Below, piece by piece: positions 1 through 64,000 of a DNA stretch of 64,000 nt (position 1 is the stretch's first letter; every line of letters starts with the position of its first letter). The DNA comes from Gammaproteobacteria bacterium. GTDB taxonomy: Bacteria; Pseudomonadota; Gammaproteobacteria; JAJFKG01. The position numbers were made by a program, and so were the translations under genes. The stretch covers positions 1,066,503 to 1,130,502 of the forward strand of contig OZ220716.1 in assembly GCA_965116795.1 (NCBI GenBank), written 5' to 3'. A model generated the notes under the pieces. It did not search any database. It was not told where the DNA came from and was given only the letters and a program-made list of their open reading frames with translations.

Positions 1-120
1 ACGTTGGGCATCCAGGCTGTTAAACTCCATCTCTAATCCTTCTTCGGTGGACTTTCGGGTGTAAATGGCGCAGCGTTTTGGCGGCGTGGTTGTGTCATTA
101 ACAGTGGTTTTGTTTTTCAT
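1..120 (-). CDS. Large serine recombinase, 5' part (runs off window)
   Basis: Minus strand from ATG at 120 reads MKKQTT...KRCAIYTRKSTEEGLEMEFNSLDAQR, same N-terminal motif as 48417..49805. Confidence 0.9.
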   Translation of the reverse strand, partial: MKNKTTVNDTTTPPKRCAIYTRKSTEEGLEMEFNSLDAQR

Positions 121-587
121 GCATTGGCTCCACTTGCTTTACGTAATCCAAAAAAGGCAATGCCTGAACAGTTATTACCGGTAATCAAGGTGGCGAGTTT
201 CGATAAGCTGTTATACACACAGCCGTCATATTCATAGCCGTTTTCTAACACCGTAATGTGATAGTTCATGCCTTTGTAATAACGCACTAAGCGTGAACCT
301 ACCATCGGGCGTGTGTAAGTGGTGCGTTTGCGTTTGGTGGAGGTGTTATTGAATTGAAAATAGCGTTTAGCCTGTTCGGCTAGGCGTTTGTTGATATCAG
401 GGTTAACGCCATAGGCCAGCTCTTGTAAGCGATAACTCAGTTTTCTCACCAACAAAGGTTTTTGTTCGGTGGGCAGCTTGGTGTCGCAGAGCGTTTTCCA
501 GAGACGTTTAAGTTCGGGCAGTGACATATTCGGTAGGGCGGCCACTTGTTTCAGGACAGTGGGGTTAGGGGTAGTCTTGGTGCTCAT
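117..587 (-). CDS. DUF2924-like protein (recombinase-associated)
   Basis: L..LW...KLSYRLQELAYG and G.RLVR.Y.G...V...GYEYDG..Y.SLS..A..ITG...SG..FFGL motifs; paralog of 49802..50269. Confidence 0.8.
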   Translation of the reverse strand: MSTKTTPNPTVLKQVAALPNMSLPELKRLWKTLCDTKLPTEQKPLLVRKLSYRLQELAYGVNPDINKRLAEQAKRYFQFNNTSTKRKRTTYTRPMVGSRLVRYYKGMNYHITVLENGYEYDGCVYNSLSKLATLITGNNCSGIAFFGLRKASGANA

Positions 588-619
588 GGGTTATCCTCCG
601 GTGATTGTTTTTTACGGCA

Positions 620-793
620 TTATGGCGCTGTGCTATCAATCCATAGCGCCAGGTTAAAGTCCAGCGATGATGAATCGTTAGCGCTATTGCTGCGCTGATG
701 TTGACGCTTTTTCAAACGAACAATACCAAGGGCCAATAGTTTGGCTATTTCATGGCGGCGTGATTGAGGATGGGTCGGTATTGTGCTTGACAT
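620..793 (-). CDS. Small conserved phage protein, 57 aa (not in ORF track)
   Basis: MSSTIPTHPQSRRHEIAKLLALGIVRLKKR...LDF; GGAG RBS; paralog at 50288..50467. Confidence 0.65.
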   Translation of the reverse strand: MSSTIPTHPQSRRHEIAKLLALGIVRLKKRQHQRSNSANDSSSLDFNLALWIDSTAP

Positions 794-1106
794 GTTTCAT
801 CTCCGTTGAATAGTAAAAATGCTTTTGTATGTGGCTTCATTAAGCTAATTATCCAGCGGAGGTGAAAAGTTGAAAATAAATAACAACAACACGATTAATA
901 CAGCATTGTCTTACAAATGGGGTTGTTTTATAGTGACCGTTCTTGTTGTTGCCCTGCGCAACCGTTCATTTTTCTGAAAAACAACAACAACGTCCCGCCT
1001 GTTATACAACGACACCTGCAATATTGACGTTCGCGGTAATAACTTACCTCTTGCTGATCAGCGTCATTTACATCGGTACTTTGCTTTAGTACCACAGGAG
1101 TCAAGG

Positions 1107-1595
1107 ATGAAATCTATTTGTTTTACAATTCACTGTTCATTAGTTTCACTACACGATATCGATAATCTCGCGCATGATTTCGCGGTGACCGACGGTATCA
1201 ATAGTGCGGTGCTAACCGAGTTGCGCTATGACTGGGGTGGCAACATTGAAATCCGGCAGGCAAACAACTTGTTGGCAACACTTATCGAAAAGAACCAACA
1301 ATCACGCACACACTGTGCCCATCTCATTTATGCGCAATTTTATTTGCAACCCAAAGATAGGAATATTATGATCCAATTGAACTTGCATGAAGGTAAGCCG
1401 GGGGTGTTGCGTCATGATGGCCCCTCTGATAACGAACTTTACCGACAGATTGAAATGCTAACTCAGACGTGGCTGACACAGTTGGGATGCATGGACAGTC
1501 AAGCAAACACAAAAAAAATCATCAGTCGGCGCTGCAGTCGGCTCCGATGCGTGGGAGGCGTTAACCAAGTTGCCCTGTTATCAGCACCGTTATGA
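1107..1595 (+). CDS. Hypothetical phage protein
   Basis: AGGAG RBS; paralog of 50767..51345 (H.FA.T.GI..., L.Y..GG, TLI.KNQQ). Confidence 0.7.
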   Translation: MKSICFTIHCSLVSLHDIDNLAHDFAVTDGINSAVLTELRYDWGGNIEIRQANNLLATLIEKNQQSRTHCAHLIYAQFYLQPKDRNIMIQLNLHEGKPGVLRHDGPSDNELYRQIEMLTQTWLTQLGCMDSQANTKKIISRRCSRLRCVGGVNQVALLSAPL

Positions 1596-2514
1596 TTTCT
1601 TATGTCAGCACTTTAATCAAAACGCAACGCTTGTTCGTCATGGGTTTGAGCCAACGTGTTTGTTTGATGCGTATTACTGTGACAACGGCGACAGGGATAC
1701 AAGAGAAAATACGCGTTTGTATAGCTTCAGTCTGCCAAAGTTGGCAAGATACGTTGCAACCAGGTTAGTGGAGACAGAATTATTTCGTCGTGCGATTAAA
1801 CCCATCAAAGCCAGTCCCAACCTGATCCGGCTGGGGTGGTATACGCCAAGAGGCAGTGTGCGTTTTCCGGTGTTACTGGGTATTATCCTGCGGGAGGGGG
1901 ATATGCATGCCATCGTTAATTATCTGCTGATGCGTAACAAGCCCACCCTCATGCTATTGCCATCGATTGAAGCGGTGCCCGATGACACCCTGACAGAGAT
2001 GCAACACAAAGGACTGTTCTTGGTAAGCTTGCAACAACTGGCTCATGAGGATGGGTTAATTGACAGTGCCAACGTTGCCAAGGTTTACCAGGCGTTTAAT
2101 AAAACCCAACCTGATGCTTGCCCGCAACAACAGTGCGAGACATTTCCAACGCCCTCAGGGGCACGTTGGGAAGATATTAAAATAGCCTTTACCGATAACC
2201 ACACCGTGCGTGTTAGCTGTAACGTTAACGGGGTGAATGTACCATACACGTACAATTACATCAGCATGGGGATGAATGACAAACGTACCTCTGTGCCGAA
2301 TTATCAATGGGCGTTGTTGCAAGGGTTTGCTGAAGAAAACGGGCAATTTACGTGGTATAACCCTCGGGCAGATGAGAAGCAAAGAGCACATCGATATCGG
2401 CTTGAGGCGACACTGAAAAAGTTTTTTGGGCTCAATGATTCTCCCTTTAAATCAGTACACGATGATAAGGGACGTGTGGGTTATCAAGCGTTGTTTACGG
2501 TGTTGTCGGCGTAA
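1570..2514 (+). CDS. Hypothetical phage protein with C-terminal FPTP.GA.WED domain
   Basis: Paralog of 51284..52306 along its length; start uncertain. Confidence 0.75.
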   Translation: MPCYQHRYDFLCQHFNQNATLVRHGFEPTCLFDAYYCDNGDRDTRENTRLYSFSLPKLARYVATRLVETELFRRAIKPIKASPNLIRLGWYTPRGSVRFPVLLGIILREGDMHAIVNYLLMRNKPTLMLLPSIEAVPDDTLTEMQHKGLFLVSLQQLAHEDGLIDSANVAKVYQAFNKTQPDACPQQQCETFPTPSGARWEDIKIAFTDNHTVRVSCNVNGVNVPYTYNYISMGMNDKRTSVPNYQWALLQGFAEENGQFTWYNPRADEKQRAHRYRLEATLKKFFGLNDSPFKSVHDDKGRVGYQALFTVLSA

Positions 2515-2586
2515 GTGGCGGGAAGTGACGCCAGTTACGTTAGGGGCACCTTCAATTGATTGGCTGGCGTCACTCCCGATGCGTTT

Positions 2587-2859
2587 TTAACTGTCTTTAC
2601 AGGCCCTATCGGCTAATTGCGCCTCACTCATCAAATCGCCTGGACGCAGTTCATCGCATTGCGCGCAGGCCAGTTGCAACAAGTCGGTTAATCCCCATAA
2701 GATATGATACAACTCACGCTCAGAGGGTTGACCTCGAATCGTGACATTGGCAATGTCGGCCATTTGATGTAACTTAGCGCTCAAGGCTTCGTGGGGTGTT
2801 TTGTAATCGTCTTCGTCTTGTTCGATGCTATCGTGATCCAGTAGAATAGATTGATTCAT
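2587..2859 (-). CDS. Small hypothetical phage protein
   Basis: AGGAG RBS before ATG at 2859; paralog of 52338..52601 (P.EAL.AKLHQM..IAN.TIR). Confidence 0.7.
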   Translation of the reverse strand: MNQSILLDHDSIEQDEDDYKTPHEALSAKLHQMADIANVTIRGQPSERELYHILWGLTDLLQLACAQCDELRPGDLMSEAQLADRACKDS

Positions 2860-2889
2860 GACAGTTGGTCTCCTTACGTTGTTGACACT

Positions 2890-2937
2890 GTTGTGATAGC
2901 TGCAGCCAGGCTTGTCCGGCAACTGGCTGCAGTGCCA
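2890..2937 (-). promoter_or_regulatory. Conserved 33-nt hairpin with fixed flanks in leader of 2587..2859
   Basis: GTTGTGATAG-CTGCAGCCAG..CTGGCTGCAG-TGCCA; covarying copy at 52631..52678. Confidence 0.55.
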
Positions 2938-4656
2938 TCGCTAATGATAATCGCTAGTATCCTCGTTAATAGCAAGTGCACCAAAACCATCAGCGCAATT
3001 AGCTCGCTGGGTTGGGCCGCATTAACGCTTAAGAGCGCACTAACGTGCCGCATTACCCTACCCGATGGCACTGTCCATTTCAGTTTGGGACTTGGCTAAA
3101 AAGCCAATATCGCGTAAACGGCGCATAGACGCGATAGGCGCAATGAACTCACGGTGACGACGGCTTCTCCAATGGCGACTCCTCAATCAACCACTGTGTA
3201 CCGACAAATAGCGTTCTCAGCCGCAAAATAATCGCCATGTAAAACAAGCTAATCACTGCAATGAATTATGGCGTCATTAAACTGGTTTAAACTGCTAAAT
3301 CGCCTTAACTGAATAATGACAAAGACAGCTGCAAATAGAATAGGTTACTGACGTTTTATGGGTAATTTCAGAATCAGGTTTTGAGGCTTGGCGTTGACCC
3401 CCCAAACTCAGCTGGTTTCGGTTAGGATTCAGAGAGTTAACCGCTGGTTTCAGTTTACGGGTGCACTACTATTATTACTAACGTAATAATAATAACAGTA
3501 AGATACACTAACGTCAGTTACTGTGTAAATTACTTTAATTATAAATTAATTTAATTTAAGTGCCGCTTTATTTAATAACCCACTCAGCCTATCACGTATA
3601 CTCCCTTGTGCTATTTTGTCTTTGCACACAAGTGAACACTCATCACGCCTTTATCACTTCCTTCACTTCCCTCACTTCGCTTACCTCATTGTCACTAACG
3701 CCACTTCACCTCAATTTCACGCTTAACATCACCATCAAGAGATAATGAGTGCAGGTGTTAAAAGATAATAGCCTTAAAACGCCCATAGACATGCTTTAAA
3801 CGCGTTAACACTTTTTATTAATGCATTGTCATTGCTTAACATAACATCGTTTCTTAAAACGCTTATACGACGTTTTTGTTGTTTAATAAAATTAACGCTT
3901 GCAAAATACTTAACACACAAAAATATTTTTGATGCAGAAGTAAAACAAATAGCGGTCATTGTTTTTTTGACAATGCACTTGTGTACTCCGGTTATGCAAG
4001 TGGATCTTTCAGGGTGCTGATTGACATCAGTGAAACGAAAAGTCGATAAGACATGCGCAGAGATAACAGGGTTTATTTAAATTAAAAATATTCATGGCAG
4101 AGGGTAAAAACAAATTATCCACTTGAACGCCGACAAATAGTTTTAAACGCGTTAAATGTTTTTGTTAAACTTCCCCATTACTTGCCACGACATCGTTGTT
4201 TAAATCGCTGGTATGGCGTGCTAAGCCAATCACCTCACTCGCGTGACTAACTCACAGTGCTAACACATCATATTTTTGTGTGCAGAAGTTAAAATAATCA
4301 ACAATAGGCTCATTTTTTATGAGTTGTCATCCCCAATGCCCACCCACAATAGGGTTACAACTTTTGCTATTTTTACTTATGGTGAATTTTAATACAGCGT
4401 GTTTTCTTACAGTATTATGCGGTTATCGTGTTACATCTTATATGATACAAAAACCGCAATTCGTGGTAGACTTTTCGCTATGGTTGGCAGAGGTGGCACA
4501 GGGGAGCCGCTGGCGGATTTACAAGAAGGTAAAACCAACGTCGAAACACCGCTATCCATCTTACAACACAGCATGACAGGCGTTAACAGAGGGCACAAAG
4601 AAGCGAGAGACGAATGACAGTCGACATTAAAAATCTTTTGAATATCAAATGGTTAC

Positions 4657-4711
4657 GGGTCCTTCCTCGGGCTGAAATGCATTCGGGCATCCGTTGCGCA
4701 ATATATCGCTA
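4657..4711 (+). other. Lambda-like cos site of prophage A (cosQ + cosN)
   Basis: TACGGGTCCTT (cosQ GGGTCCT 4657-4663), GGGCATCCGTTG 4685-4696, then CGC-N7-CGCTA as in lambda cos; upstream of terminase genes. Confidence 0.75.
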
Positions 4712-4729
4712 GCGATAGAACAAAAAAAA

Positions 4730-5022
4730 GGGTTTGCGGGTTGCACCTAAACCTAAAACACAAAAAACATCAAACAAATCAAACACTTAAATCAACATTC
4801 GACCCATTTGCTCCACTCTGTGTGGTTTGCAGGCAGAAGCTAACTGATTGAATTTCATATATTTTTTTAAAATTTAGGTTTGCACCCTAGGGTTTGCAGC
4901 CAATTCACATAACTCATTGAATTCACAGCATTTATCTTAAATCTCAGTGCAAACCCAGCGTCAACAGGTTTGCACCTTGATTGCTCTTGGGGTTTGCACT
5001 CAAGCCACACCTTGGTTTGCAC
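4730..5022 (+). repeat. cosB-like array of GGTTTGCA/TGCAAACC motifs with IHF-like sites
   Basis: About 8-9 GGTTTGCA-type motifs; AATCAAACACTTA at 4777-4789; TAACTSATTGAATT at 4841 and 4910. Confidence 0.65.
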
Positions 5023-5059
5023 GTCACTCCTTCACTCACCCACTTGAAAAGGATTTGCC

Positions 5060-6349
5060 ATGGACTTGACGGTTCAACAGACACCGCTGGAACAAGTGAT
5101 CCCGTATGCCCGCAATGCGCGTATGCACAGTGAGAGCCAAGTGGCACAAATTGCCGCGTCCATTATGGAATTCGGGTTCGTCAATCCTGTATTGATTGGC
5201 AGTGATAATGTCATCATTGCCGGGCACGGGCGTGTACTGGCGGCACAGAAGTTAGATATGAAAACGGTGCCAACCATTATGCTGGTTCACCTAAATGAAA
5301 ACCAACGCCATGCCTTAGTGATTGCCGATAACAAGCTAGCGGAGAATGCCAGCTGGGATGAAACATTACTGCGTTTGGAATTACACAGTTTAATCGATGA
5401 TGATTTCAATGTGGATTTGTTAGGCTTTGATGATGTTGATTTGGATGCGTTGCTGGATGGTTTAGAGGATGAAGATAATACGACATCCGTTACTGAAGAC
5501 GATTTGCCAGAGCCGCAAACTAATCCGGTTAGCCAATTAGGACAACTGTGGGTGTTAGGCGATCATCGCTTACTGTGTGGTGATGCCACTTGTCTTGCCA
5601 GTTATAAAACACTGATGCAAGAGGAGGCAGCCGATATGGTATTTACCGATCCGCCGTATAATGTCAATTATGCTGATCCGAAAAGGGGGACACTGACCCA
5701 GCGTAACAGTCAATGCAGTCATCCACTTTTAAATGACAACTTAGGTGATGACTTTGAAACATTCATCAGCAATGCGTGCTGTCACATGCTGGCCTACACC
5801 CAAGGTGCGTTATACATTTGCATGGGACTTGGCGAAGTCGGTACGTTACGAAGTGCTTTTTGTAATGCCGGTGGTAGATGGTCAACATTTATTATGTGGG
5901 TGAAAAATAGCTTTGTCTTAGGTCATGCGGATTACCATAACCAATATGAACCTATCTTGTATGGCTGGAAGGAAGGTGATGATCATTATTGGTGTGGTGC
6001 ACGTGATCAAAGCAATGTGTGGTTTTATGACAAGATGCAAAAGAATAACTTGCACCCGACGATGAAACCAATTGGGTTGGTGAGTCGTGCGATTGAGAAC
6101 TCCAGTCAACGAGGGGAGGTAGTATTAGATCCCTTTGCGGGTTCTGGCACAACGCTGATTGCAGCAGATCAAAGCGGACGACGTGCACGGTTAATCGAAC
6201 TCAATCCTTGCTATGTGGATGTCATCATTGCCCGTTGGCAAACGCTAACCGGCAAACAAGCCTATCTTGAGGGTAGCAAACAAACGTATGACGCCCTATT
6301 ACAAGCGCAACAAATTAACACTGTTAACGTTGATGCCAAAGAGGAATAA
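5060..6349 (+). CDS. ParB-N domain / N6-N4 DNA methyltransferase
   Basis: IIAGHGR ParB motif, FTDPPYN, HPTMKP, LDPFAGSGTT. Confidence 0.92.
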   Translation: MDLTVQQTPLEQVIPYARNARMHSESQVAQIAASIMEFGFVNPVLIGSDNVIIAGHGRVLAAQKLDMKTVPTIMLVHLNENQRHALVIADNKLAENASWDETLLRLELHSLIDDDFNVDLLGFDDVDLDALLDGLEDEDNTTSVTEDDLPEPQTNPVSQLGQLWVLGDHRLLCGDATCLASYKTLMQEEAADMVFTDPPYNVNYADPKRGTLTQRNSQCSHPLLNDNLGDDFETFISNACCHMLAYTQGALYICMGLGEVGTLRSAFCNAGGRWSTFIMWVKNSFVLGHADYHNQYEPILYGWKEGDDHYWCGARDQSNVWFYDKMQKNNLHPTMKPIGLVSRAIENSSQRGEVVLDPFAGSGTTLIAADQSGRRARLIELNPCYVDVIIARWQTLTGKQAYLEGSKQTYDALLQAQQINTVNVDAKEE

Positions 6350-6354
6350 ATCAT

Positions 6355-6882
6355 ATGGGTGTTTCTATTCGTGAGTATGCCAGAGTCCGTGGGGTAAGCG
6401 ATACCGCGGTTCACAAAGCCATCAAGCAAGGACGTATTATTAAAGAACCTGATGGTAGCATTGATGTTGAACGAGCTGACAAAGATTGGTTAGCCAATAC
6501 CGTCTCATCTCAATTGAAATCGGTTCCCAATGCAGCCATACAAGATGTGATCACTACACTGCAAGAAAACGGTCAGGCTGTCTCCTCACGGGGCAACACT
6601 TTTCTTGAAGCCAAGACGGCTAATGAAATTATCAAAGCAAAAACCAATAAACTGCGCTTTAAACAATTAAATGGGGAATTACTCGAGCGCGATAAAGTTT
6701 GTGCGCAAGTCTTTCAATTAGCCCGTCAAGAACGTGATGCTTGGACTTCTTGGCCAGCGCGCATTGCGAGTCAAATGGCCGCACAATTACAAGTTGATGC
6801 GCATACATTGCAAGTGACACTGGAACAGGCTATTCGTGAGCACTTAGTTGAGTTAGGCGACATCGCGTTAACGGTTGAATAA
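6355..6882 (+). CDS. Terminase small subunit (Nu1-like HTH)
   Basis: N-terminal HTH SIREYAR.RGVS..AV.KAI; directly upstream of large terminase. Confidence 0.75.
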   Translation: MGVSIREYARVRGVSDTAVHKAIKQGRIIKEPDGSIDVERADKDWLANTVSSQLKSVPNAAIQDVITTLQENGQAVSSRGNTFLEAKTANEIIKAKTNKLRFKQLNGELLERDKVCAQVFQLARQERDAWTSWPARIASQMAAQLQVDAHTLQVTLEQAIREHLVELGDIALTVE

Positions 6883-8917
6883 CATCATGTCAACACAGAT
6901 TGTACCCATGACTTGGCGAATGGGGGTGATCCCCGATCCAAACTTAACAATTTCGCAGTGGGCAGATGAATATCGCACCTTATCACCCAAAGCCGCGGCA
7001 GAACCAGGACGTTGGCGCACCCATCGCACGCCATATTTGCGTGAGATAATGGATGCGTTATCACCACATTCACCGGTGCAACGGGTTATCTTTATGAAAG
7101 GCGCCCAAATTGGTGGCACCGAAGCGGGAAATAATTGGATTGGGTATGTTATACATTTGTCACCCGCACCAATGATGGCCGTCGCACCGACAACAGAACT
7201 GGCTAAACGTAATTCTAAGCAGCGTATTGATCCACTCATTGAAGATTGTGCCGCATTAAAAGAACGTGTTAAGCCAGCACGTTCGCGTGATTCAGGCAAT
7301 ACCGTATTATCAAAAGACTTCCCTGGTGGTGTGTTGGTGATGACCGGTGCCAACTCGGCAGTTGGGTTACGCTCTATGCCAGCGCGCTATTTATTTATGG
7401 ATGAAGTAGATGGTTACCCAGGAGATATCGAAGGCGAAGGCGATCCGATTGTTTTAGCCGAAAGACGCAGTGCGACATTTCAAACCAGGCGCAAAATATT
7501 TTTAGTCAGCACACCAACGCTCAAAGGCTTATCACGAATTAATCGTGAGTTTGAACAAACGGATAAACGTTACTATCAGATACCGTGTCCGCATTGTCAG
7601 CATTTCCAAGCATTACGTTTTGGTCAATTGCGTTGGGAGGAAGGTCATCCCGTTGATGTTACTTACCAATGTGAAGCATGCGATGAATACATTGCAGAGC
7701 ACCATAAAACAGAGCTATTAGCTAACGGTAAATGGGTGGCTACGAATGATAACCCGCAACAACGCCATACCGTCGGTTATCACTTATCAAGTTTATATAG
7801 TCCCATTGGGTGGTTTAGTTGGTCGGATGCAGCGAGTCTTTTTGAACAAGCTAAAGCGCATCCAGAGCTGATGAAAAGTTTTGTCAATACTGTATTAGGA
7901 GAGCCGTATGAAGAAGAACACGATGCACCGGACTGGGAAGCCATTTATCAAAGACGTGAGGCGTACCCACAAGGTATTGTCCCGCTTGGTGGATTGTTTC
8001 TTACAGCTGGTGTTGATATTCAAAAGGATCGTATTGAATGTGAAGTCACTGCTTGGTCACGCGATAAGCAGAGCTGGTCAGTTGATTACTTCGTTCTGGC
8101 AGGCGATACAGCGCGCTTGGAAGTCTGGCAAGCATTAGAAAAAGTATTACAGAAAGATTGGCCGCATGCATCAGGGCATACGTTACCTATCAGAGTGATG
8201 GCGGTTGACAGTGGCTATGCCACTCAAGAAGTGTATAACTGGGTGCGTCAACATCCGCAAGCCATTTGGGGTGGCGGCGGTGCCAGAGCCAATCAACCAC
8301 GCACTGTTGTTGCAGTGAAAGGACGTGATAGAGATACGGCACTCATCTTGAGTGTTTCCAAAGTCGATGTCAGTGGCAGACGTCGCGGATTGCGCGTATG
8401 GAATGTCTCCAGCTCCATTGCCAAGGTAGAATTCTATCGCTGGTTAAAGTTGGAATGGTCCATTAGCGATGATGAGTCTCAACCTACCGGCGCTCCGGCA
8501 GGTTACTGTCATTTCCCGCAGTATGAGCCAGAGTATTTCAAACAACTGACAGCTGAGAAGCGCATTATTCGGGTACACCGTGGTTATCCAAAAGCTGTCT
8601 GGGAGAAAGACCCAACGCGGCGTAATGAAGCCTTAGATTGTCGAGTGTATGCCAGAGCGGCGGCGAGTATTTATGGCTTAGACCGATTTAATGAACATCA
8701 TTGGGTTCAGTTTGAAGAAGCATTAGGTAAACCAGTGCCAGAAAAAAGTGATGTAGAAACATCAACGTTAATAGCAACACCAACAAAAGTTGTCACAACA
8801 CCACCATCGAGTGGTCGGAGTGCTTTCTTGCGCGCGATGATACAACAACGTCCCATGCAATTATCGGATGACCCGTATTTACAAGGTGATGATGATTTTG
8901 ATGTGACGGATTTTTAA
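6875..8917 (+). CDS. Terminase large subunit, lambda gpA family
   Basis: MKGAQIGGTE Walker A variant, LFMDEVD Walker B, STPT, CPHC/C..C, RNEALDC. Confidence 0.95.
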   Translation: MNNIMSTQIVPMTWRMGVIPDPNLTISQWADEYRTLSPKAAAEPGRWRTHRTPYLREIMDALSPHSPVQRVIFMKGAQIGGTEAGNNWIGYVIHLSPAPMMAVAPTTELAKRNSKQRIDPLIEDCAALKERVKPARSRDSGNTVLSKDFPGGVLVMTGANSAVGLRSMPARYLFMDEVDGYPGDIEGEGDPIVLAERRSATFQTRRKIFLVSTPTLKGLSRINREFEQTDKRYYQIPCPHCQHFQALRFGQLRWEEGHPVDVTYQCEACDEYIAEHHKTELLANGKWVATNDNPQQRHTVGYHLSSLYSPIGWFSWSDAASLFEQAKAHPELMKSFVNTVLGEPYEEEHDAPDWEAIYQRREAYPQGIVPLGGLFLTAGVDIQKDRIECEVTAWSRDKQSWSVDYFVLAGDTARLEVWQALEKVLQKDWPHASGHTLPIRVMAVDSGYATQEVYNWVRQHPQAIWGGGGARANQPRTVVAVKGRDRDTALILSVSKVDVSGRRRGLRVWNVSSSIAKVEFYRWLKLEWSISDDESQPTGAPAGYCHFPQYEPEYFKQLTAEKRIIRVHRGYPKAVWEKDPTRRNEALDCRVYARAAASIYGLDRFNEHHWVQFEEALGKPVPEKSDVETSTLIATPTKVVTTPPSSGRSAFLRAMIQQRPMQLSDDPYLQGDDDFDVTDF

Positions 8918-8955
8918 TAAAGTAAATGAGCAAAGAAACAATAGAGTAAATAATA

Positions 8956-9189
8956 ATGGCAATGACTGATGTAACCACATTACAAACCCGACTCAAAGAA
9001 GCCGAAGAGGCTTATCATTTATTAATGACAGGGAGCCAAGAAGTCAGTGTGCATATTGATGGGTATGGGGCTGTCACTTACACCTCTGCCAACATGACGC
9101 AGTTGGAGCGTTACATCACCAACCTTAAGACTGTCATTGCGCGCCAATCAGGTCGTGGTGGACGTAAAGCCATTTTTGTTGAGTTCTAA
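8956..9189 (+). CDS. gpW-like head-tail connector
   Basis: EAYH.LMTG...V.YT..N...LE.YI motif; position between terminase and portal. Confidence 0.75.
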   Translation: MAMTDVTTLQTRLKEAEEAYHLLMTGSQEVSVHIDGYGAVTYTSANMTQLERYITNLKTVIARQSGRGGRKAIFVEF

Positions 9190-9191
9190 TC

Positions 9192-10718
9192 ATGCGTATG
9201 CATACCAGTAAAATTCCTGACACCGCACATCGTGGTGCATCGCATACCGCTAGCGAATTGCGTTCTTGGCAGCCACCTAAAGGGTCAGCTGACAGTGATT
9301 TGTTGCCAGAATTAGATACCTTAGTATCACGTTCTCGTGATTTAGTCCGCAATCATGGGGTGGCCAGTGGTGCCATACAGACGCTAACCGATAATATTGT
9401 TGGCTCAGGGTTACGCTTAGCGGCGCGGCCTGATTATGTAGTATTAGGTAAAACAAAAGAATGGGCCGATGACTGGGCACGGCAAGTGGAATCTCACTTT
9501 CGTACCTGGGCAGAGTCAACAATGTGTGATGCTGCCAATTCACTGACCTTTGCAGGACTCACGATACAGATATTTCGTTCATCCATGTTGAATGGTGAAG
9601 CGTTAGCATTGCCACTGTGGTTACCTAACCGCGGTGACTTTGCAACAACATTGCAATTAGTAGAACCCGATAGATTAAGCAATCCTAACGGTGAGCAAGA
9701 TAATCAAACGTTGCGCGGTGGTATTGAGATTGACAAATACGGCGCACCGGTAGCGTATTGGATTAAACGCACTCATCCTGGTGATACATTTATGTTGGCA
9801 GAAGAGGATGATTGGCAACGACTACCAGCAACAACAAAGTTCGGTCGTCAACGTGTATTGCATATTCATGATAAAGAACGTACTGGACAGACACGTGGCA
9901 AACCGTTATTAACCAGCGTGTTACCACTTTTTAAAACGTTAGACCATTACGAACGCAGTGAATTACAAGCCGCTGTTGTTAATGCGATGATAGCCGCCTT
10001 CGTTGAAACACCGCTAGATAACGATGCGATTAGTGATTTATTTGGGGGTGATGTCAACGATTACATGAAAGCGCGAAATGAATGGCGATTACGTTTGCAA
10101 AGTGGTGCCATCATTCCGGTGTTTCCAGGCGATAAGGTCTCAGCATTTACCCCAAGTCGCCCTAACAGTGGTTACGGACAATTTGTTGAGAATGTATTAC
10201 GACATATTGGAACCGGACTTAACTTACCTTTTGAGTTATTAATGAAGGATTTTTCTAAGACGAACTACTCCAGTGCTCGCGCTGCGCTGATGGAAGCGTG
10301 GCGCTTTTTTTCAGGACGCAGGCAATGGTTAGCGACGTACTGGGCAAGACCGGTGTATGCCTTGTGGTTAGAGGAAGCAATTAACAAAGGATTAATTGAC
10401 GCCCCACACTTCTATCAACAAAAACAAGCTTGGACGCGCTCTAAGTGGATTGGTTCAGGCCGCGGTTGGATTGACCCGGTTAAAGAAGCCCAAGCCTCAA
10501 ACATTCGGATGAATATTGGGTTATCCACATTAGAAGAAGAATGCGCCGCTCAAGGTTTGGATTGGGAAGAAGTGTTAGAGCAACGTGCAAGAGAGCAAGC
10601 TAAGCAACGGGAACTTGGACTTGCACCAAACAATACCGTCACGCAAACGGGTGAGCCGTCACATCATGAGGATGACAATGAAAGCAATGAAAGTGGAAAC
10701 GACAATGGAAAGGACTAA
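9192..10718 (+). CDS. Portal protein, lambda family
   Basis: RSRDLVRN, RGGIE.D..G.PVAY, NYSSARAAL, GWIDP.KE. Confidence 0.95.
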   Translation: MRMHTSKIPDTAHRGASHTASELRSWQPPKGSADSDLLPELDTLVSRSRDLVRNHGVASGAIQTLTDNIVGSGLRLAARPDYVVLGKTKEWADDWARQVESHFRTWAESTMCDAANSLTFAGLTIQIFRSSMLNGEALALPLWLPNRGDFATTLQLVEPDRLSNPNGEQDNQTLRGGIEIDKYGAPVAYWIKRTHPGDTFMLAEEDDWQRLPATTKFGRQRVLHIHDKERTGQTRGKPLLTSVLPLFKTLDHYERSELQAAVVNAMIAAFVETPLDNDAISDLFGGDVNDYMKARNEWRLRLQSGAIIPVFPGDKVSAFTPSRPNSGYGQFVENVLRHIGTGLNLPFELLMKDFSKTNYSSARAALMEAWRFFSGRRQWLATYWARPVYALWLEEAINKGLIDAPHFYQQKQAWTRSKWIGSGRGWIDPVKEAQASNIRMNIGLSTLEEECAAQGLDWEEVLEQRAREQAKQRELGLAPNNTVTQTGEPSHHEDDNESNESGNDNGKD

Positions 10719-10929
10719 GCGGTGGTTGTACTGGGTGGATATAGCGTTAATTTTTTCAGGGTTAGCCGCCGTTGTTCTTTTAATGTTGACGTACTTGTGG
10801 CATTTAATCACGCCGCTTGCCTATTTGTCATTACACCAACTGCAAGAAATCAGACACATTCTGTTTAGTGTCGTGCTTACTGGCATTTTGTTGTCAAGGT
10901 TCAAGAAGCTTGAAGAATCCTGGTTATAA
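10705..10929 (+). CDS. Small two-TM membrane protein, present only in prophage A
   Basis: MERTKRWLYWVDIALIFSGLAAVVLL...; two hydrophobic segments; prophage B has no ORF here. Confidence 0.5.
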   Translation: MERTKRWLYWVDIALIFSGLAAVVLLMLTYLWHLITPLAYLSLHQLQEIRHILFSVVLTGILLSRFKKLEESWL

Positions 10930-11001
10930 ATGAAGGTATTTCCATGTGTCGGGAACCCTGAAAACAATCTCTGCATTAACTCAAAAAAGGAATACACCAT
11001 T

Positions 11002-12183
11002 ATGCGCGCTTGGAACAAAGCCACTGGCGAGCCATGGGCAATTACTCATAATGCTCTCAGTAATATATTAGATATTGCGGCAAGACAAAACCAGTCACCG
11101 GAAGTCGTCGCGGCTAAGTTAGGACGTGAGTTACAGAACACGCGCCAGATGACTATCAACAATGGCGTTGCAGTAATTCCGGTTGTGGGTGCATTGTTTC
11201 GTTACGCCAATGTGTTTACCCAAGTCAGTGGTGCATCTTCTTACGAGTTAATTGCAACAGACTTCAGAGATGCATTTGCCAATAACGATGTGCAGTCCAT
11301 TATATTGAACATTGATTCGCCAGGGGGCGAAGTGAATGGCTGTTGTGATTTAGCACAAACCATTTATGAATCCAGAGGCAAGAAACCCATCATCGCGTAT
11401 GCTTCAGGTGATGTGGCATCGGGGGCGTATTGGATAGCAAGCGCTTGTGACAACATCATTGTTTCTAAAACCAGTAGCGTTGGCTCGGTTGGTGTTGTCG
11501 GTGTGTATCGTGATAACAAAGATGACAATAGTATTGAGATTGTCTCATCCCAAAGTCCACACAAGCGTGTTGACATACAAACCGATGAAGGCCGTGCACG
11601 ACTACAACAACGCATTGATGCGATGGCCACTGTCTTTATCGAGGCGGTTGCGACGTATCGCAACATTTCACCTGAGTCAGTACAACAACGTTACGGCAGT
11701 GGTGATGTTTTTATTGGTGAGCAAGCTGTTACTCAGGGCTTAGCTGATAACACGAACACATTTGACAACATTCTTTCTCAACTTCAACAAAACCACTCTC
11801 AACCTATTTATTCACACTCACAGGAGATACTCACTATGACTGATAAAATAACTGATATCACTACATCAACCGATGCAGCAAATTTACTAGAAAAAGGCAA
11901 AGTGCAAGAACGTGCTCGCATTCAAGCCATCTTAACGTGTGACGTTGCCAAGCATCGGCAACGATTAGCACAACACCTAGCCTTTGCCACCAACATGGAT
12001 GTCGAGCTTGCAAAACAAACATTAGCGTCTGCATCTACATCATCATCCCAAGCAAATGATACCACTGGCTTTCAAGCGGCAATGAACAAACTTGAAAACC
12101 CTGACATTGTTCCAAGCAGTGCAGCAGATAACGATGAAGCCGATGAAATTGATGCGGCTGTTAAACGCATTGCGAGTTATTAA
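11002..12183 (+). CDS. S49 prohead protease/scaffold (gpC-like)
   Basis: IDSPGGEV, ASGAYWIASA, VGSVGV; start chosen from paralog 60526. Confidence 0.92.
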   Translation: MRAWNKATGEPWAITHNALSNILDIAARQNQSPEVVAAKLGRELQNTRQMTINNGVAVIPVVGALFRYANVFTQVSGASSYELIATDFRDAFANNDVQSIILNIDSPGGEVNGCCDLAQTIYESRGKKPIIAYASGDVASGAYWIASACDNIIVSKTSSVGSVGVVGVYRDNKDDNSIEIVSSQSPHKRVDIQTDEGRARLQQRIDAMATVFIEAVATYRNISPESVQQRYGSGDVFIGEQAVTQGLADNTNTFDNILSQLQQNHSQPIYSHSQEILTMTDKITDITTSTDAANLLEKGKVQERARIQAILTCDVAKHRQRLAQHLAFATNMDVELAKQTLASASTSSSQANDTTGFQAAMNKLENPDIVPSSAADNDEADEIDAAVKRIASY

Positions 12184-12232
12184 TGGCACTTTGGATAATG
12201 GCATTTCTATTGACTAAAAAGAGGAAACCAAC

Positions 12233-12616
12233 ATGAGCGCACAAGGCTTTACTGACCAGGGGTCAATTATCCCCGATAATTTATTTGCAGGGGAATTTCC
12301 TTGCGTACAACGCGTTGAAACCATCACCGGTGGAACAGCACTGGTGCGTGGTAGCGTACTAGGCCGTATCACTTCATCACGGCATTACACATTAAGCCAA
12401 CACAAAGCTACCGATGGCTCACAGCTGCCTGCGGCTATCTTAGCTGAAGACTGTGATGCAACAACAACAGATGTCAAAGCCGTTGTCTATCACGCCGGCG
12501 AGTTCAATGCCAAGGCTCTTACCTATGGCGAGGGCCATAATGCCACATCCGTTTGGAGCAGTTGGCGTAAAAACGGCAACAATGCATTATTTCTACGTAA
12601 TAACCAAGGAGCATAA
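12233..12616 (+). CDS. Head decoration protein (gpD-like)
   Basis: RGSVLG.IT, DGSQ.P.AILAED, GEFN..AL; precedes major capsid. Confidence 0.85.
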   Translation: MSAQGFTDQGSIIPDNLFAGEFPCVQRVETITGGTALVRGSVLGRITSSRHYTLSQHKATDGSQLPAAILAEDCDATTTDVKAVVYHAGEFNAKALTYGEGHNATSVWSSWRKNGNNALFLRNNQGA

Positions 12617-12618
12617 TC

Positions 12619-13656
12619 ATGGTCGACATTTTTTCAACCTTTGTTTTAAATCGCACAATTGAATGCTTAGAGCGTTCATCATCTTTTCTGTTAGATACTT
12701 TCTTCACTTCTGTACAGATGGAAGAAAGCGCGGAAATCCACTTTGACATTAATGAGTCTAAACCCCGCTTAGCCCCATTTGTATCACCTTTGGTCGCGGG
12801 TAAAGTGGTGGATGCACAAGGCTACAGTACTCAAAGTTTTAGACCGGCGTATGTGAAAGACAAACGCCGCTTTGATGCTAATACCCCATTAAAACGAGTT
12901 ATTGGTGAAACGATTGGCGGCAGCTTGCCGGCTAACCGACGATTAGAAGCGGCAGTGAGCAAAGCATTACGCGACCAGTTGGAAAACTTAACTCGTCGTG
13001 AAGAAGTGATGGCAGCAGAGGTGTTAACCAAAGGCACTGTCACCGTATCTGGCGACAATTACCCAACGCAAGTGGTTGACTTTAAACGTGACCCCAAGCT
13101 TACGATTAAACTCTCAGGCAATAATGATAAGTGGAGCAATCCAGAATCCCTTGCCCTTGACCAATTAGAAGATTGGGCAGGTCTCATTCAAGAAAAGTCG
13201 GGAGCAGTGGCACGGCGTGTTATCTTAGACCCTAAAGCCTGGCGATTGCTACGTAAGAACAAACAAGTTATCGGTCAACTGGAAATTCGTCGTGGCACTA
13301 CCATCAACATCGATACTGACCCGATGAGTCACGGCCAAGGTAACGAGAAAGCACGTTATGTTGGCTCTATTGGCGATTTTGACTTTCATGTTTACAATGA
13401 TGTCTATGTTGACGATGAGAATACCGTACAACATTTGTTACCTGACCATACCGTATTACTGGTCAGCCAACAAAACTTAGAAGGCACACGGTGTTATGGC
13501 ATGATACGTGATGAAAAGGCGGACTTTCGCGCGATGCGTTACTTCAGCAAAAGTTGGATGGAAGAAGACCCAGCCGTTAGGTGGTTGTTATTACAATCAG
13601 CGCCATTGATTGTCCCGTATCGTCCCAATGCATCACTTTGCGTCACGGTAGCATAA
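12619..13656 (+). CDS. Major capsid protein, lambda E family
   Basis: APFVSP...G, F.PAYVK.K, RREE.MAA, LQSAPL..P.RPN. Confidence 0.92.
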   Translation: MVDIFSTFVLNRTIECLERSSSFLLDTFFTSVQMEESAEIHFDINESKPRLAPFVSPLVAGKVVDAQGYSTQSFRPAYVKDKRRFDANTPLKRVIGETIGGSLPANRRLEAAVSKALRDQLENLTRREEVMAAEVLTKGTVTVSGDNYPTQVVDFKRDPKLTIKLSGNNDKWSNPESLALDQLEDWAGLIQEKSGAVARRVILDPKAWRLLRKNKQVIGQLEIRRGTTINIDTDPMSHGQGNEKARYVGSIGDFDFHVYNDVYVDDENTVQHLLPDHTVLLVSQQNLEGTRCYGMIRDEKADFRAMRYFSKSWMEEDPAVRWLLLQSAPLIVPYRPNASLCVTVA

Positions 13657-13658
13657 TC

Positions 13659-13976
13659 ATGTTGCCTGCATTTTCACAAGCCACCGATAGATTGTTTGCG
13701 CGCTTAGGGGTACAAGCGAAGTATCATCCGCAAGGCACAAGCAATAGCATTACCTTGCCAGTCATTTTAAAAATCCCAGACCACATTGTCGATTTCGGTG
13801 AAGCGCATTTGCATACGTCAACACAAGTGATTGATGTGAAATGCAATGATGTTAAAGAGCCGAAAATAGGTGATGTCATTACCATTGATAAATCATCTTA
13901 TCGCATCCAAAGCGAGCCGGTACGTGACTTACATGGATTGCTATGGAAAGTGGACGTGATTAAAGTATGCAATTAA
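13659..13976 (+). CDS. Head-tail joining protein
   Basis: P..GD.ITID...Y.IQ.EP motif; position after capsid. Confidence 0.7.
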   Translation: MLPAFSQATDRLFARLGVQAKYHPQGTSNSITLPVILKIPDHIVDFGEAHLHTSTQVIDVKCNDVKEPKIGDVITIDKSSYRIQSEPVRDLHGLLWKVDVIKVCN

Positions 13977-14614
13977 AAGCGGCGTTGAGTGGTCGTTTAG
14001 ACAAATATCTCAAAGCCAACTTAAAAGAAGCCGAGCATGCTGTCACGACTGGCATTAAAACAGCAACAAACAACTTAAAGCTGCAAATGCGTAGCCAAGT
14101 GATAGCGGCTAACTTGGGAAAACGCTTAGCCAACAGTTGGCGCGGGGATGTATATCCAAAGCAAAAGACAAGTTTAAATGCAGCAGGTCATGTGTATGCA
14201 CGTGCGCATAAGATCCTCACCAACTTTGAACAAGGCAGCCTCATTCGAGGACGTAAAGGGTTATGGTTGGCTATTCCAACTCCTAATGTGCCTAAACGCG
14301 TTGGAGGAAAACGCCCTATGCCAGGTGACATTGAACGTGCCTGGAATGTAAAACTACGTTTTGTATATCGCTCTAATGGTGCATCACTGCTGGTATTAGA
14401 TAACCGTCGCGCATCCTATAGTCGCAAGACAGGAAAATTACGTGGCTTTCGTAAAGCCAGTCAATCAGCCCTAAAAACAGGCCGTGGATTAACCACCGTT
14501 GTGATGTTTTGGTTAGTGCCACAGGTGAAAATGCCAAAGCGAATCAACTTTAAAACGGCAAGTGAACGTCAGCAACGACAATTACCGAAGCTCATTACCG
14601 ATAACTGGAAATAA
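13967..14614 (+). CDS. Neck/tail completion protein (DUF6441-like)
   Basis: LG.RLANSWR...YPK, WLAIPT, F.LVPQVK.PKR. Confidence 0.65.
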   Translation: MQLKAALSGRLDKYLKANLKEAEHAVTTGIKTATNNLKLQMRSQVIAANLGKRLANSWRGDVYPKQKTSLNAAGHVYARAHKILTNFEQGSLIRGRKGLWLAIPTPNVPKRVGGKRPMPGDIERAWNVKLRFVYRSNGASLLVLDNRRASYSRKTGKLRGFRKASQSALKTGRGLTTVVMFWLVPQVKMPKRINFKTASERQQRQLPKLITDNWK

Positions 14615-14619
14615 TCCCC

Positions 14620-15054
14620 ATGACCAGCACCCGTGAATATGCCATTGTGACGCTCTTTGGCCAGCTTCGCTGTGCGCTTCCGGCTATCACGGTATTGCGC
14701 AATGCAGTCGTACCAACAACTATTCCAAGTGAAGGATTAATCATCTTGCGTGATGGCGATATGGGAGAGCCAAGTATGATTTTATCACCACCGCGCTATG
14801 CGTATTATCACCATGCGGCGTTAGAAGTCATTGTGCAACAAGCCGATGATGACAAACGCGAGGCACAGTTAGATGACTTGCTAATAAAAGTGGGAGAAGC
14901 CTTGCAGCAGCCTTTTCCTGCAGATGATGGCATTGATTGTTGTAGAGTGGGGGAACTTGAATTAACCACCGAGCCCATTGAAGGGGCGGCGACACTCAAA
15001 ATTGCCCATGTCCCCATTATTGTGGAATATGTCACGACCAATCCATTGTTCTAG
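14620..15054 (+). CDS. Putative tail terminator protein
   Basis: Position before tail tube; RN..P..IP..GL.ILRDG..GEP motif. Confidence 0.55.
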   Translation: MTSTREYAIVTLFGQLRCALPAITVLRNAVVPTTIPSEGLIILRDGDMGEPSMILSPPRYAYYHHAALEVIVQQADDDKREAQLDDLLIKVGEALQQPFPADDGIDCCRVGELELTTEPIEGAATLKIAHVPIIVEYVTTNPLF

Positions 15055-15096
15055 CAGTCACTAACGCAATCAAACATTATGTAGAGGAGCAAACGC

Positions 15097-16164
15097 ATGG
15101 CAAGAGCGTATGGCTGGAACGCCAGCCTATTATTTGGTTTTGAACAAGACTACGGTGCACCGCCAAATAGTGGATACCAGCAAGTCCCGTTTATTTCATC
15201 GTCATTGGACTCAGAGCAAGGATTGATTGAATCCAATGTATTAGGGTTAGGACGCGACCCCACTGCTCCATTCCAAGATGTTATCAATGTGGATGGCGAT
15301 ATCGTTATTCCAGCAGAGCTTCGTAGTATCGGATTGTGGCTAACCGGATTATTCGGTGAGCCAGAAACAACACACAATAAAAAAGTTTATCAACATACAT
15401 TTGCTTCTGGCAAAACACGCCTACCCAGTATCAGTTTAGAAATTGGGTTACCGGATGTCCCTGATTACCCACTGTATACCGGTGCACGGGTTAACTCGAT
15501 GGCGTTTAACTTTGAACGTAGCGGTGAAGCGCAAGTGACGGTGAATCTATTAGGTCAAGGTGAAACAGCGAGTCATACAACGCGTGATCCAGAGCCATCA
15601 CAATTTTCTTACACACGCTTTTCCCAATTTCAAGGCTCGATTAAACACGCAGGAGAATTCTTGGCAGACGTTACCTCCGCTTCCATCACTTACAGCAACA
15701 ATTTTGAGAAAATCCAAACGATACGTGATGATGGTAAAGTAGATGGCATTGATCCAGGGATTGCCGCGCTCTCAGGTAATATCTCCGTGCGTTACAGTAA
15801 TTCAAAGCTGATGGACTTAGCTAGAGAAGGAAACCCCATTGATATTGAGCTAGCCTACACTATCGATGAGCACCGTAAATTAGTATTAACCGCGCACTCA
15901 GTGTACTTACCCAAAGCCAAACGTAGTATTAACGGTGCCGGTGGCATTGAAGCGGCATATGATTTTCAAGGGGCGAAGTCTGAAGAATTCAATCGGATGT
16001 TAACGGTGACATTGGTGAATGATGTTAGTGATTATCACACACACGCATTACCGCAAGAACCACCACAACCACAGCCACCACACAGACCAACGAAACCAAC
16101 TAACCAACAAAAGGAACCTAACGATGCTGAAATTGTCATTATCAACAAACCCACATTGGATTGA
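15097..16164 (+). CDS. Major tail tube protein
   Basis: MARAYG, LLGLGRDP-like, Y.HTF.SG...LPS.S.E.G.P; Pro/Gln-rich C-tail. Confidence 0.8.
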   Translation: MARAYGWNASLLFGFEQDYGAPPNSGYQQVPFISSSLDSEQGLIESNVLGLGRDPTAPFQDVINVDGDIVIPAELRSIGLWLTGLFGEPETTHNKKVYQHTFASGKTRLPSISLEIGLPDVPDYPLYTGARVNSMAFNFERSGEAQVTVNLLGQGETASHTTRDPEPSQFSYTRFSQFQGSIKHAGEFLADVTSASITYSNNFEKIQTIRDDGKVDGIDPGIAALSGNISVRYSNSKLMDLAREGNPIDIELAYTIDEHRKLVLTAHSVYLPKAKRSINGAGGIEAAYDFQGAKSEEFNRMLTVTLVNDVSDYHTHALPQEPPQPQPPHRPTKPTNQQKEPNDAEIVIINKPTLD

Positions 16165-16696
16165 TTTAGGGATGCAGGTGCGTGTTAAAGTGCGCCCGTG
16201 CAATAGTGCTATCTTTTATCAAGCCAAAGCCTTCATGCAACATCACTTGCAACAAATAGGCGAAGACTACCGTATTCAAAAAGACAGTGGTGCTGACATA
16301 AGTCACTTGCCTAACGTAGAAGATGAAACTGTCCGTGAAGCGTTAGCGGCGCAATACCTAACACTGGGTTTAGCCTTGGTGGGTATTATCGAATGGGAAG
16401 GCGTACTGGATAATAGCGATAATAACAAAAACGAAGATGTCATTGCGCCAGTTAACGAAAATAACATCACGCAACTCTTTGAGAACTACTGGGTGATTGC
16501 CGAAACATTCCGTCAACAATATACCGGCATGCGAGAATTGTTAGAATCGGAAAAAAACGAATCACGGCTCGCTTGCAATGGCACTGCAACGGCGGGTCGG
16601 AGTATTGCGCCAACTGTGCCAGACAACAACTCCCCTGCGCGCAAGGACGAGCCAACGAAGACGGAAAAAAATGCCCGTACCTCGAAAATACATTAA
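16124..16696 (+). CDS. Tail assembly chaperone (gpG-like)
   Basis: AAGGA RBS; between tube and tape measure; in-frame slippery A AAA AAC at 16552-16558. Confidence 0.7.
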   Translation: MLKLSLSTNPHWIDLGMQVRVKVRPCNSAIFYQAKAFMQHHLQQIGEDYRIQKDSGADISHLPNVEDETVREALAAQYLTLGLALVGIIEWEGVLDNSDNNKNEDVIAPVNENNITQLFENYWVIAETFRQQYTGMRELLESEKNESRLACNGTATAGRSIAPTVPDNNSPARKDEPTKTEKNARTSKIH

Positions 16697-16896
16697 AGAC
16701 GATAGAGGGTTGGCAAGCCTGGGATGTGGCTAACAAAGTGTTAACCCAATGTCAGGAGTGCTTCCCGTTGGATGTAGCATTGCAGTTAAGTGAAAGCTTA
16801 GGTTACCATCAAGCTGCAATGGCAGAGCTGTTACCATCGGTGGCCATTGGTATCGCGCTTGCTCTCAAAGACATGCAGAAAAATAAGGAACATTAA
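16552..16896 (+). CDS. -1 frameshift extension of tail chaperone (gpT-like)
   Basis: -1 frame open from the heptamer: KKRITARLQWHCNGGSEYCANC...CP...EGWQAWD. Confidence 0.65.
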   Translation, partial: KKRITARLQWHCNGGSEYCANCARQQLPCAQGRANEDGKKCPYLENTLKTIEGWQAWDVANKVLTQCQECFPLDVALQLSESLGYHQAAMAELLPSVAIGIALALKDMQKNKEH

Positions 16897-17014
16897 TAAC
16901 AATTAAAGGGCGTATATTAACCATTTTACGGTTTAGCATTGGTAAATGCTCCCATTTTGTTTGAAGATGGCTTAAAGTGTTTTTTCAATGAAATGTGTAC
17001 GGGAAGGAGTTTAA

Positions 17015-17401
17015 ATGAAAAGGTTTCTTTACGTATTGCTAGTAATGATCATGATTGCTTCATGCTCAAAGCCAGCACAAAAAAATGTTGACGATACATT
17101 TCCGGAATATGATATAAATATGTACTGCCATAAAAGAGCTGAACTTTATAAAAAAGACGATATTGATGGATTGATTAGTTTTTCTGATAGCATATTTAAT
17201 CATTGTCTTGAAGAAAAAAAAGTTGATTATGAGTGGCTAAAAACCAACTGGGATTTGCTTTCTTCAAAAGCTAAGACGTTTTGTAAGCAAGCAGCCGGTG
17301 ATCCTGATGAAAACTATAGCGACTTAAAAGTTTGCGCACAAGTCGTTACATGTAAAGAAGATAATGATAACCTAGATATTTGTGTCGATCAAAAAAACTA
17401 A
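17015..17401 (+). CDS. Cys-rich lipoprotein (moron)
   Basis: Signal peptide MKRFLYVLLVMIMIASC with lipobox; AAGGAG RBS; AT-rich; own intergenic flanks. Confidence 0.75.
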   Translation: MKRFLYVLLVMIMIASCSKPAQKNVDDTFPEYDINMYCHKRAELYKKDDIDGLISFSDSIFNHCLEEKKVDYEWLKTNWDLLSSKAKTFCKQAAGDPDENYSDLKVCAQVVTCKEDNDNLDICVDQKN

Positions 17402-17529
17402 AAGTTATTCTAGGCCGTTAATTTCTCATTTCCGTGCCTAAATTAGGCAGTCATAAATCTATTTCAAACCAAATTTATCACTAATGCTACAGCTTAGGAA
17501 ATACTTATGTTTAACGTAAGGGATACACT

Positions 17530-20415
17530 ATGAGTAACTCTACCAACAGCAAAACCTTATCAATTCGATTAGCTGCCACGGGTGGCGATCAATTACGCCG
17601 AGAGTTTGATAAGCTTGGCACACGCGGTCAGCGTGCGTTTGATAATATCAAGGATGCTACCAAACCCGCATCAAAAGGCATCAAAGCTGTTGATGTGGCC
17701 GCAAAGTCCTTAAACCGCACTCTCAAACAAGCCGCGGGTTTGCTGGGTGCTTATACCGGTATTCGTGGTCTCACACGCTCCTTTGGTTTTTTAGTGTCAA
17801 CTAATCGGGAGTTTGAGCGCTTACATGCGAGCTTAAAAACAGTTACCGGCTCTTTAAAGGGTGCTGATGATGCCTTTAAGTTGATTGAGGACTTTGCCTC
17901 AAAGACTCCATTTAGTGTGGAGCAGTTAACAGAAGCCTTCATCAAATTAAAAGCACTTGGCTTAGATCCGTCAGCCGACGCGCTGCGTTCTTACGGCAAC
18001 ACGGCTTCTGCGATGGGCAAAGACTTGTTGCAATTTGTTGATGCGGTGGCTAATGCGACAACAGGCCGCTTCATGAACTTAAAGTCCTTTGGGATTAATG
18101 CCGAAGTGCAGGGCGACAAGGTCGCTTTTACCTTCAACAAAGTTACCACAGTTGTTAAAAAGAATGTCACGAGCATTGAAGCGTACTTACGCCAGATTGG
18201 TAAAACTCAGTTTGCCGGTGCTATGGCCGCACAAATGGATATCTTAGAAGGGATTTTCAGTAATATTAAAGACAATATCTCCCACATTGCACGTGAAATT
18301 GGTAAAGGTGGTTTCACTCACGCGATTCACGATGTGGGGGTGAGTATCAGAGAAGCTACCGGCGATGTAGATGAGGCGGCTCATGCTGTGGGCGAAACAC
18401 TCGGTAATGCAATTCGTATTAGTGCAGATGCATTCGGATTTTTATTTCAGCATGCGAGTCTGGCGGCTAAAGGGTTAGAGTATCTCTTAGTTGCGCGCAC
18501 GGCAGCTAAAGCGGTTAGCTTATTAAGGGCGGCTATTGTTGGTCATGCAGGTTTGATCGTGGGGTTACGACTATTAGCCAGTCTATCAGTCGGCACGGCT
18601 GCTAAGGTGACCATACTTGAAGGTTCCACAAAATTAGCGACCGTTGCCATGCTTGGCTTCAAACGTGCATTGGGATTTGTCGGTGGCCCATTTGGTTTGG
18701 CTGGCATGGTGGGGTTAGCACTTTATAAATTGGCAGAAGGCCATGATGCAGCAAGCATTGCTGCCAAACGACATACTACTGAGCTTAGCAAGCTGATGGA
18801 GACAGTAAAAAAAGCGGCTAGTGGTACGGGGCAACCGATGTTGGTCAACGAAGCTATCGCGCGTCTGACTGAAGAATTGAATACATCAAAGCAGCAAGCC
18901 GCCAAGCTGATGCAAGAAATTCGTTCTGTTTACCCTGGCAGTTTCTTAGACCATGTCAAAGAGTTGTTTCATTTTGACTTAATGAAAGATTTAGAGCAAG
19001 TCCGTGACGCCTTTCAGACGGGCAAAAATGCTATGGATAAACATTACAAAGCTATATGGGATTTGACGTCAACGCATCCAGAATTTACCAAGCAAGCTAA
19101 AGAAGCTGGCGGGCAGATAGATGCTTATAAAGAACTACAGTCGAAAATCGAAGAAACTGAAGCCAAGCTGATTAAATTACAAAACGGCACACTTAACACG
19201 AGCCCAAGCAAACATGACCTGAAACAAATCATCCCTGCATTAGATGACAAACAAATACAACACATCCAAGAGACGATTCAATCATTAGAAGCCCAGGCTG
19301 TAGCACTACAACGCGTCGTTGCTGCTCGTAAGGAAGGCAATGAAGCCGTACAGCTTGCCTTGATATTAAATGAGCAAGAAAATACATTCGCTAAATTTGG
19401 TATTGATATACATCAACAACAAACTGAAGAAGCTTCTAAGCTCATCAACCGGACTAAAGCGTTAATTCAACAAAAATATGAATTGCAACAAGCCGACAAA
19501 GACGCCATTGAAACGGCTAAGCGTCATGCGCAAACAGTACAAACCATCACACGCGCATTGAATGCAACCAAAACTGAAAGTGAACAAGCCCGCATTGAAG
19601 CGGATACCTGGCGTCAGAGTGCATTAGCTGGATTAGATAGTACGCGTCAAGGCTATGCTACCTTTGCCAGTGACATTGAAACCGTTTACCAGAACATGTT
19701 AAAGCAAGCTCGCGAGAAAGATTTAGCAAGCTCCAAACGTTGGCAAGATGGAGTAACCCGCGGACTTCGCGATGTGGTTGATGAAGCCAATGACATGGCA
19801 TCTCAAGTAGAGAATGCTGTTACTAATGCCTTCTCGAACATGGAGGATGCGCTCCTTGAGTTTGTGATAAAAGGCAAGCTTGATTTTAAATCACTGGCAG
19901 ACTCTATCATTTCCGATATTCTTCGCATTCAAATCAAACAAAACATCACGGCACCCTTAGCGAGTGCATTAGGCTCAGTTAACTTTAGTGGTTTATTTGG
20001 CGCGGCACATACTGGAGGCGTCATTGGTCATGATGCATTAACAAAACGGGCTGTTAATTCCTCTGTATTTGATGGTGCTCCGAAATTTCATGGGGGCGGT
20101 GTGGTTGGTAATGAAGTGCCGATTATTGCTAAAAAAGGTGAGACCGTCTTTACGCCAGGGCAAATGCAATTGTTAGGAGCAGGCTTAGCCTCACGCAATG
20201 CGGCTCCCACTGTTACGGTACATGTGCATAACAACGTTTCTGGTGTACAAGCTAAAACGCATACAACCAAAACACCTGATGGCAATGTGCAGCTGGATAT
20301 TATTGTTGAACATGTTGAACAAAAGCTTGCGCGCAATATCACGCGTGGTGATGGGCTAGCACCGGTGATGGAACGACGTTACGGTTTGAATCCAGCTAAT
20401 GGCAGTTATCGATAA
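17530..20415 (+). CDS. Tail tape measure protein
   Basis: 961 aa Ala-rich helical; FA..TPF.V..LT motif; lambda-type C-terminal MEDAL..FV..GKLDFKSLADSI. Confidence 0.92.
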   Translation: MSNSTNSKTLSIRLAATGGDQLRREFDKLGTRGQRAFDNIKDATKPASKGIKAVDVAAKSLNRTLKQAAGLLGAYTGIRGLTRSFGFLVSTNREFERLHASLKTVTGSLKGADDAFKLIEDFASKTPFSVEQLTEAFIKLKALGLDPSADALRSYGNTASAMGKDLLQFVDAVANATTGRFMNLKSFGINAEVQGDKVAFTFNKVTTVVKKNVTSIEAYLRQIGKTQFAGAMAAQMDILEGIFSNIKDNISHIAREIGKGGFTHAIHDVGVSIREATGDVDEAAHAVGETLGNAIRISADAFGFLFQHASLAAKGLEYLLVARTAAKAVSLLRAAIVGHAGLIVGLRLLASLSVGTAAKVTILEGSTKLATVAMLGFKRALGFVGGPFGLAGMVGLALYKLAEGHDAASIAAKRHTTELSKLMETVKKAASGTGQPMLVNEAIARLTEELNTSKQQAAKLMQEIRSVYPGSFLDHVKELFHFDLMKDLEQVRDAFQTGKNAMDKHYKAIWDLTSTHPEFTKQAKEAGGQIDAYKELQSKIEETEAKLIKLQNGTLNTSPSKHDLKQIIPALDDKQIQHIQETIQSLEAQAVALQRVVAARKEGNEAVQLALILNEQENTFAKFGIDIHQQQTEEASKLINRTKALIQQKYELQQADKDAIETAKRHAQTVQTITRALNATKTESEQARIEADTWRQSALAGLDSTRQGYATFASDIETVYQNMLKQAREKDLASSKRWQDGVTRGLRDVVDEANDMASQVENAVTNAFSNMEDALLEFVIKGKLDFKSLADSIISDILRIQIKQNITAPLASALGSVNFSGLFGAAHTGGVIGHDALTKRAVNSSVFDGAPKFHGGGVVGNEVPIIAKKGETVFTPGQMQLLGAGLASRNAAPTVTVHVHNNVSGVQAKTHTTKTPDGNVQLDIIVEHVEQKLARNITRGDGLAPVMERRYGLNPANGSYR

Positions 20416-20674
20416 CAAAACAAAACCGAGCAAACCAAATTGCTTGCTACTCCTTGACCTACTCGGTGCTTTAAGAAAAGCTATCAACTAATTATTTTAG
20501 TTTTTAATTACATAATATCCGCTTGTATTGACGCCTTTTTTTGTTATCGGAACTTGAGTTGTTAACAAAACCAATACGGATGCGAAGCACCGTATCGTGT
20601 TAGTGATGACGAGGCAAGCTTAACAACTGTGACAACCGCATGCCGTGCAAAAATATAACAGAGTCTTCAGTATT

Positions 20675-21148
20675 ATGATTACATGGCCCGATAAACTCCC
20701 TTTTCCCACGGTTGAGGGATATAGTATTCAACCTGGTGATGCGATTGTACGCACCAATATGGAAGCGGGTAGTGCCAGACAACGCCGCCGCTTTACCCAA
20801 GTCCCCAGTCGCATTCAGGTGCGCTGGTTGATGTCACAAACCCAGTTTGCGATATTCGAAGCTTGGTATCGCTGGGAGGCTCGCGAAGGCGGCGCCTGGT
20901 TTGATATTACATTATTAGGTGGTTTGGGATTGTTATCACAACAAGCGCGTTTTACCCAACCGTTTCAAACGCAACTGGTCACCGGCACGTTATGGGAAAT
21001 TCGTACCGAGCTTGAAGTGCGTGAACGGCCTGTGCTGACTCACGATACATTACATCTGTTGTTAACCGAAGACTTGCAGGGATTGATGAATGCCATCGAC
21101 AGCTTGCATCAATTGGTACATTACACCTTGCCAAGTTATTTTCATTAA
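20675..21148 (+). CDS. Distal tail / minor tail protein
   Basis: WP..LP.P, RT.ME.G.ARQRRRF, FEAW motif after tape measure. Confidence 0.7.
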   Translation: MITWPDKLPFPTVEGYSIQPGDAIVRTNMEAGSARQRRRFTQVPSRIQVRWLMSQTQFAIFEAWYRWEAREGGAWFDITLLGGLGLLSQQARFTQPFQTQLVTGTLWEIRTELEVRERPVLTHDTLHLLLTEDLQGLMNAIDSLHQLVHYTLPSYFH

Positions 21149-21191
21149 TGGGTTGTATTTAACAATCTATCATCAGCGTTAAGAGTAAGCT

Positions 21192-21722
21192 ATGACATTA
21201 CAACACGACTTAGAGCTAGCGGTTACACAAGTCACGCAAGACAGTCAAACATTGCATGAGATTGTGCATGGCGATGAACAGACTGTCGTTCCCACTGAAG
21301 GGGGCAATGTCAGCTCGCCTGCCAAAGTCATCTTTGACATGGAGCAACAGATTCAGCAACAGTTATCCGATTTAAATATTACCCTCAATGCACTGCAAGA
21401 GGCGGTAGCACAAGCGCAACATTACGCTGATAACGCCGAGCAGCAAGCACAAACAGCAACGACTGCTGCAAACAGCACGAACTTTCCTGCTGATTTAACT
21501 GATGGTGCTGGCAAGTTGTTAGCGGTTAATGATAAGGAAGATGGTTACACCCTGACGCAAACCAGTAGCACCGTATATGGTTTTTCTAAAGCCAGCGCCA
21601 AGCTCAAACTACATATTAATGAAGACAGCTGTAATGCCAATACATTTTTGTCTTACTTCATTGCGCCGGTCGGTATTGCCATTGAAATCGATACTCGTGG
21701 ACACTTATTAGTAACTGTCTAA
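21192..21722 (+). CDS. Putative tail fibre-associated protein
   Basis: LH.IVHG....V.TE.G.V.S.AK N-terminus and coiled coil; position in tail operon. Confidence 0.5.
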   Translation: MTLQHDLELAVTQVTQDSQTLHEIVHGDEQTVVPTEGGNVSSPAKVIFDMEQQIQQQLSDLNITLNALQEAVAQAQHYADNAEQQAQTATTAANSTNFPADLTDGAGKLLAVNDKEDGYTLTQTSSTVYGFSKASAKLKLHINEDSCNANTFLSYFIAPVGIAIEIDTRGHLLVTV

Positions 21723-21738
21723 TGACATAGGAATCAGT

Positions 21739-23403
21739 ATGACAATTTTAGATTTAGGGAATATCCGCATGAATTGGTGCGGCGCGTATGACAGTGACGT
21801 TACTTACGTGCGTGATGATGTGGTGTCTTACCACGGTTCCAGCTTTATTGCCAAACGCGATGTTACTGGAATTGCTCCCACTATTGGTGATGACTGGGAT
21901 ATGTTAGCCGCGGGCACGCATCAATTGATTGAGCAAGGTGACTTGTTAACGCATGATGGTAATGCCACGATACGCTTACCCTGCGGCAATCCAGGTCAAG
22001 TATTACAAGCCGGTGATAACCAGCAACCGCAATGGCGTGATGTAGGCTTGCCTCCCTCACAAGCCGTGTGGAAATTATCACGAGTGAATGGTTTGGGCGG
22101 CTGGTATACGCGCGTCTACTTGATGCGTGATGGAACGATTAAAGCTTGCGGCTTAGGCAATAACTACAGCAACGGTGACCCCAATGCTAGCCATACTTAC
22201 TTACCGAGTCGGGTAGCCTCTTCCAATAACGATGTACGCTTTGTCAATGTCTTCTCTGGGGGTCAGCAACATTATGCGTTAACCGCTGAAGGCGATGTGT
22301 GGTCGTGGGGATTTAATAACTATGGCCAGTTAGGTCATGGCGATACGTTACATCGCAGTATGATGCGGCGTATAGATTTTTTCTTTAACAACAATATCAA
22401 GATTAAACACATTGTCACCGGTCGCCCTAATCACTTTGATTATGGCTGTGCTTTCTTCTTAACAACCGACGGTGAAGTTTATGCGTGTGGGTATAACAGT
22501 AACGGTAGTTTAGGTAATGGTACCAGTACCCATCAATATACACCGGTGCGCTGTGGAGCACTCACCAACATTGTCAGTGTTGCCGTATCGGGTCAACCCT
22601 ACAGTGTGACTGCCATTGATGAAGAGAAACAACTGTGGGTATGGGGGTGGAATGGCACGGGTCAGTTAGGATTAGGCGATATCACCGAGCGTCGCAGCCC
22701 TATCTTGCATCCCAGCTTGGATAACGTGGCCAAGGCGGTGATTACGTGCGGTTATCAGACAGATGGCAAAAGTCCTGTGGGTAATGGATTAGTGTTATTA
22801 GACGATGGCACCCTGTGGTCAACGGGTTACAACGGTTATGGACAGTTAGGGCATGGCGATACAACAACACGCAACAGCTTCGCTCAAATCCAACATGCGT
22901 CAACGTTTGTGGATATTGTCACAGGAGATGGGCGCTACCCTAGTTCTGCTGCTATCACTGATAAGAAAGAGCTTTACGTATGGGGATACAACGGTTACGG
23001 ACAATTAGGCACAGGCAATACTACACATCAACATTCACCGACCAAACCCAGTGCTGATTTTCAAGGGAATGTGGATAAAGTTTGTTTTGGCGGCGGTGCC
23101 AGTTATGAAGGCTGCATTGTTCAAAGTGGCAATACATTATGGGCGGCTGGTTATGGTAACCGTGGTAACCTGGGTACTGGCTCAAATGCTAATGCCAATA
23201 ATCAATTCAAACACGTACTCGGACAATCGGGTGAGATTGAAGGCTGGGGGTGCTTCGGTCAAGGCCAGACGGATTGGGGATTGGGCGTACTGTATACCGA
23301 TGGGCGTGTGGATGCGTGTGGGTATAACAGCAGTTACGGTCAGACCGGTACGCAAAGTGGCAACTTGCATCATGTGTTAGTACTCAAGAACGTTATTTTT
23401 TGA
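21739..23403 (+). CDS. RCC1-repeat protein, putative tail fibre / receptor-binding protein
   Basis: Repeated W.WG.N.YGQLG.G motifs; N-terminal W.GAY....Y...DVV.Y.GSS phage fibre motif. Confidence 0.85.
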   Translation: MTILDLGNIRMNWCGAYDSDVTYVRDDVVSYHGSSFIAKRDVTGIAPTIGDDWDMLAAGTHQLIEQGDLLTHDGNATIRLPCGNPGQVLQAGDNQQPQWRDVGLPPSQAVWKLSRVNGLGGWYTRVYLMRDGTIKACGLGNNYSNGDPNASHTYLPSRVASSNNDVRFVNVFSGGQQHYALTAEGDVWSWGFNNYGQLGHGDTLHRSMMRRIDFFFNNNIKIKHIVTGRPNHFDYGCAFFLTTDGEVYACGYNSNGSLGNGTSTHQYTPVRCGALTNIVSVAVSGQPYSVTAIDEEKQLWVWGWNGTGQLGLGDITERRSPILHPSLDNVAKAVITCGYQTDGKSPVGNGLVLLDDGTLWSTGYNGYGQLGHGDTTTRNSFAQIQHASTFVDIVTGDGRYPSSAAITDKKELYVWGYNGYGQLGTGNTTHQHSPTKPSADFQGNVDKVCFGGGASYEGCIVQSGNTLWAAGYGNRGNLGTGSNANANNQFKHVLGQSGEIEGWGCFGQGQTDWGLGVLYTDGRVDACGYNSSYGQTGTQSGNLHHVLVLKNVIF

Positions 23404-23936
23404 CAAGGATGAATAAAACCATGACAGGTAAAATCAAATCATATTTACATAATCGGCAAGTACAATTTAAAGAAAGCAAAGCACCACCGATTTGTTTAGG
23501 CGATATCAATGGACGTATTTATTATGCATTTTCTCATGAAGCAACAATACCACCAGGCGGTAAAACTGTCACGAAGAGTGAGCATCAAACATTAAAAGTT
23601 AACAGTGACTTAATAAAACAAGTTAAAGCGGAAGCCATGCGACGCATCTTAAGCATTGCACCGTATTGGAAGCAAAATAATGCGTTAGCAGATTTGTATG
23701 CATTGAATAACAAAGCTGATTTAACCGATGAAGAAGCATTGTGTTTGGATAACGCTAAACAATTGTGGGCAACGATTCAGCATTTGCGTAAACGTTCTAA
23801 TGACATTGAAGCCGCCTTATTGCAAGGAGAAGCTATCGATTATATGCAGGACGTGGCATGGGAAGAAGAACCAGCACAAGCGCAAGTAAAAAATAAAGCA
23901 AAAGAACATGCACAACAACCTCAAGCGACAACATAA
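23400..23936 (+). CDS. Putative tail fibre chaperone
   Basis: VKAEA.RRI...AP.WKQ.N motif; follows RCC1 gene. Confidence 0.5.
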   Translation: MTRMNKTMTGKIKSYLHNRQVQFKESKAPPICLGDINGRIYYAFSHEATIPPGGKTVTKSEHQTLKVNSDLIKQVKAEAMRRILSIAPYWKQNNALADLYALNNKADLTDEEALCLDNAKQLWATIQHLRKRSNDIEAALLQGEAIDYMQDVAWEEEPAQAQVKNKAKEHAQQPQATT

Positions 23937-23937
23937 A

Positions 23938-24480
23938 ATGCCAGACCCAACTCTCAGTCAAGCCATTTGCGAGGCGTATGCTTCATCCCCCAGTGATGTG
24001 GTGATACTGCATACCTTAGAATTGCGTCATCCTAAGTTTGTTGATGATGAAGGAAATGTCATGGCAGTGAGGTTAGTGCGCGATTATCAAAACTTAGCTG
24101 CAACGCTTGAAGAGACTGCACCACTCAATGCAAATGAAACCGTTACATTCATTGCAATGAGTTTTGATTTGAGTTTGCCGACGGTGGATACCGCGCCAGT
24201 ACCGGAGATTACCGTAACGATTGACAACGTTAGTGGTGAACTAATGAGGCACCTGGATGCGGCTGTTGATAGTGGCGATAAAATTGAAGTAACGTATCGC
24301 CCGTATTTAAGCAACGATACATCGACTCCGCACATGGTGCCACCCATAACACTGGTGCTAAGCGATGTCGAAGCTGATGTCATGCGTATCGTAGGGCGTG
24401 CCAGAATGTTAGACATTGGCAATAAACGCTTTCCAGCAGCGTGTTATACGTTAAGGCAGTTTCCTGGCTTATCACGGTAG
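23938..24480 (+). CDS. Minor tail protein (DUF1833-like)
   Basis: EAYAS.P...V.LHTLELRHP, F.L.LP, IDNV, YRPYLS. Confidence 0.8.
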   Translation: MPDPTLSQAICEAYASSPSDVVILHTLELRHPKFVDDEGNVMAVRLVRDYQNLAATLEETAPLNANETVTFIAMSFDLSLPTVDTAPVPEITVTIDNVSGELMRHLDAAVDSGDKIEVTYRPYLSNDTSTPHMVPPITLVLSDVEADVMRIVGRARMLDIGNKRFPAACYTLRQFPGLSR

Positions 24481-24529
24481 CGTATCAACTAACATTTTCT
24501 TTTTTTGATTAAGAATAAGAGATTTTTCT

Positions 24530-24946
24530 ATGACCCATTGGGCGTGTCAGTACATTGGTTTGCCTTGGCAATCAGGTGGCAGAGATAAAGCTGGTTTTGA
24601 TTGTTGGGGTTTGGTGAAGTATGTACAGCAAAAGCATTTTGATCACACGCTACCTGATATTCCAGTTGATGCGATTAATTTAACACAGGTTGCCAAAGCC
24701 TTTAAACAACATCCCGAGAAGCAACGTTGGCAGTTGACTGATAATCCTGTCGAAGGTGATGCGGTTTTGTTACGTCAATCACGTTGTCCAATACATGTGG
24801 GCGTTTGGATTGCTATTAATGCTACTGAACAAGGCGTACTGCATTGTATGCAAAATAGTGGTGTGGTGTTTCAAACCGTTAACAGTTTGCACGTATCGGG
24901 TTGGCAAATTGAGGGTGTTTATAAATTTCAAGGTGATTCACTGTAA
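24530..24946 (+). CDS. NlpC/P60 tail-tip protein (gpK-like)
   Basis: YIGLPW..GGR...GFDCWGLV, HVGVW, VLHC. Confidence 0.88.
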   Translation: MTHWACQYIGLPWQSGGRDKAGFDCWGLVKYVQQKHFDHTLPDIPVDAINLTQVAKAFKQHPEKQRWQLTDNPVEGDAVLLRQSRCPIHVGVWIAINATEQGVLHCMQNSGVVFQTVNSLHVSGWQIEGVYKFQGDSL

Positions 24947-25329
24947 TGGCACACATTGTTATTCTGCATAATCCTTTTTTGTGTGAGCGTGGGCGAGAGC
25001 TGCTTGCTGTTGATCATTCCATTACTATTGCAACGTGGTTAACGCAGACTAATATTGTTACATTTGAATTGCCAACCATTTGTTTAGTCAATGGCAATGC
25101 CGTGTTACGTCAAGATTGGCAAACGACAATTATAGGCGTCAATGATGTCATCACCTTTATTACCTTGCCACAAGGCAGTGGGGGCGGCGGTAAAATCTTA
25201 CGTTCCGTGTTAATCAACTATGGTTTTCAAATGTTTAAAAATTTTTCTTTTAGCGAAGAAATATACAAATATGGCTAGGTACAGCACATGGCTATAAGCA
25301 AAGATAAAGAAAAAAGTAGATACTAAGAC

Positions 25330-25470
25330 GCCTTACAAAGCACAAATGAATATAGGTTAAGCGTGGTTATTGTCAAGGGTGGCTTCACTAACAGTGGTGC
25401 ATTCAGCATTGCACTGCAACCCTTGACAATAACCACGCTTAACCCAAAATGTCATCATGCCTTGTAAGGC
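25330..25470. repeat. Long hairpin in IS110 right end
   Basis: Perfect 26-bp inverted repeat 25355-25380/25419-25444, plus outer GCCTTACAA/TTGTAAGGC arms. Confidence 0.85.
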
Positions 25471-25506
25471 TCGTTCTGTGCTACATCTTGCGATTAAAGT
25501 ATTATT

Positions 25507-26466
25507 TTAAGTAATTGTAGCGTTTGCATTTACTTGGCCTGTTTCAATAAAATGATCGCGCATTCTTGCATTCGCTATCACAATAATTTTTCGCATTAAT
25601 GCCACTAACGCTACCATCTTTCTTTTACCAGACTCAACTAAACGTCTATAAAAATCGCCTAATGCTCCTTTACTTTTAGCTGCAGCCATTGCTGCAATAA
25701 ACAATATCCGTTTCACTTCTTCTCGACCACCTCGAGTAAATCGATAACCTTGCTTAGTGCCGCTATCGTTAGGATGAGGGGCTACACCGGCTAAGGAGGC
25801 GATTTGTTTTCGATTTGCCTGACCCAATTCCGGCATAAAAGCCAACAATGTTGAAGCAACTACTTCACCAACACCGGGTATCGTTTGCAAAATCTTTTTT
25901 GTTTCAAGCAATGAGTTGTCTTGCTCATAGATCAGATTGATTTTCTTTTCGATTTGCTTAATTTCCTCGGTAAAATACGCTATCATCCTGTCGATGCTCT
26001 CTGTAAGAATTTCTTGTTCTGGTGATTGCAAACGATTCTTTTCTTGCACTAACATTTTGGTTAACTCATTACGGCGCAGAAGTAGTTTTTGCAGTATTTT
26101 ATTTGCTGGTTCTTTGTATACCTCTAAATCAGCATGACGCTCATAACCGTACTTAGCTAAACCTAATGCATCAATCGTGTCTGTTTTACCCAGTTGGCCA
26201 AACGAACGAATAAAGTGTTTTACTTTGCGTGTATTAGCTCGATGTACAGCATAGCCTTTTTCTTGCAATGCGCGAATCAACGCTAATTCGTGTCCACCTG
26301 TCGTTTCTAACACTATCAGTGCTGAGGATAGCTTACTTGCCCATTCCTCAAGATAACGTGCGATACCGACAGCGTTATTCTCATAAACGCTGACTTCTTT
26401 TTCCCCATGGATGGCACTGTAAAACTCATACTTACCAATATCAATTCCTATAAATTTCTGATACAT
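25507..26466 (-). CDS. IS110 family transposase/recombinase
   Basis: GIDIGK, ETTG, KTD.IDA (DEDD), TIPGVG, DSG catalytic serine loop. Confidence 0.95.
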   Translation of the reverse strand: MYQKFIGIDIGKYEFYSAIHGEKEVSVYENNAVGIARYLEEWASKLSSALIVLETTGGHELALIRALQEKGYAVHRANTRKVKHFIRSFGQLGKTDTIDALGLAKYGYERHADLEVYKEPANKILQKLLLRRNELTKMLVQEKNRLQSPEQEILTESIDRMIAYFTEEIKQIEKKINLIYEQDNSLLETKKILQTIPGVGEVVASTLLAFMPELGQANRKQIASLAGVAPHPNDSGTKQGYRFTRGGREEVKRILFIAAMAAAKSKGALGDFYRRLVESGKRKMVALVALMRKIIVIANARMRDHFIETGQVNANATIT

Positions 26467-26489
26467 TACATATTCCCTCGTGCGTTTAA

Positions 26490-26651
26490 TGTTTGTTTAG
26501 GATTGTAAACGGGCGTTTAGCCCTTTCAACTATTCAAACGTATCGAGGTCGATCTAGGGTACCCAGATTAACACGGTTGTTAAGACCTATGATTGCACGG
26601 TCGCCCACGATCGCGCAGCTAGGTTAATTCAGCTTAGCGGCTCACCTCTTA
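26490..26651 (-). ncRNA. Predicted IS110 bridge RNA
   Basis: Two internal loops carrying guides GCAAUCAU and CCGUGUUAAU (target) and AUAGUUGA and UUACAAUC (donor); ends approximate. Confidence 0.82.
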
Positions 26652-28684
26652 AAGTGAATATTAACAAAATTTCAACTTACAATGATTGCGGTGATGGTGG
26701 CGGCCCCTGCTATTGGGGGTGCTGTGGCTGGCGCTATGGGTATTACCAGTAGCATTGGTGTTGGCTTAGTGACAGCCGGAGTTGCATTAGCCGGTACGGC
26801 ATTGGTGAATGTGTTAGTGCCACCACCGATGGCATCCATCTACGGATTTGATAACACACCAGCACCCAGCCCCACGTATTCATTGCAAGCTAGGGGCAAC
26901 CAAGCACGCTTAAGTCAACCAATTCCGGTGATTTACGGCAGGCATATTGTGTATCCTGATTTGGCCAGTACACCGTATTCTCATTATGCCAACAACGAAC
27001 AATATCTCTATCAGTTACATTGCATTGGTCAGGGAGAATATGAAATTGAGTCCATTCGTATTGAGGATACACCGATTGCCTCATTTCAGGAAATCACTTA
27101 TGAAGTGGTGCCACCTGGTAAGCACGTTACCTTATTTTCAGAAAACGTCATCACCGCACCCGAAGTCGCGGGCCAAGAGCTGTTATCAACCAGTGAAGGG
27201 GGCGGTTACGTTGGTGGCTTTGTGGTGAATCCGGCGGATACGGTTGCAACGCAATTGAGTATCGATATTATCATGCCACGAGGGCTTTATTATGCAAATG
27301 ATAAGGGTGGTTTAGATGCACGTACAATAACCTGGGTAGTTGACGCCAGACAAATTGATGATGAAGGTAACCCATTACGTGATTGGCAGCAGTTAGGCAG
27401 TGAAACCATGACAGCCGCGACCAATACACCACAACGGTTAACCTATCACTACAGTGTGGCACCAGGGCGTTATGAAGTGAGGGCGCTTAGAACTAACAAC
27501 AAGGATGCATCAGCGCGTGCAGGAAATGAATTACGTTGGGCGGGACTCAAAGCCACGCTTAACCAATCTGCTGATATGGGTAACGTGACCTTGCTGGCGA
27601 TTAAAATGCGTGCCACCGATAATTTATCACAGCGTGCATCGCGATTAGTTAATTGCATTGTTACGCGCAAACTGCCAACGTGGAGCAAAGAAACAGGCTG
27701 GAGTGCACCCAAGGCAACACGCTCGATTGCTTGGAGCTTAGCGGATATTGCCAGCAGTGAATACGGCGGCAACTTGCCTGACAGTCGCATTGATTTGCAA
27801 GCGTTAGCTAACTTAGATGCGACATGGCAGCAACGCAACGATTGTGCCGATGTGGTATTTGACCAACCGATTACAGTATGGGAAGCAATGACACGCGTTG
27901 CCCGTTGTGGGCGTGCGGTGTGTTTTATGCAAACAGGGATTGTGCGATTCGTTAGAGACGAACCCAGAGAAATTCCCGTAGCGCTCTTCTCGCCACGCAA
28001 TATTGTTAAGCACAGTTTAAAGTTGCACTATTTGTTAGCGAGTGATGATACCGCTGACAGTGTGATTGTTGACTACTTTTGTAACCAAACTTGGCGACCT
28101 GATGAAGTGGAAGTCAGTTTGCCTAATAGTACCAGTGAACAACCGGCAAGAGTGAGATTGTTAGGCTGCACCGATAAGAGTCAAGCAATACGCGAAGGCA
28201 AATACATGGCTGCCACCAATCACTATCGCAGACGGCTCGTTACCTTTCAGACGGAATTAGAAGGACTAATCCCAACCTATGGTGATTTAATTGCAATCAC
28301 GCATGACATGCCGAGCTGGGGGCAAGGCGCCGAAGTGGTTAGCGTTGAAGGTAATACGTTAACCTTGTCGGAACCGTTGACTTGGGATGAGAATAAACTT
28401 AACGAACATGTCATTGGCCTTCGCAAGCAAGATGGTAGTGTCAGTGGAACATATCAAGTGATGCCAGGTAATAATGCGAATCAAGTTATTATTCAAGGTG
28501 AATTTAATTTTCAACTCTATACCGGCGAATCACAAGAGCGCACGCATGTGGCCTTTGGTGTTGGCAATGCGTGGAGCACATTGGCTCGCGTTACCGCTGT
28601 GCGTCCTAGAGGAGATATCATTGAAATTAGTGCCGTTACCGAACATCCAGTCGTGCATAGTTCAGATGTGTAACCTTCTTACGT

Positions 28685-29041
28685 TTAATCAACATGTTTA
28701 CGTTCACCCAGAGATTGAGCAATCATAGAAATAACCAATGTATTTAAACTAACACCATCTAATTTGGCTTGTTGAGCTAAACGTCTGTGTAATGATTTAG
28801 GCGCACGCTGCACCCATCTGCCGCTGGCGGTCGTTAAATCATTTGGACTTGGAATATCACGATTGGCTTCTTTAGCGGCTTCAATCCAGCACTGTACGGC
28901 ATCGATTCCATTTTCAATGGTTTCCTCAACTGTTTCACCATCAGACATACAGCCAGGCAAATCAGGAAATTCAATCAAATATCCACCACCTTCTTCCTTA
29001 GAGAGATGGCGTACAGTAAACGGGTAATCAAGCTCTTTCAT
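28685..29041 (-). CDS. hicB: HicB antitoxin
   Basis: GGY..EFPDLPGC.SDGET.EE, C-terminal RHH (PKSLH..L...A...GVSLN). Confidence 0.9.
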   Translation of the reverse strand: MKELDYPFTVRHLSKEEGGGYLIEFPDLPGCMSDGETVEETIENGIDAVQCWIEAAKEANRDIPSPNDLTTASGRWVQRAPKSLHRRLAQQAKLDGVSLNTLVISMIAQSLGERKHVD

Positions 29042-29312
29042 GACAAGGTATCTCCAATAAATTAATCAAGGCAACAAACTTTTTAATATAAACAGGCTTT
29101 ACTGGCCGATGAGCAGGGACACATAGCAATTCTATCCAAGCAGGATGGTTAAATACCACGTGACTACCTTTGCCCTTTCTCACATTAATACCATAATGCT
29201 TAGCCACTGTTTCCAGTTGCTCAATCCTCCAATCCCGAGGATTTTCGTTCATTTTTTTGATGATTTTGCTAGCATTTCTCATAATCATGCATGATACTGC
29301 ATATAGTATCAT
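29028..29312 (-). CDS. hicA: HicA toxin (mRNA interferase); true start probably further in
   Basis: GKGSHVVF.H, VPAH.P.K..YIK; upstream of hicB. Confidence 0.88.
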   Translation of the reverse strand: MILYAVSCMIMRNASKIIKKMNENPRDWRIEQLETVAKHYGINVRKGKGSHVVFNHPAWIELLCVPAHRPVKPVYIKKFVALINLLEIPCHERA

Positions 29313-29352
29313 TTGTCCAGCTTTTTATATCAATGACAGAGGAAACTTACCC

Positions 29353-29652
29353 ATGACGAGCAATAACACTGAGCCATCTAACGATGGCATCACACTATCA
29401 CAGGCACAGCTTGACGAATTAATTGAAAAAGCTTCTGCACGTGGTGCACGTAAAGCACTCATTGAAATGGGCTTGATGGATGATACGGTCAATGATTTGC
29501 GTACATTACGTGGTTTGGCTAAAACACTGAAGACAATGCAACACACGTTTGTGCAAACCATGGTGCGTTGGTTAACGATTGGGATGTTGGTGCTGTTTTT
29601 CGCAGGGATTTCAGGGAAGCTGGATTCGCTTTTTCATATCAATAAGCAATAG
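29353..29652 (+). CDS. DUF6127-like membrane protein of lysis region
   Basis: A..GAR.AL..GL.D....DLR.LR.L motif, C-terminal TM; GAGG RBS. Confidence 0.65.
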   Translation: MTSNNTEPSNDGITLSQAQLDELIEKASARGARKALIEMGLMDDTVNDLRTLRGLAKTLKTMQHTFVQTMVRWLTIGMLVLFFAGISGKLDSLFHINKQ

Positions 29653-29672
29653 AGATTATAAAGGGGAACATC

Positions 29673-30122
29673 ATGTTAACATTCTTAGGTGCCCTGTTAG
29701 GGTTTATGACATCAGGCTTCCCATCCGTATTGAAGTTAATCCAAGACAAAGCTGACCGACAACATGAATTGGCTATCCTGGATAAACAACTGGAGATGCA
29801 ACGTCAGGGACACAATCAACAGTTGGTTGAGATTCAAACCCAAGCTGATGTTACCGAAAGCCAAGCATTGTATCAACACGCAAGCCTCCCAAGTGGTGTT
29901 AAATGGATTGAAGCGTTACGTGCGTCAGTGAGGCCAATAATTACGTATGCATTTTTTGCCTTGTTCGTGTTTGTCAAAGTCATGACATTAGTGACGTTAT
30001 TACAACAAGGTATCTTGGTCATGGACGGGTTGTTAGCTATTTGGGACGAAGAGACGCGCACTTTATTTGCGGCGGTTGTCACTTTCTGGTTTGGTCATCG
30101 GATGTTAGTAAAACGAGTCTGA
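29673..30122 (+). CDS. Holin-like protein
   Basis: N-terminal TM, LRASVRP.ITY, FWFG.R C-terminal motif. Confidence 0.75.
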   Translation: MLTFLGALLGFMTSGFPSVLKLIQDKADRQHELAILDKQLEMQRQGHNQQLVEIQTQADVTESQALYQHASLPSGVKWIEALRASVRPIITYAFFALFVFVKVMTLVTLLQQGILVMDGLLAIWDEETRTLFAAVVTFWFGHRMLVKRV

Positions 30123-30212
30123 TAGCGCTAAATATAGGCTAATTTGACTGGCTATCTCTTCGATAGTAAGCGTTAATTACAACGTAACGTTAACTTAACT
30201 GGAGAAAAAATC

Positions 30213-30524
30213 ATGAGCACATTAATCGATAGACTATTTTACAAGCCTCTTATTTGGGATGTGAAAAATACCCATTGCACTAAACAGGAAGAAAGCGCAT
30301 TGTTAGACATTTTTGAAAAAGCCATGCAACGCGCCGCACTGGTGCCTGCCAGTCAACTGCGCTTTGAATTAACGCACATTACACCTAAGCAAACAGCATT
30401 GCACCCTTTTGTTCTAACGATGCACTGCGACAAGGTATGCGGGCAAGTGCAATGGCAGGGGGTGTTTGAAACTGCAGATAACAGCAAAACATTGGAAGTG
30501 CTAGGTGCTTTAGAAAAAGAGTAA
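30213..30524 (+). CDS. Hypothetical protein, paralog 1 of triplicated cassette
   Basis: GGAG RBS; FEKA..., L.F.L, F.L.M...V.GQ.QW.G.F shared with two downstream ORFs. Confidence 0.75.
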   Translation: MSTLIDRLFYKPLIWDVKNTHCTKQEESALLDIFEKAMQRAALVPASQLRFELTHITPKQTALHPFVLTMHCDKVCGQVQWQGVFETADNSKTLEVLGALEKE

Positions 30525-30540
30525 CCTGCCTTTTACACCC

Positions 30541-30579
30541 AGCCACAGGCGCCAACGTTTGGTGTCTGTGGCTTTTTTT
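30541..30579 (+). terminator. Rho-independent terminator
   Basis: AGCCACAGGCGCCAA..TTGGTGTCTGTGGCT stem followed by T-run. Confidence 0.8.
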
Positions 30580-30776
30580 CAGAGCGCAACGTCTTACCCC
30601 TATCTTTTCAATTAGCATGACAGCGCCCAAATTTATTTGTTATTCGACAAAATTTCTCATCAGTAAACACTGCATCGATTAATAGCAAAAATAGTGGCTA
30701 TTTAGCGAAATATAACTTGCTATAACCTGCAGGTAGAGCGATTAATGTAATTGTTAAAACAAAACTGGAGGTTAAC

Positions 30777-31109
30777 ATGAACACAGAAATTAACAACGAA
30801 TATCACACCGAATATTATGAAAAATATTACACTAACATTGTGGACAATGAAGGCTTGACGATTGCTGAAGTTAACGCCGCATTAGAAGCTTTCGAAAAAG
30901 CGTTAGACATCGCCTTTCAAAATTCAGAAGATGCGCTGGGATTTGATTTAAAAGGCTTTACACCGCAATGCGCGCACATTGAAAATTTTGATTTTTCGAT
31001 GGAGCGACAAATTGTTGACGGACAAATTCAGTATTGGGGAATTTTCACAGGCGAAGATGACAAAGCCTTTTACCTTCAAGGCTGGGTAAGAAACAACAAC
31101 AACGATTAG
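30777..31109 (+). CDS. Hypothetical protein, paralog 2 of triplicated cassette
   Basis: GGAGG RBS; shared motifs; acidic. Confidence 0.75.
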   Translation: MNTEINNEYHTEYYEKYYTNIVDNEGLTIAEVNAALEAFEKALDIAFQNSEDALGFDLKGFTPQCAHIENFDFSMERQIVDGQIQYWGIFTGEDDKAFYLQGWVRNNNND

Positions 31110-31125
31110 CTCTCCAGGCGATTGA

Positions 31126-31162
31126 CCACATGCGCCCAACGTTGGCGTGTGTGGCTTTTTTT
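31126..31162 (+). terminator. Rho-independent terminator homologous to 30541
   Basis: CCACATGCGCC..GGCGTGTGTGG stem followed by T-run. Confidence 0.75.
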
Positions 31163-31344
31163 ATGTGCATCCCGCACTAATCCCTTATCTATTTTTATCT
31201 CTCACAAACGCCGCTGTGTTGGCTGTGTTAAATAACCAAAACATCAGTTAATACTGCTGCAATACATAGCATTTTTTCGCTGGATATAGTGCCACACCCG
31301 AGCATTACTTATCACACCTTGAAAATTAAAGAAGGATTATCACA

Positions 31345-31644
31345 ATGTCAACCGAGATTGAAAATCGTACGCCAATTATTTTTTACATTGCGAACACTCG
31401 TTGCAATGATGATGAGTTGCGCATCTTGCTAGCCAACTTTGAAATGACTCTGCAATACGCGGCTAATTTTAAAAACACAGTATTCAGGTTTGACTTTAAA
31501 TGTTCAATGCCATCACGCAATTTATTATTTCCGTTTAGTTTAACCATGAAACGACACCGCATTGATAGTCAGTTTCAATGGCATGGCACGTTTAAACACC
31601 ACAGTGGTTTGAAGCAATTGCAGGTTATGGGAATTTTAATATGA
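31345..31644 (+). CDS. Hypothetical protein, paralog 3 of triplicated cassette
   Basis: Shared motifs; ATGA overlap with lysozyme. Confidence 0.7.
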   Translation: MSTEIENRTPIIFYIANTRCNDDELRILLANFEMTLQYAANFKNTVFRFDFKCSMPSRNLLFPFSLTMKRHRIDSQFQWHGTFKHHSGLKQLQVMGILI

Positions 31645-32087
31645 TACGGCATATTAGTGAAAATGGATTGTCATTGATAAAACAGTTTGAAGGGTATTCA
31701 GCCACCGTGTATCGTTGCCCTGCCAGTTACCGCACGATTGGGTATGGTCACGTTCTTAGAGCAGATGAACATTTTGATGATGGCATTGATAAACAACAAG
31801 CAGAATTGTTATTGCGTTCTGATGTGCAAGTAGCGGAGCGTGCTGTGTTACGTTTGATTGATGCGCCATTAACCGATGGACAATTTGCAGCATTAGTGTC
31901 GTTTGTCTTTAATCTTGGTGCGGGGGCGTTACAGCGTTCAATACTGCGGCGCAAGGTTAATCGTCAAGAGCATACTGAGGTGCCAGCGGAATTTGTGAGA
32001 TGGGTTTATGCCAGGGGGCGTAAGTTGCCAGGCTTGGTGAAGCGCAGACGGTGTGAGGCGATGTTGTATCTTGGTACATTTTTGTGA
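31641..32087 (+). CDS. Endolysin, GH24 lysozyme
   Basis: LIKQFEG...Y.CPA...TIGYGH, ALVSF.FNLG, GLVKRR..E. Confidence 0.93.
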   Translation: MIRHISENGLSLIKQFEGYSATVYRCPASYRTIGYGHVLRADEHFDDGIDKQQAELLLRSDVQVAERAVLRLIDAPLTDGQFAALVSFVFNLGAGALQRSILRRKVNRQEHTEVPAEFVRWVYARGRKLPGLVKRRRCEAMLYLGTFL

Positions 32088-32756
32088 TGAGCGCCATTGT
32101 GTTCGCGGCCATAGCTGACGATGGTAAATCGACATTCTATTTTTGAGCAAGCTGTTGGAAAATGCTTTACAAGTGGGTTGGTTTTGTGGGATAAAGTAAG
32201 CGTGCGGGGTGGGATAGGATTATGTCGTTATTCTATCTAATATCTCAACGCTTCAATATCATAAACAAGTACACGCTCATAACATAACAAGCTAACAGCA
32301 CAATCATAATAAACAACAACAATAAAACAAACGCATTGCTCCCCAGGGAAAGTCGGATGGTCAAGCAAGGAGATGGCTATGTTAGTGGTATGTCAGTTAT
32401 GCACTGCAAGCAGGATTTTTCCTGACTTTCTTCAAAGTGGTAACGTAAGGTGTGTGATTAACCCTTGTCGCTATTCATTCTTACGTCTTCTTCAATTGTT
32501 TCATTGTCTGATTTTATTAATACCGCCTGTCTGTGTCAGTGCAAGGAGTCGGGTTTTCTGGGTGGTTTATATAAGACGGGATTTGTTCAAGTGGGGTGGT
32601 TGTGGAATGCTAGATAAGATGGTCAAATATTGTGCACAAGGGTTTTGGGGGAGGCAGGTGTGCCTGCACCCGCCGGTGACGGCAAGAAGCGAGGTTGAAG
32701 AAAGGTTTTTTGTTTGGGGTTAGGGTTTTAATTTAGATTAAGGAGATTAGAGCATT

Positions 32757-35700
32757 ATGTTTAAGGGAAGTGAGAAAGAGAGTAGTAATAGAGAATTAGC
32801 AGAAAAAGCAGGGCAGTGTCTCAGTATCTGGAAAGGGCATAAGGGGTCTGTTACTGCCTTGGCGGTGCTGGAGCAGGGGAGGCGGGGTAAGCCGTTAGTA
32901 GTAAGCGCAAGTTGGGATAACACCATTAAGTGTTGGGAGATGGATGAGAAGACAGGCAAGGCACAGTGTTTGAGTGCCTGGGAAGGGCATGCGTATGGTG
33001 TTAATGCCTTGGCGGTGCTGGAGCAGGGGGAGCGGGGTAAGCGGTTAGTATTAAGTGGAAGTGATGATAACACCATTATGTGTTGGCAGATGGATGAGAA
33101 GACAGGTAAGGCACAGTGTTTGAGTACCTGGGAAGGGCATAAGGGGTCTGTTTATGCCTTGGCGGTGCTGGAGCAGGGGGGCTTGGGTAAGCGGTTAGTA
33201 GTAAGCGCAAGTCATGATAAAACCATTAAGTGTTGGGAGATGGATGAGAAGACAGGTAAGGCACGGTGTTTGAGTACCTGGGAAGGGCATACGGGTTCTG
33301 TTAGAGCCTTGGCGGTGCTGGAGCAGGGGGGCTTGGGTAAGCGGTTAGTATTAAGCGCAGGTGATAACACCATTAAGTGTTGGCAGATGGATGAGAAGAC
33401 AGGGGAAGCACAGTGTCTCAGTACCTGGGAAGGGCATACGGGTTCTGTTAGAGCCTTGGCGGTGCTGGAACAGGGGGGCTTAGGTAAGCGGTTAGTAGTA
33501 AGCGCAAGTCATGATAAAACCATTAAGTGTTGGGAGATGGATGAGAAGACAGGTAAGGCAGAGTGTTTGAGTACCTGGGAAGGGCATACGCATTGGGTTA
33601 GAGCCTTGGCGGTGCTGGAGCAGGGGGAGCGGGGTAAGCCGTTAGTATTAAGCGCAAGTATGGATAAAACCATTAAGTGTTGGCAGATGGATGAGAAGAC
33701 AGGTAAGGCAGAGTGTCTCAGTACCTGGAAAGGGCATAAGCGTGGTGTTTTTGCCTTAGTGGTGCTGGAGCAGGGGGAGCGGGGTAAGCAGTTAGTATTA
33801 AGTGGAAGTGGTGATGAAACCATTAAGTGTTGGCAGGGGTTCCCGGTACCACAAGCGGTGCAGGAGCAGAAGAAAGCGGCTAGGCAAGAGAAGCGGTTGG
33901 CGTTTGAAAAACAACATGGGTTAGTACCAATACGTGGGGCGCAAGGTGTGAAAGCGGAAGAAGGTGCGAATGTGTCAGCTTCCTCATCTGTTTCAAAAAA
34001 GAGTCGGAGTGAAGAAGAGAGCGTAGGGAAAAAGGAAAAAGCAGGAAAAGAAAAGAAAGAAAAACGCACGAAAAAAAAGGAAGGTCCCAGCAAGAAGAAA
34101 TCCAGTCGTCGCCATCGCGATTCAGAAGCAGCGTTACCGGCATTGCCCAAAGGGGAAGTAAAAGCTCTGCAGGGGTATCTGGCTCCCGCTGATTCGGGTC
34201 AGTTATCGTTACGGTCTGGTGAGACACTGACGTTGTTAAGCGATGAAGGCAATTGGTGGCGTTGCCGCAATGAAAGCGCTGCAGAAGGGTTAGTGCCGAG
34301 TAACTATGTGAAGAAGGTAGTCACCTCGACAAGCACAGACAGCCCGTTGCCATCAATGCCCTCTCCCTTACCGGAGTTACCTGCCAAGCCCGCCGCCGCT
34401 GCCGCGAGTATCGCTTCCTCCTCAGAGAGTGACAAGCCATCCGATAAGACTTCCTCTCAGCCATCGGTTTCTGAAGGTCAGTCGACAAGTGGTGGTGCTC
34501 CTACAGTGACGCCCTCTCCTTCCTCCGGTCGCTTAAAAGCGGCCTTGGCATCAGCCGAGCAACGTTCAACGTCTTCGTTTGAGAGCGGCGGTGGTTCGTC
34601 CTTTGGCAGCAAAGAGAAAGTGTCGAGTGAGTCTCGGGGCGGTAGCAGCACGTTGTTGTTAGATGCGCAAGGCAAGGCCCAAGTTGACCCGGTGTTAGCG
34701 TACGAGGATTTAACTTTTGGCAAGGTATTAGGCGCCGGTGGATTTGGTGAAGTATACAAAGGCCAGTGGCAGGGTGTGGATGTGGCGATTAAGAAGTTAT
34801 TGCAGAAGCACTTAACCGAGGCAATGGAATCGACGTTTCGCAAAGAAGCGGGGGTGATGGTGCAATTGCGCGGGACACACCCGAATATTATCAACATGTA
34901 TGGGATAGTGTTAGTACCGGAGCCATGCATGGTATTAGAGTTCATGGGCAGAGGCGCATTAGATGGATTATTGCATGGCAAAGTGCCGATGAGTTGGGAG
35001 ATGCGCTACACGATAGGATTAGATGTCGCCAGAGGATTGTTCTACTTACACAATAAGCGGATATTGCACTTGGACTTAAAGAGCATGAATGTCTTGATGG
35101 CTAAAGACGGGACAGCGAAGTTAGCGGACTTTGGGCTATCGGAGATAAAGGGGTCAACGAGCCAGCAATCAGCGTGGGGCGATGAGAGTAAGAAAGCCGG
35201 AGGGACGTTACGTTGGATGGCACCGGAGTTATTCCGAGGCGGGCGCTATCGTCCGTCGTGTGATGTGTACAGTTTTGCGATGGTGTTGTGGGAGTTAGCC
35301 AGTCGCCAGGTGCCGTATCGTTATCAGCTCAATGCGGCGATACCGGAGTATGTCAAGACGGGCGGCCGAGAAGCAGTGCCGGTGGATACGCCAGCGAGTG
35401 TGCAGGCATTGATGGTACGCTGTTGGGCGGCCGATGCCAGTACGCGCCCGAAGATGGGTGAGGTCATGAAAGACTTGCAAGCCCATCCGGTGACAGATGA
35501 GACACCGATACCCTCACCGCATCTCAGCGGGGTGGATGATGAGGATGTGTGGAGCGATGAAGAGACAACAGAGAGCGACGGTTATGCGATGGGGCGCACG
35601 GCGCCGCAACCTGCTGCACCTACTTCACAGGCAGCAGCCGTAGAGAGTGTGGATTATGCGGTTCGCAGCGAAGTGCCTGGGGTATTACCCAGTGCGTCAC

Positions 35701-36098
35701 CGAGCTCGAGTTCTCAATCTAAAGCAAGCACAAGTCAAGCGCAATCGGTGGATGCGTATTATGCCGGTCGCAGTGATGTGTATGGCGGGACATCATCCAG
35801 CGGCAGCAGCGCTACCTTATTCCAGGCGGCTGCTCCGCCTCCCCCGTTGCCGGATGACGAGGATGATGTATTAGAGGCGGTCGCGACGGGGAATTACCGT
35901 GCGCGAGAGGGGAATCAGTTGTCGTTTGCCAAGGGAGCGACGTTAACCGTGCTTGAGCAACAGCCTTCTGGCTGGTGGGTGTGTGAGTTGAATGGCAAGC
36001 AAGGGTTGGCGCCGGGGAATCGGTTGCAGTTGGTAGAGCCACAGGTGAGTCAGTCGCAAGCAGGTGAATCCTCGACGGAGAGTATGGGGTATGTGTAA
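32757..36098 (+). CDS. Eukaryote-like WD40(x7)-SH3-TKL-type protein kinase-SH3
   Basis: Seven GH..V.ALA...D.TIKCW repeats; two SH3 (WW....G..P.NY type); GAGGFG, VAIK, HLDLKSMN, DFG, GTLRWMAPE. Confidence 0.9.
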   Translation: MFKGSEKESSNRELAEKAGQCLSIWKGHKGSVTALAVLEQGRRGKPLVVSASWDNTIKCWEMDEKTGKAQCLSAWEGHAYGVNALAVLEQGERGKRLVLSGSDDNTIMCWQMDEKTGKAQCLSTWEGHKGSVYALAVLEQGGLGKRLVVSASHDKTIKCWEMDEKTGKARCLSTWEGHTGSVRALAVLEQGGLGKRLVLSAGDNTIKCWQMDEKTGEAQCLSTWEGHTGSVRALAVLEQGGLGKRLVVSASHDKTIKCWEMDEKTGKAECLSTWEGHTHWVRALAVLEQGERGKPLVLSASMDKTIKCWQMDEKTGKAECLSTWKGHKRGVFALVVLEQGERGKQLVLSGSGDETIKCWQGFPVPQAVQEQKKAARQEKRLAFEKQHGLVPIRGAQGVKAEEGANVSASSSVSKKSRSEEESVGKKEKAGKEKKEKRTKKKEGPSKKKSSRRHRDSEAALPALPKGEVKALQGYLAPADSGQLSLRSGETLTLLSDEGNWWRCRNESAAEGLVPSNYVKKVVTSTSTDSPLPSMPSPLPELPAKPAAAAASIASSSESDKPSDKTSSQPSVSEGQSTSGGAPTVTPSPSSGRLKAALASAEQRSTSSFESGGGSSFGSKEKVSSESRGGSSTLLLDAQGKAQVDPVLAYEDLTFGKVLGAGGFGEVYKGQWQGVDVAIKKLLQKHLTEAMESTFRKEAGVMVQLRGTHPNIINMYGIVLVPEPCMVLEFMGRGALDGLLHGKVPMSWEMRYTIGLDVARGLFYLHNKRILHLDLKSMNVLMAKDGTAKLADFGLSEIKGSTSQQSAWGDESKKAGGTLRWMAPELFRGGRYRPSCDVYSFAMVLWELASRQVPYRYQLNAAIPEYVKTGGREAVPVDTPASVQALMVRCWAADASTRPKMGEVMKDLQAHPVTDETPIPSPHLSGVDDEDVWSDEETTESDGYAMGRTAPQPAAPTSQAAAVESVDYAVRSEVPGVLPSASPSSSSQSKASTSQAQSVDAYYAGRSDVYGGTSSSGSSATLFQAAAPPPPLPDDEDDVLEAVATGNYRAREGNQLSFAKGATLTVLEQQPSGWWVCELNGKQGLAPGNRLQLVEPQVSQSQAGESSTESMGYV
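32808..33837 (+). repeat. Seven near-identical ~147-bp intragenic WD40 repeats
   Basis: Recurrent GCCTTGGCGGTGCTGGAGCAGGGG...ACCATTAAGTGTTGG units. Confidence 0.9.
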
Positions 36099-36274
36099 AG
36101 GTTGTCGATTCTGCGCAAGGGTTTGAGACGTTTCAGGATAATAACAACAACAAGCAGGTCTGTGTGAGCAGGATGGTTTGATGGGTGCCAGGTGGCCTAT
36201 CAAGCCAGGATAGTTGAGGCGCTGTCTGGATGAACGAGGCAAGCGTATGTGTTATTTGTCATATAAGGAGAGAG

Positions 36275-45866: not shown

Positions 45867-46759
45867 GATGTTTCTCCTTCAGGTTGTTGAGATGGGTTTG
45901 TATGATTAGGGATAACGTGTGTTAACCGTTCATTAGGCGGTTTAGCTTTGCCAGCAATTTTCTGCATGAGCTTGCCAAGATGCGGTTCTTCAATAACGTC
46001 TAATCTGCCAGAGCGATCTTTAGCGGGATAGCCACTTTCATTTAATGTTTGACAGACAAACGCACGATAGGATTGATTATCATTATTGACGATTTCGGCC
46101 ATGGTGATCACTTCATCCACAATGCCCGGCAACTCTAAACTGGTTTTGCTGCCCTCGATTTGCGGTTGATAAAAACGGTGATTAAAGTCATCTGTTTTTT
46201 CATCGAGAATACCGACAAACCAAATGTTCTTATTACGTGTGTGCTGTAAGTGTGTCAGCCAAGCCAGCATCTCTTGACCGTGTAATCCATAGGCGGCACG
46301 CATATCCGTTTTTCCGCTTCGTTCACTGAAGGCTTGGGGTTGGCCTTTGCACCAGTTAAAACACAAACGACCTGCCACGGTAATAGAGTCGATGAAGATG
46401 GTGTCGTACTTATCAAGGATGCTGGGTTCCCCCAATTGCTGACACACCGCTTGATAATGTGCTTGGCTGTAACACTGCTCATCGCGCAGTGCCGGATCGC
46501 CACCCCCAATAAAACAGGCAATATCACGACAGGCTTGCCAGGTACGGGGGCGAATGGTATCGCCTTGCCAGCCTTCAATGGCTAAATCCCCGGCTTCTAA
46601 ATCAAAGAACAGTGTCTTCTCTGCAGGCAATGTCCAGAGTAATGATGTTTTGCCAATCCCACTTTTGCCAAAGATGCAGCCTTTAATGCCTTTGGTTTCA
46701 TTGACGCGTTGATTCATGGATAAAATGGCAAGGCCATCGGTTGTGTGTGTTGTGCTCAT
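45863..46759 (-). CDS. AAA_24 / Sak4-like ATPase
   Basis: GKSGIGKT, DLEAG, FIDSIT, AKDRSGRL. Confidence 0.88.
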   Translation of the reverse strand: MSTTHTTDGLAILSMNQRVNETKGIKGCIFGKSGIGKTSLLWTLPAEKTLFFDLEAGDLAIEGWQGDTIRPRTWQACRDIACFIGGGDPALRDEQCYSQAHYQAVCQQLGEPSILDKYDTIFIDSITVAGRLCFNWCKGQPQAFSERSGKTDMRAAYGLHGQEMLAWLTHLQHTRNKNIWFVGILDEKTDDFNHRFYQPQIEGSKTSLELPGIVDEVITMAEIVNNDNQSYRAFVCQTLNESGYPAKDRSGRLDVIEEPHLGKLMQKIAGKAKPPNERLTHVIPNHTNPSQQPEGETS

Positions 46760-46920
46760 CGGGCTTTCTCCTGTTTCTCAATTTCTCTTTTCAATACCAA
46801 CAGACTGTCGATGCAGGTAAATAACGTGCGTGCCTGCTGCTTGCGTTGGATAAGTTCCTCATCGGGTAAGGTGATAAGGTCGTTTAACGGTTTGTAAAAC
46901 AGATAATCTAGGTACAACAT
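46756..46920 (-). CDS. Small hypothetical protein, 54 aa (not in ORF track)
   Basis: AGGAG RBS; MLYLDYLFYKPL...; ATGA overlap with AAA_24 gene. Confidence 0.6.
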   Translation of the reverse strand: MLYLDYLFYKPLNDLITLPDEELIQRKQQARTLFTCIDSLLVLKREIEKQEKAR

Positions 46921-47060
46921 GGTTTTTTCTCCTGTTTCAGTTAATGGTTAAGTAAGTGGTACCCGCGCTTGCCATAGAGATGACAAAAACACGATCCCCT
47001 CACTACTGTTAACTACGCCATTGCTCCCAATTTTTGAGTATCGTCGTTGCAATAGTTCAA

Positions 47061-47621
47061 TCATTTCCCATGGTGCCAATAGATGTGCAGTCCATGTTCT
47101 ATTAATGCACTACGCAAGCGTTTAAGTTGTTGCCTGACGGTGAAGTAAGGGGTGTTGGTCAGTCGTGCGATGTCGATGAGGGTTGAAGAGCACAGCCTGA
47201 GCAGCAAAGTCGCCAGGTCATCGGGTAATCTGTCTTTGATACGGCTTAGATCACAGGCTAAATCACATGCCGAGTTCTCTTGGATAAGGTGTGCTGGCCA
47301 GGGTGAATAAGCGTCTTGTTCATCAACAGCTAACAGGGTTTCAAGTGAGTGGTGTGGAATACCTGCCCCATGTTTTTGTCTGCCGGCATCACGAATAAGC
47401 TGTTTGTGGACACAGTTGAGTACCAGATCCACAAACGTTGACCACTTGGCTTGATCGGGATCGTAAGTGTGCTGGCGCAGGAAGAAATGCAACAGCAAGG
47501 TTTGTTTTAGATCGACCAGGGGAGTGTGTTGTAACAGTGGATGGTGTTTCAAGGTCTTGGCATGGTAGTCGACTTGGCTGATCAAATACGGCTCTAATCC
47601 GTTGTAGTGGTGGTAAGGCAT
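47061..47621 (-). CDS. Sigma-70/ECF-like phage regulator
   Basis: AGGAG RBS before MPYHHY; D..Q.L......YDP....TF region-2-like and LP......L.DIA region-4-like HTH. Confidence 0.6.
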   Translation of the reverse strand: MPYHHYNGLEPYLISQVDYHAKTLKHHPLLQHTPLVDLKQTLLLHFFLRQHTYDPDQAKWSTFVDLVLNCVHKQLIRDAGRQKHGAGIPHHSLETLLAVDEQDAYSPWPAHLIQENSACDLACDLSRIKDRLPDDLATLLLRLCSSTLIDIARLTNTPYFTVRQQLKRLRSALIEHGLHIYWHHGK

Positions 47622-47672
47622 GACGGTTCTCCTAATGCTGGCCGCCACACACGGGCGGTACACTAGGACGTG

Positions 47673-47793
47673 GTCAGATCTGACGGAGCTGGGGGTATAA
47701 ATGACCGGTGGTTTAGTTAACCCCTTCATTGTGAAGTGGCTTTTAAATGAGTTTTTTTGAAAAAATGCCAATCGAACGCCGTCAGATCTGACG
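47673..47793. promoter_or_regulatory. Two perfect palindromes GTCAGATCTGAC (operator-like)
   Basis: 47673-47684 and 47781-47792, 108 bp apart, upstream of the sigma-like gene. Confidence 0.6.
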
Positions 47794-47843
47794 CAAACAG
47801 TTTATAAATGAACCTTTAGGTAATAAATTTACCCGAGGATAAG

Positions 47844-47987
47844 GTGGAGCCATTGAGTGCTGATCGAGTGGATCCATTAGCTGATGATCCGGTGGATCCA
47901 TTGAGTGCTGATCGGGTGGATCCATTAGCTGATGATCCGGTGGATCTTTTAGGTGCTGATCGGATGGATCCACTCACTAATGATCCG
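47844..47987. repeat. Six 24-bp tandem repeats (alternating A/B), 11 GATC
   Basis: GTGGATCCATTGAGTGCTGATCGG / GTGGATCCATTAGCTGATGATCCG. Confidence 0.9.
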
Positions 47988-48024
47988 GTGCATGTAGTTG
48001 GAATGCTAACGGGCAATGACGATA

Positions 48025-48435
48025 TTAGCCTGTAAACCCAAAGTGGGTGAGTTGCTCCTCCCATAATGATGGGAAAGGCAGCAGTAGGGTTTGTAAGCTC
48101 AACTCAGGGGGTTGTGTGCCGTCTAATATCGCCCTTTTGATTTGCGGTGATAATAGATTTAACCGCAGTATGCGCGAGACGTAGGAGGGATTGACCTGTT
48201 TACCTTTGGCCAATGTATCAATCGAAGTAAATTGCCCGGTGTCTAAGGCATGTTGCCAGAGGTAGGCTTTGGTGAGGGCTTTAATCAGGGGGATATTGGG
48301 TTTGGCGGCGGTCGCGGTGGGTTGCTGTTCGCCTTCTGGCAATACCAGTAGGGTTTGTCCACGGTAGCGTTTAAGGGTGATAGGAATTCTAATAGAAATA
48401 AAGTCATCAAAAGCGGTTACGGTTGTGGTTGACAT
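48025..48435 (-). CDS. Recombinase-associated HTH protein
   Basis: KAL.KA..W...L..G...SI..LA......SYVSRILRL..L.P.I...IL.G.QP. Confidence 0.75.
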   Translation of the reverse strand: MSTTTVTAFDDFISIRIPITLKRYRGQTLLVLPEGEQQPTATAAKPNIPLIKALTKAYLWQHALDTGQFTSIDTLAKGKQVNPSYVSRILRLNLLSPQIKRAILDGTQPPELSLQTLLLPFPSLWEEQLTHFGFTG

Positions 48436-49805
48436 GCTCCCTCCGTTGAGTGGGTGTTAACGTGTAGTAGATCCAGCAAACCGGTAATGCCATTGATTTT
48501 GACTTGGATGTCGACATAATCTGAATGCAGCACGACACGGTTAATTAACAGTGATAATAAGCGTTGTTGTTCAGTGGGAAATAACTCTTGCCAAATGGGG
48601 GCGATGTTTTGTAAGGCGTTGCGTACTTGGGATGGTGTTATCGACTTATCGAATGTCTTTGCAGCCTTGAGGGTATCTAAGAGAATATCCGGTGAGGTGA
48701 TGACACGCTGAACCTGGTGCAGTACATGGGTTTCAATTTCATTGGCGGCGATTTGTTTGATCGGGCAATCAGGGCAGCGTCCTTTCTTGTAACCGGTGGC
48801 GATGTAGTAACGGTAAAGTTTGCGGTGTTGTTTGCTGGTGTGGGTGGGTGTCATCGCACGTTGACAGCCGCCGCAGTGAATGATCCCAGTTAATACGGCA
48901 CGTGCACGTCGCTTGCCTTCTGTGTCGCCACGTTTTGCGCCTTCACGCAAGATGGCTTGTGTTTTGTCCCAGATTTCTTGTGAAATAATCGCTTCATGTC
49001 GGCCTTGGTATAGAGTGTCTTTATGTTTAATTTTGCCGATATAAATGGGGTTTTTGAGGAGCTTGTAAATACTACCCATATCCAGTGGCACTCCACCCAT
49101 CGTACGACCGTCTTTGGTAAGGCGTCGTTTACTGCAAACACCCATGGCAGCGAGTTGCTTTACCATCAGCGTGGGTGATTTGGTTTTGAGAAATAAATCA
49201 AAGACAGCGCGAATGGTACGAGCCTCACTGTCAACACTGTGTAAGTGTCGGTCTTTAACATCATAACCTAAAGGCAAGACGCCACCCATCCACATGCCCT
49301 TGCGTTTAGAGGCGGCGAACTTATCACGCACACGCTCGCCAATGACTTCACGTTCAAATTGGGCGAAGGATAATAAAATGTTTAACGTTAACCGTCCCAT
49401 CGAGGTGGTGGTATTAAAATGTTGGGTGATTGACACAAAGGACACTTGCTGTGCGTCAAACACATCGGCTAACTTGGCAAAGTCAGCCAGTGAACGCGAT
49501 AAGCGGTCAATCTTATACACAACCACGGTATCGATATGCCCTTGTTGAATGGCATCGAGTAACCGCGTTAAGGCGGGTCTACTTAAGTTACCGCCACTAA
49601 AGCCACCATCATCATAGTGCTCTGGCAGTAACACCCAACCTTCTTGTTTTTGCGAGGCAATGTACGCCTCACAAGATTCGCGTTGGGCATCCAAGCTGTT
49701 GAACTCCATCTCCAATCCTTCTTCAGTGGATTTACGGGTGTAGATAGCGCAACGTTTTTTAATGACGGTAGTCAGTGATGTTTGTTTCGCTATTTTTGTT
49801 TTCAT
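48417..49805 (-). CDS. Large serine recombinase (integrase)
   Basis: AIYTRKS, DRLSRS, GRLTLNILLSFAQFERE, Zn-ribbon C..C. Confidence 0.93.
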   Translation of the reverse strand: MKTKIAKQTSLTTVIKKRCAIYTRKSTEEGLEMEFNSLDAQRESCEAYIASQKQEGWVLLPEHYDDGGFSGGNLSRPALTRLLDAIQQGHIDTVVVYKIDRLSRSLADFAKLADVFDAQQVSFVSITQHFNTTTSMGRLTLNILLSFAQFEREVIGERVRDKFAASKRKGMWMGGVLPLGYDVKDRHLHSVDSEARTIRAVFDLFLKTKSPTLMVKQLAAMGVCSKRRLTKDGRTMGGVPLDMGSIYKLLKNPIYIGKIKHKDTLYQGRHEAIISQEIWDKTQAILREGAKRGDTEGKRRARAVLTGIIHCGGCQRAMTPTHTSKQHRKLYRYYIATGYKKGRCPDCPIKQIAANEIETHVLHQVQRVITSPDILLDTLKAAKTFDKSITPSQVRNALQNIAPIWQELFPTEQQRLLSLLINRVVLHSDYVDIQVKINGITGLLDLLHVNTHSTEGACQPQP

Positions 49806-50269
49806 CCACGCATTCCTTTTGTGTGATGTAATCCAAAAAAGGCGATGCCTGACCAATGGTTACCGGTAATGCGTTTGGCAATCTTGGATAAGCTTTTGTA
49901 AACACAGCCGTCATATTCATAGCCTTTATCTAAGACGGTGACGCAATATTCATGATCTTTGTATTGGCGCACCAATCGTGAGCCTGGCATCGGGCGAATG
50001 TAACGCGGTCGTTTGGGGGGTGCGCCGTTGCGCGTAAAAAACTGTTTAGCATATTCTTCCAAGCGCTGATTGAGTGTGTCATCTTCACCATAGGCTAAGG
50101 CTTGCAGGCGATAACTGAGTTTTTTAATCAGTGCAGGTTTTTGAGCCGCGCGTGGCGGCTTGGTGTCACACAGCGTTTGCCAGAGGGCTTTTAACTCGTT
50201 TAATGACAACATTTGTAAGCCAGCTATTTGACGGAGTAGTTTGGGGTTAGCTTTGCTTTGGGTAGGCAT
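49802..50269 (-). CDS. DUF2924-like protein
   Basis: Paralog of 117..587; ATGA overlap with recombinase. Confidence 0.8.
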   Translation of the reverse strand: MPTQSKANPKLLRQIAGLQMLSLNELKALWQTLCDTKPPRAAQKPALIKKLSYRLQALAYGEDDTLNQRLEEYAKQFFTRNGAPPKRPRYIRPMPGSRLVRQYKDHEYCVTVLDKGYEYDGCVYKSLSKIAKRITGNHWSGIAFFGLHHTKGMRG

Positions 50270-50287
50270 GTTATTTCCTCCTATAAG

Positions 50288-50467
50288 TCATGCGATTGTG
50301 TCAGTCGTATCAGTCCATAGTGTGGTGTCGAAGTCCAGCGGGTGAGTCGGATCAGGCGACTTAGTGCGCTGTTCACGGCGTTTTTTCGCACGTACAATGC
50401 CCAATGCCAATAACGTGGCTACCTCACGGCGACGAGATGGGATCGTGTTAATCATTTCAGTTGACAT
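50288..50467 (-). CDS. Small conserved phage protein, 59 aa (not in ORF track)
   Basis: MSTEMINTIPSRRREVATLLALGIVRAKKR...LDF; paralog of 620..793. Confidence 0.65.
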   Translation of the reverse strand: MSTEMINTIPSRRREVATLLALGIVRAKKRREQRTKSPDPTHPLDFDTTLWTDTTDTIA

Positions 50468-50766
50468 GGGGAGCTCCTATTTCAATAACATGGGTGATGA
50501 GAGCGCGTGATAAAACGCTCCCCTCATGACTATTAACTATGCCGTTTGAACGAAAAAATGAGTGTGTGCGCATTTACTGACATGATGATTGGCATTTACG
50601 CCTTTGTGATTTTTCAAAGTGTGCTCTACAGTGGCTCGTCTACAACAAACAAATTTCGACATGGCTACACGCTAGCAACACACAACAACTTATCATTCAA
50701 AACAATCGGGGTTACACAGGATGGCAATTTGGCATTAACCCGTGTCGTTGGCTGTTATGACACTCA

Positions 50767-51345
50767 ATGACATTTCTCATGTGTTTGTTCAGGAGAACGC
50801 CATTGAAAATTCACCTTGCTGCCTCTGAGTTATCATCGAGCTCAATCTCATCTAATCAAACTAACACCCCCACTTGCACCCATTTATCATTGGATGCATT
50901 ACGTAACGTTACCCATCCGGCTCATGGGTTTGCAATAACAGAAGGTATCGATGATGTGATCCTGATTAAGTTGCAATACAATTGTGGGGGTCAGCTTGAC
51001 ACGCATCAATCCAGTAACGTATGGGGCACATTGATTAAGAAAAATCAGCAACGGTGCATGCGGTATGCAGACATTATGCAAGGAACATTTGTGATGCAGC
51101 GTACCGCTAACTCAACCCCGATAACAGTTGATATTCATCCCGGGAAAGGGGTGATAACCATAGACGATAACCAAGATAACAATCTGTGTACTCTACCCGC
51201 GGTAATAGCCGAGATAAAGAAAATTGTTTGTAAGTGGATGAAGCAAGCGGGATTTGTGATCACACTTCCAGTGGCTTCATCAAGTGACAAGGGTATCGAA
51301 AAAAAAATCAGATCCCCATTTTCTCTATTGGGAAGCCCTAGCTAG
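50767..51345 (+). CDS. Hypothetical phage protein
   Basis: Paralog of 1107..1595; start uncertain. Confidence 0.65.
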   Translation: MTFLMCLFRRTPLKIHLAASELSSSSISSNQTNTPTCTHLSLDALRNVTHPAHGFAITEGIDDVILIKLQYNCGGQLDTHQSSNVWGTLIKKNQQRCMRYADIMQGTFVMQRTANSTPITVDIHPGKGVITIDDNQDNNLCTLPAVIAEIKKIVCKWMKQAGFVITLPVASSSDKGIEKKIRSPFSLLGSPS

Positions 51346-52306
51346 GTTGCCTCGTTATCAGCACAGTTATGTGTTTTTAATGCAACATTTCAATCAGAAC
51401 ATTGCTATCATTCAGTATTGGTTTGAGTCAACACGCTGGTTTGATCATATAACGTATGATAATCATCATGCTCAAGAAAAAGAATCGACGCGCTTGTATA
51501 ATGTGAGCTTATTAAAGTTAGCCAACTTCATCATAAAGGGGCTCAGTGAGCTCTCACTGTTTCGCCGTGCGATTCAGGTTGTGAATGCCGCGCCTCATTG
51601 TGTGCGCTTAGGCTTTTATAGCGTCAATCGTCGTGCAGCCCACTGTGTATTGTTAGGGATGGCTATCGATGAAGGTGAATTAGAGAAAATGATTAATTAT
51701 GTGCTTATCCAAGAGACACCAAGCGTGTTGTTACTGCCCTCTATCGATGATGTCTCCGCAGACAACTTGCAAGCGTTACGGATTAAAGGCAGTCAGGTTG
51801 TTGCACTGCAACAATGGCAAACCCAAGCGGTGTTGATTGACAAACAGCAGGTAGTTGATACGTTTAATGACATTCACAGAATAACAACACCGGTTAAATT
51901 ACGTCGCAATCCATCTGGCCAACCGTATCGTTTCCCAACACCCCCCGGTGCTAACTGGGAGGATTTCACTTTCCAATTCATTAATGGAGAAACAATACAG
52001 GTGACGTGTGATTGTGAAGGAGGTTATGCCAGTGAGAGCGTTAGCCTTGACAAACTTGAGCTGCTGGACAAGCGCAGTGATAAGCCTAATAAATTAGGGT
52101 TATTACTAAAAGCGTTTGCGCAAGGTCACGGCATGTTTAGTTGGCCGTATCAAGGTGTGACCAGTCAACAAAGGACGCTGAAATACGCCTTAGCTAAATC
52201 TTTACAAGCAAGCTTTGGGATATATGACAGTGATCCATTCGTTTGTGAGCAAGAAGATAGTGGCCGTGTCACCTATCAAGCGTTATTTAACGTACTACCA
52301 GAGTAA
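51284..52306 (+). CDS. Hypothetical phage protein with FPTP.GA.WED domain
   Basis: Paralog of 1570..2514. Confidence 0.75.
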   Translation: MTRVSKKKSDPHFLYWEALARLPRYQHSYVFLMQHFNQNIAIIQYWFESTRWFDHITYDNHHAQEKESTRLYNVSLLKLANFIIKGLSELSLFRRAIQVVNAAPHCVRLGFYSVNRRAAHCVLLGMAIDEGELEKMINYVLIQETPSVLLLPSIDDVSADNLQALRIKGSQVVALQQWQTQAVLIDKQQVVDTFNDIHRITTPVKLRRNPSGQPYRFPTPPGANWEDFTFQFINGETIQVTCDCEGGYASESVSLDKLELLDKRSDKPNKLGLLLKAFAQGHGMFSWPYQGVTSQQRTLKYALAKSLQASFGIYDSDPFVCEQEDSGRVTYQALFNVLPE

Positions 52307-52337
52307 ATGATGGTGTCCTGTGTATGGCATTTATTCT

Positions 52338-52601
52338 TTAAACAATTCTCGTTTTTTCATAAGTGGGTATATCCCGTGGTGTTAAGTTATCACATAAATG
52401 AGATGTTTCTGTGAGCATATCGGCTAAGCTACACAACACATCAAATAACTCTTGTTCTTTGATCTCTTTAGATCTAATAGTAATGTTAGCAATGTTCTTC
52501 ATCTGATGCAGTTTGGCACACAGTGCTTCATACGGGTTGCGATAATTATCATCATTGCTCTTTTCGGGACTATGAGGTTGCGGTAAAATGGGCTCACTCA
52601 T
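52338..52601 (-). CDS. Small hypothetical phage protein
   Basis: GGAGG RBS; paralog of 2587..2859. Confidence 0.7.
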   Translation of the reverse strand: MSEPILPQPHSPEKSNDDNYRNPYEALCAKLHQMKNIANITIRSKEIKEQELFDVLCSLADMLTETSHLCDNLTPRDIPTYEKTRIV

Positions 52602-52630
52602 GACGTTTCACCTCCGTGTTAGGTTTTAAG

Positions 52631-52678
52631 GTTGTGATAGCCGCAGGAAGGTGGTACCAACACGTTTCTGCGGTGCCA
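52631..52678 (-). promoter_or_regulatory. Conserved 33-nt hairpin in leader of 52338..52601
   Basis: GTTGTGATAG-CCGCAG..CTGCGG-TGCCA, covarying with 2890..2937. Confidence 0.55.
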
Positions 52679-54436
52679 ATGATGATTGCTCGGTGTGATG
52701 GTAATAGCAACTTAAGTGATGAGCGTCAGAACGGTTATTACGCTGCTTAGCGACATTATATGCCGACTAGCCTAATTACCTTGCAAAATAAGGCATAACC
52801 TTGCCCTAATGAAGTGACACAACTATCCCGAATGCCTGCATGATTATTGACAATAATGGGTAACTTAGTCGTCTGTTAAAGCCGCTAATCCGGTTTGGAA
52901 TGCTGTAAAAAATAATTGACATGACAAAAACGCTATAGACGCTCTATACCCAACGAACTCAATGCAAGTGTCACCTTGCCCTACGCTACTTCACTAAACG
53001 TAATAAATGGCTTCTATGAAATACTTAACGATGTAAACGATATACAGCATACATAGGGCTCTAAAAAACGTACACAAACCCCTTAAAAAAACTTCACAAA
53101 ATATCTCTTGGCTCTAGAACAACTTTTCTCTAAAAGTCACTAGCAACACAAGTCATTAGCTTTACATTTTTCTCTGTGCCTAGTTTGGAATATCTCGGGT
53201 TCTAAACTGTTTGGTGAAATTGCACTTAACGCTTTGTTATTGGAGGGGTTATGCTGAGTATGAGTTTGTGGGTGTAACCTATATATTATAAATAATATAT
53301 ATAACGCTATAAACACTCTGTGTTTTATAGCTGTTGTAATGGAGTAATGGTTTGTAAACGAAAAGCAATAGGGGTTTAGGTTAAAATTACAATACCCCTA
53401 AAACGCTTATAGACGATTACTAGTACACTTACAGCCTAGAATTACGTAATAAAAGCAAATTAGACTTCAATCGTGAATGAAAGATGAATTATCACTGTTA
53501 ACGTGTTGCCATGTTATTTATGCAGGTGGAAAAATAGGGGGATTAAATAAATAATTTTACGCCGCGCTGCACCTGCAAACATAAAACCGTAACGATAGAA
53601 ATTCAATGCGCGATCGATTTTAAATGTCGCGCACAACAGCCGTACAAGATCGCTACACGCTTTTCTACGCATAAGACATGGGGTAGTGGCTCTTCAAGTT
53701 AAATCGTTGCTTGAATCGCTTTATTTTCAATTATGGTGAAGTGGTATTGTTAAGTGTGTAGTCTGGACTCACTTCATCTAAGCAAAACGTAAACGTAAAT
53801 GCTGTTAACACAAACGCGAATTGCAAAACGTTTACGCCTTTGTCAATGCAAGACGTTAACAAGCTGTTGTGTATTTCGCTAAGACGAGTTGCAAGTTAAT
53901 GCATGATGAATAACAGGCAAGTAGATCACCTATTTCAATTGCATTTATTCTAGGTTTTTACCGTTATTTTTATGCTTATGCCAGGGCATAGGGGAGTCTA
54001 ACTTTTGCTATTTTTGGCAAATGACAAGTTTAAGTACACCGTGTTATTTACGAAATGATGAGGTTATCGTGCAATGTTTTAATTGCAACAAAAAAGCGAT
54101 TTTGTGTTAGACTTTTTGTTAACGTCGGAAGTGGTTTACATAACGCAAGTGCAAGTAACACGACTGATTGTTAACGTTACGATATACAAGTTAGCTCAGC
54201 TAATACGTTACAATGAACGTTAACAAAAGTTTGTCATTAACATGAATGAACACACACATGTTAATAGCAACTTGAATATGTTGTCGTGCAACAACTTTTT
54301 TGTAGAGACGATAACAAAACGTGATAGATATAGATTACATAGATGTGTTAACAACGGGGGCGTGAAAACACGATACAAACAGCAGATAGCTGAATACAAA
54401 TCGGCACTAGAACATCTTAGACAATCAAACACCTAC

Positions 54437-54491
54437 GGGTCCTTCCTCGGGCTGAAACGCATACGGGCTCCTGCAGCGCAATATTTCGCTA
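54437..54491 (+). other. Lambda-like cos site of prophage B
   Basis: GGGTCCT 54437-54443, GGGCTCCTGCAG 54465-54476, CGC-N7-CGCTA. Confidence 0.75.
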
Positions 54492-54509
54492 GCGTTAGAA
54501 CAAAAAAAG

Positions 54510-54856
54510 TGGTTTGTGGTTTGCACCCTTATCATACAAAAACCCAATAAAATCAAATGCTTAACTCACAAAATTCACCATAAATGCTCTAAACTGGGTT
54601 TGCACCAAATTATAGCTAACTCATTGAATTTTTAGACATTATATTGAAAAAATGGACTGCAAACCTAAACAGCAACCAAGTTTGCAGCTATTCTAGGTTA
54701 ACTCATTGAATTTTAAGTATTATTTCTGAAAAAACCCTTGCAAACCCGTCAATCAACAGGGTTTGCAGTTAATTTATCTAACTCATTGAATTTACAGCTT
54801 TTTACCTAACTTTCAGTGCAACCTCCCACCTGACAGGGTTTGCACGTTAGGTTGCA
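54510..54856 (+). repeat. cosB-like GGTTTGCA array with IHF-like sites
   Basis: AATCAAATGCTTA 54551-54563; TAACTCATTGAATT at 54617, 54699, 54779. Confidence 0.65.
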
Positions 54857-54887
54857 CTTGGCTCAACCCACTTGAAAAGGATTTACC

Positions 54888-56153
54888 ATGGACTTGACGG
54901 TTCAACAGACACCACTGGAACAATTGATCCCGTATGCCCGTAATGCACGCACTCACAGCGAGAACCAAGTGGCACAAATCGCGGCTTCCATTGCCGAGTT
55001 TGGTTTTGTGAATCCGGTATTGATTGGCAGTGACAATGTCATCATTGCAGGTCATGGTCGTGTGCTCGCTGCACAACAACTGAAACTTGAAACTGTCCCA
55101 ACGATTGCTCTTGTGCACTTAAATGAAAATCAACGCCGTGCCTTGGTGATTGCCGATAACAAGCTGGCTGAGAATGCCGCTTGGGATGAGGAACTGCTGC
55201 GTTTGGAATTGCAAAGTTTAATCGATGATGATTTCAACGTTGACCTGCTTGGCTTTGATGACGTTGATTTAGATGCGCTGTTGTCTGATATTAACAGCGA
55301 TGATGCCACTATTGTTGAAGAGACAATCCCTGAACCCCAAGCGGATCCTGTGAGTAAGGTCGGCGATGTTTGGATATTAGGTGATCATCGGTTACTGTGT
55401 GGTGATGCCACTAATCCTGGCGTACTCCAGACGCTGATGAATGATGAATTGGCCGACATGGTCTTTACCGATCCACCGTATAACGTCAATTACGATGATA
55501 AAGACAAATATCCTACTGGGCGTACTGGCAAGGCCAAGCGCACAATCTTAAACGATAATCTTGGCAATGACTTTGAAACATTCCTCATGGCTGCTTGCAA
55601 CAACATGCTTACCTACACCAAAGGGGCATGTTACATCTGCATGAGTTCCAGTGAACTCGATACCTTACGACGTGCTTTCTGCAATGCGGGTGGCAAGTGG
55701 TCAACCTTTATCATTTGGGCGAAGAATACCTTTACGTTAGGCCGCTCTGATTATCAACGTCAATATGAACCGATGTTGTATGGTTGGAAAAGTGGAAACG
55801 ATCACTACTGGTGTGGTGCACGCGATCAGGGAGATGTGTGGTTTTTCAATAAACCGCGCAAGAACGATCTACATCCGACAATGAAGCCAGTGGAGTTAGT
55901 GATCCGTGCGATTAAGAACTCCAGCAAAACCCATGATATTATTCTTGATCCTTTCGCTGGCTCTGGTTCAACCTTAATCGCCGCTGAACAAACCGGACGA
56001 CGGGCACGATTAATAGAGTTAGATCCACGCTATGTCGATGTGATCATTCAACGCTGGCAAACTCTAACAGGTAAACAAGCTTACCAGCAAGATACCCAAC
56101 AACCGTATGATGCATTGCAGGCGCAGCAAACCACCGTTGCCAATTTAACCTAA
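54888..56153 (+). CDS. ParB-N / N6-N4 DNA methyltransferase
   Basis: AGHGR, DPPYN, HPTMKP, DPFAGSGST. Confidence 0.92.
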   Translation: MDLTVQQTPLEQLIPYARNARTHSENQVAQIAASIAEFGFVNPVLIGSDNVIIAGHGRVLAAQQLKLETVPTIALVHLNENQRRALVIADNKLAENAAWDEELLRLELQSLIDDDFNVDLLGFDDVDLDALLSDINSDDATIVEETIPEPQADPVSKVGDVWILGDHRLLCGDATNPGVLQTLMNDELADMVFTDPPYNVNYDDKDKYPTGRTGKAKRTILNDNLGNDFETFLMAACNNMLTYTKGACYICMSSSELDTLRRAFCNAGGKWSTFIIWAKNTFTLGRSDYQRQYEPMLYGWKSGNDHYWCGARDQGDVWFFNKPRKNDLHPTMKPVELVIRAIKNSSKTHDIILDPFAGSGSTLIAAEQTGRRARLIELDPRYVDVIIQRWQTLTGKQAYQQDTQQPYDALQAQQTTVANLT

Positions 56154-56168
56154 GGGAGGATAACCCAC

Positions 56169-56711
56169 ATGGGTGTTTCTATTCGAGAATATGCCAGACA
56201 ACGTGGTGTCAGCGATACGGCGGTTCGCAAAGCTATTAAGCAAGGGCGCATTAGCAAAGAGCCTGATGGTAGCATTAACATTAAACGTGCCGATAAACAA
56301 TGGCGTACCAATACCGTTAATCCCCAGACCAACATTATGAAACCCGTGCCTGCCTCTGCCCTGCAAGATGTGGCCACAACGTTGCGTGAAAATGGCCAAA
56401 CACCTGGCGCACAGGGCAGCACCTATTTGGAAGCCAAGACGGCCAATGAAATCATCAAAGCTCAAACCAATCGGCTGCGCTTTAAGCAACTCAAAGGTGA
56501 ATTAATTGACAGGAAAACAGCGTGTGATCACGTCTTTCAGCTGGGACGACAAGAGCGCGATGCTTGGGCTTCTTGGCCAGCGCGCATTGCCAGTCAGATG
56601 GCAGCAGAGCAGGATGATTTACATGATCCATACCGATTGCAAATTATTCTTGAACGTTACGTACGTGAACATCTGACTGAGTTAAGTACCCTTGAACCAC
56701 ATTTTCAATAA
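56169..56711 (+). CDS. Terminase small subunit
   Basis: Paralog of 6355..6882. Confidence 0.75.
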   Translation: MGVSIREYARQRGVSDTAVRKAIKQGRISKEPDGSINIKRADKQWRTNTVNPQTNIMKPVPASALQDVATTLRENGQTPGAQGSTYLEAKTANEIIKAQTNRLRFKQLKGELIDRKTACDHVFQLGRQERDAWASWPARIASQMAAEQDDLHDPYRLQIILERYVREHLTELSTLEPHFQ

Positions 56712-56720
56712 AGCAAATTT

Positions 56721-58748
56721 ATGCGCGAGCAAGTGATTATTACCTCATGGCAATCGAGTCTTAGCCCCGATTGCTTTTTAACGATCTCACAATGGGCAGA
56801 TGAGTATCGCACCTTATCACCCAAAGCCGCGGCAGAGCCTGGGCGTTGGCGCACCCATCGTACACCGTATTTGCGTGAGATTATGGATGCGTTATCCCCG
56901 CACTCGCCGATTCAGCGGGTTATCTTTATGAAAGGGGCGCAGATTGGTGGGACTGAAGCGGGAAATAATTGGATTGGCTATGTGATACATCTATCACCTG
57001 CGCCAATGATGGCGGTGGCTCCAACAACGGAGTTAGCTAAACGTAATTCTAAGCAGCGTATTGATCCACTTATTGAAGATTGCGCCGCATTAAAAGAGAG
57101 AGTAAAACCCGCACGTTCGCGTGATTCAGGCAATACCGTGTTATCAAAAGACTTCCCGGGTGGTGTGTTAGTAATGACTGGTGCCAACTCAGCAGTTGGG
57201 TTACGTTCTATGCCAGCACGTTATCTATTTATGGATGAAGTGGACGGTTACCCAGGAGACATCGAAGGTGAAGGTGATCCGATTGTATTAGCCGAAAGAC
57301 GCAGTGCCACCTTTCAAACCAGGCGCAAAATATTTTTAGTCAGCACACCAACGCTCAAAGGCTTATCACGAATTAATCGTGAGTTTGAGCAGACTGACCA
57401 GCGTTACTATCATATACCGTGTCCACATTGTCAGCATTTCCAAGCATTACGTTTTGGTCAATTACGTTGGGAGGAAGGTCATCCTGTTGATGTTGCTTAC
57501 CAATGTGAGTCATGCGATGAACACATTGCAGAGCACCATAAAACAGATTTATTAGCTAACGGTAAATGGGTGGCTACGAATGATAATCCGCAACAACGCC
57601 ATACCGTTGGTTATCACTTATCAAGTTTGTATAGCCCGATTGGGTGGTTTAGTTGGTCAGATGCAGCGAGTCTTTATGAACAAGCTAAAGCGCATCCTGA
57701 GCTCATGAAAAGTTTTGTGAATACCGTATTAGGAGAGCCGTATGAAGAAGAACACGATGCACCGGACTGGGAAGCAATTTACTGCAGACGCGAAACGTAT
57801 CCACAAGGTATTGTCCCGCCTGGTGGATTGTTTCTTACAGCTGGTGTTGATATTCAAAAAGACCGTATTGAGTGTGAAGTCACTGCTTGGTCGCGTGATA
57901 AGCAAAGCTGGTCAGTTGATTATAAAGTGTTGGCAGGTGATACAGCACGTGCTGATGTCTGGCGACAATTAGAAGCCGTATTACAACACGATTGGCCGCA
58001 TGCATCCGGGCATACGATGCCTATTAGAGTGATGGCGGTTGATAGCGGTTATGCCACTCAAGAAGTGTATAACTGGGTACGCCAACACTCACAAGCGATT
58101 TGGGGTGGCGGCGGTGCCAGAGCCAACCAGCCGCGCACTGTTGTTGCAGTGAAAGGACGTGATAGAGATACGGCACTTATTTTGAGTGTCTCCAAAGTCG
58201 ATGTCAGTGGCAGACGTCGCGGATTACGTGTATGGAATGTCTCCAGCTCCATTGCCAAGGTAGAATTCTATCGCTGGTTAAAGTTGGAATGCTCCATTAG
58301 CGATGATGATAGCCAACCTACCGGTGCTCCGGCAGGCTATTGTCATTTCCCGCAATACGAGCCAGAATATTTCAAACAACTAACCGCCGAGAAACGTATT
58401 ATTCGCGTACACCACGGTTATCCTAAAGCCGTCTGGGAGAAAGACCCAACACGACGCAACGAAGCCTTAGATTGTCGCGTCTATGCCAGAGCCGCAGCCA
58501 GTATTTATGGCTTAGACCGATTTAATGAGCACCATTGGCAACAGTTTGAAGCGGCATTAGGGAAACCAGTACCAGAAAAAAGTGATGTAGAAACATCAAC
58601 GTTAACAGCAACACCAACAAAAGTTGTCACAACGCCACCATCGGGTAGAAGTGCCTTCTTGCGGGCGATGATACAACAACGCCCCATGCAATTACCGGAT
58701 GACCCTTACCTACAAGGGGATGATGACTTTGATGTGACTGATTTTTAG
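56721..58748 (+). CDS. Terminase large subunit, gpA family
   Basis: Near-identical to 6875..8917 except N-terminus. Confidence 0.95.
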   Translation: MREQVIITSWQSSLSPDCFLTISQWADEYRTLSPKAAAEPGRWRTHRTPYLREIMDALSPHSPIQRVIFMKGAQIGGTEAGNNWIGYVIHLSPAPMMAVAPTTELAKRNSKQRIDPLIEDCAALKERVKPARSRDSGNTVLSKDFPGGVLVMTGANSAVGLRSMPARYLFMDEVDGYPGDIEGEGDPIVLAERRSATFQTRRKIFLVSTPTLKGLSRINREFEQTDQRYYHIPCPHCQHFQALRFGQLRWEEGHPVDVAYQCESCDEHIAEHHKTDLLANGKWVATNDNPQQRHTVGYHLSSLYSPIGWFSWSDAASLYEQAKAHPELMKSFVNTVLGEPYEEEHDAPDWEAIYCRRETYPQGIVPPGGLFLTAGVDIQKDRIECEVTAWSRDKQSWSVDYKVLAGDTARADVWRQLEAVLQHDWPHASGHTMPIRVMAVDSGYATQEVYNWVRQHSQAIWGGGGARANQPRTVVAVKGRDRDTALILSVSKVDVSGRRRGLRVWNVSSSIAKVEFYRWLKLECSISDDDSQPTGAPAGYCHFPQYEPEYFKQLTAEKRIIRVHHGYPKAVWEKDPTRRNEALDCRVYARAAASIYGLDRFNEHHWQQFEAALGKPVPEKSDVETSTLTATPTKVVTTPPSGRSAFLRAMIQQRPMQLPDDPYLQGDDDFDVTDF

Positions 58749-58758
58749 GAAAAGTACT

Positions 58759-58992
58759 ATGCCTGTTACCGACTTAACAACATTGCAGACACGATTAAAG
58801 GAAGCCGAAAACGCCTATCATTTATTAATGACAGGGAGTCAAGAAGTCAGTGTGCATATCGATGGCTATGGGTCTGTCACCTATACCTCCACCAACATGA
58901 CACAGTTAGAGCGCTACATCACCAATTTAAAAATGATGCTGACTCAGCAATCCGGTCGTGGTGGACGTAAAGCCATTTTTGTCGAGTTTTAA
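58759..58992 (+). CDS. gpW-like protein
   Basis: Paralog of 8956..9189. Confidence 0.75.
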   Translation: MPVTDLTTLQTRLKEAENAYHLLMTGSQEVSVHIDGYGSVTYTSTNMTQLERYITNLKMMLTQQSGRGGRKAIFVEF

Positions 58993-58993
58993 T

Positions 58994-60505
58994 ATGCGCA
59001 TGTATCCAAGCAAACACGCTGATACGGCGCACCGTGGTGCATCGCATAGCGCTAGCGAATTACGCTCCTGGCAGCCGCCAAAAGGGTCAGCCGACAGTGA
59101 TTTGTTGCCAGAGCTTGATACATTAGTATCGCGTTCACGTGACTTAGTTCGCAATCACGGTGTCGCCAGTGGTGCGATACAAACGCTAACCGACAATATT
59201 GTTGGCTCTGGGTTACGCTTAGCGGCGCGGCCTGATTATGTAGTATTAGGTAAAACAAAAGAATGGGCTGATGCGTGGGCACGGCAAGTGGAATCTCACT
59301 TTCGCACCTGGGCAGAGTCAACAACCTGTGATGCCGCGAACTCATTGACATTTTCTGGGCTCACGATACAAATATTTCGTTCGTCCATGTTAAATGGTGA
59401 AGCGTTAGCATTGCCATTGTGGTTGCCAAACAGAGGTGAGTTTGCAACAACACTACAATTAGTAGAACCGGATAGGTTAAGCAATCCCAATGGCGAACAA
59501 GATAATCAAACGTTGCGCGGTGGTATTGAGATTAATCAATACGGTGCACCGGTGGCATATTGGATTAAACGCACCCATCCTGGTGACACATTTATGCTGG
59601 CGCAAGATGATGATTGGCAACGACTTTCAGCAACAACCAAGTTTGGTCGCCAACGTGTGATACACATTCATGATAAAGAGCGCACGGGACAAACGCGTGG
59701 CAAACCGCTGTTAACCAGCGTGTTGCCATTATTTAAAACACTAGACCATTACGAACGCAGTGAATTACAAGCCGCGGTTGTTAATGCGATGATAGCCGCC
59801 TTTGTAGAAACCCCGCTAGATAATGATGCCATTAGTGATTTATTTGGGGGTGATGTTAACGATTACATGAAAGCACGTAATGAATGGCGATTGCGTTTAC
59901 AAAGCGGTGCCATTATTCCGGTATTTCCTGGCGATAAAGTCTCTGCCTTTACCCCAAGCCGACCTAACAGTGGCTATGGCCAGTTCGTGGAGAATGTACT
60001 GCGTCACATTGGCACCGGACTCAACCTCCCGTTTGAACTGTTAATGAAGGATTTCTCTAAAACCAATTACTCCAGTGCTCGCGCTGCGCTAATGGAAGCG
60101 TGGCGCTTTTTTTCAGGGCGCAGGCAATGGTTAGCGACGTACTGGGCAAGACCGGTGTATGCGTTGTGGTTAGAGGAAGCCATTAACAAAGGATTGATTG
60201 AAGCTCCCAATTTCTATCAACAAAAACAAGCTTGGACGCGCTCTAAGTGGATTGGTTCCGGCAGGGGTTGGATTGACCCTGTCAAAGAAGCACAAGCCTC
60301 AAACATTCGGATGAATATTGGATTATCCACATTAGAAGAAGAATGCGCGGCGCAAGGTTTGGATTGGGAAGAAGTGTTAGAGCAGCGTGCTCGTGAGCAG
60401 GCCAAGCAAAAAGAATTGGGCTTAACCATAGATAACACCGTTGCCCCTTCACCTAAAAAACCGAATAACGATACGGTTAATGACGACGACACGAATACCA
60501 TTTAA
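58994..60505 (+). CDS. Portal protein, lambda family
   Basis: Paralog of 9192..10718. Confidence 0.95.
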   Translation: MRMYPSKHADTAHRGASHSASELRSWQPPKGSADSDLLPELDTLVSRSRDLVRNHGVASGAIQTLTDNIVGSGLRLAARPDYVVLGKTKEWADAWARQVESHFRTWAESTTCDAANSLTFSGLTIQIFRSSMLNGEALALPLWLPNRGEFATTLQLVEPDRLSNPNGEQDNQTLRGGIEINQYGAPVAYWIKRTHPGDTFMLAQDDDWQRLSATTKFGRQRVIHIHDKERTGQTRGKPLLTSVLPLFKTLDHYERSELQAAVVNAMIAAFVETPLDNDAISDLFGGDVNDYMKARNEWRLRLQSGAIIPVFPGDKVSAFTPSRPNSGYGQFVENVLRHIGTGLNLPFELLMKDFSKTNYSSARAALMEAWRFFSGRRQWLATYWARPVYALWLEEAINKGLIEAPNFYQQKQAWTRSKWIGSGRGWIDPVKEAQASNIRMNIGLSTLEEECAAQGLDWEEVLEQRAREQAKQKELGLTIDNTVAPSPKKPNNDTVNDDDTNTI

Positions 60506-60525
60506 CCACTCAAAGGAAATAGACT

Positions 60526-61707
60526 ATGCGCGCTTGGAACAAAGCCACCGGCGAGCCGTGGGCGATTACCCATGATGCTTTAAGTAACATACTTGATATT
60601 GCGGCAAGGCAAAACCAATCACCAGAAGTCGTCGCGGCTAAGTTAGGCCGTGAGTTACAGAACACGCGCCAGATGACAATTAATAACGGTGTAGCGGTGA
60701 TTCCGGTTGTTGGTGCCTTGTTTCGTTACGCCAACGTATTTACCCAAGTCAGTGGCGCATCCTCTTACGAGTTAATTGCCACCGATTTCAGAGATGCGTT
60801 TGCCGATAACGATGTGCAGTCCATTGTGCTTAACATTGATTCGCCAGGGGGCGAAGTGAATGGCTGTTGTGATTTGGCGCAAACCATTTATGAAGCCAGA
60901 GGTAAGAAGCCGATCATTGCCTATGCCTCTGGTGATGTGGCGTCGGGGGCGTATTGGATAGCAAGCGCTTGCGACAACATTATTGTTTCTAAGACTAGCA
61001 GCGTTGGCTCGATTGGCGTTGTTGGTGTGTACCGTGTTAACAAAGATGACAATAGCATTGAGATTGTCTCATCACAAAGCCCGCATAAACGTGTTGACAT
61101 CCAAACCGATGAGGGTCGTGCACGACTGCAACAACGCATTGATGCCATGGCCAATGTATTCATTGAAGCCGTTGCTACCTATCGCAACATTTCAGCTGAA
61201 TCAGTACAACAACGCTACGGCGGTGGTGATGTATTTATTGGTGAAGATGCCGTTAAGCAAGGCTTAGCCGATAACATCAACACATTCGATAACTTGCTTG
61301 CTGGGCTGCAACAGCAAACTTCTCAACCCATTTATTCACACTCACAGGAGATATCTACTATGACTGATAAAACATCTGAAAATACTGTATCAACCGATGC
61401 AGCAAATTTACTAGAAAAAGGCAAAATGCAAGAACGCGCTCGCATTCAAGCCATCTTAACGTGTGACGTCGCTAAGCATCGGCAACGATTAGCACAACAC
61501 CTAGCCTTTGCAACCAACATGGATGTCGAGCTTGCTAAACAAACGTTAGCTTCTGCCTCTACATCATCACCCCAAACAAATGATACCACTGGCTTTCAAG
61601 CGGCAATGAACAAACTTGAGAATCCCGACATTGTGCCAGGCAGTGCATCGGATAACGATGAAGCCGATGAAATTGATGCGGCTGTTAAACGCATCGCGAG
61701 TTATTAA
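60526..61707 (+). CDS. S49 prohead protease/scaffold
   Basis: IDSPGGEV, ASGAYWIASA. Confidence 0.92.
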   Translation: MRAWNKATGEPWAITHDALSNILDIAARQNQSPEVVAAKLGRELQNTRQMTINNGVAVIPVVGALFRYANVFTQVSGASSYELIATDFRDAFADNDVQSIVLNIDSPGGEVNGCCDLAQTIYEARGKKPIIAYASGDVASGAYWIASACDNIIVSKTSSVGSIGVVGVYRVNKDDNSIEIVSSQSPHKRVDIQTDEGRARLQQRIDAMANVFIEAVATYRNISAESVQQRYGGGDVFIGEDAVKQGLADNINTFDNLLAGLQQQTSQPIYSHSQEISTMTDKTSENTVSTDAANLLEKGKMQERARIQAILTCDVAKHRQRLAQHLAFATNMDVELAKQTLASASTSSPQTNDTTGFQAAMNKLENPDIVPGSASDNDEADEIDAAVKRIASY

Positions 61708-61756
61708 TGGCACTTTGGATAATTGCATTTCTATTGATTAGGAGGAGGAAACCATC

Positions 61757-62140
61757 ATGAGCGCACAAGGCTTTACTGACCAGGGCTCTATTAAGCCCGA
61801 TAATTTATTTGCAGGGGAATTCCCCAGTGTACAGCGTGTTGAAACCATTACTGGTGGAACAACACTGGTGCGTGGTAGCGTACTAGGCCGTATCACTTCA
61901 TCACGGCATTACACATTAAGCCAACACAAAGCTACCGATGGCTCACAAACGCCGGTGGCTATCTTAGCTGAAGACTGTGATGCAACAACAACAGATGTCA
62001 AAGCCGTTGTCTATCACGCCGGCGAGTTCAATGCCAAGGCTCTTACCTATGGCGAGGGCCATAATGCCACATCCGTTTGGAGCAGTTGGCGTAAAAACGG
62101 CAACAACACCTTATTCTTACGCAACAATCAAGAGGCTTAA
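61757..62140 (+). CDS. Head decoration protein
   Basis: Paralog of 12233..12616. Confidence 0.85.
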   Translation: MSAQGFTDQGSIKPDNLFAGEFPSVQRVETITGGTTLVRGSVLGRITSSRHYTLSQHKATDGSQTPVAILAEDCDATTTDVKAVVYHAGEFNAKALTYGEGHNATSVWSSWRKNGNNTLFLRNNQEA

Positions 62141-62144
62141 TCCT

Positions 62145-63176
62145 ATGGATATCTTTTCTACATTTATTTTAAATCGCACGATTGAATGTTTAGAGCGTTC
62201 ATCATCCTTTTTGTTAGATACTTTCTTTACTTCCGTGCAAATGGAAGAAAGTGCGGAAATCCACTTTGATATTAATGAATCTAAGCCTCGCTTAGCCCCA
62301 TTTGTATCACCTTTGGTCGCGGGTAAAGTGGTGGATGCACAAGGCTACAGTACTCAAAGTTTTAGACCGGCGTATGTGAAAGACAAACGCCGCTTTGATG
62401 CTAATACCCCATTAAAACGAGTTATTGGTGAAACGATTGGTGGCAGTCTTCCGGCTAACCGTCGTTTAGAAGCCGCTGTTAGCAAAGCATTACGCGACCA
62501 ATTAGAAAACTTAACCCGTCGTGAAGAAGTGATGGCAGCAGAAGTGTTAACCAAAGGCACCGTCACCGTATCTGGCGACAATTACCCAACCCAAGTGGTA
62601 GACTTCAAACGTGACCCAGGACTTACCATTAAATTAAATAACAATGACAAGTGGAGCAACCCAGAATCACCCGCCCTTGACCAATTAGAAGATTGGGCGA
62701 GCCTGATTCAAGAAAAATCTGGTGCAGTCGCTCGTCGTGTTATCTTAGACCCCAAGGCCTGGCGGTTATTACGCAAGAACAAGCAAGTTATCGGTCAACT
62801 GGAAATTCGTCGTGGTACAACGATTAACATCGATACTGACCCAATGGTACGCGGACAAGGCAATGAGAAAGCACGGTATGTTGGCTCCATTGGTGATTTT
62901 GATTTCCATGTTTACAATGACGTCTACGTTGACGATGAGAATACCGTACAACATTTGTTACCTGACCACACTGTATTACTGGTCAGTCAACAAAACTTAG
63001 AAGGCACACGGTGTTATGGCATGATACGAGATGAAAAAGCAGACTTTCGCGCGATGCGTTACTTCAGTAAAAGCTGGATGGAAGAAGACCCAGCCGTCAG
63101 ATGGTTGTTATTGCAGTCAGCCCCATTGATTATGCCCTATCGTCCGAATGCATCACTGTGTGCTTTGGTGGCATAG
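62145..63176 (+). CDS. Major capsid protein, lambda E family
   Basis: Paralog of 12619..13656; GAGG RBS before 62145. Confidence 0.92.
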   Translation: MDIFSTFILNRTIECLERSSSFLLDTFFTSVQMEESAEIHFDINESKPRLAPFVSPLVAGKVVDAQGYSTQSFRPAYVKDKRRFDANTPLKRVIGETIGGSLPANRRLEAAVSKALRDQLENLTRREEVMAAEVLTKGTVTVSGDNYPTQVVDFKRDPGLTIKLNNNDKWSNPESPALDQLEDWASLIQEKSGAVARRVILDPKAWRLLRKNKQVIGQLEIRRGTTINIDTDPMVRGQGNEKARYVGSIGDFDFHVYNDVYVDDENTVQHLLPDHTVLLVSQQNLEGTRCYGMIRDEKADFRAMRYFSKSWMEEDPAVRWLLLQSAPLIMPYRPNASLCALVA

Positions 63177-63177
63177 G

Positions 63178-63495
63178 ATGTTACCTGCATTTTTACAAGC
63201 CACTGACAGATTGTTTGCCCGCTTAGGGGTACAAGCTACCTATCATCCACAAGGCACAAGCAATAGCATTACCTTGCCAGTCATTTTAAAAATACCAGAC
63301 CACATTGTGGATTTCGGTGAAGCGCATTTGCATACGTCAACACAAGTGATTGATGTGAAATGCAATGATGTTAAAGAACCGAAAATAGGTGACATCATTA
63401 CCATTGATACATCATCTTATCGCATCCAAAGCGAACCGGCACGTGACTTACATGGATTAATCTGGAAAATAGACGTGATTAAAGTATGCAGTTAA
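63178..63495 (+). CDS. Head-tail joining protein
   Basis: Paralog of 13659..13976. Confidence 0.7.
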   Translation: MLPAFLQATDRLFARLGVQATYHPQGTSNSITLPVILKIPDHIVDFGEAHLHTSTQVIDVKCNDVKEPKIGDIITIDTSSYRIQSEPARDLHGLIWKIDVIKVCS

Positions 63496-64000
63496 AAGCG
63501 GCATTCAGTGGTCGTTTAGATAAATATCTCAAAGACAATTTAAAAGAAGCCGAGCATGCTGTCACGACTGGCATTAAAACAGCAACAAACAACTTAAAGT
63601 TGCAAATGCGTAGCCAAGTGATAGCGGCCAATTTGGGTAAACGCTTAGCCAATAGTTGGCGCGGAGATGTATACCCGAAACAAAAAACGAGTTTGAATGC
63701 AGCAGGTCATGTCTATGCACGTGCGCATAAAATTCTCACCAACTTTGAACAAGGCAGCCTCATTCGAGGACGTAAAGGATTGTGGCTCGCTATTCCCACA
63801 CCCAATGTGCCGAAACGTGTTGGCGGTAAACGCCCGATGCCAGGTGACATTGAACGTGCTTGGAATGTAAAACTACGCTTTGTATATCGCTCTAATGGTG
63901 CATCACTGCTGGTATTAGATAACCGGCGTGCCTCTTACAGTCGCAAGACAGGTCAGTTACGTGGCTTTCGTAAAGCCAGTCAATCAGCATTACGTACTGG
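63486..64000 (+). CDS. DUF6441-like neck protein, partial
   Basis: MQLKAAFSGRLDKYLK..., paralog of 13967..14614; runs off window. Confidence 0.7.
   Translation, partial: MQLKAAFSGRLDKYLKDNLKEAEHAVTTGIKTATNNLKLQMRSQVIAANLGKRLANSWRGDVYPKQKTSLNAAGHVYARAHKILTNFEQGSLIRGRKGLWLAIPTPNVPKRVGGKRPMPGDIERAWNVKLRFVYRSNGASLLVLDNRRASYSRKTGQLRGFRKASQSALRT

Follow-up and report, generated by a model that had tools for sequence, protein, structure and literature searches.

Putative cos sites with different predicted cohesive ends in neighbouring tandem prophages of a gammaproteobacterial chromosome

Two cos-like sites in direct orientation, about one phage genome apart and with different predicted ends, raise the question of whether the DNA between them could be packaged in place and why the ends differ. 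In the window, the whole 64,000-nt stretch of contig OZ220716.1 analysed here, a 23-mer starting TACGGGTCCTT occurs exactly twice, at 4654 in a prophage designated A and at 54434 in a prophage designated B, both on the forward strand; shuffled controls gave any match in 0 of 100 cases. This confirmed the two direct sites and the 49,780-bp spacing of the original prediction. The 12-mers that it had proposed as ends are present at 4685 and 54465 and differ at 5 positions, and a CGC-N7-CGCTA motif lies downstream of both. The flanks, described as nearly identical, are so only close in: the last 32 nt ahead of the nick differ at 2 positions and the first 18 nt beyond the overhang at 1; farther out, identity is 60% at -100 to -33 and 74% at +30 to +120.

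Each site has parts that resemble those of a lambda-type cos. A cosQ-like heptamer identical to lambda GGGTCCT, which is the termination signal in lambda, lies at 4657..4663 in A and 54437..54443 in B (both +), starting 29 nt before the predicted nick, compared with 30 in lambda, and is found in 10 of 11 copies of the site genome-wide. On the 3' side of the A overhang, an I2-like CGC-N7-CGCTAGCG segment (4697..4714, +) is near-invariant in all 11 copies. Beyond it are cosB-like regions (A, 4738..5022; B, 54518..54844; both +), each with 7 GTTTGCA repeats, the first at +53, that are candidate TerS sites. The repeats of A occur in both orientations and number 7 in 364 nt against 0.13 expected per 400 nt. 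With cosQ, the CG pairs at the nicks, the repeats and the adjoining TerS and gpA-type TerL genes, the assignment of these sites to gpA-terminase prophages was supported.

In prophage A (50,120 bp), the site is followed on the forward strand by genes for a ParB-domain DNA methylase, TerS (6355-6882) and a gpA-type TerL (6875-8917), together spanning 5060..8917 (PF01555/PF02195, PF05876, PF20454; phrog_57), and by a lambda-type portal, gpC/gpD/gpE head, siphovirus tail and lysis region (8956..32087, +; Pfam, PHROGs, NF040662). TerL scored above both gpA Pfam cut-offs; TerS matched phrog_57 at 3e-29 and was without BLASTP similarity to lambda Nu1. The tail-tip gene of A is split by an IS110 element (25215..26680, -) into 110 and 663 aa, compared with 752-753 aa in uninterrupted units. 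Cargo genes occupy 32757..39283 (+) and encode a WD40-kinase-SH3 protein (32757-36098), an MLKL_N-kinase-Sel1 protein (36230-38224) and Rpn (38390-39283). An ORF-less group II-like intron (39606..40515, +) lies within an att right-arm copy; it has 3 genome copies at 94%, and its only Rfam match is a sub-threshold one to D1-D4 (E 0.15). No Rfam family reached the gathering score in the window, and no tRNA was found in it. The attP-like A/B junction (40774..40781, +) has the core ACGCCA(TT), the 3' end of the tRNA-Glu at the left edge of the array described below. On the reverse strand follows the left arm of B (42187..50269), with DUF6362, RuvC-like, primase/AAA_25, AAA_24 and DUF2924 genes and a large serine recombinase (48417-49805; PF00239, PF07508, PF13408; phrog_95). 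Beyond the second site lie the ParB-methylase, TerS (56169-56711) and TerL (56721-58748) genes of B (54888..58748, +), its TerL being 93% identical to that of A. Both kinases, Rpn, the intron-like insert and the B replication arm do lie between the two sites, as predicted, and the terminase, portal, capsid and lysis frames of A and B are still open.

The length of the overhang had been left uncertain between 11 and 12 nt. The 11-nt version, starting one base later as CG^N11^CG, is the most likely one, because its register matches that of the Rhodobacter RcC phages, whose 11-base 5' overhangs have been mapped (PMC8601537); the 12-nt version was ruled out by this register. The sequence records of RcDormio and RcKemmy start in the same register as the predicted ends, GGCATCCGTTG at 4686..4696 in A and GGCTCCTGCAG at 54466..54476 in B (both +), which have 5 mismatches. 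The record of RcCronus (13-nt) carries the overhang at both ends and is uninformative for register calibration. CG pairs at both nicks, 11 nt apart, are invariant in 11 of 11 genome copies, and N11 spacing was found at 27 of 31 other motif-bearing loci. Judged from their sequence, the A and B sites appear to work like lambda cos but are no strict members of the lambda-like cos class in the Feiss definition, because the register gives an overhang of 11 nt, a predicted and not a mapped end.

The likeness to the RcC phages goes beyond the register. RcDormio, RcKemmy and RcOceanus share CG^N11^CG, an overhang with GG at its start and G at its end, CGC-N7-C.CTAGCG after it and a ParB-domain gene first after cos; their TerS and TerL are 39% and 49% identical. 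A and B thus carry the CG^GG-N8-G^CGC register and ParB-domain gene of an RcC-type 11-nt cos, a likeness of the site and not of cluster membership. In the RcC phages, protease and capsid are fused in one gene and no integrase is annotated; the present prophages encode lambda gpC/gpD/gpE, a serine recombinase and cargo of a eukaryote-like kind. The motif was found at 51 of 178 loci examined, which carries the mapped 11-nt cos of the RcC phages over to a broad family of proteobacterial prophages. A pattern search found it at 22 viral loci and in none of 400 further genomes from the class.

A and B are members of a head-to-tail array of related prophages at tRNA-Glu, about 500 kb long, which makes up 20% of the 2.45-Mb genome in about ten units of one phage family. 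The core of 14 att-like junctions agrees with the tRNA-Glu 3' end, and there are 11 cos-like sites genome-wide, all on the forward strand, 8 of which lie between -9 and +493 kb. The A/B pair is not special in this genome: seven pairs of neighbouring cos sites lie 41.6-64.2 kb apart, and each differs at 4 or more positions of the predicted end. Nine distinct predicted ends among eleven sites of one genome (mean 4.5 mismatches) is unusual, and the two pairs with identical ends are not packageable neighbours. Four tyrosine recombinase matches were found in the genome, none inside the array. In all 9 of 9 units of this genome the type of repeat goes with one TerS residue, but in 26 relatives that residue is found with the other repeat; a division of the units into two packaging-specificity groups is conceivable.

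It is highly improbable that the tandem order is an assembly artefact joining phage variants. Among the public contigs listed, none crosses the A/B junction or reaches from one cos to the other. However, the assembly is a single contig, with 97.7% completeness and 0.1% contamination, and A and B share only 80-90% identity. A consistent att motif, anchored at tRNA-Glu, marks the junctions, and unique stretches of A, B and the host flank are matched by public contigs with zero differences. Among nine listed runs, Logan contigs from four were compared with window positions 38,000-57,900 and from four with the host/attL/cosA stretch. They gave no accumulation of molecule ends at any place, although contigs are not suited to show such ends. 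In run X4, contig depth, which gives no copy number, was 65 in the host, 59-63 in the A left arm and 63 right of cosA; in run X2, it was 8983 in the host, 7490-8207 and 5502-5899 in the A left arm and right end, and 6602-7480 in the B left arm, again no measure of copy number. Depth is flat across host, A left arm and the DNA right of cosA, and counts neither for nor against packaging.

Both in situ cos-to-cos packaging in lambda dilysogens and mismatched ends have been published (PMC4669245, Feiss et al. 2015), and for lambda and N15 the same paper describes cosB-independent termination and a fourfold loss of yield with 2 mismatches. With this passive-prophage packaging of lambda, including the lambda/N15 ends, the A/B pair shares direct tandem prophages, an upstream cosN-cosB and a downstream cosQ-cosN about one genome apart, cosQ, the CG pairs at both nicks and differing overhang alleles. 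By extension from lambda, the downstream repeats would serve as binding sites of TerS, the nicks made by TerL would fall at CG^N11^CG, and the next cosQ-cosN would end packaging regardless of its cosB, so that a resident terminase could package cosA-to-cosB from the chromosome. The proposed packaging in place is possible in principle, and by this analogy the interval could likely be packaged, after induction and as a by-product, as a full-length hybrid phage chromosome with the A structural arm and cargo, the att junction and the B replication arm. The particles would need the tail tip of another unit, since the tail-tip genes of both A and B are interrupted. The original prediction had pointed to the lambda-like length of the interval; at 49,780 bp it is indeed 1.026 times lambda, although this is merely the unit length, as the size of A indicates.

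Mismatched ends were also claimed to impede circularisation, and this agrees with the predicted annealing, -5.5 kcal/mol for A with B compared with -14.6 and -15.2 for the matched ends and hardly better than random. The hybrid chromosome would thus likely fail to close into a circle, and most hybrid particles would be dead ends, with rescue possible by recombination with a resident prophage. The lambda dilysogen is a constructed pair, whereas here about ten units form an array that arose naturally. The lambda/N15 ends differ at 2 positions in the right half; here there are 5 mismatches in a predicted 11-nt overhang, including the left half, and the duplex prediction for lambda with positions 9 and 12 changed is -14.3 to -16.7 kcal/mol.

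The further claim of a transducing or GTA-like particle was not supported, because the interval, made up of the A right arm, the attP-like junction and the B left arm, has no recognisable host genes. Gene transfer agents package host DNA, in pieces too short to encode the agent itself; between the two sites, only phage and cargo genes are present, and they include a full phage complement. Lateral transduction, as in P22 (PMC8575938), shares with gene transfer agents and the present case a start of packaging from an integrated prophage, but it is pac/headful packaging of host DNA, which, according to that paper, cos phages do not carry out. Here, by contrast, there is a cos-type site with a gpA terminase, the downstream DNA is another prophage, and a second cos would stop packaging inside prophage DNA, with no host DNA included. 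That cos-to-cos packaging was selected as a GTA-like route, moving the kinase cargo from cell to cell as non-replicating linear DNA, is accordingly very doubtful. A cargo region would lie inside each cos-to-cos interval, kinase genes with 35-60% identity are present in several units, and ends that do not circularise would perhaps favour recombination over lytic growth. Yet cargo sits between cos and att in any such prophage and also moves with normal excision, and the breakpoints of units G and E near cos miss the overhang, mosaic breaks being common across the structural arm.

Why the ends differ was examined by comparing rates. Positions 3-10 of the overhang diverge by 0.57 over 55 pairs, similar to fourfold-degenerate sites of nine phage genes (0.41-0.55), while positions 1, 2 and 11 and both CG pairs show no variation. 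Change extends into the left half of the overhang, which is constrained in lambda. At 29 related terminase loci, 2.6 of 8 interior positions differ, compared with 4.8 of 8 here, despite synonymous divergence of 0.60 there and 0.43 here. Relative to the adjacent cosQ-cosN spacer, the interior is 2.5 times as divergent here (0.60 vs 0.24), and less divergent in relatives (0.33 vs 0.42). The interior appears to change roughly as fast as synonymous sites do (0.8-1.1 changes per site for each unit of third-position tree length), 3-4 times faster than in relatives even by tree-free bounds, which is new; the relatives compared are mostly two or three clades and so not independent. In two E. coli polylysogens (STEC chromosomes), in contrast, the lambda-type cos sites are uniform, 11 of 12 having the exact end of lambda.

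Drift is the best account of this divergence. Since the two ends of any one phage still pair with each other whatever change the interior undergoes, these changes would be close to neutral. We therefore think it probable, though well short of certain, that these are ordinary cos sites of neighbouring tandem prophages with 11-nt ends, whose five differences arose by drift at interior positions that the terminase does not read. Plain neutrality leaves unexplained why constraint is lifted in this prophage family alone. The alternative, that one family's 500-kb array carries hypervariable ends under diversifying selection as a self/non-self barcode, with packaging signals shared so that any terminase could cut any neighbour, hybrids and stubs unclosable and arrays of mismatched neighbours persisting without collapse, seems to us unlikely but deserves consideration. 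The number of alleles, the mismatch of all seven neighbouring pairs, the excess over spacer and relatives and the uniform E. coli polylysogens speak for it. Against it, the interior rate is not clearly above synonymous, mismatch between neighbours does not exceed that between random pairs (P = 0.20 for the minimum, 0.28 for the mean), the ends of B and C would still anneal at a predicted -11.0 kcal/mol through a one-base slip, the relatives are not independent, and mismatched ends do not save the capsids spent on hybrids. Different ends may insulate the two phages. If selected, different ends would block hybrid circularisation, end-joining of co-infecting relatives or resealing of terminase-cut chromosome stubs (unit deletion), and would thereby let phages discriminate among one another at a level additional to immunity and TerS-cosB specificity, of which we found no description. 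Less probable again is that the sites are relics, neither cut nor packaged today, in a mostly silent, decaying array retained for its cargo. IS110 interrupts the tail-tip gene of A, B and G, several units lack most structural genes, and a genome of the same genus (90% complete, 60 contigs) has no terminase match. But the 11 copies show hardly any variation in cosQ, both CG pairs or the downstream motif, so the differences are not distributed as decay would distribute them, and besides the open frames of A and B, unit E has the full set of 26 of 26 marker genes.

Exchange inside the conserved cos block would reshuffle end alleles. The partner of identity tracts changes inside this block in units G, E and J, and a Mantel r of 0.43-0.83 over 7 steps from orf48025 to cos in the left arm falls to 0.07 across cos. 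A special recombination hotspot at cos was rejected, because many structural-gene boundaries break likewise. Formation of hybrids by end-joining was not supported: with few informative sites, the partner in G and E switches about 15 nt ahead of the nick and more than 35 nt past it, outside the overhang.

The predicted mechanism is classical lambda genetics, and the pair alone is thus not surprising. The array, however, offers seven natural 'dilysogens' in one chromosome, in which the movement of cargo by in situ packaging of cos phages, and what conserves cohesive ends in most phage groups, become testable. Phage WO and the proposed Symbioviridae (PMC9203015, whose main text does not contain the word 'cos') share a gpA terminase 51-53% identical, a lambda-type head, a large serine recombinase and eukaryote-like genes at the prophage end. 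The proposed Symbioviridae are characterised by a PAAR gene in a connector/baseplate module; these prophages have a siphovirus-type tail, with no match to a PAAR or baseplate family among the 62 window ORFs of at least 80 aa scanned, and their recombinase is set about 8 kb in from the att end. STEC/EPEC likewise have tandem and nested prophage clusters (PMC8112680), in which several effector-carrying prophages share one locus through a common att, whereas the present array is a fifth of its genome and the work of one phage family.

The two predicted packaging sites of the neighbouring prophages A and B lie in direct orientation: the 23-mer that starts at 4654 has a second, exact copy at 54434 on that strand, a match absent from all 100 shuffled sequences, and 49,780 bp separate the predicted nicks, as originally described. 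The flanks, described as nearly identical, are so within ~30 nt; beyond this, identity falls to 60% upstream and 74% downstream. Each site is directly upstream of genes for a ParB-domain methylase, the small terminase subunit (TerS) and a gpA-type large subunit (TerL), followed by a lambda-type portal and gpC/gpD/gpE head genes. Seven GTTTGCA repeats occur at A and seven at B (expectation 0.13 per 400 nt), and the two prophages have in common the termination signal cosQ, the repeat type and a nearly identical TerS N-terminus. Among the cosB-like (candidate TerS-binding) regions of 11 units in this genome, GTTTGCA accompanies TerS SDTAV in A, B, C, D and K, and GTTCGC accompanies SDMAV in E, F, G and I. 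Judged from sequence, the two repeat types possibly represent two packaging specificities; relatives break the pairing of repeat type with TerS residue.

The two 12-mers proposed as cohesive ends do mismatch at five positions. In lambda, CG forms the two base pairs on either side of each nick (PMC4669245; record J02459), and at A and B CG pairs enclose 11 nt. Among the best 40 terminase matches, the nearest annotated isolates whose ends have been mapped are Rhodobacter phages of the RcC cluster (TerL 49%; TerS 39%, with a near-identical N-terminus), whose 11-base 5' overhangs were read off sequencing pile-ups (PMC8601537). The RcDormio and RcKemmy records open with GGGGGCGGAAG after the terminal CG, assuming that the record start is the overhang, and their downstream CGC-N7-C.CTAGCG is in register with A and B. 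When the overhang was allowed to be 9-13 nt long, a motif scan picked up 32 of 155 loci; the spacing was 11 nt in 27 of the 31 picked up outside the source genome. Because of the CG flanks, the RcC ends and their register, and this prevalent spacing, the predicted overhangs are most likely 11 nt each, at 4686-4696 and 54466-54476.

The genome is a single contig of 2.45 Mb (41% GC, 97.7% complete) with 11 copies of the site, every one on the + strand. Eight fall in the 20% of the genome from a tRNA-Glu 3' end lying 9.3 kb before the window's left edge to ~+493 kb from window start. Here, about ten related prophages or remnants form a head-to-tail tandem array of ~500 kb at the tRNA-Glu (about 1,057,160-1,559,500; window -9,340 to ~+493,000), of which A and B are the first two units, with structural arms 80-90% identical. 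Ten lysozyme genes, part of them interrupted, occur in the stretch, as do 14 att-like junctions with a core matching the 3' end of tRNA-Glu; the A/B junction lies at 40,774-40,781. Att to att, A measures 50,120 bp and B 55,998 bp. None of the four tyrosine-recombinase matches in the genome lies inside the array, and a large serine recombinase gene, present in 11 of 11 units, likely encodes their integrase. Seven neighbouring cos pairs are spaced 41.6-64.2 kb apart; thus, A-B is one of several. The site pattern was absent from all 400 other genomes of the class. Three further cos-bearing units lie between +999 and +1,190 kb on the window scale, and the genome has two further, more distant relatives elsewhere. 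Units C and D are separated by an inverted segment that carries an att junction, Rpn and two kinases (+139,700 to +145,300).

The 11 sites carry nine overhang alleles. Overhang positions 1, 2 and 11 and both CG pairs are invariant, and the interior (positions 3-10) has a per-site divergence of 0.57, close to the 0.41-0.55 at fourfold-degenerate sites of nine phage genes in the same units, as drift predicts. For comparison with relatives, the motif was found in 51 of 178 loci; 31 had a terminase after duplicate removal, and 29 of the 31 form a single cluster. Its members show higher synonymous divergence than the source-genome units (0.60 versus 0.43), yet fewer interior differences (2.6 versus 4.8 of 8), and three alleles cover 24 of them. 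By parsimony, interior changes per site per unit third-position tree length amount to 0.25 in the relatives, which are a few clades and not independent samples, and to a mosaicism-inflated 1.56 in the source-genome units, where bounds that need no tree, 12-16 changes, yield 0.8-1.1. Lambda's exact end occupies 11 of 12 lambda-type sites in two chromosomes of polylysogenic E. coli (STEC), with a pattern that would miss sites with divergent flanks. Since relatives and STEC sites keep their ends whereas the source-genome interior changes faster, constraint on the overhang interior appears, on these sequence comparisons, to have been lifted in this prophage family; the rate does not clearly exceed a neutral one. 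Two related prophages on the alphaproteobacterial chromosome OZ245897.1 share one predicted 11-mer, unlike the source genome. All seven packageable neighbour pairs mismatch at four or more positions, and random placement gives the same 20% of the time; mismatched ends may insulate neighbouring phages, as originally suggested. Under a self/non-self reading of the ends, terminase-cut chromosome stubs would be unable to reseal. Among the papers listed, no title or abstract beginning described cohesive-end diversification between tandem prophages that share a host. The large tandem array with its nine predicted alleles is the feature worth following.

The sequences on the two sides of cos differ in their nearest relatives. 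Unit G resembles D as far as the nick and F from 55 nt ahead of it onward, unit E resembles C as far as +50 and I from -45, and linkage across cos falls from 0.74 to 0.07. Equally large breaks are common in the structural arm, which argues against cos as a special break point, and the switch points in G and E map outside the overhang. Ordinary homologous exchange within the conserved block is sufficient to explain the mosaicism.

Lambda packaging starts at the nick site cosN plus cosB and ends at cosQ plus cosN regardless of a downstream cosB, and a helper packaged a tandem prophage pair from one cos to the other (PMC4669245). Here, terminase would start at cosA and end at the next cosQ-cosN, as in lambda. 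Because A and B share cosQ, repeat type and TerS N-terminus, the proposed in situ packaging of this interval is plausible, as a by-product of a kind already described. The A/B end duplex is predicted at -5.5 kcal/mol; the corresponding values are -14.6 and -15.2 when the ends match, -4.5 for random GG-N8-G pairs and, for lambda altered at positions 9 and 12, -14.3 to -16.7. Two end mismatches in lambda lowered viable yield ~fourfold and did not block circularisation (PMC4669245); by this modelling, circularisation with A/B ends should be far poorer than in the lambda/N15 case.

The interval brackets two eukaryote-like kinases, Rpn and an ORF-less intron-like insert, as described. It runs from the A packaging, head, tail and lysis genes through the kinases, Rpn, the insert and the att junction to the replication and recombinase arm of B. 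The 62 scanned ORFs included no recognisable housekeeping gene of the host, and the interval has prophage unit length; it is a hybrid phage chromosome in linear form, contrary to the suggested GTA-like particle. The kinase cargo (WD40-kinase-SH3; MLKL_N-kinase-Sel1; 32757-38224) has homologues of 35-60% identity in several units (+87-96, +129, +142-145, +421-425 and +480-487 kb), resembling the eukaryotic association module of Wolbachia phage WO. The group II-like intron (39606-40515; three copies at 94%, the others near +340,870 and +369,530) sits just a few bases ahead of the core, within the right arm of att; A has another right arm, this one intact, after the interrupted att copy. The genes for the serine recombinase and DUF2924 (48417-50269) lie ~8 kb inward of the att end rather than adjoining it; the best NCBIfam matches of the recombinase, under cut-off, are Ccr/XisF-type. 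Identical IS110 transposases interrupt the tail-tip gene at the same site in A (25215-26680), B (+82,354) and G (+408,576), which suggests that targeted insertion or gene conversion took place recently; the gene is uninterrupted by IS110 in D, E, H and I. The tail module also encodes a 554-aa RCC1-repeat protein (21739-23403) present in at least seven units, and a HicA/HicB toxin-antitoxin pair (28685-29312) is inserted in A between the tail tip and lysis genes.
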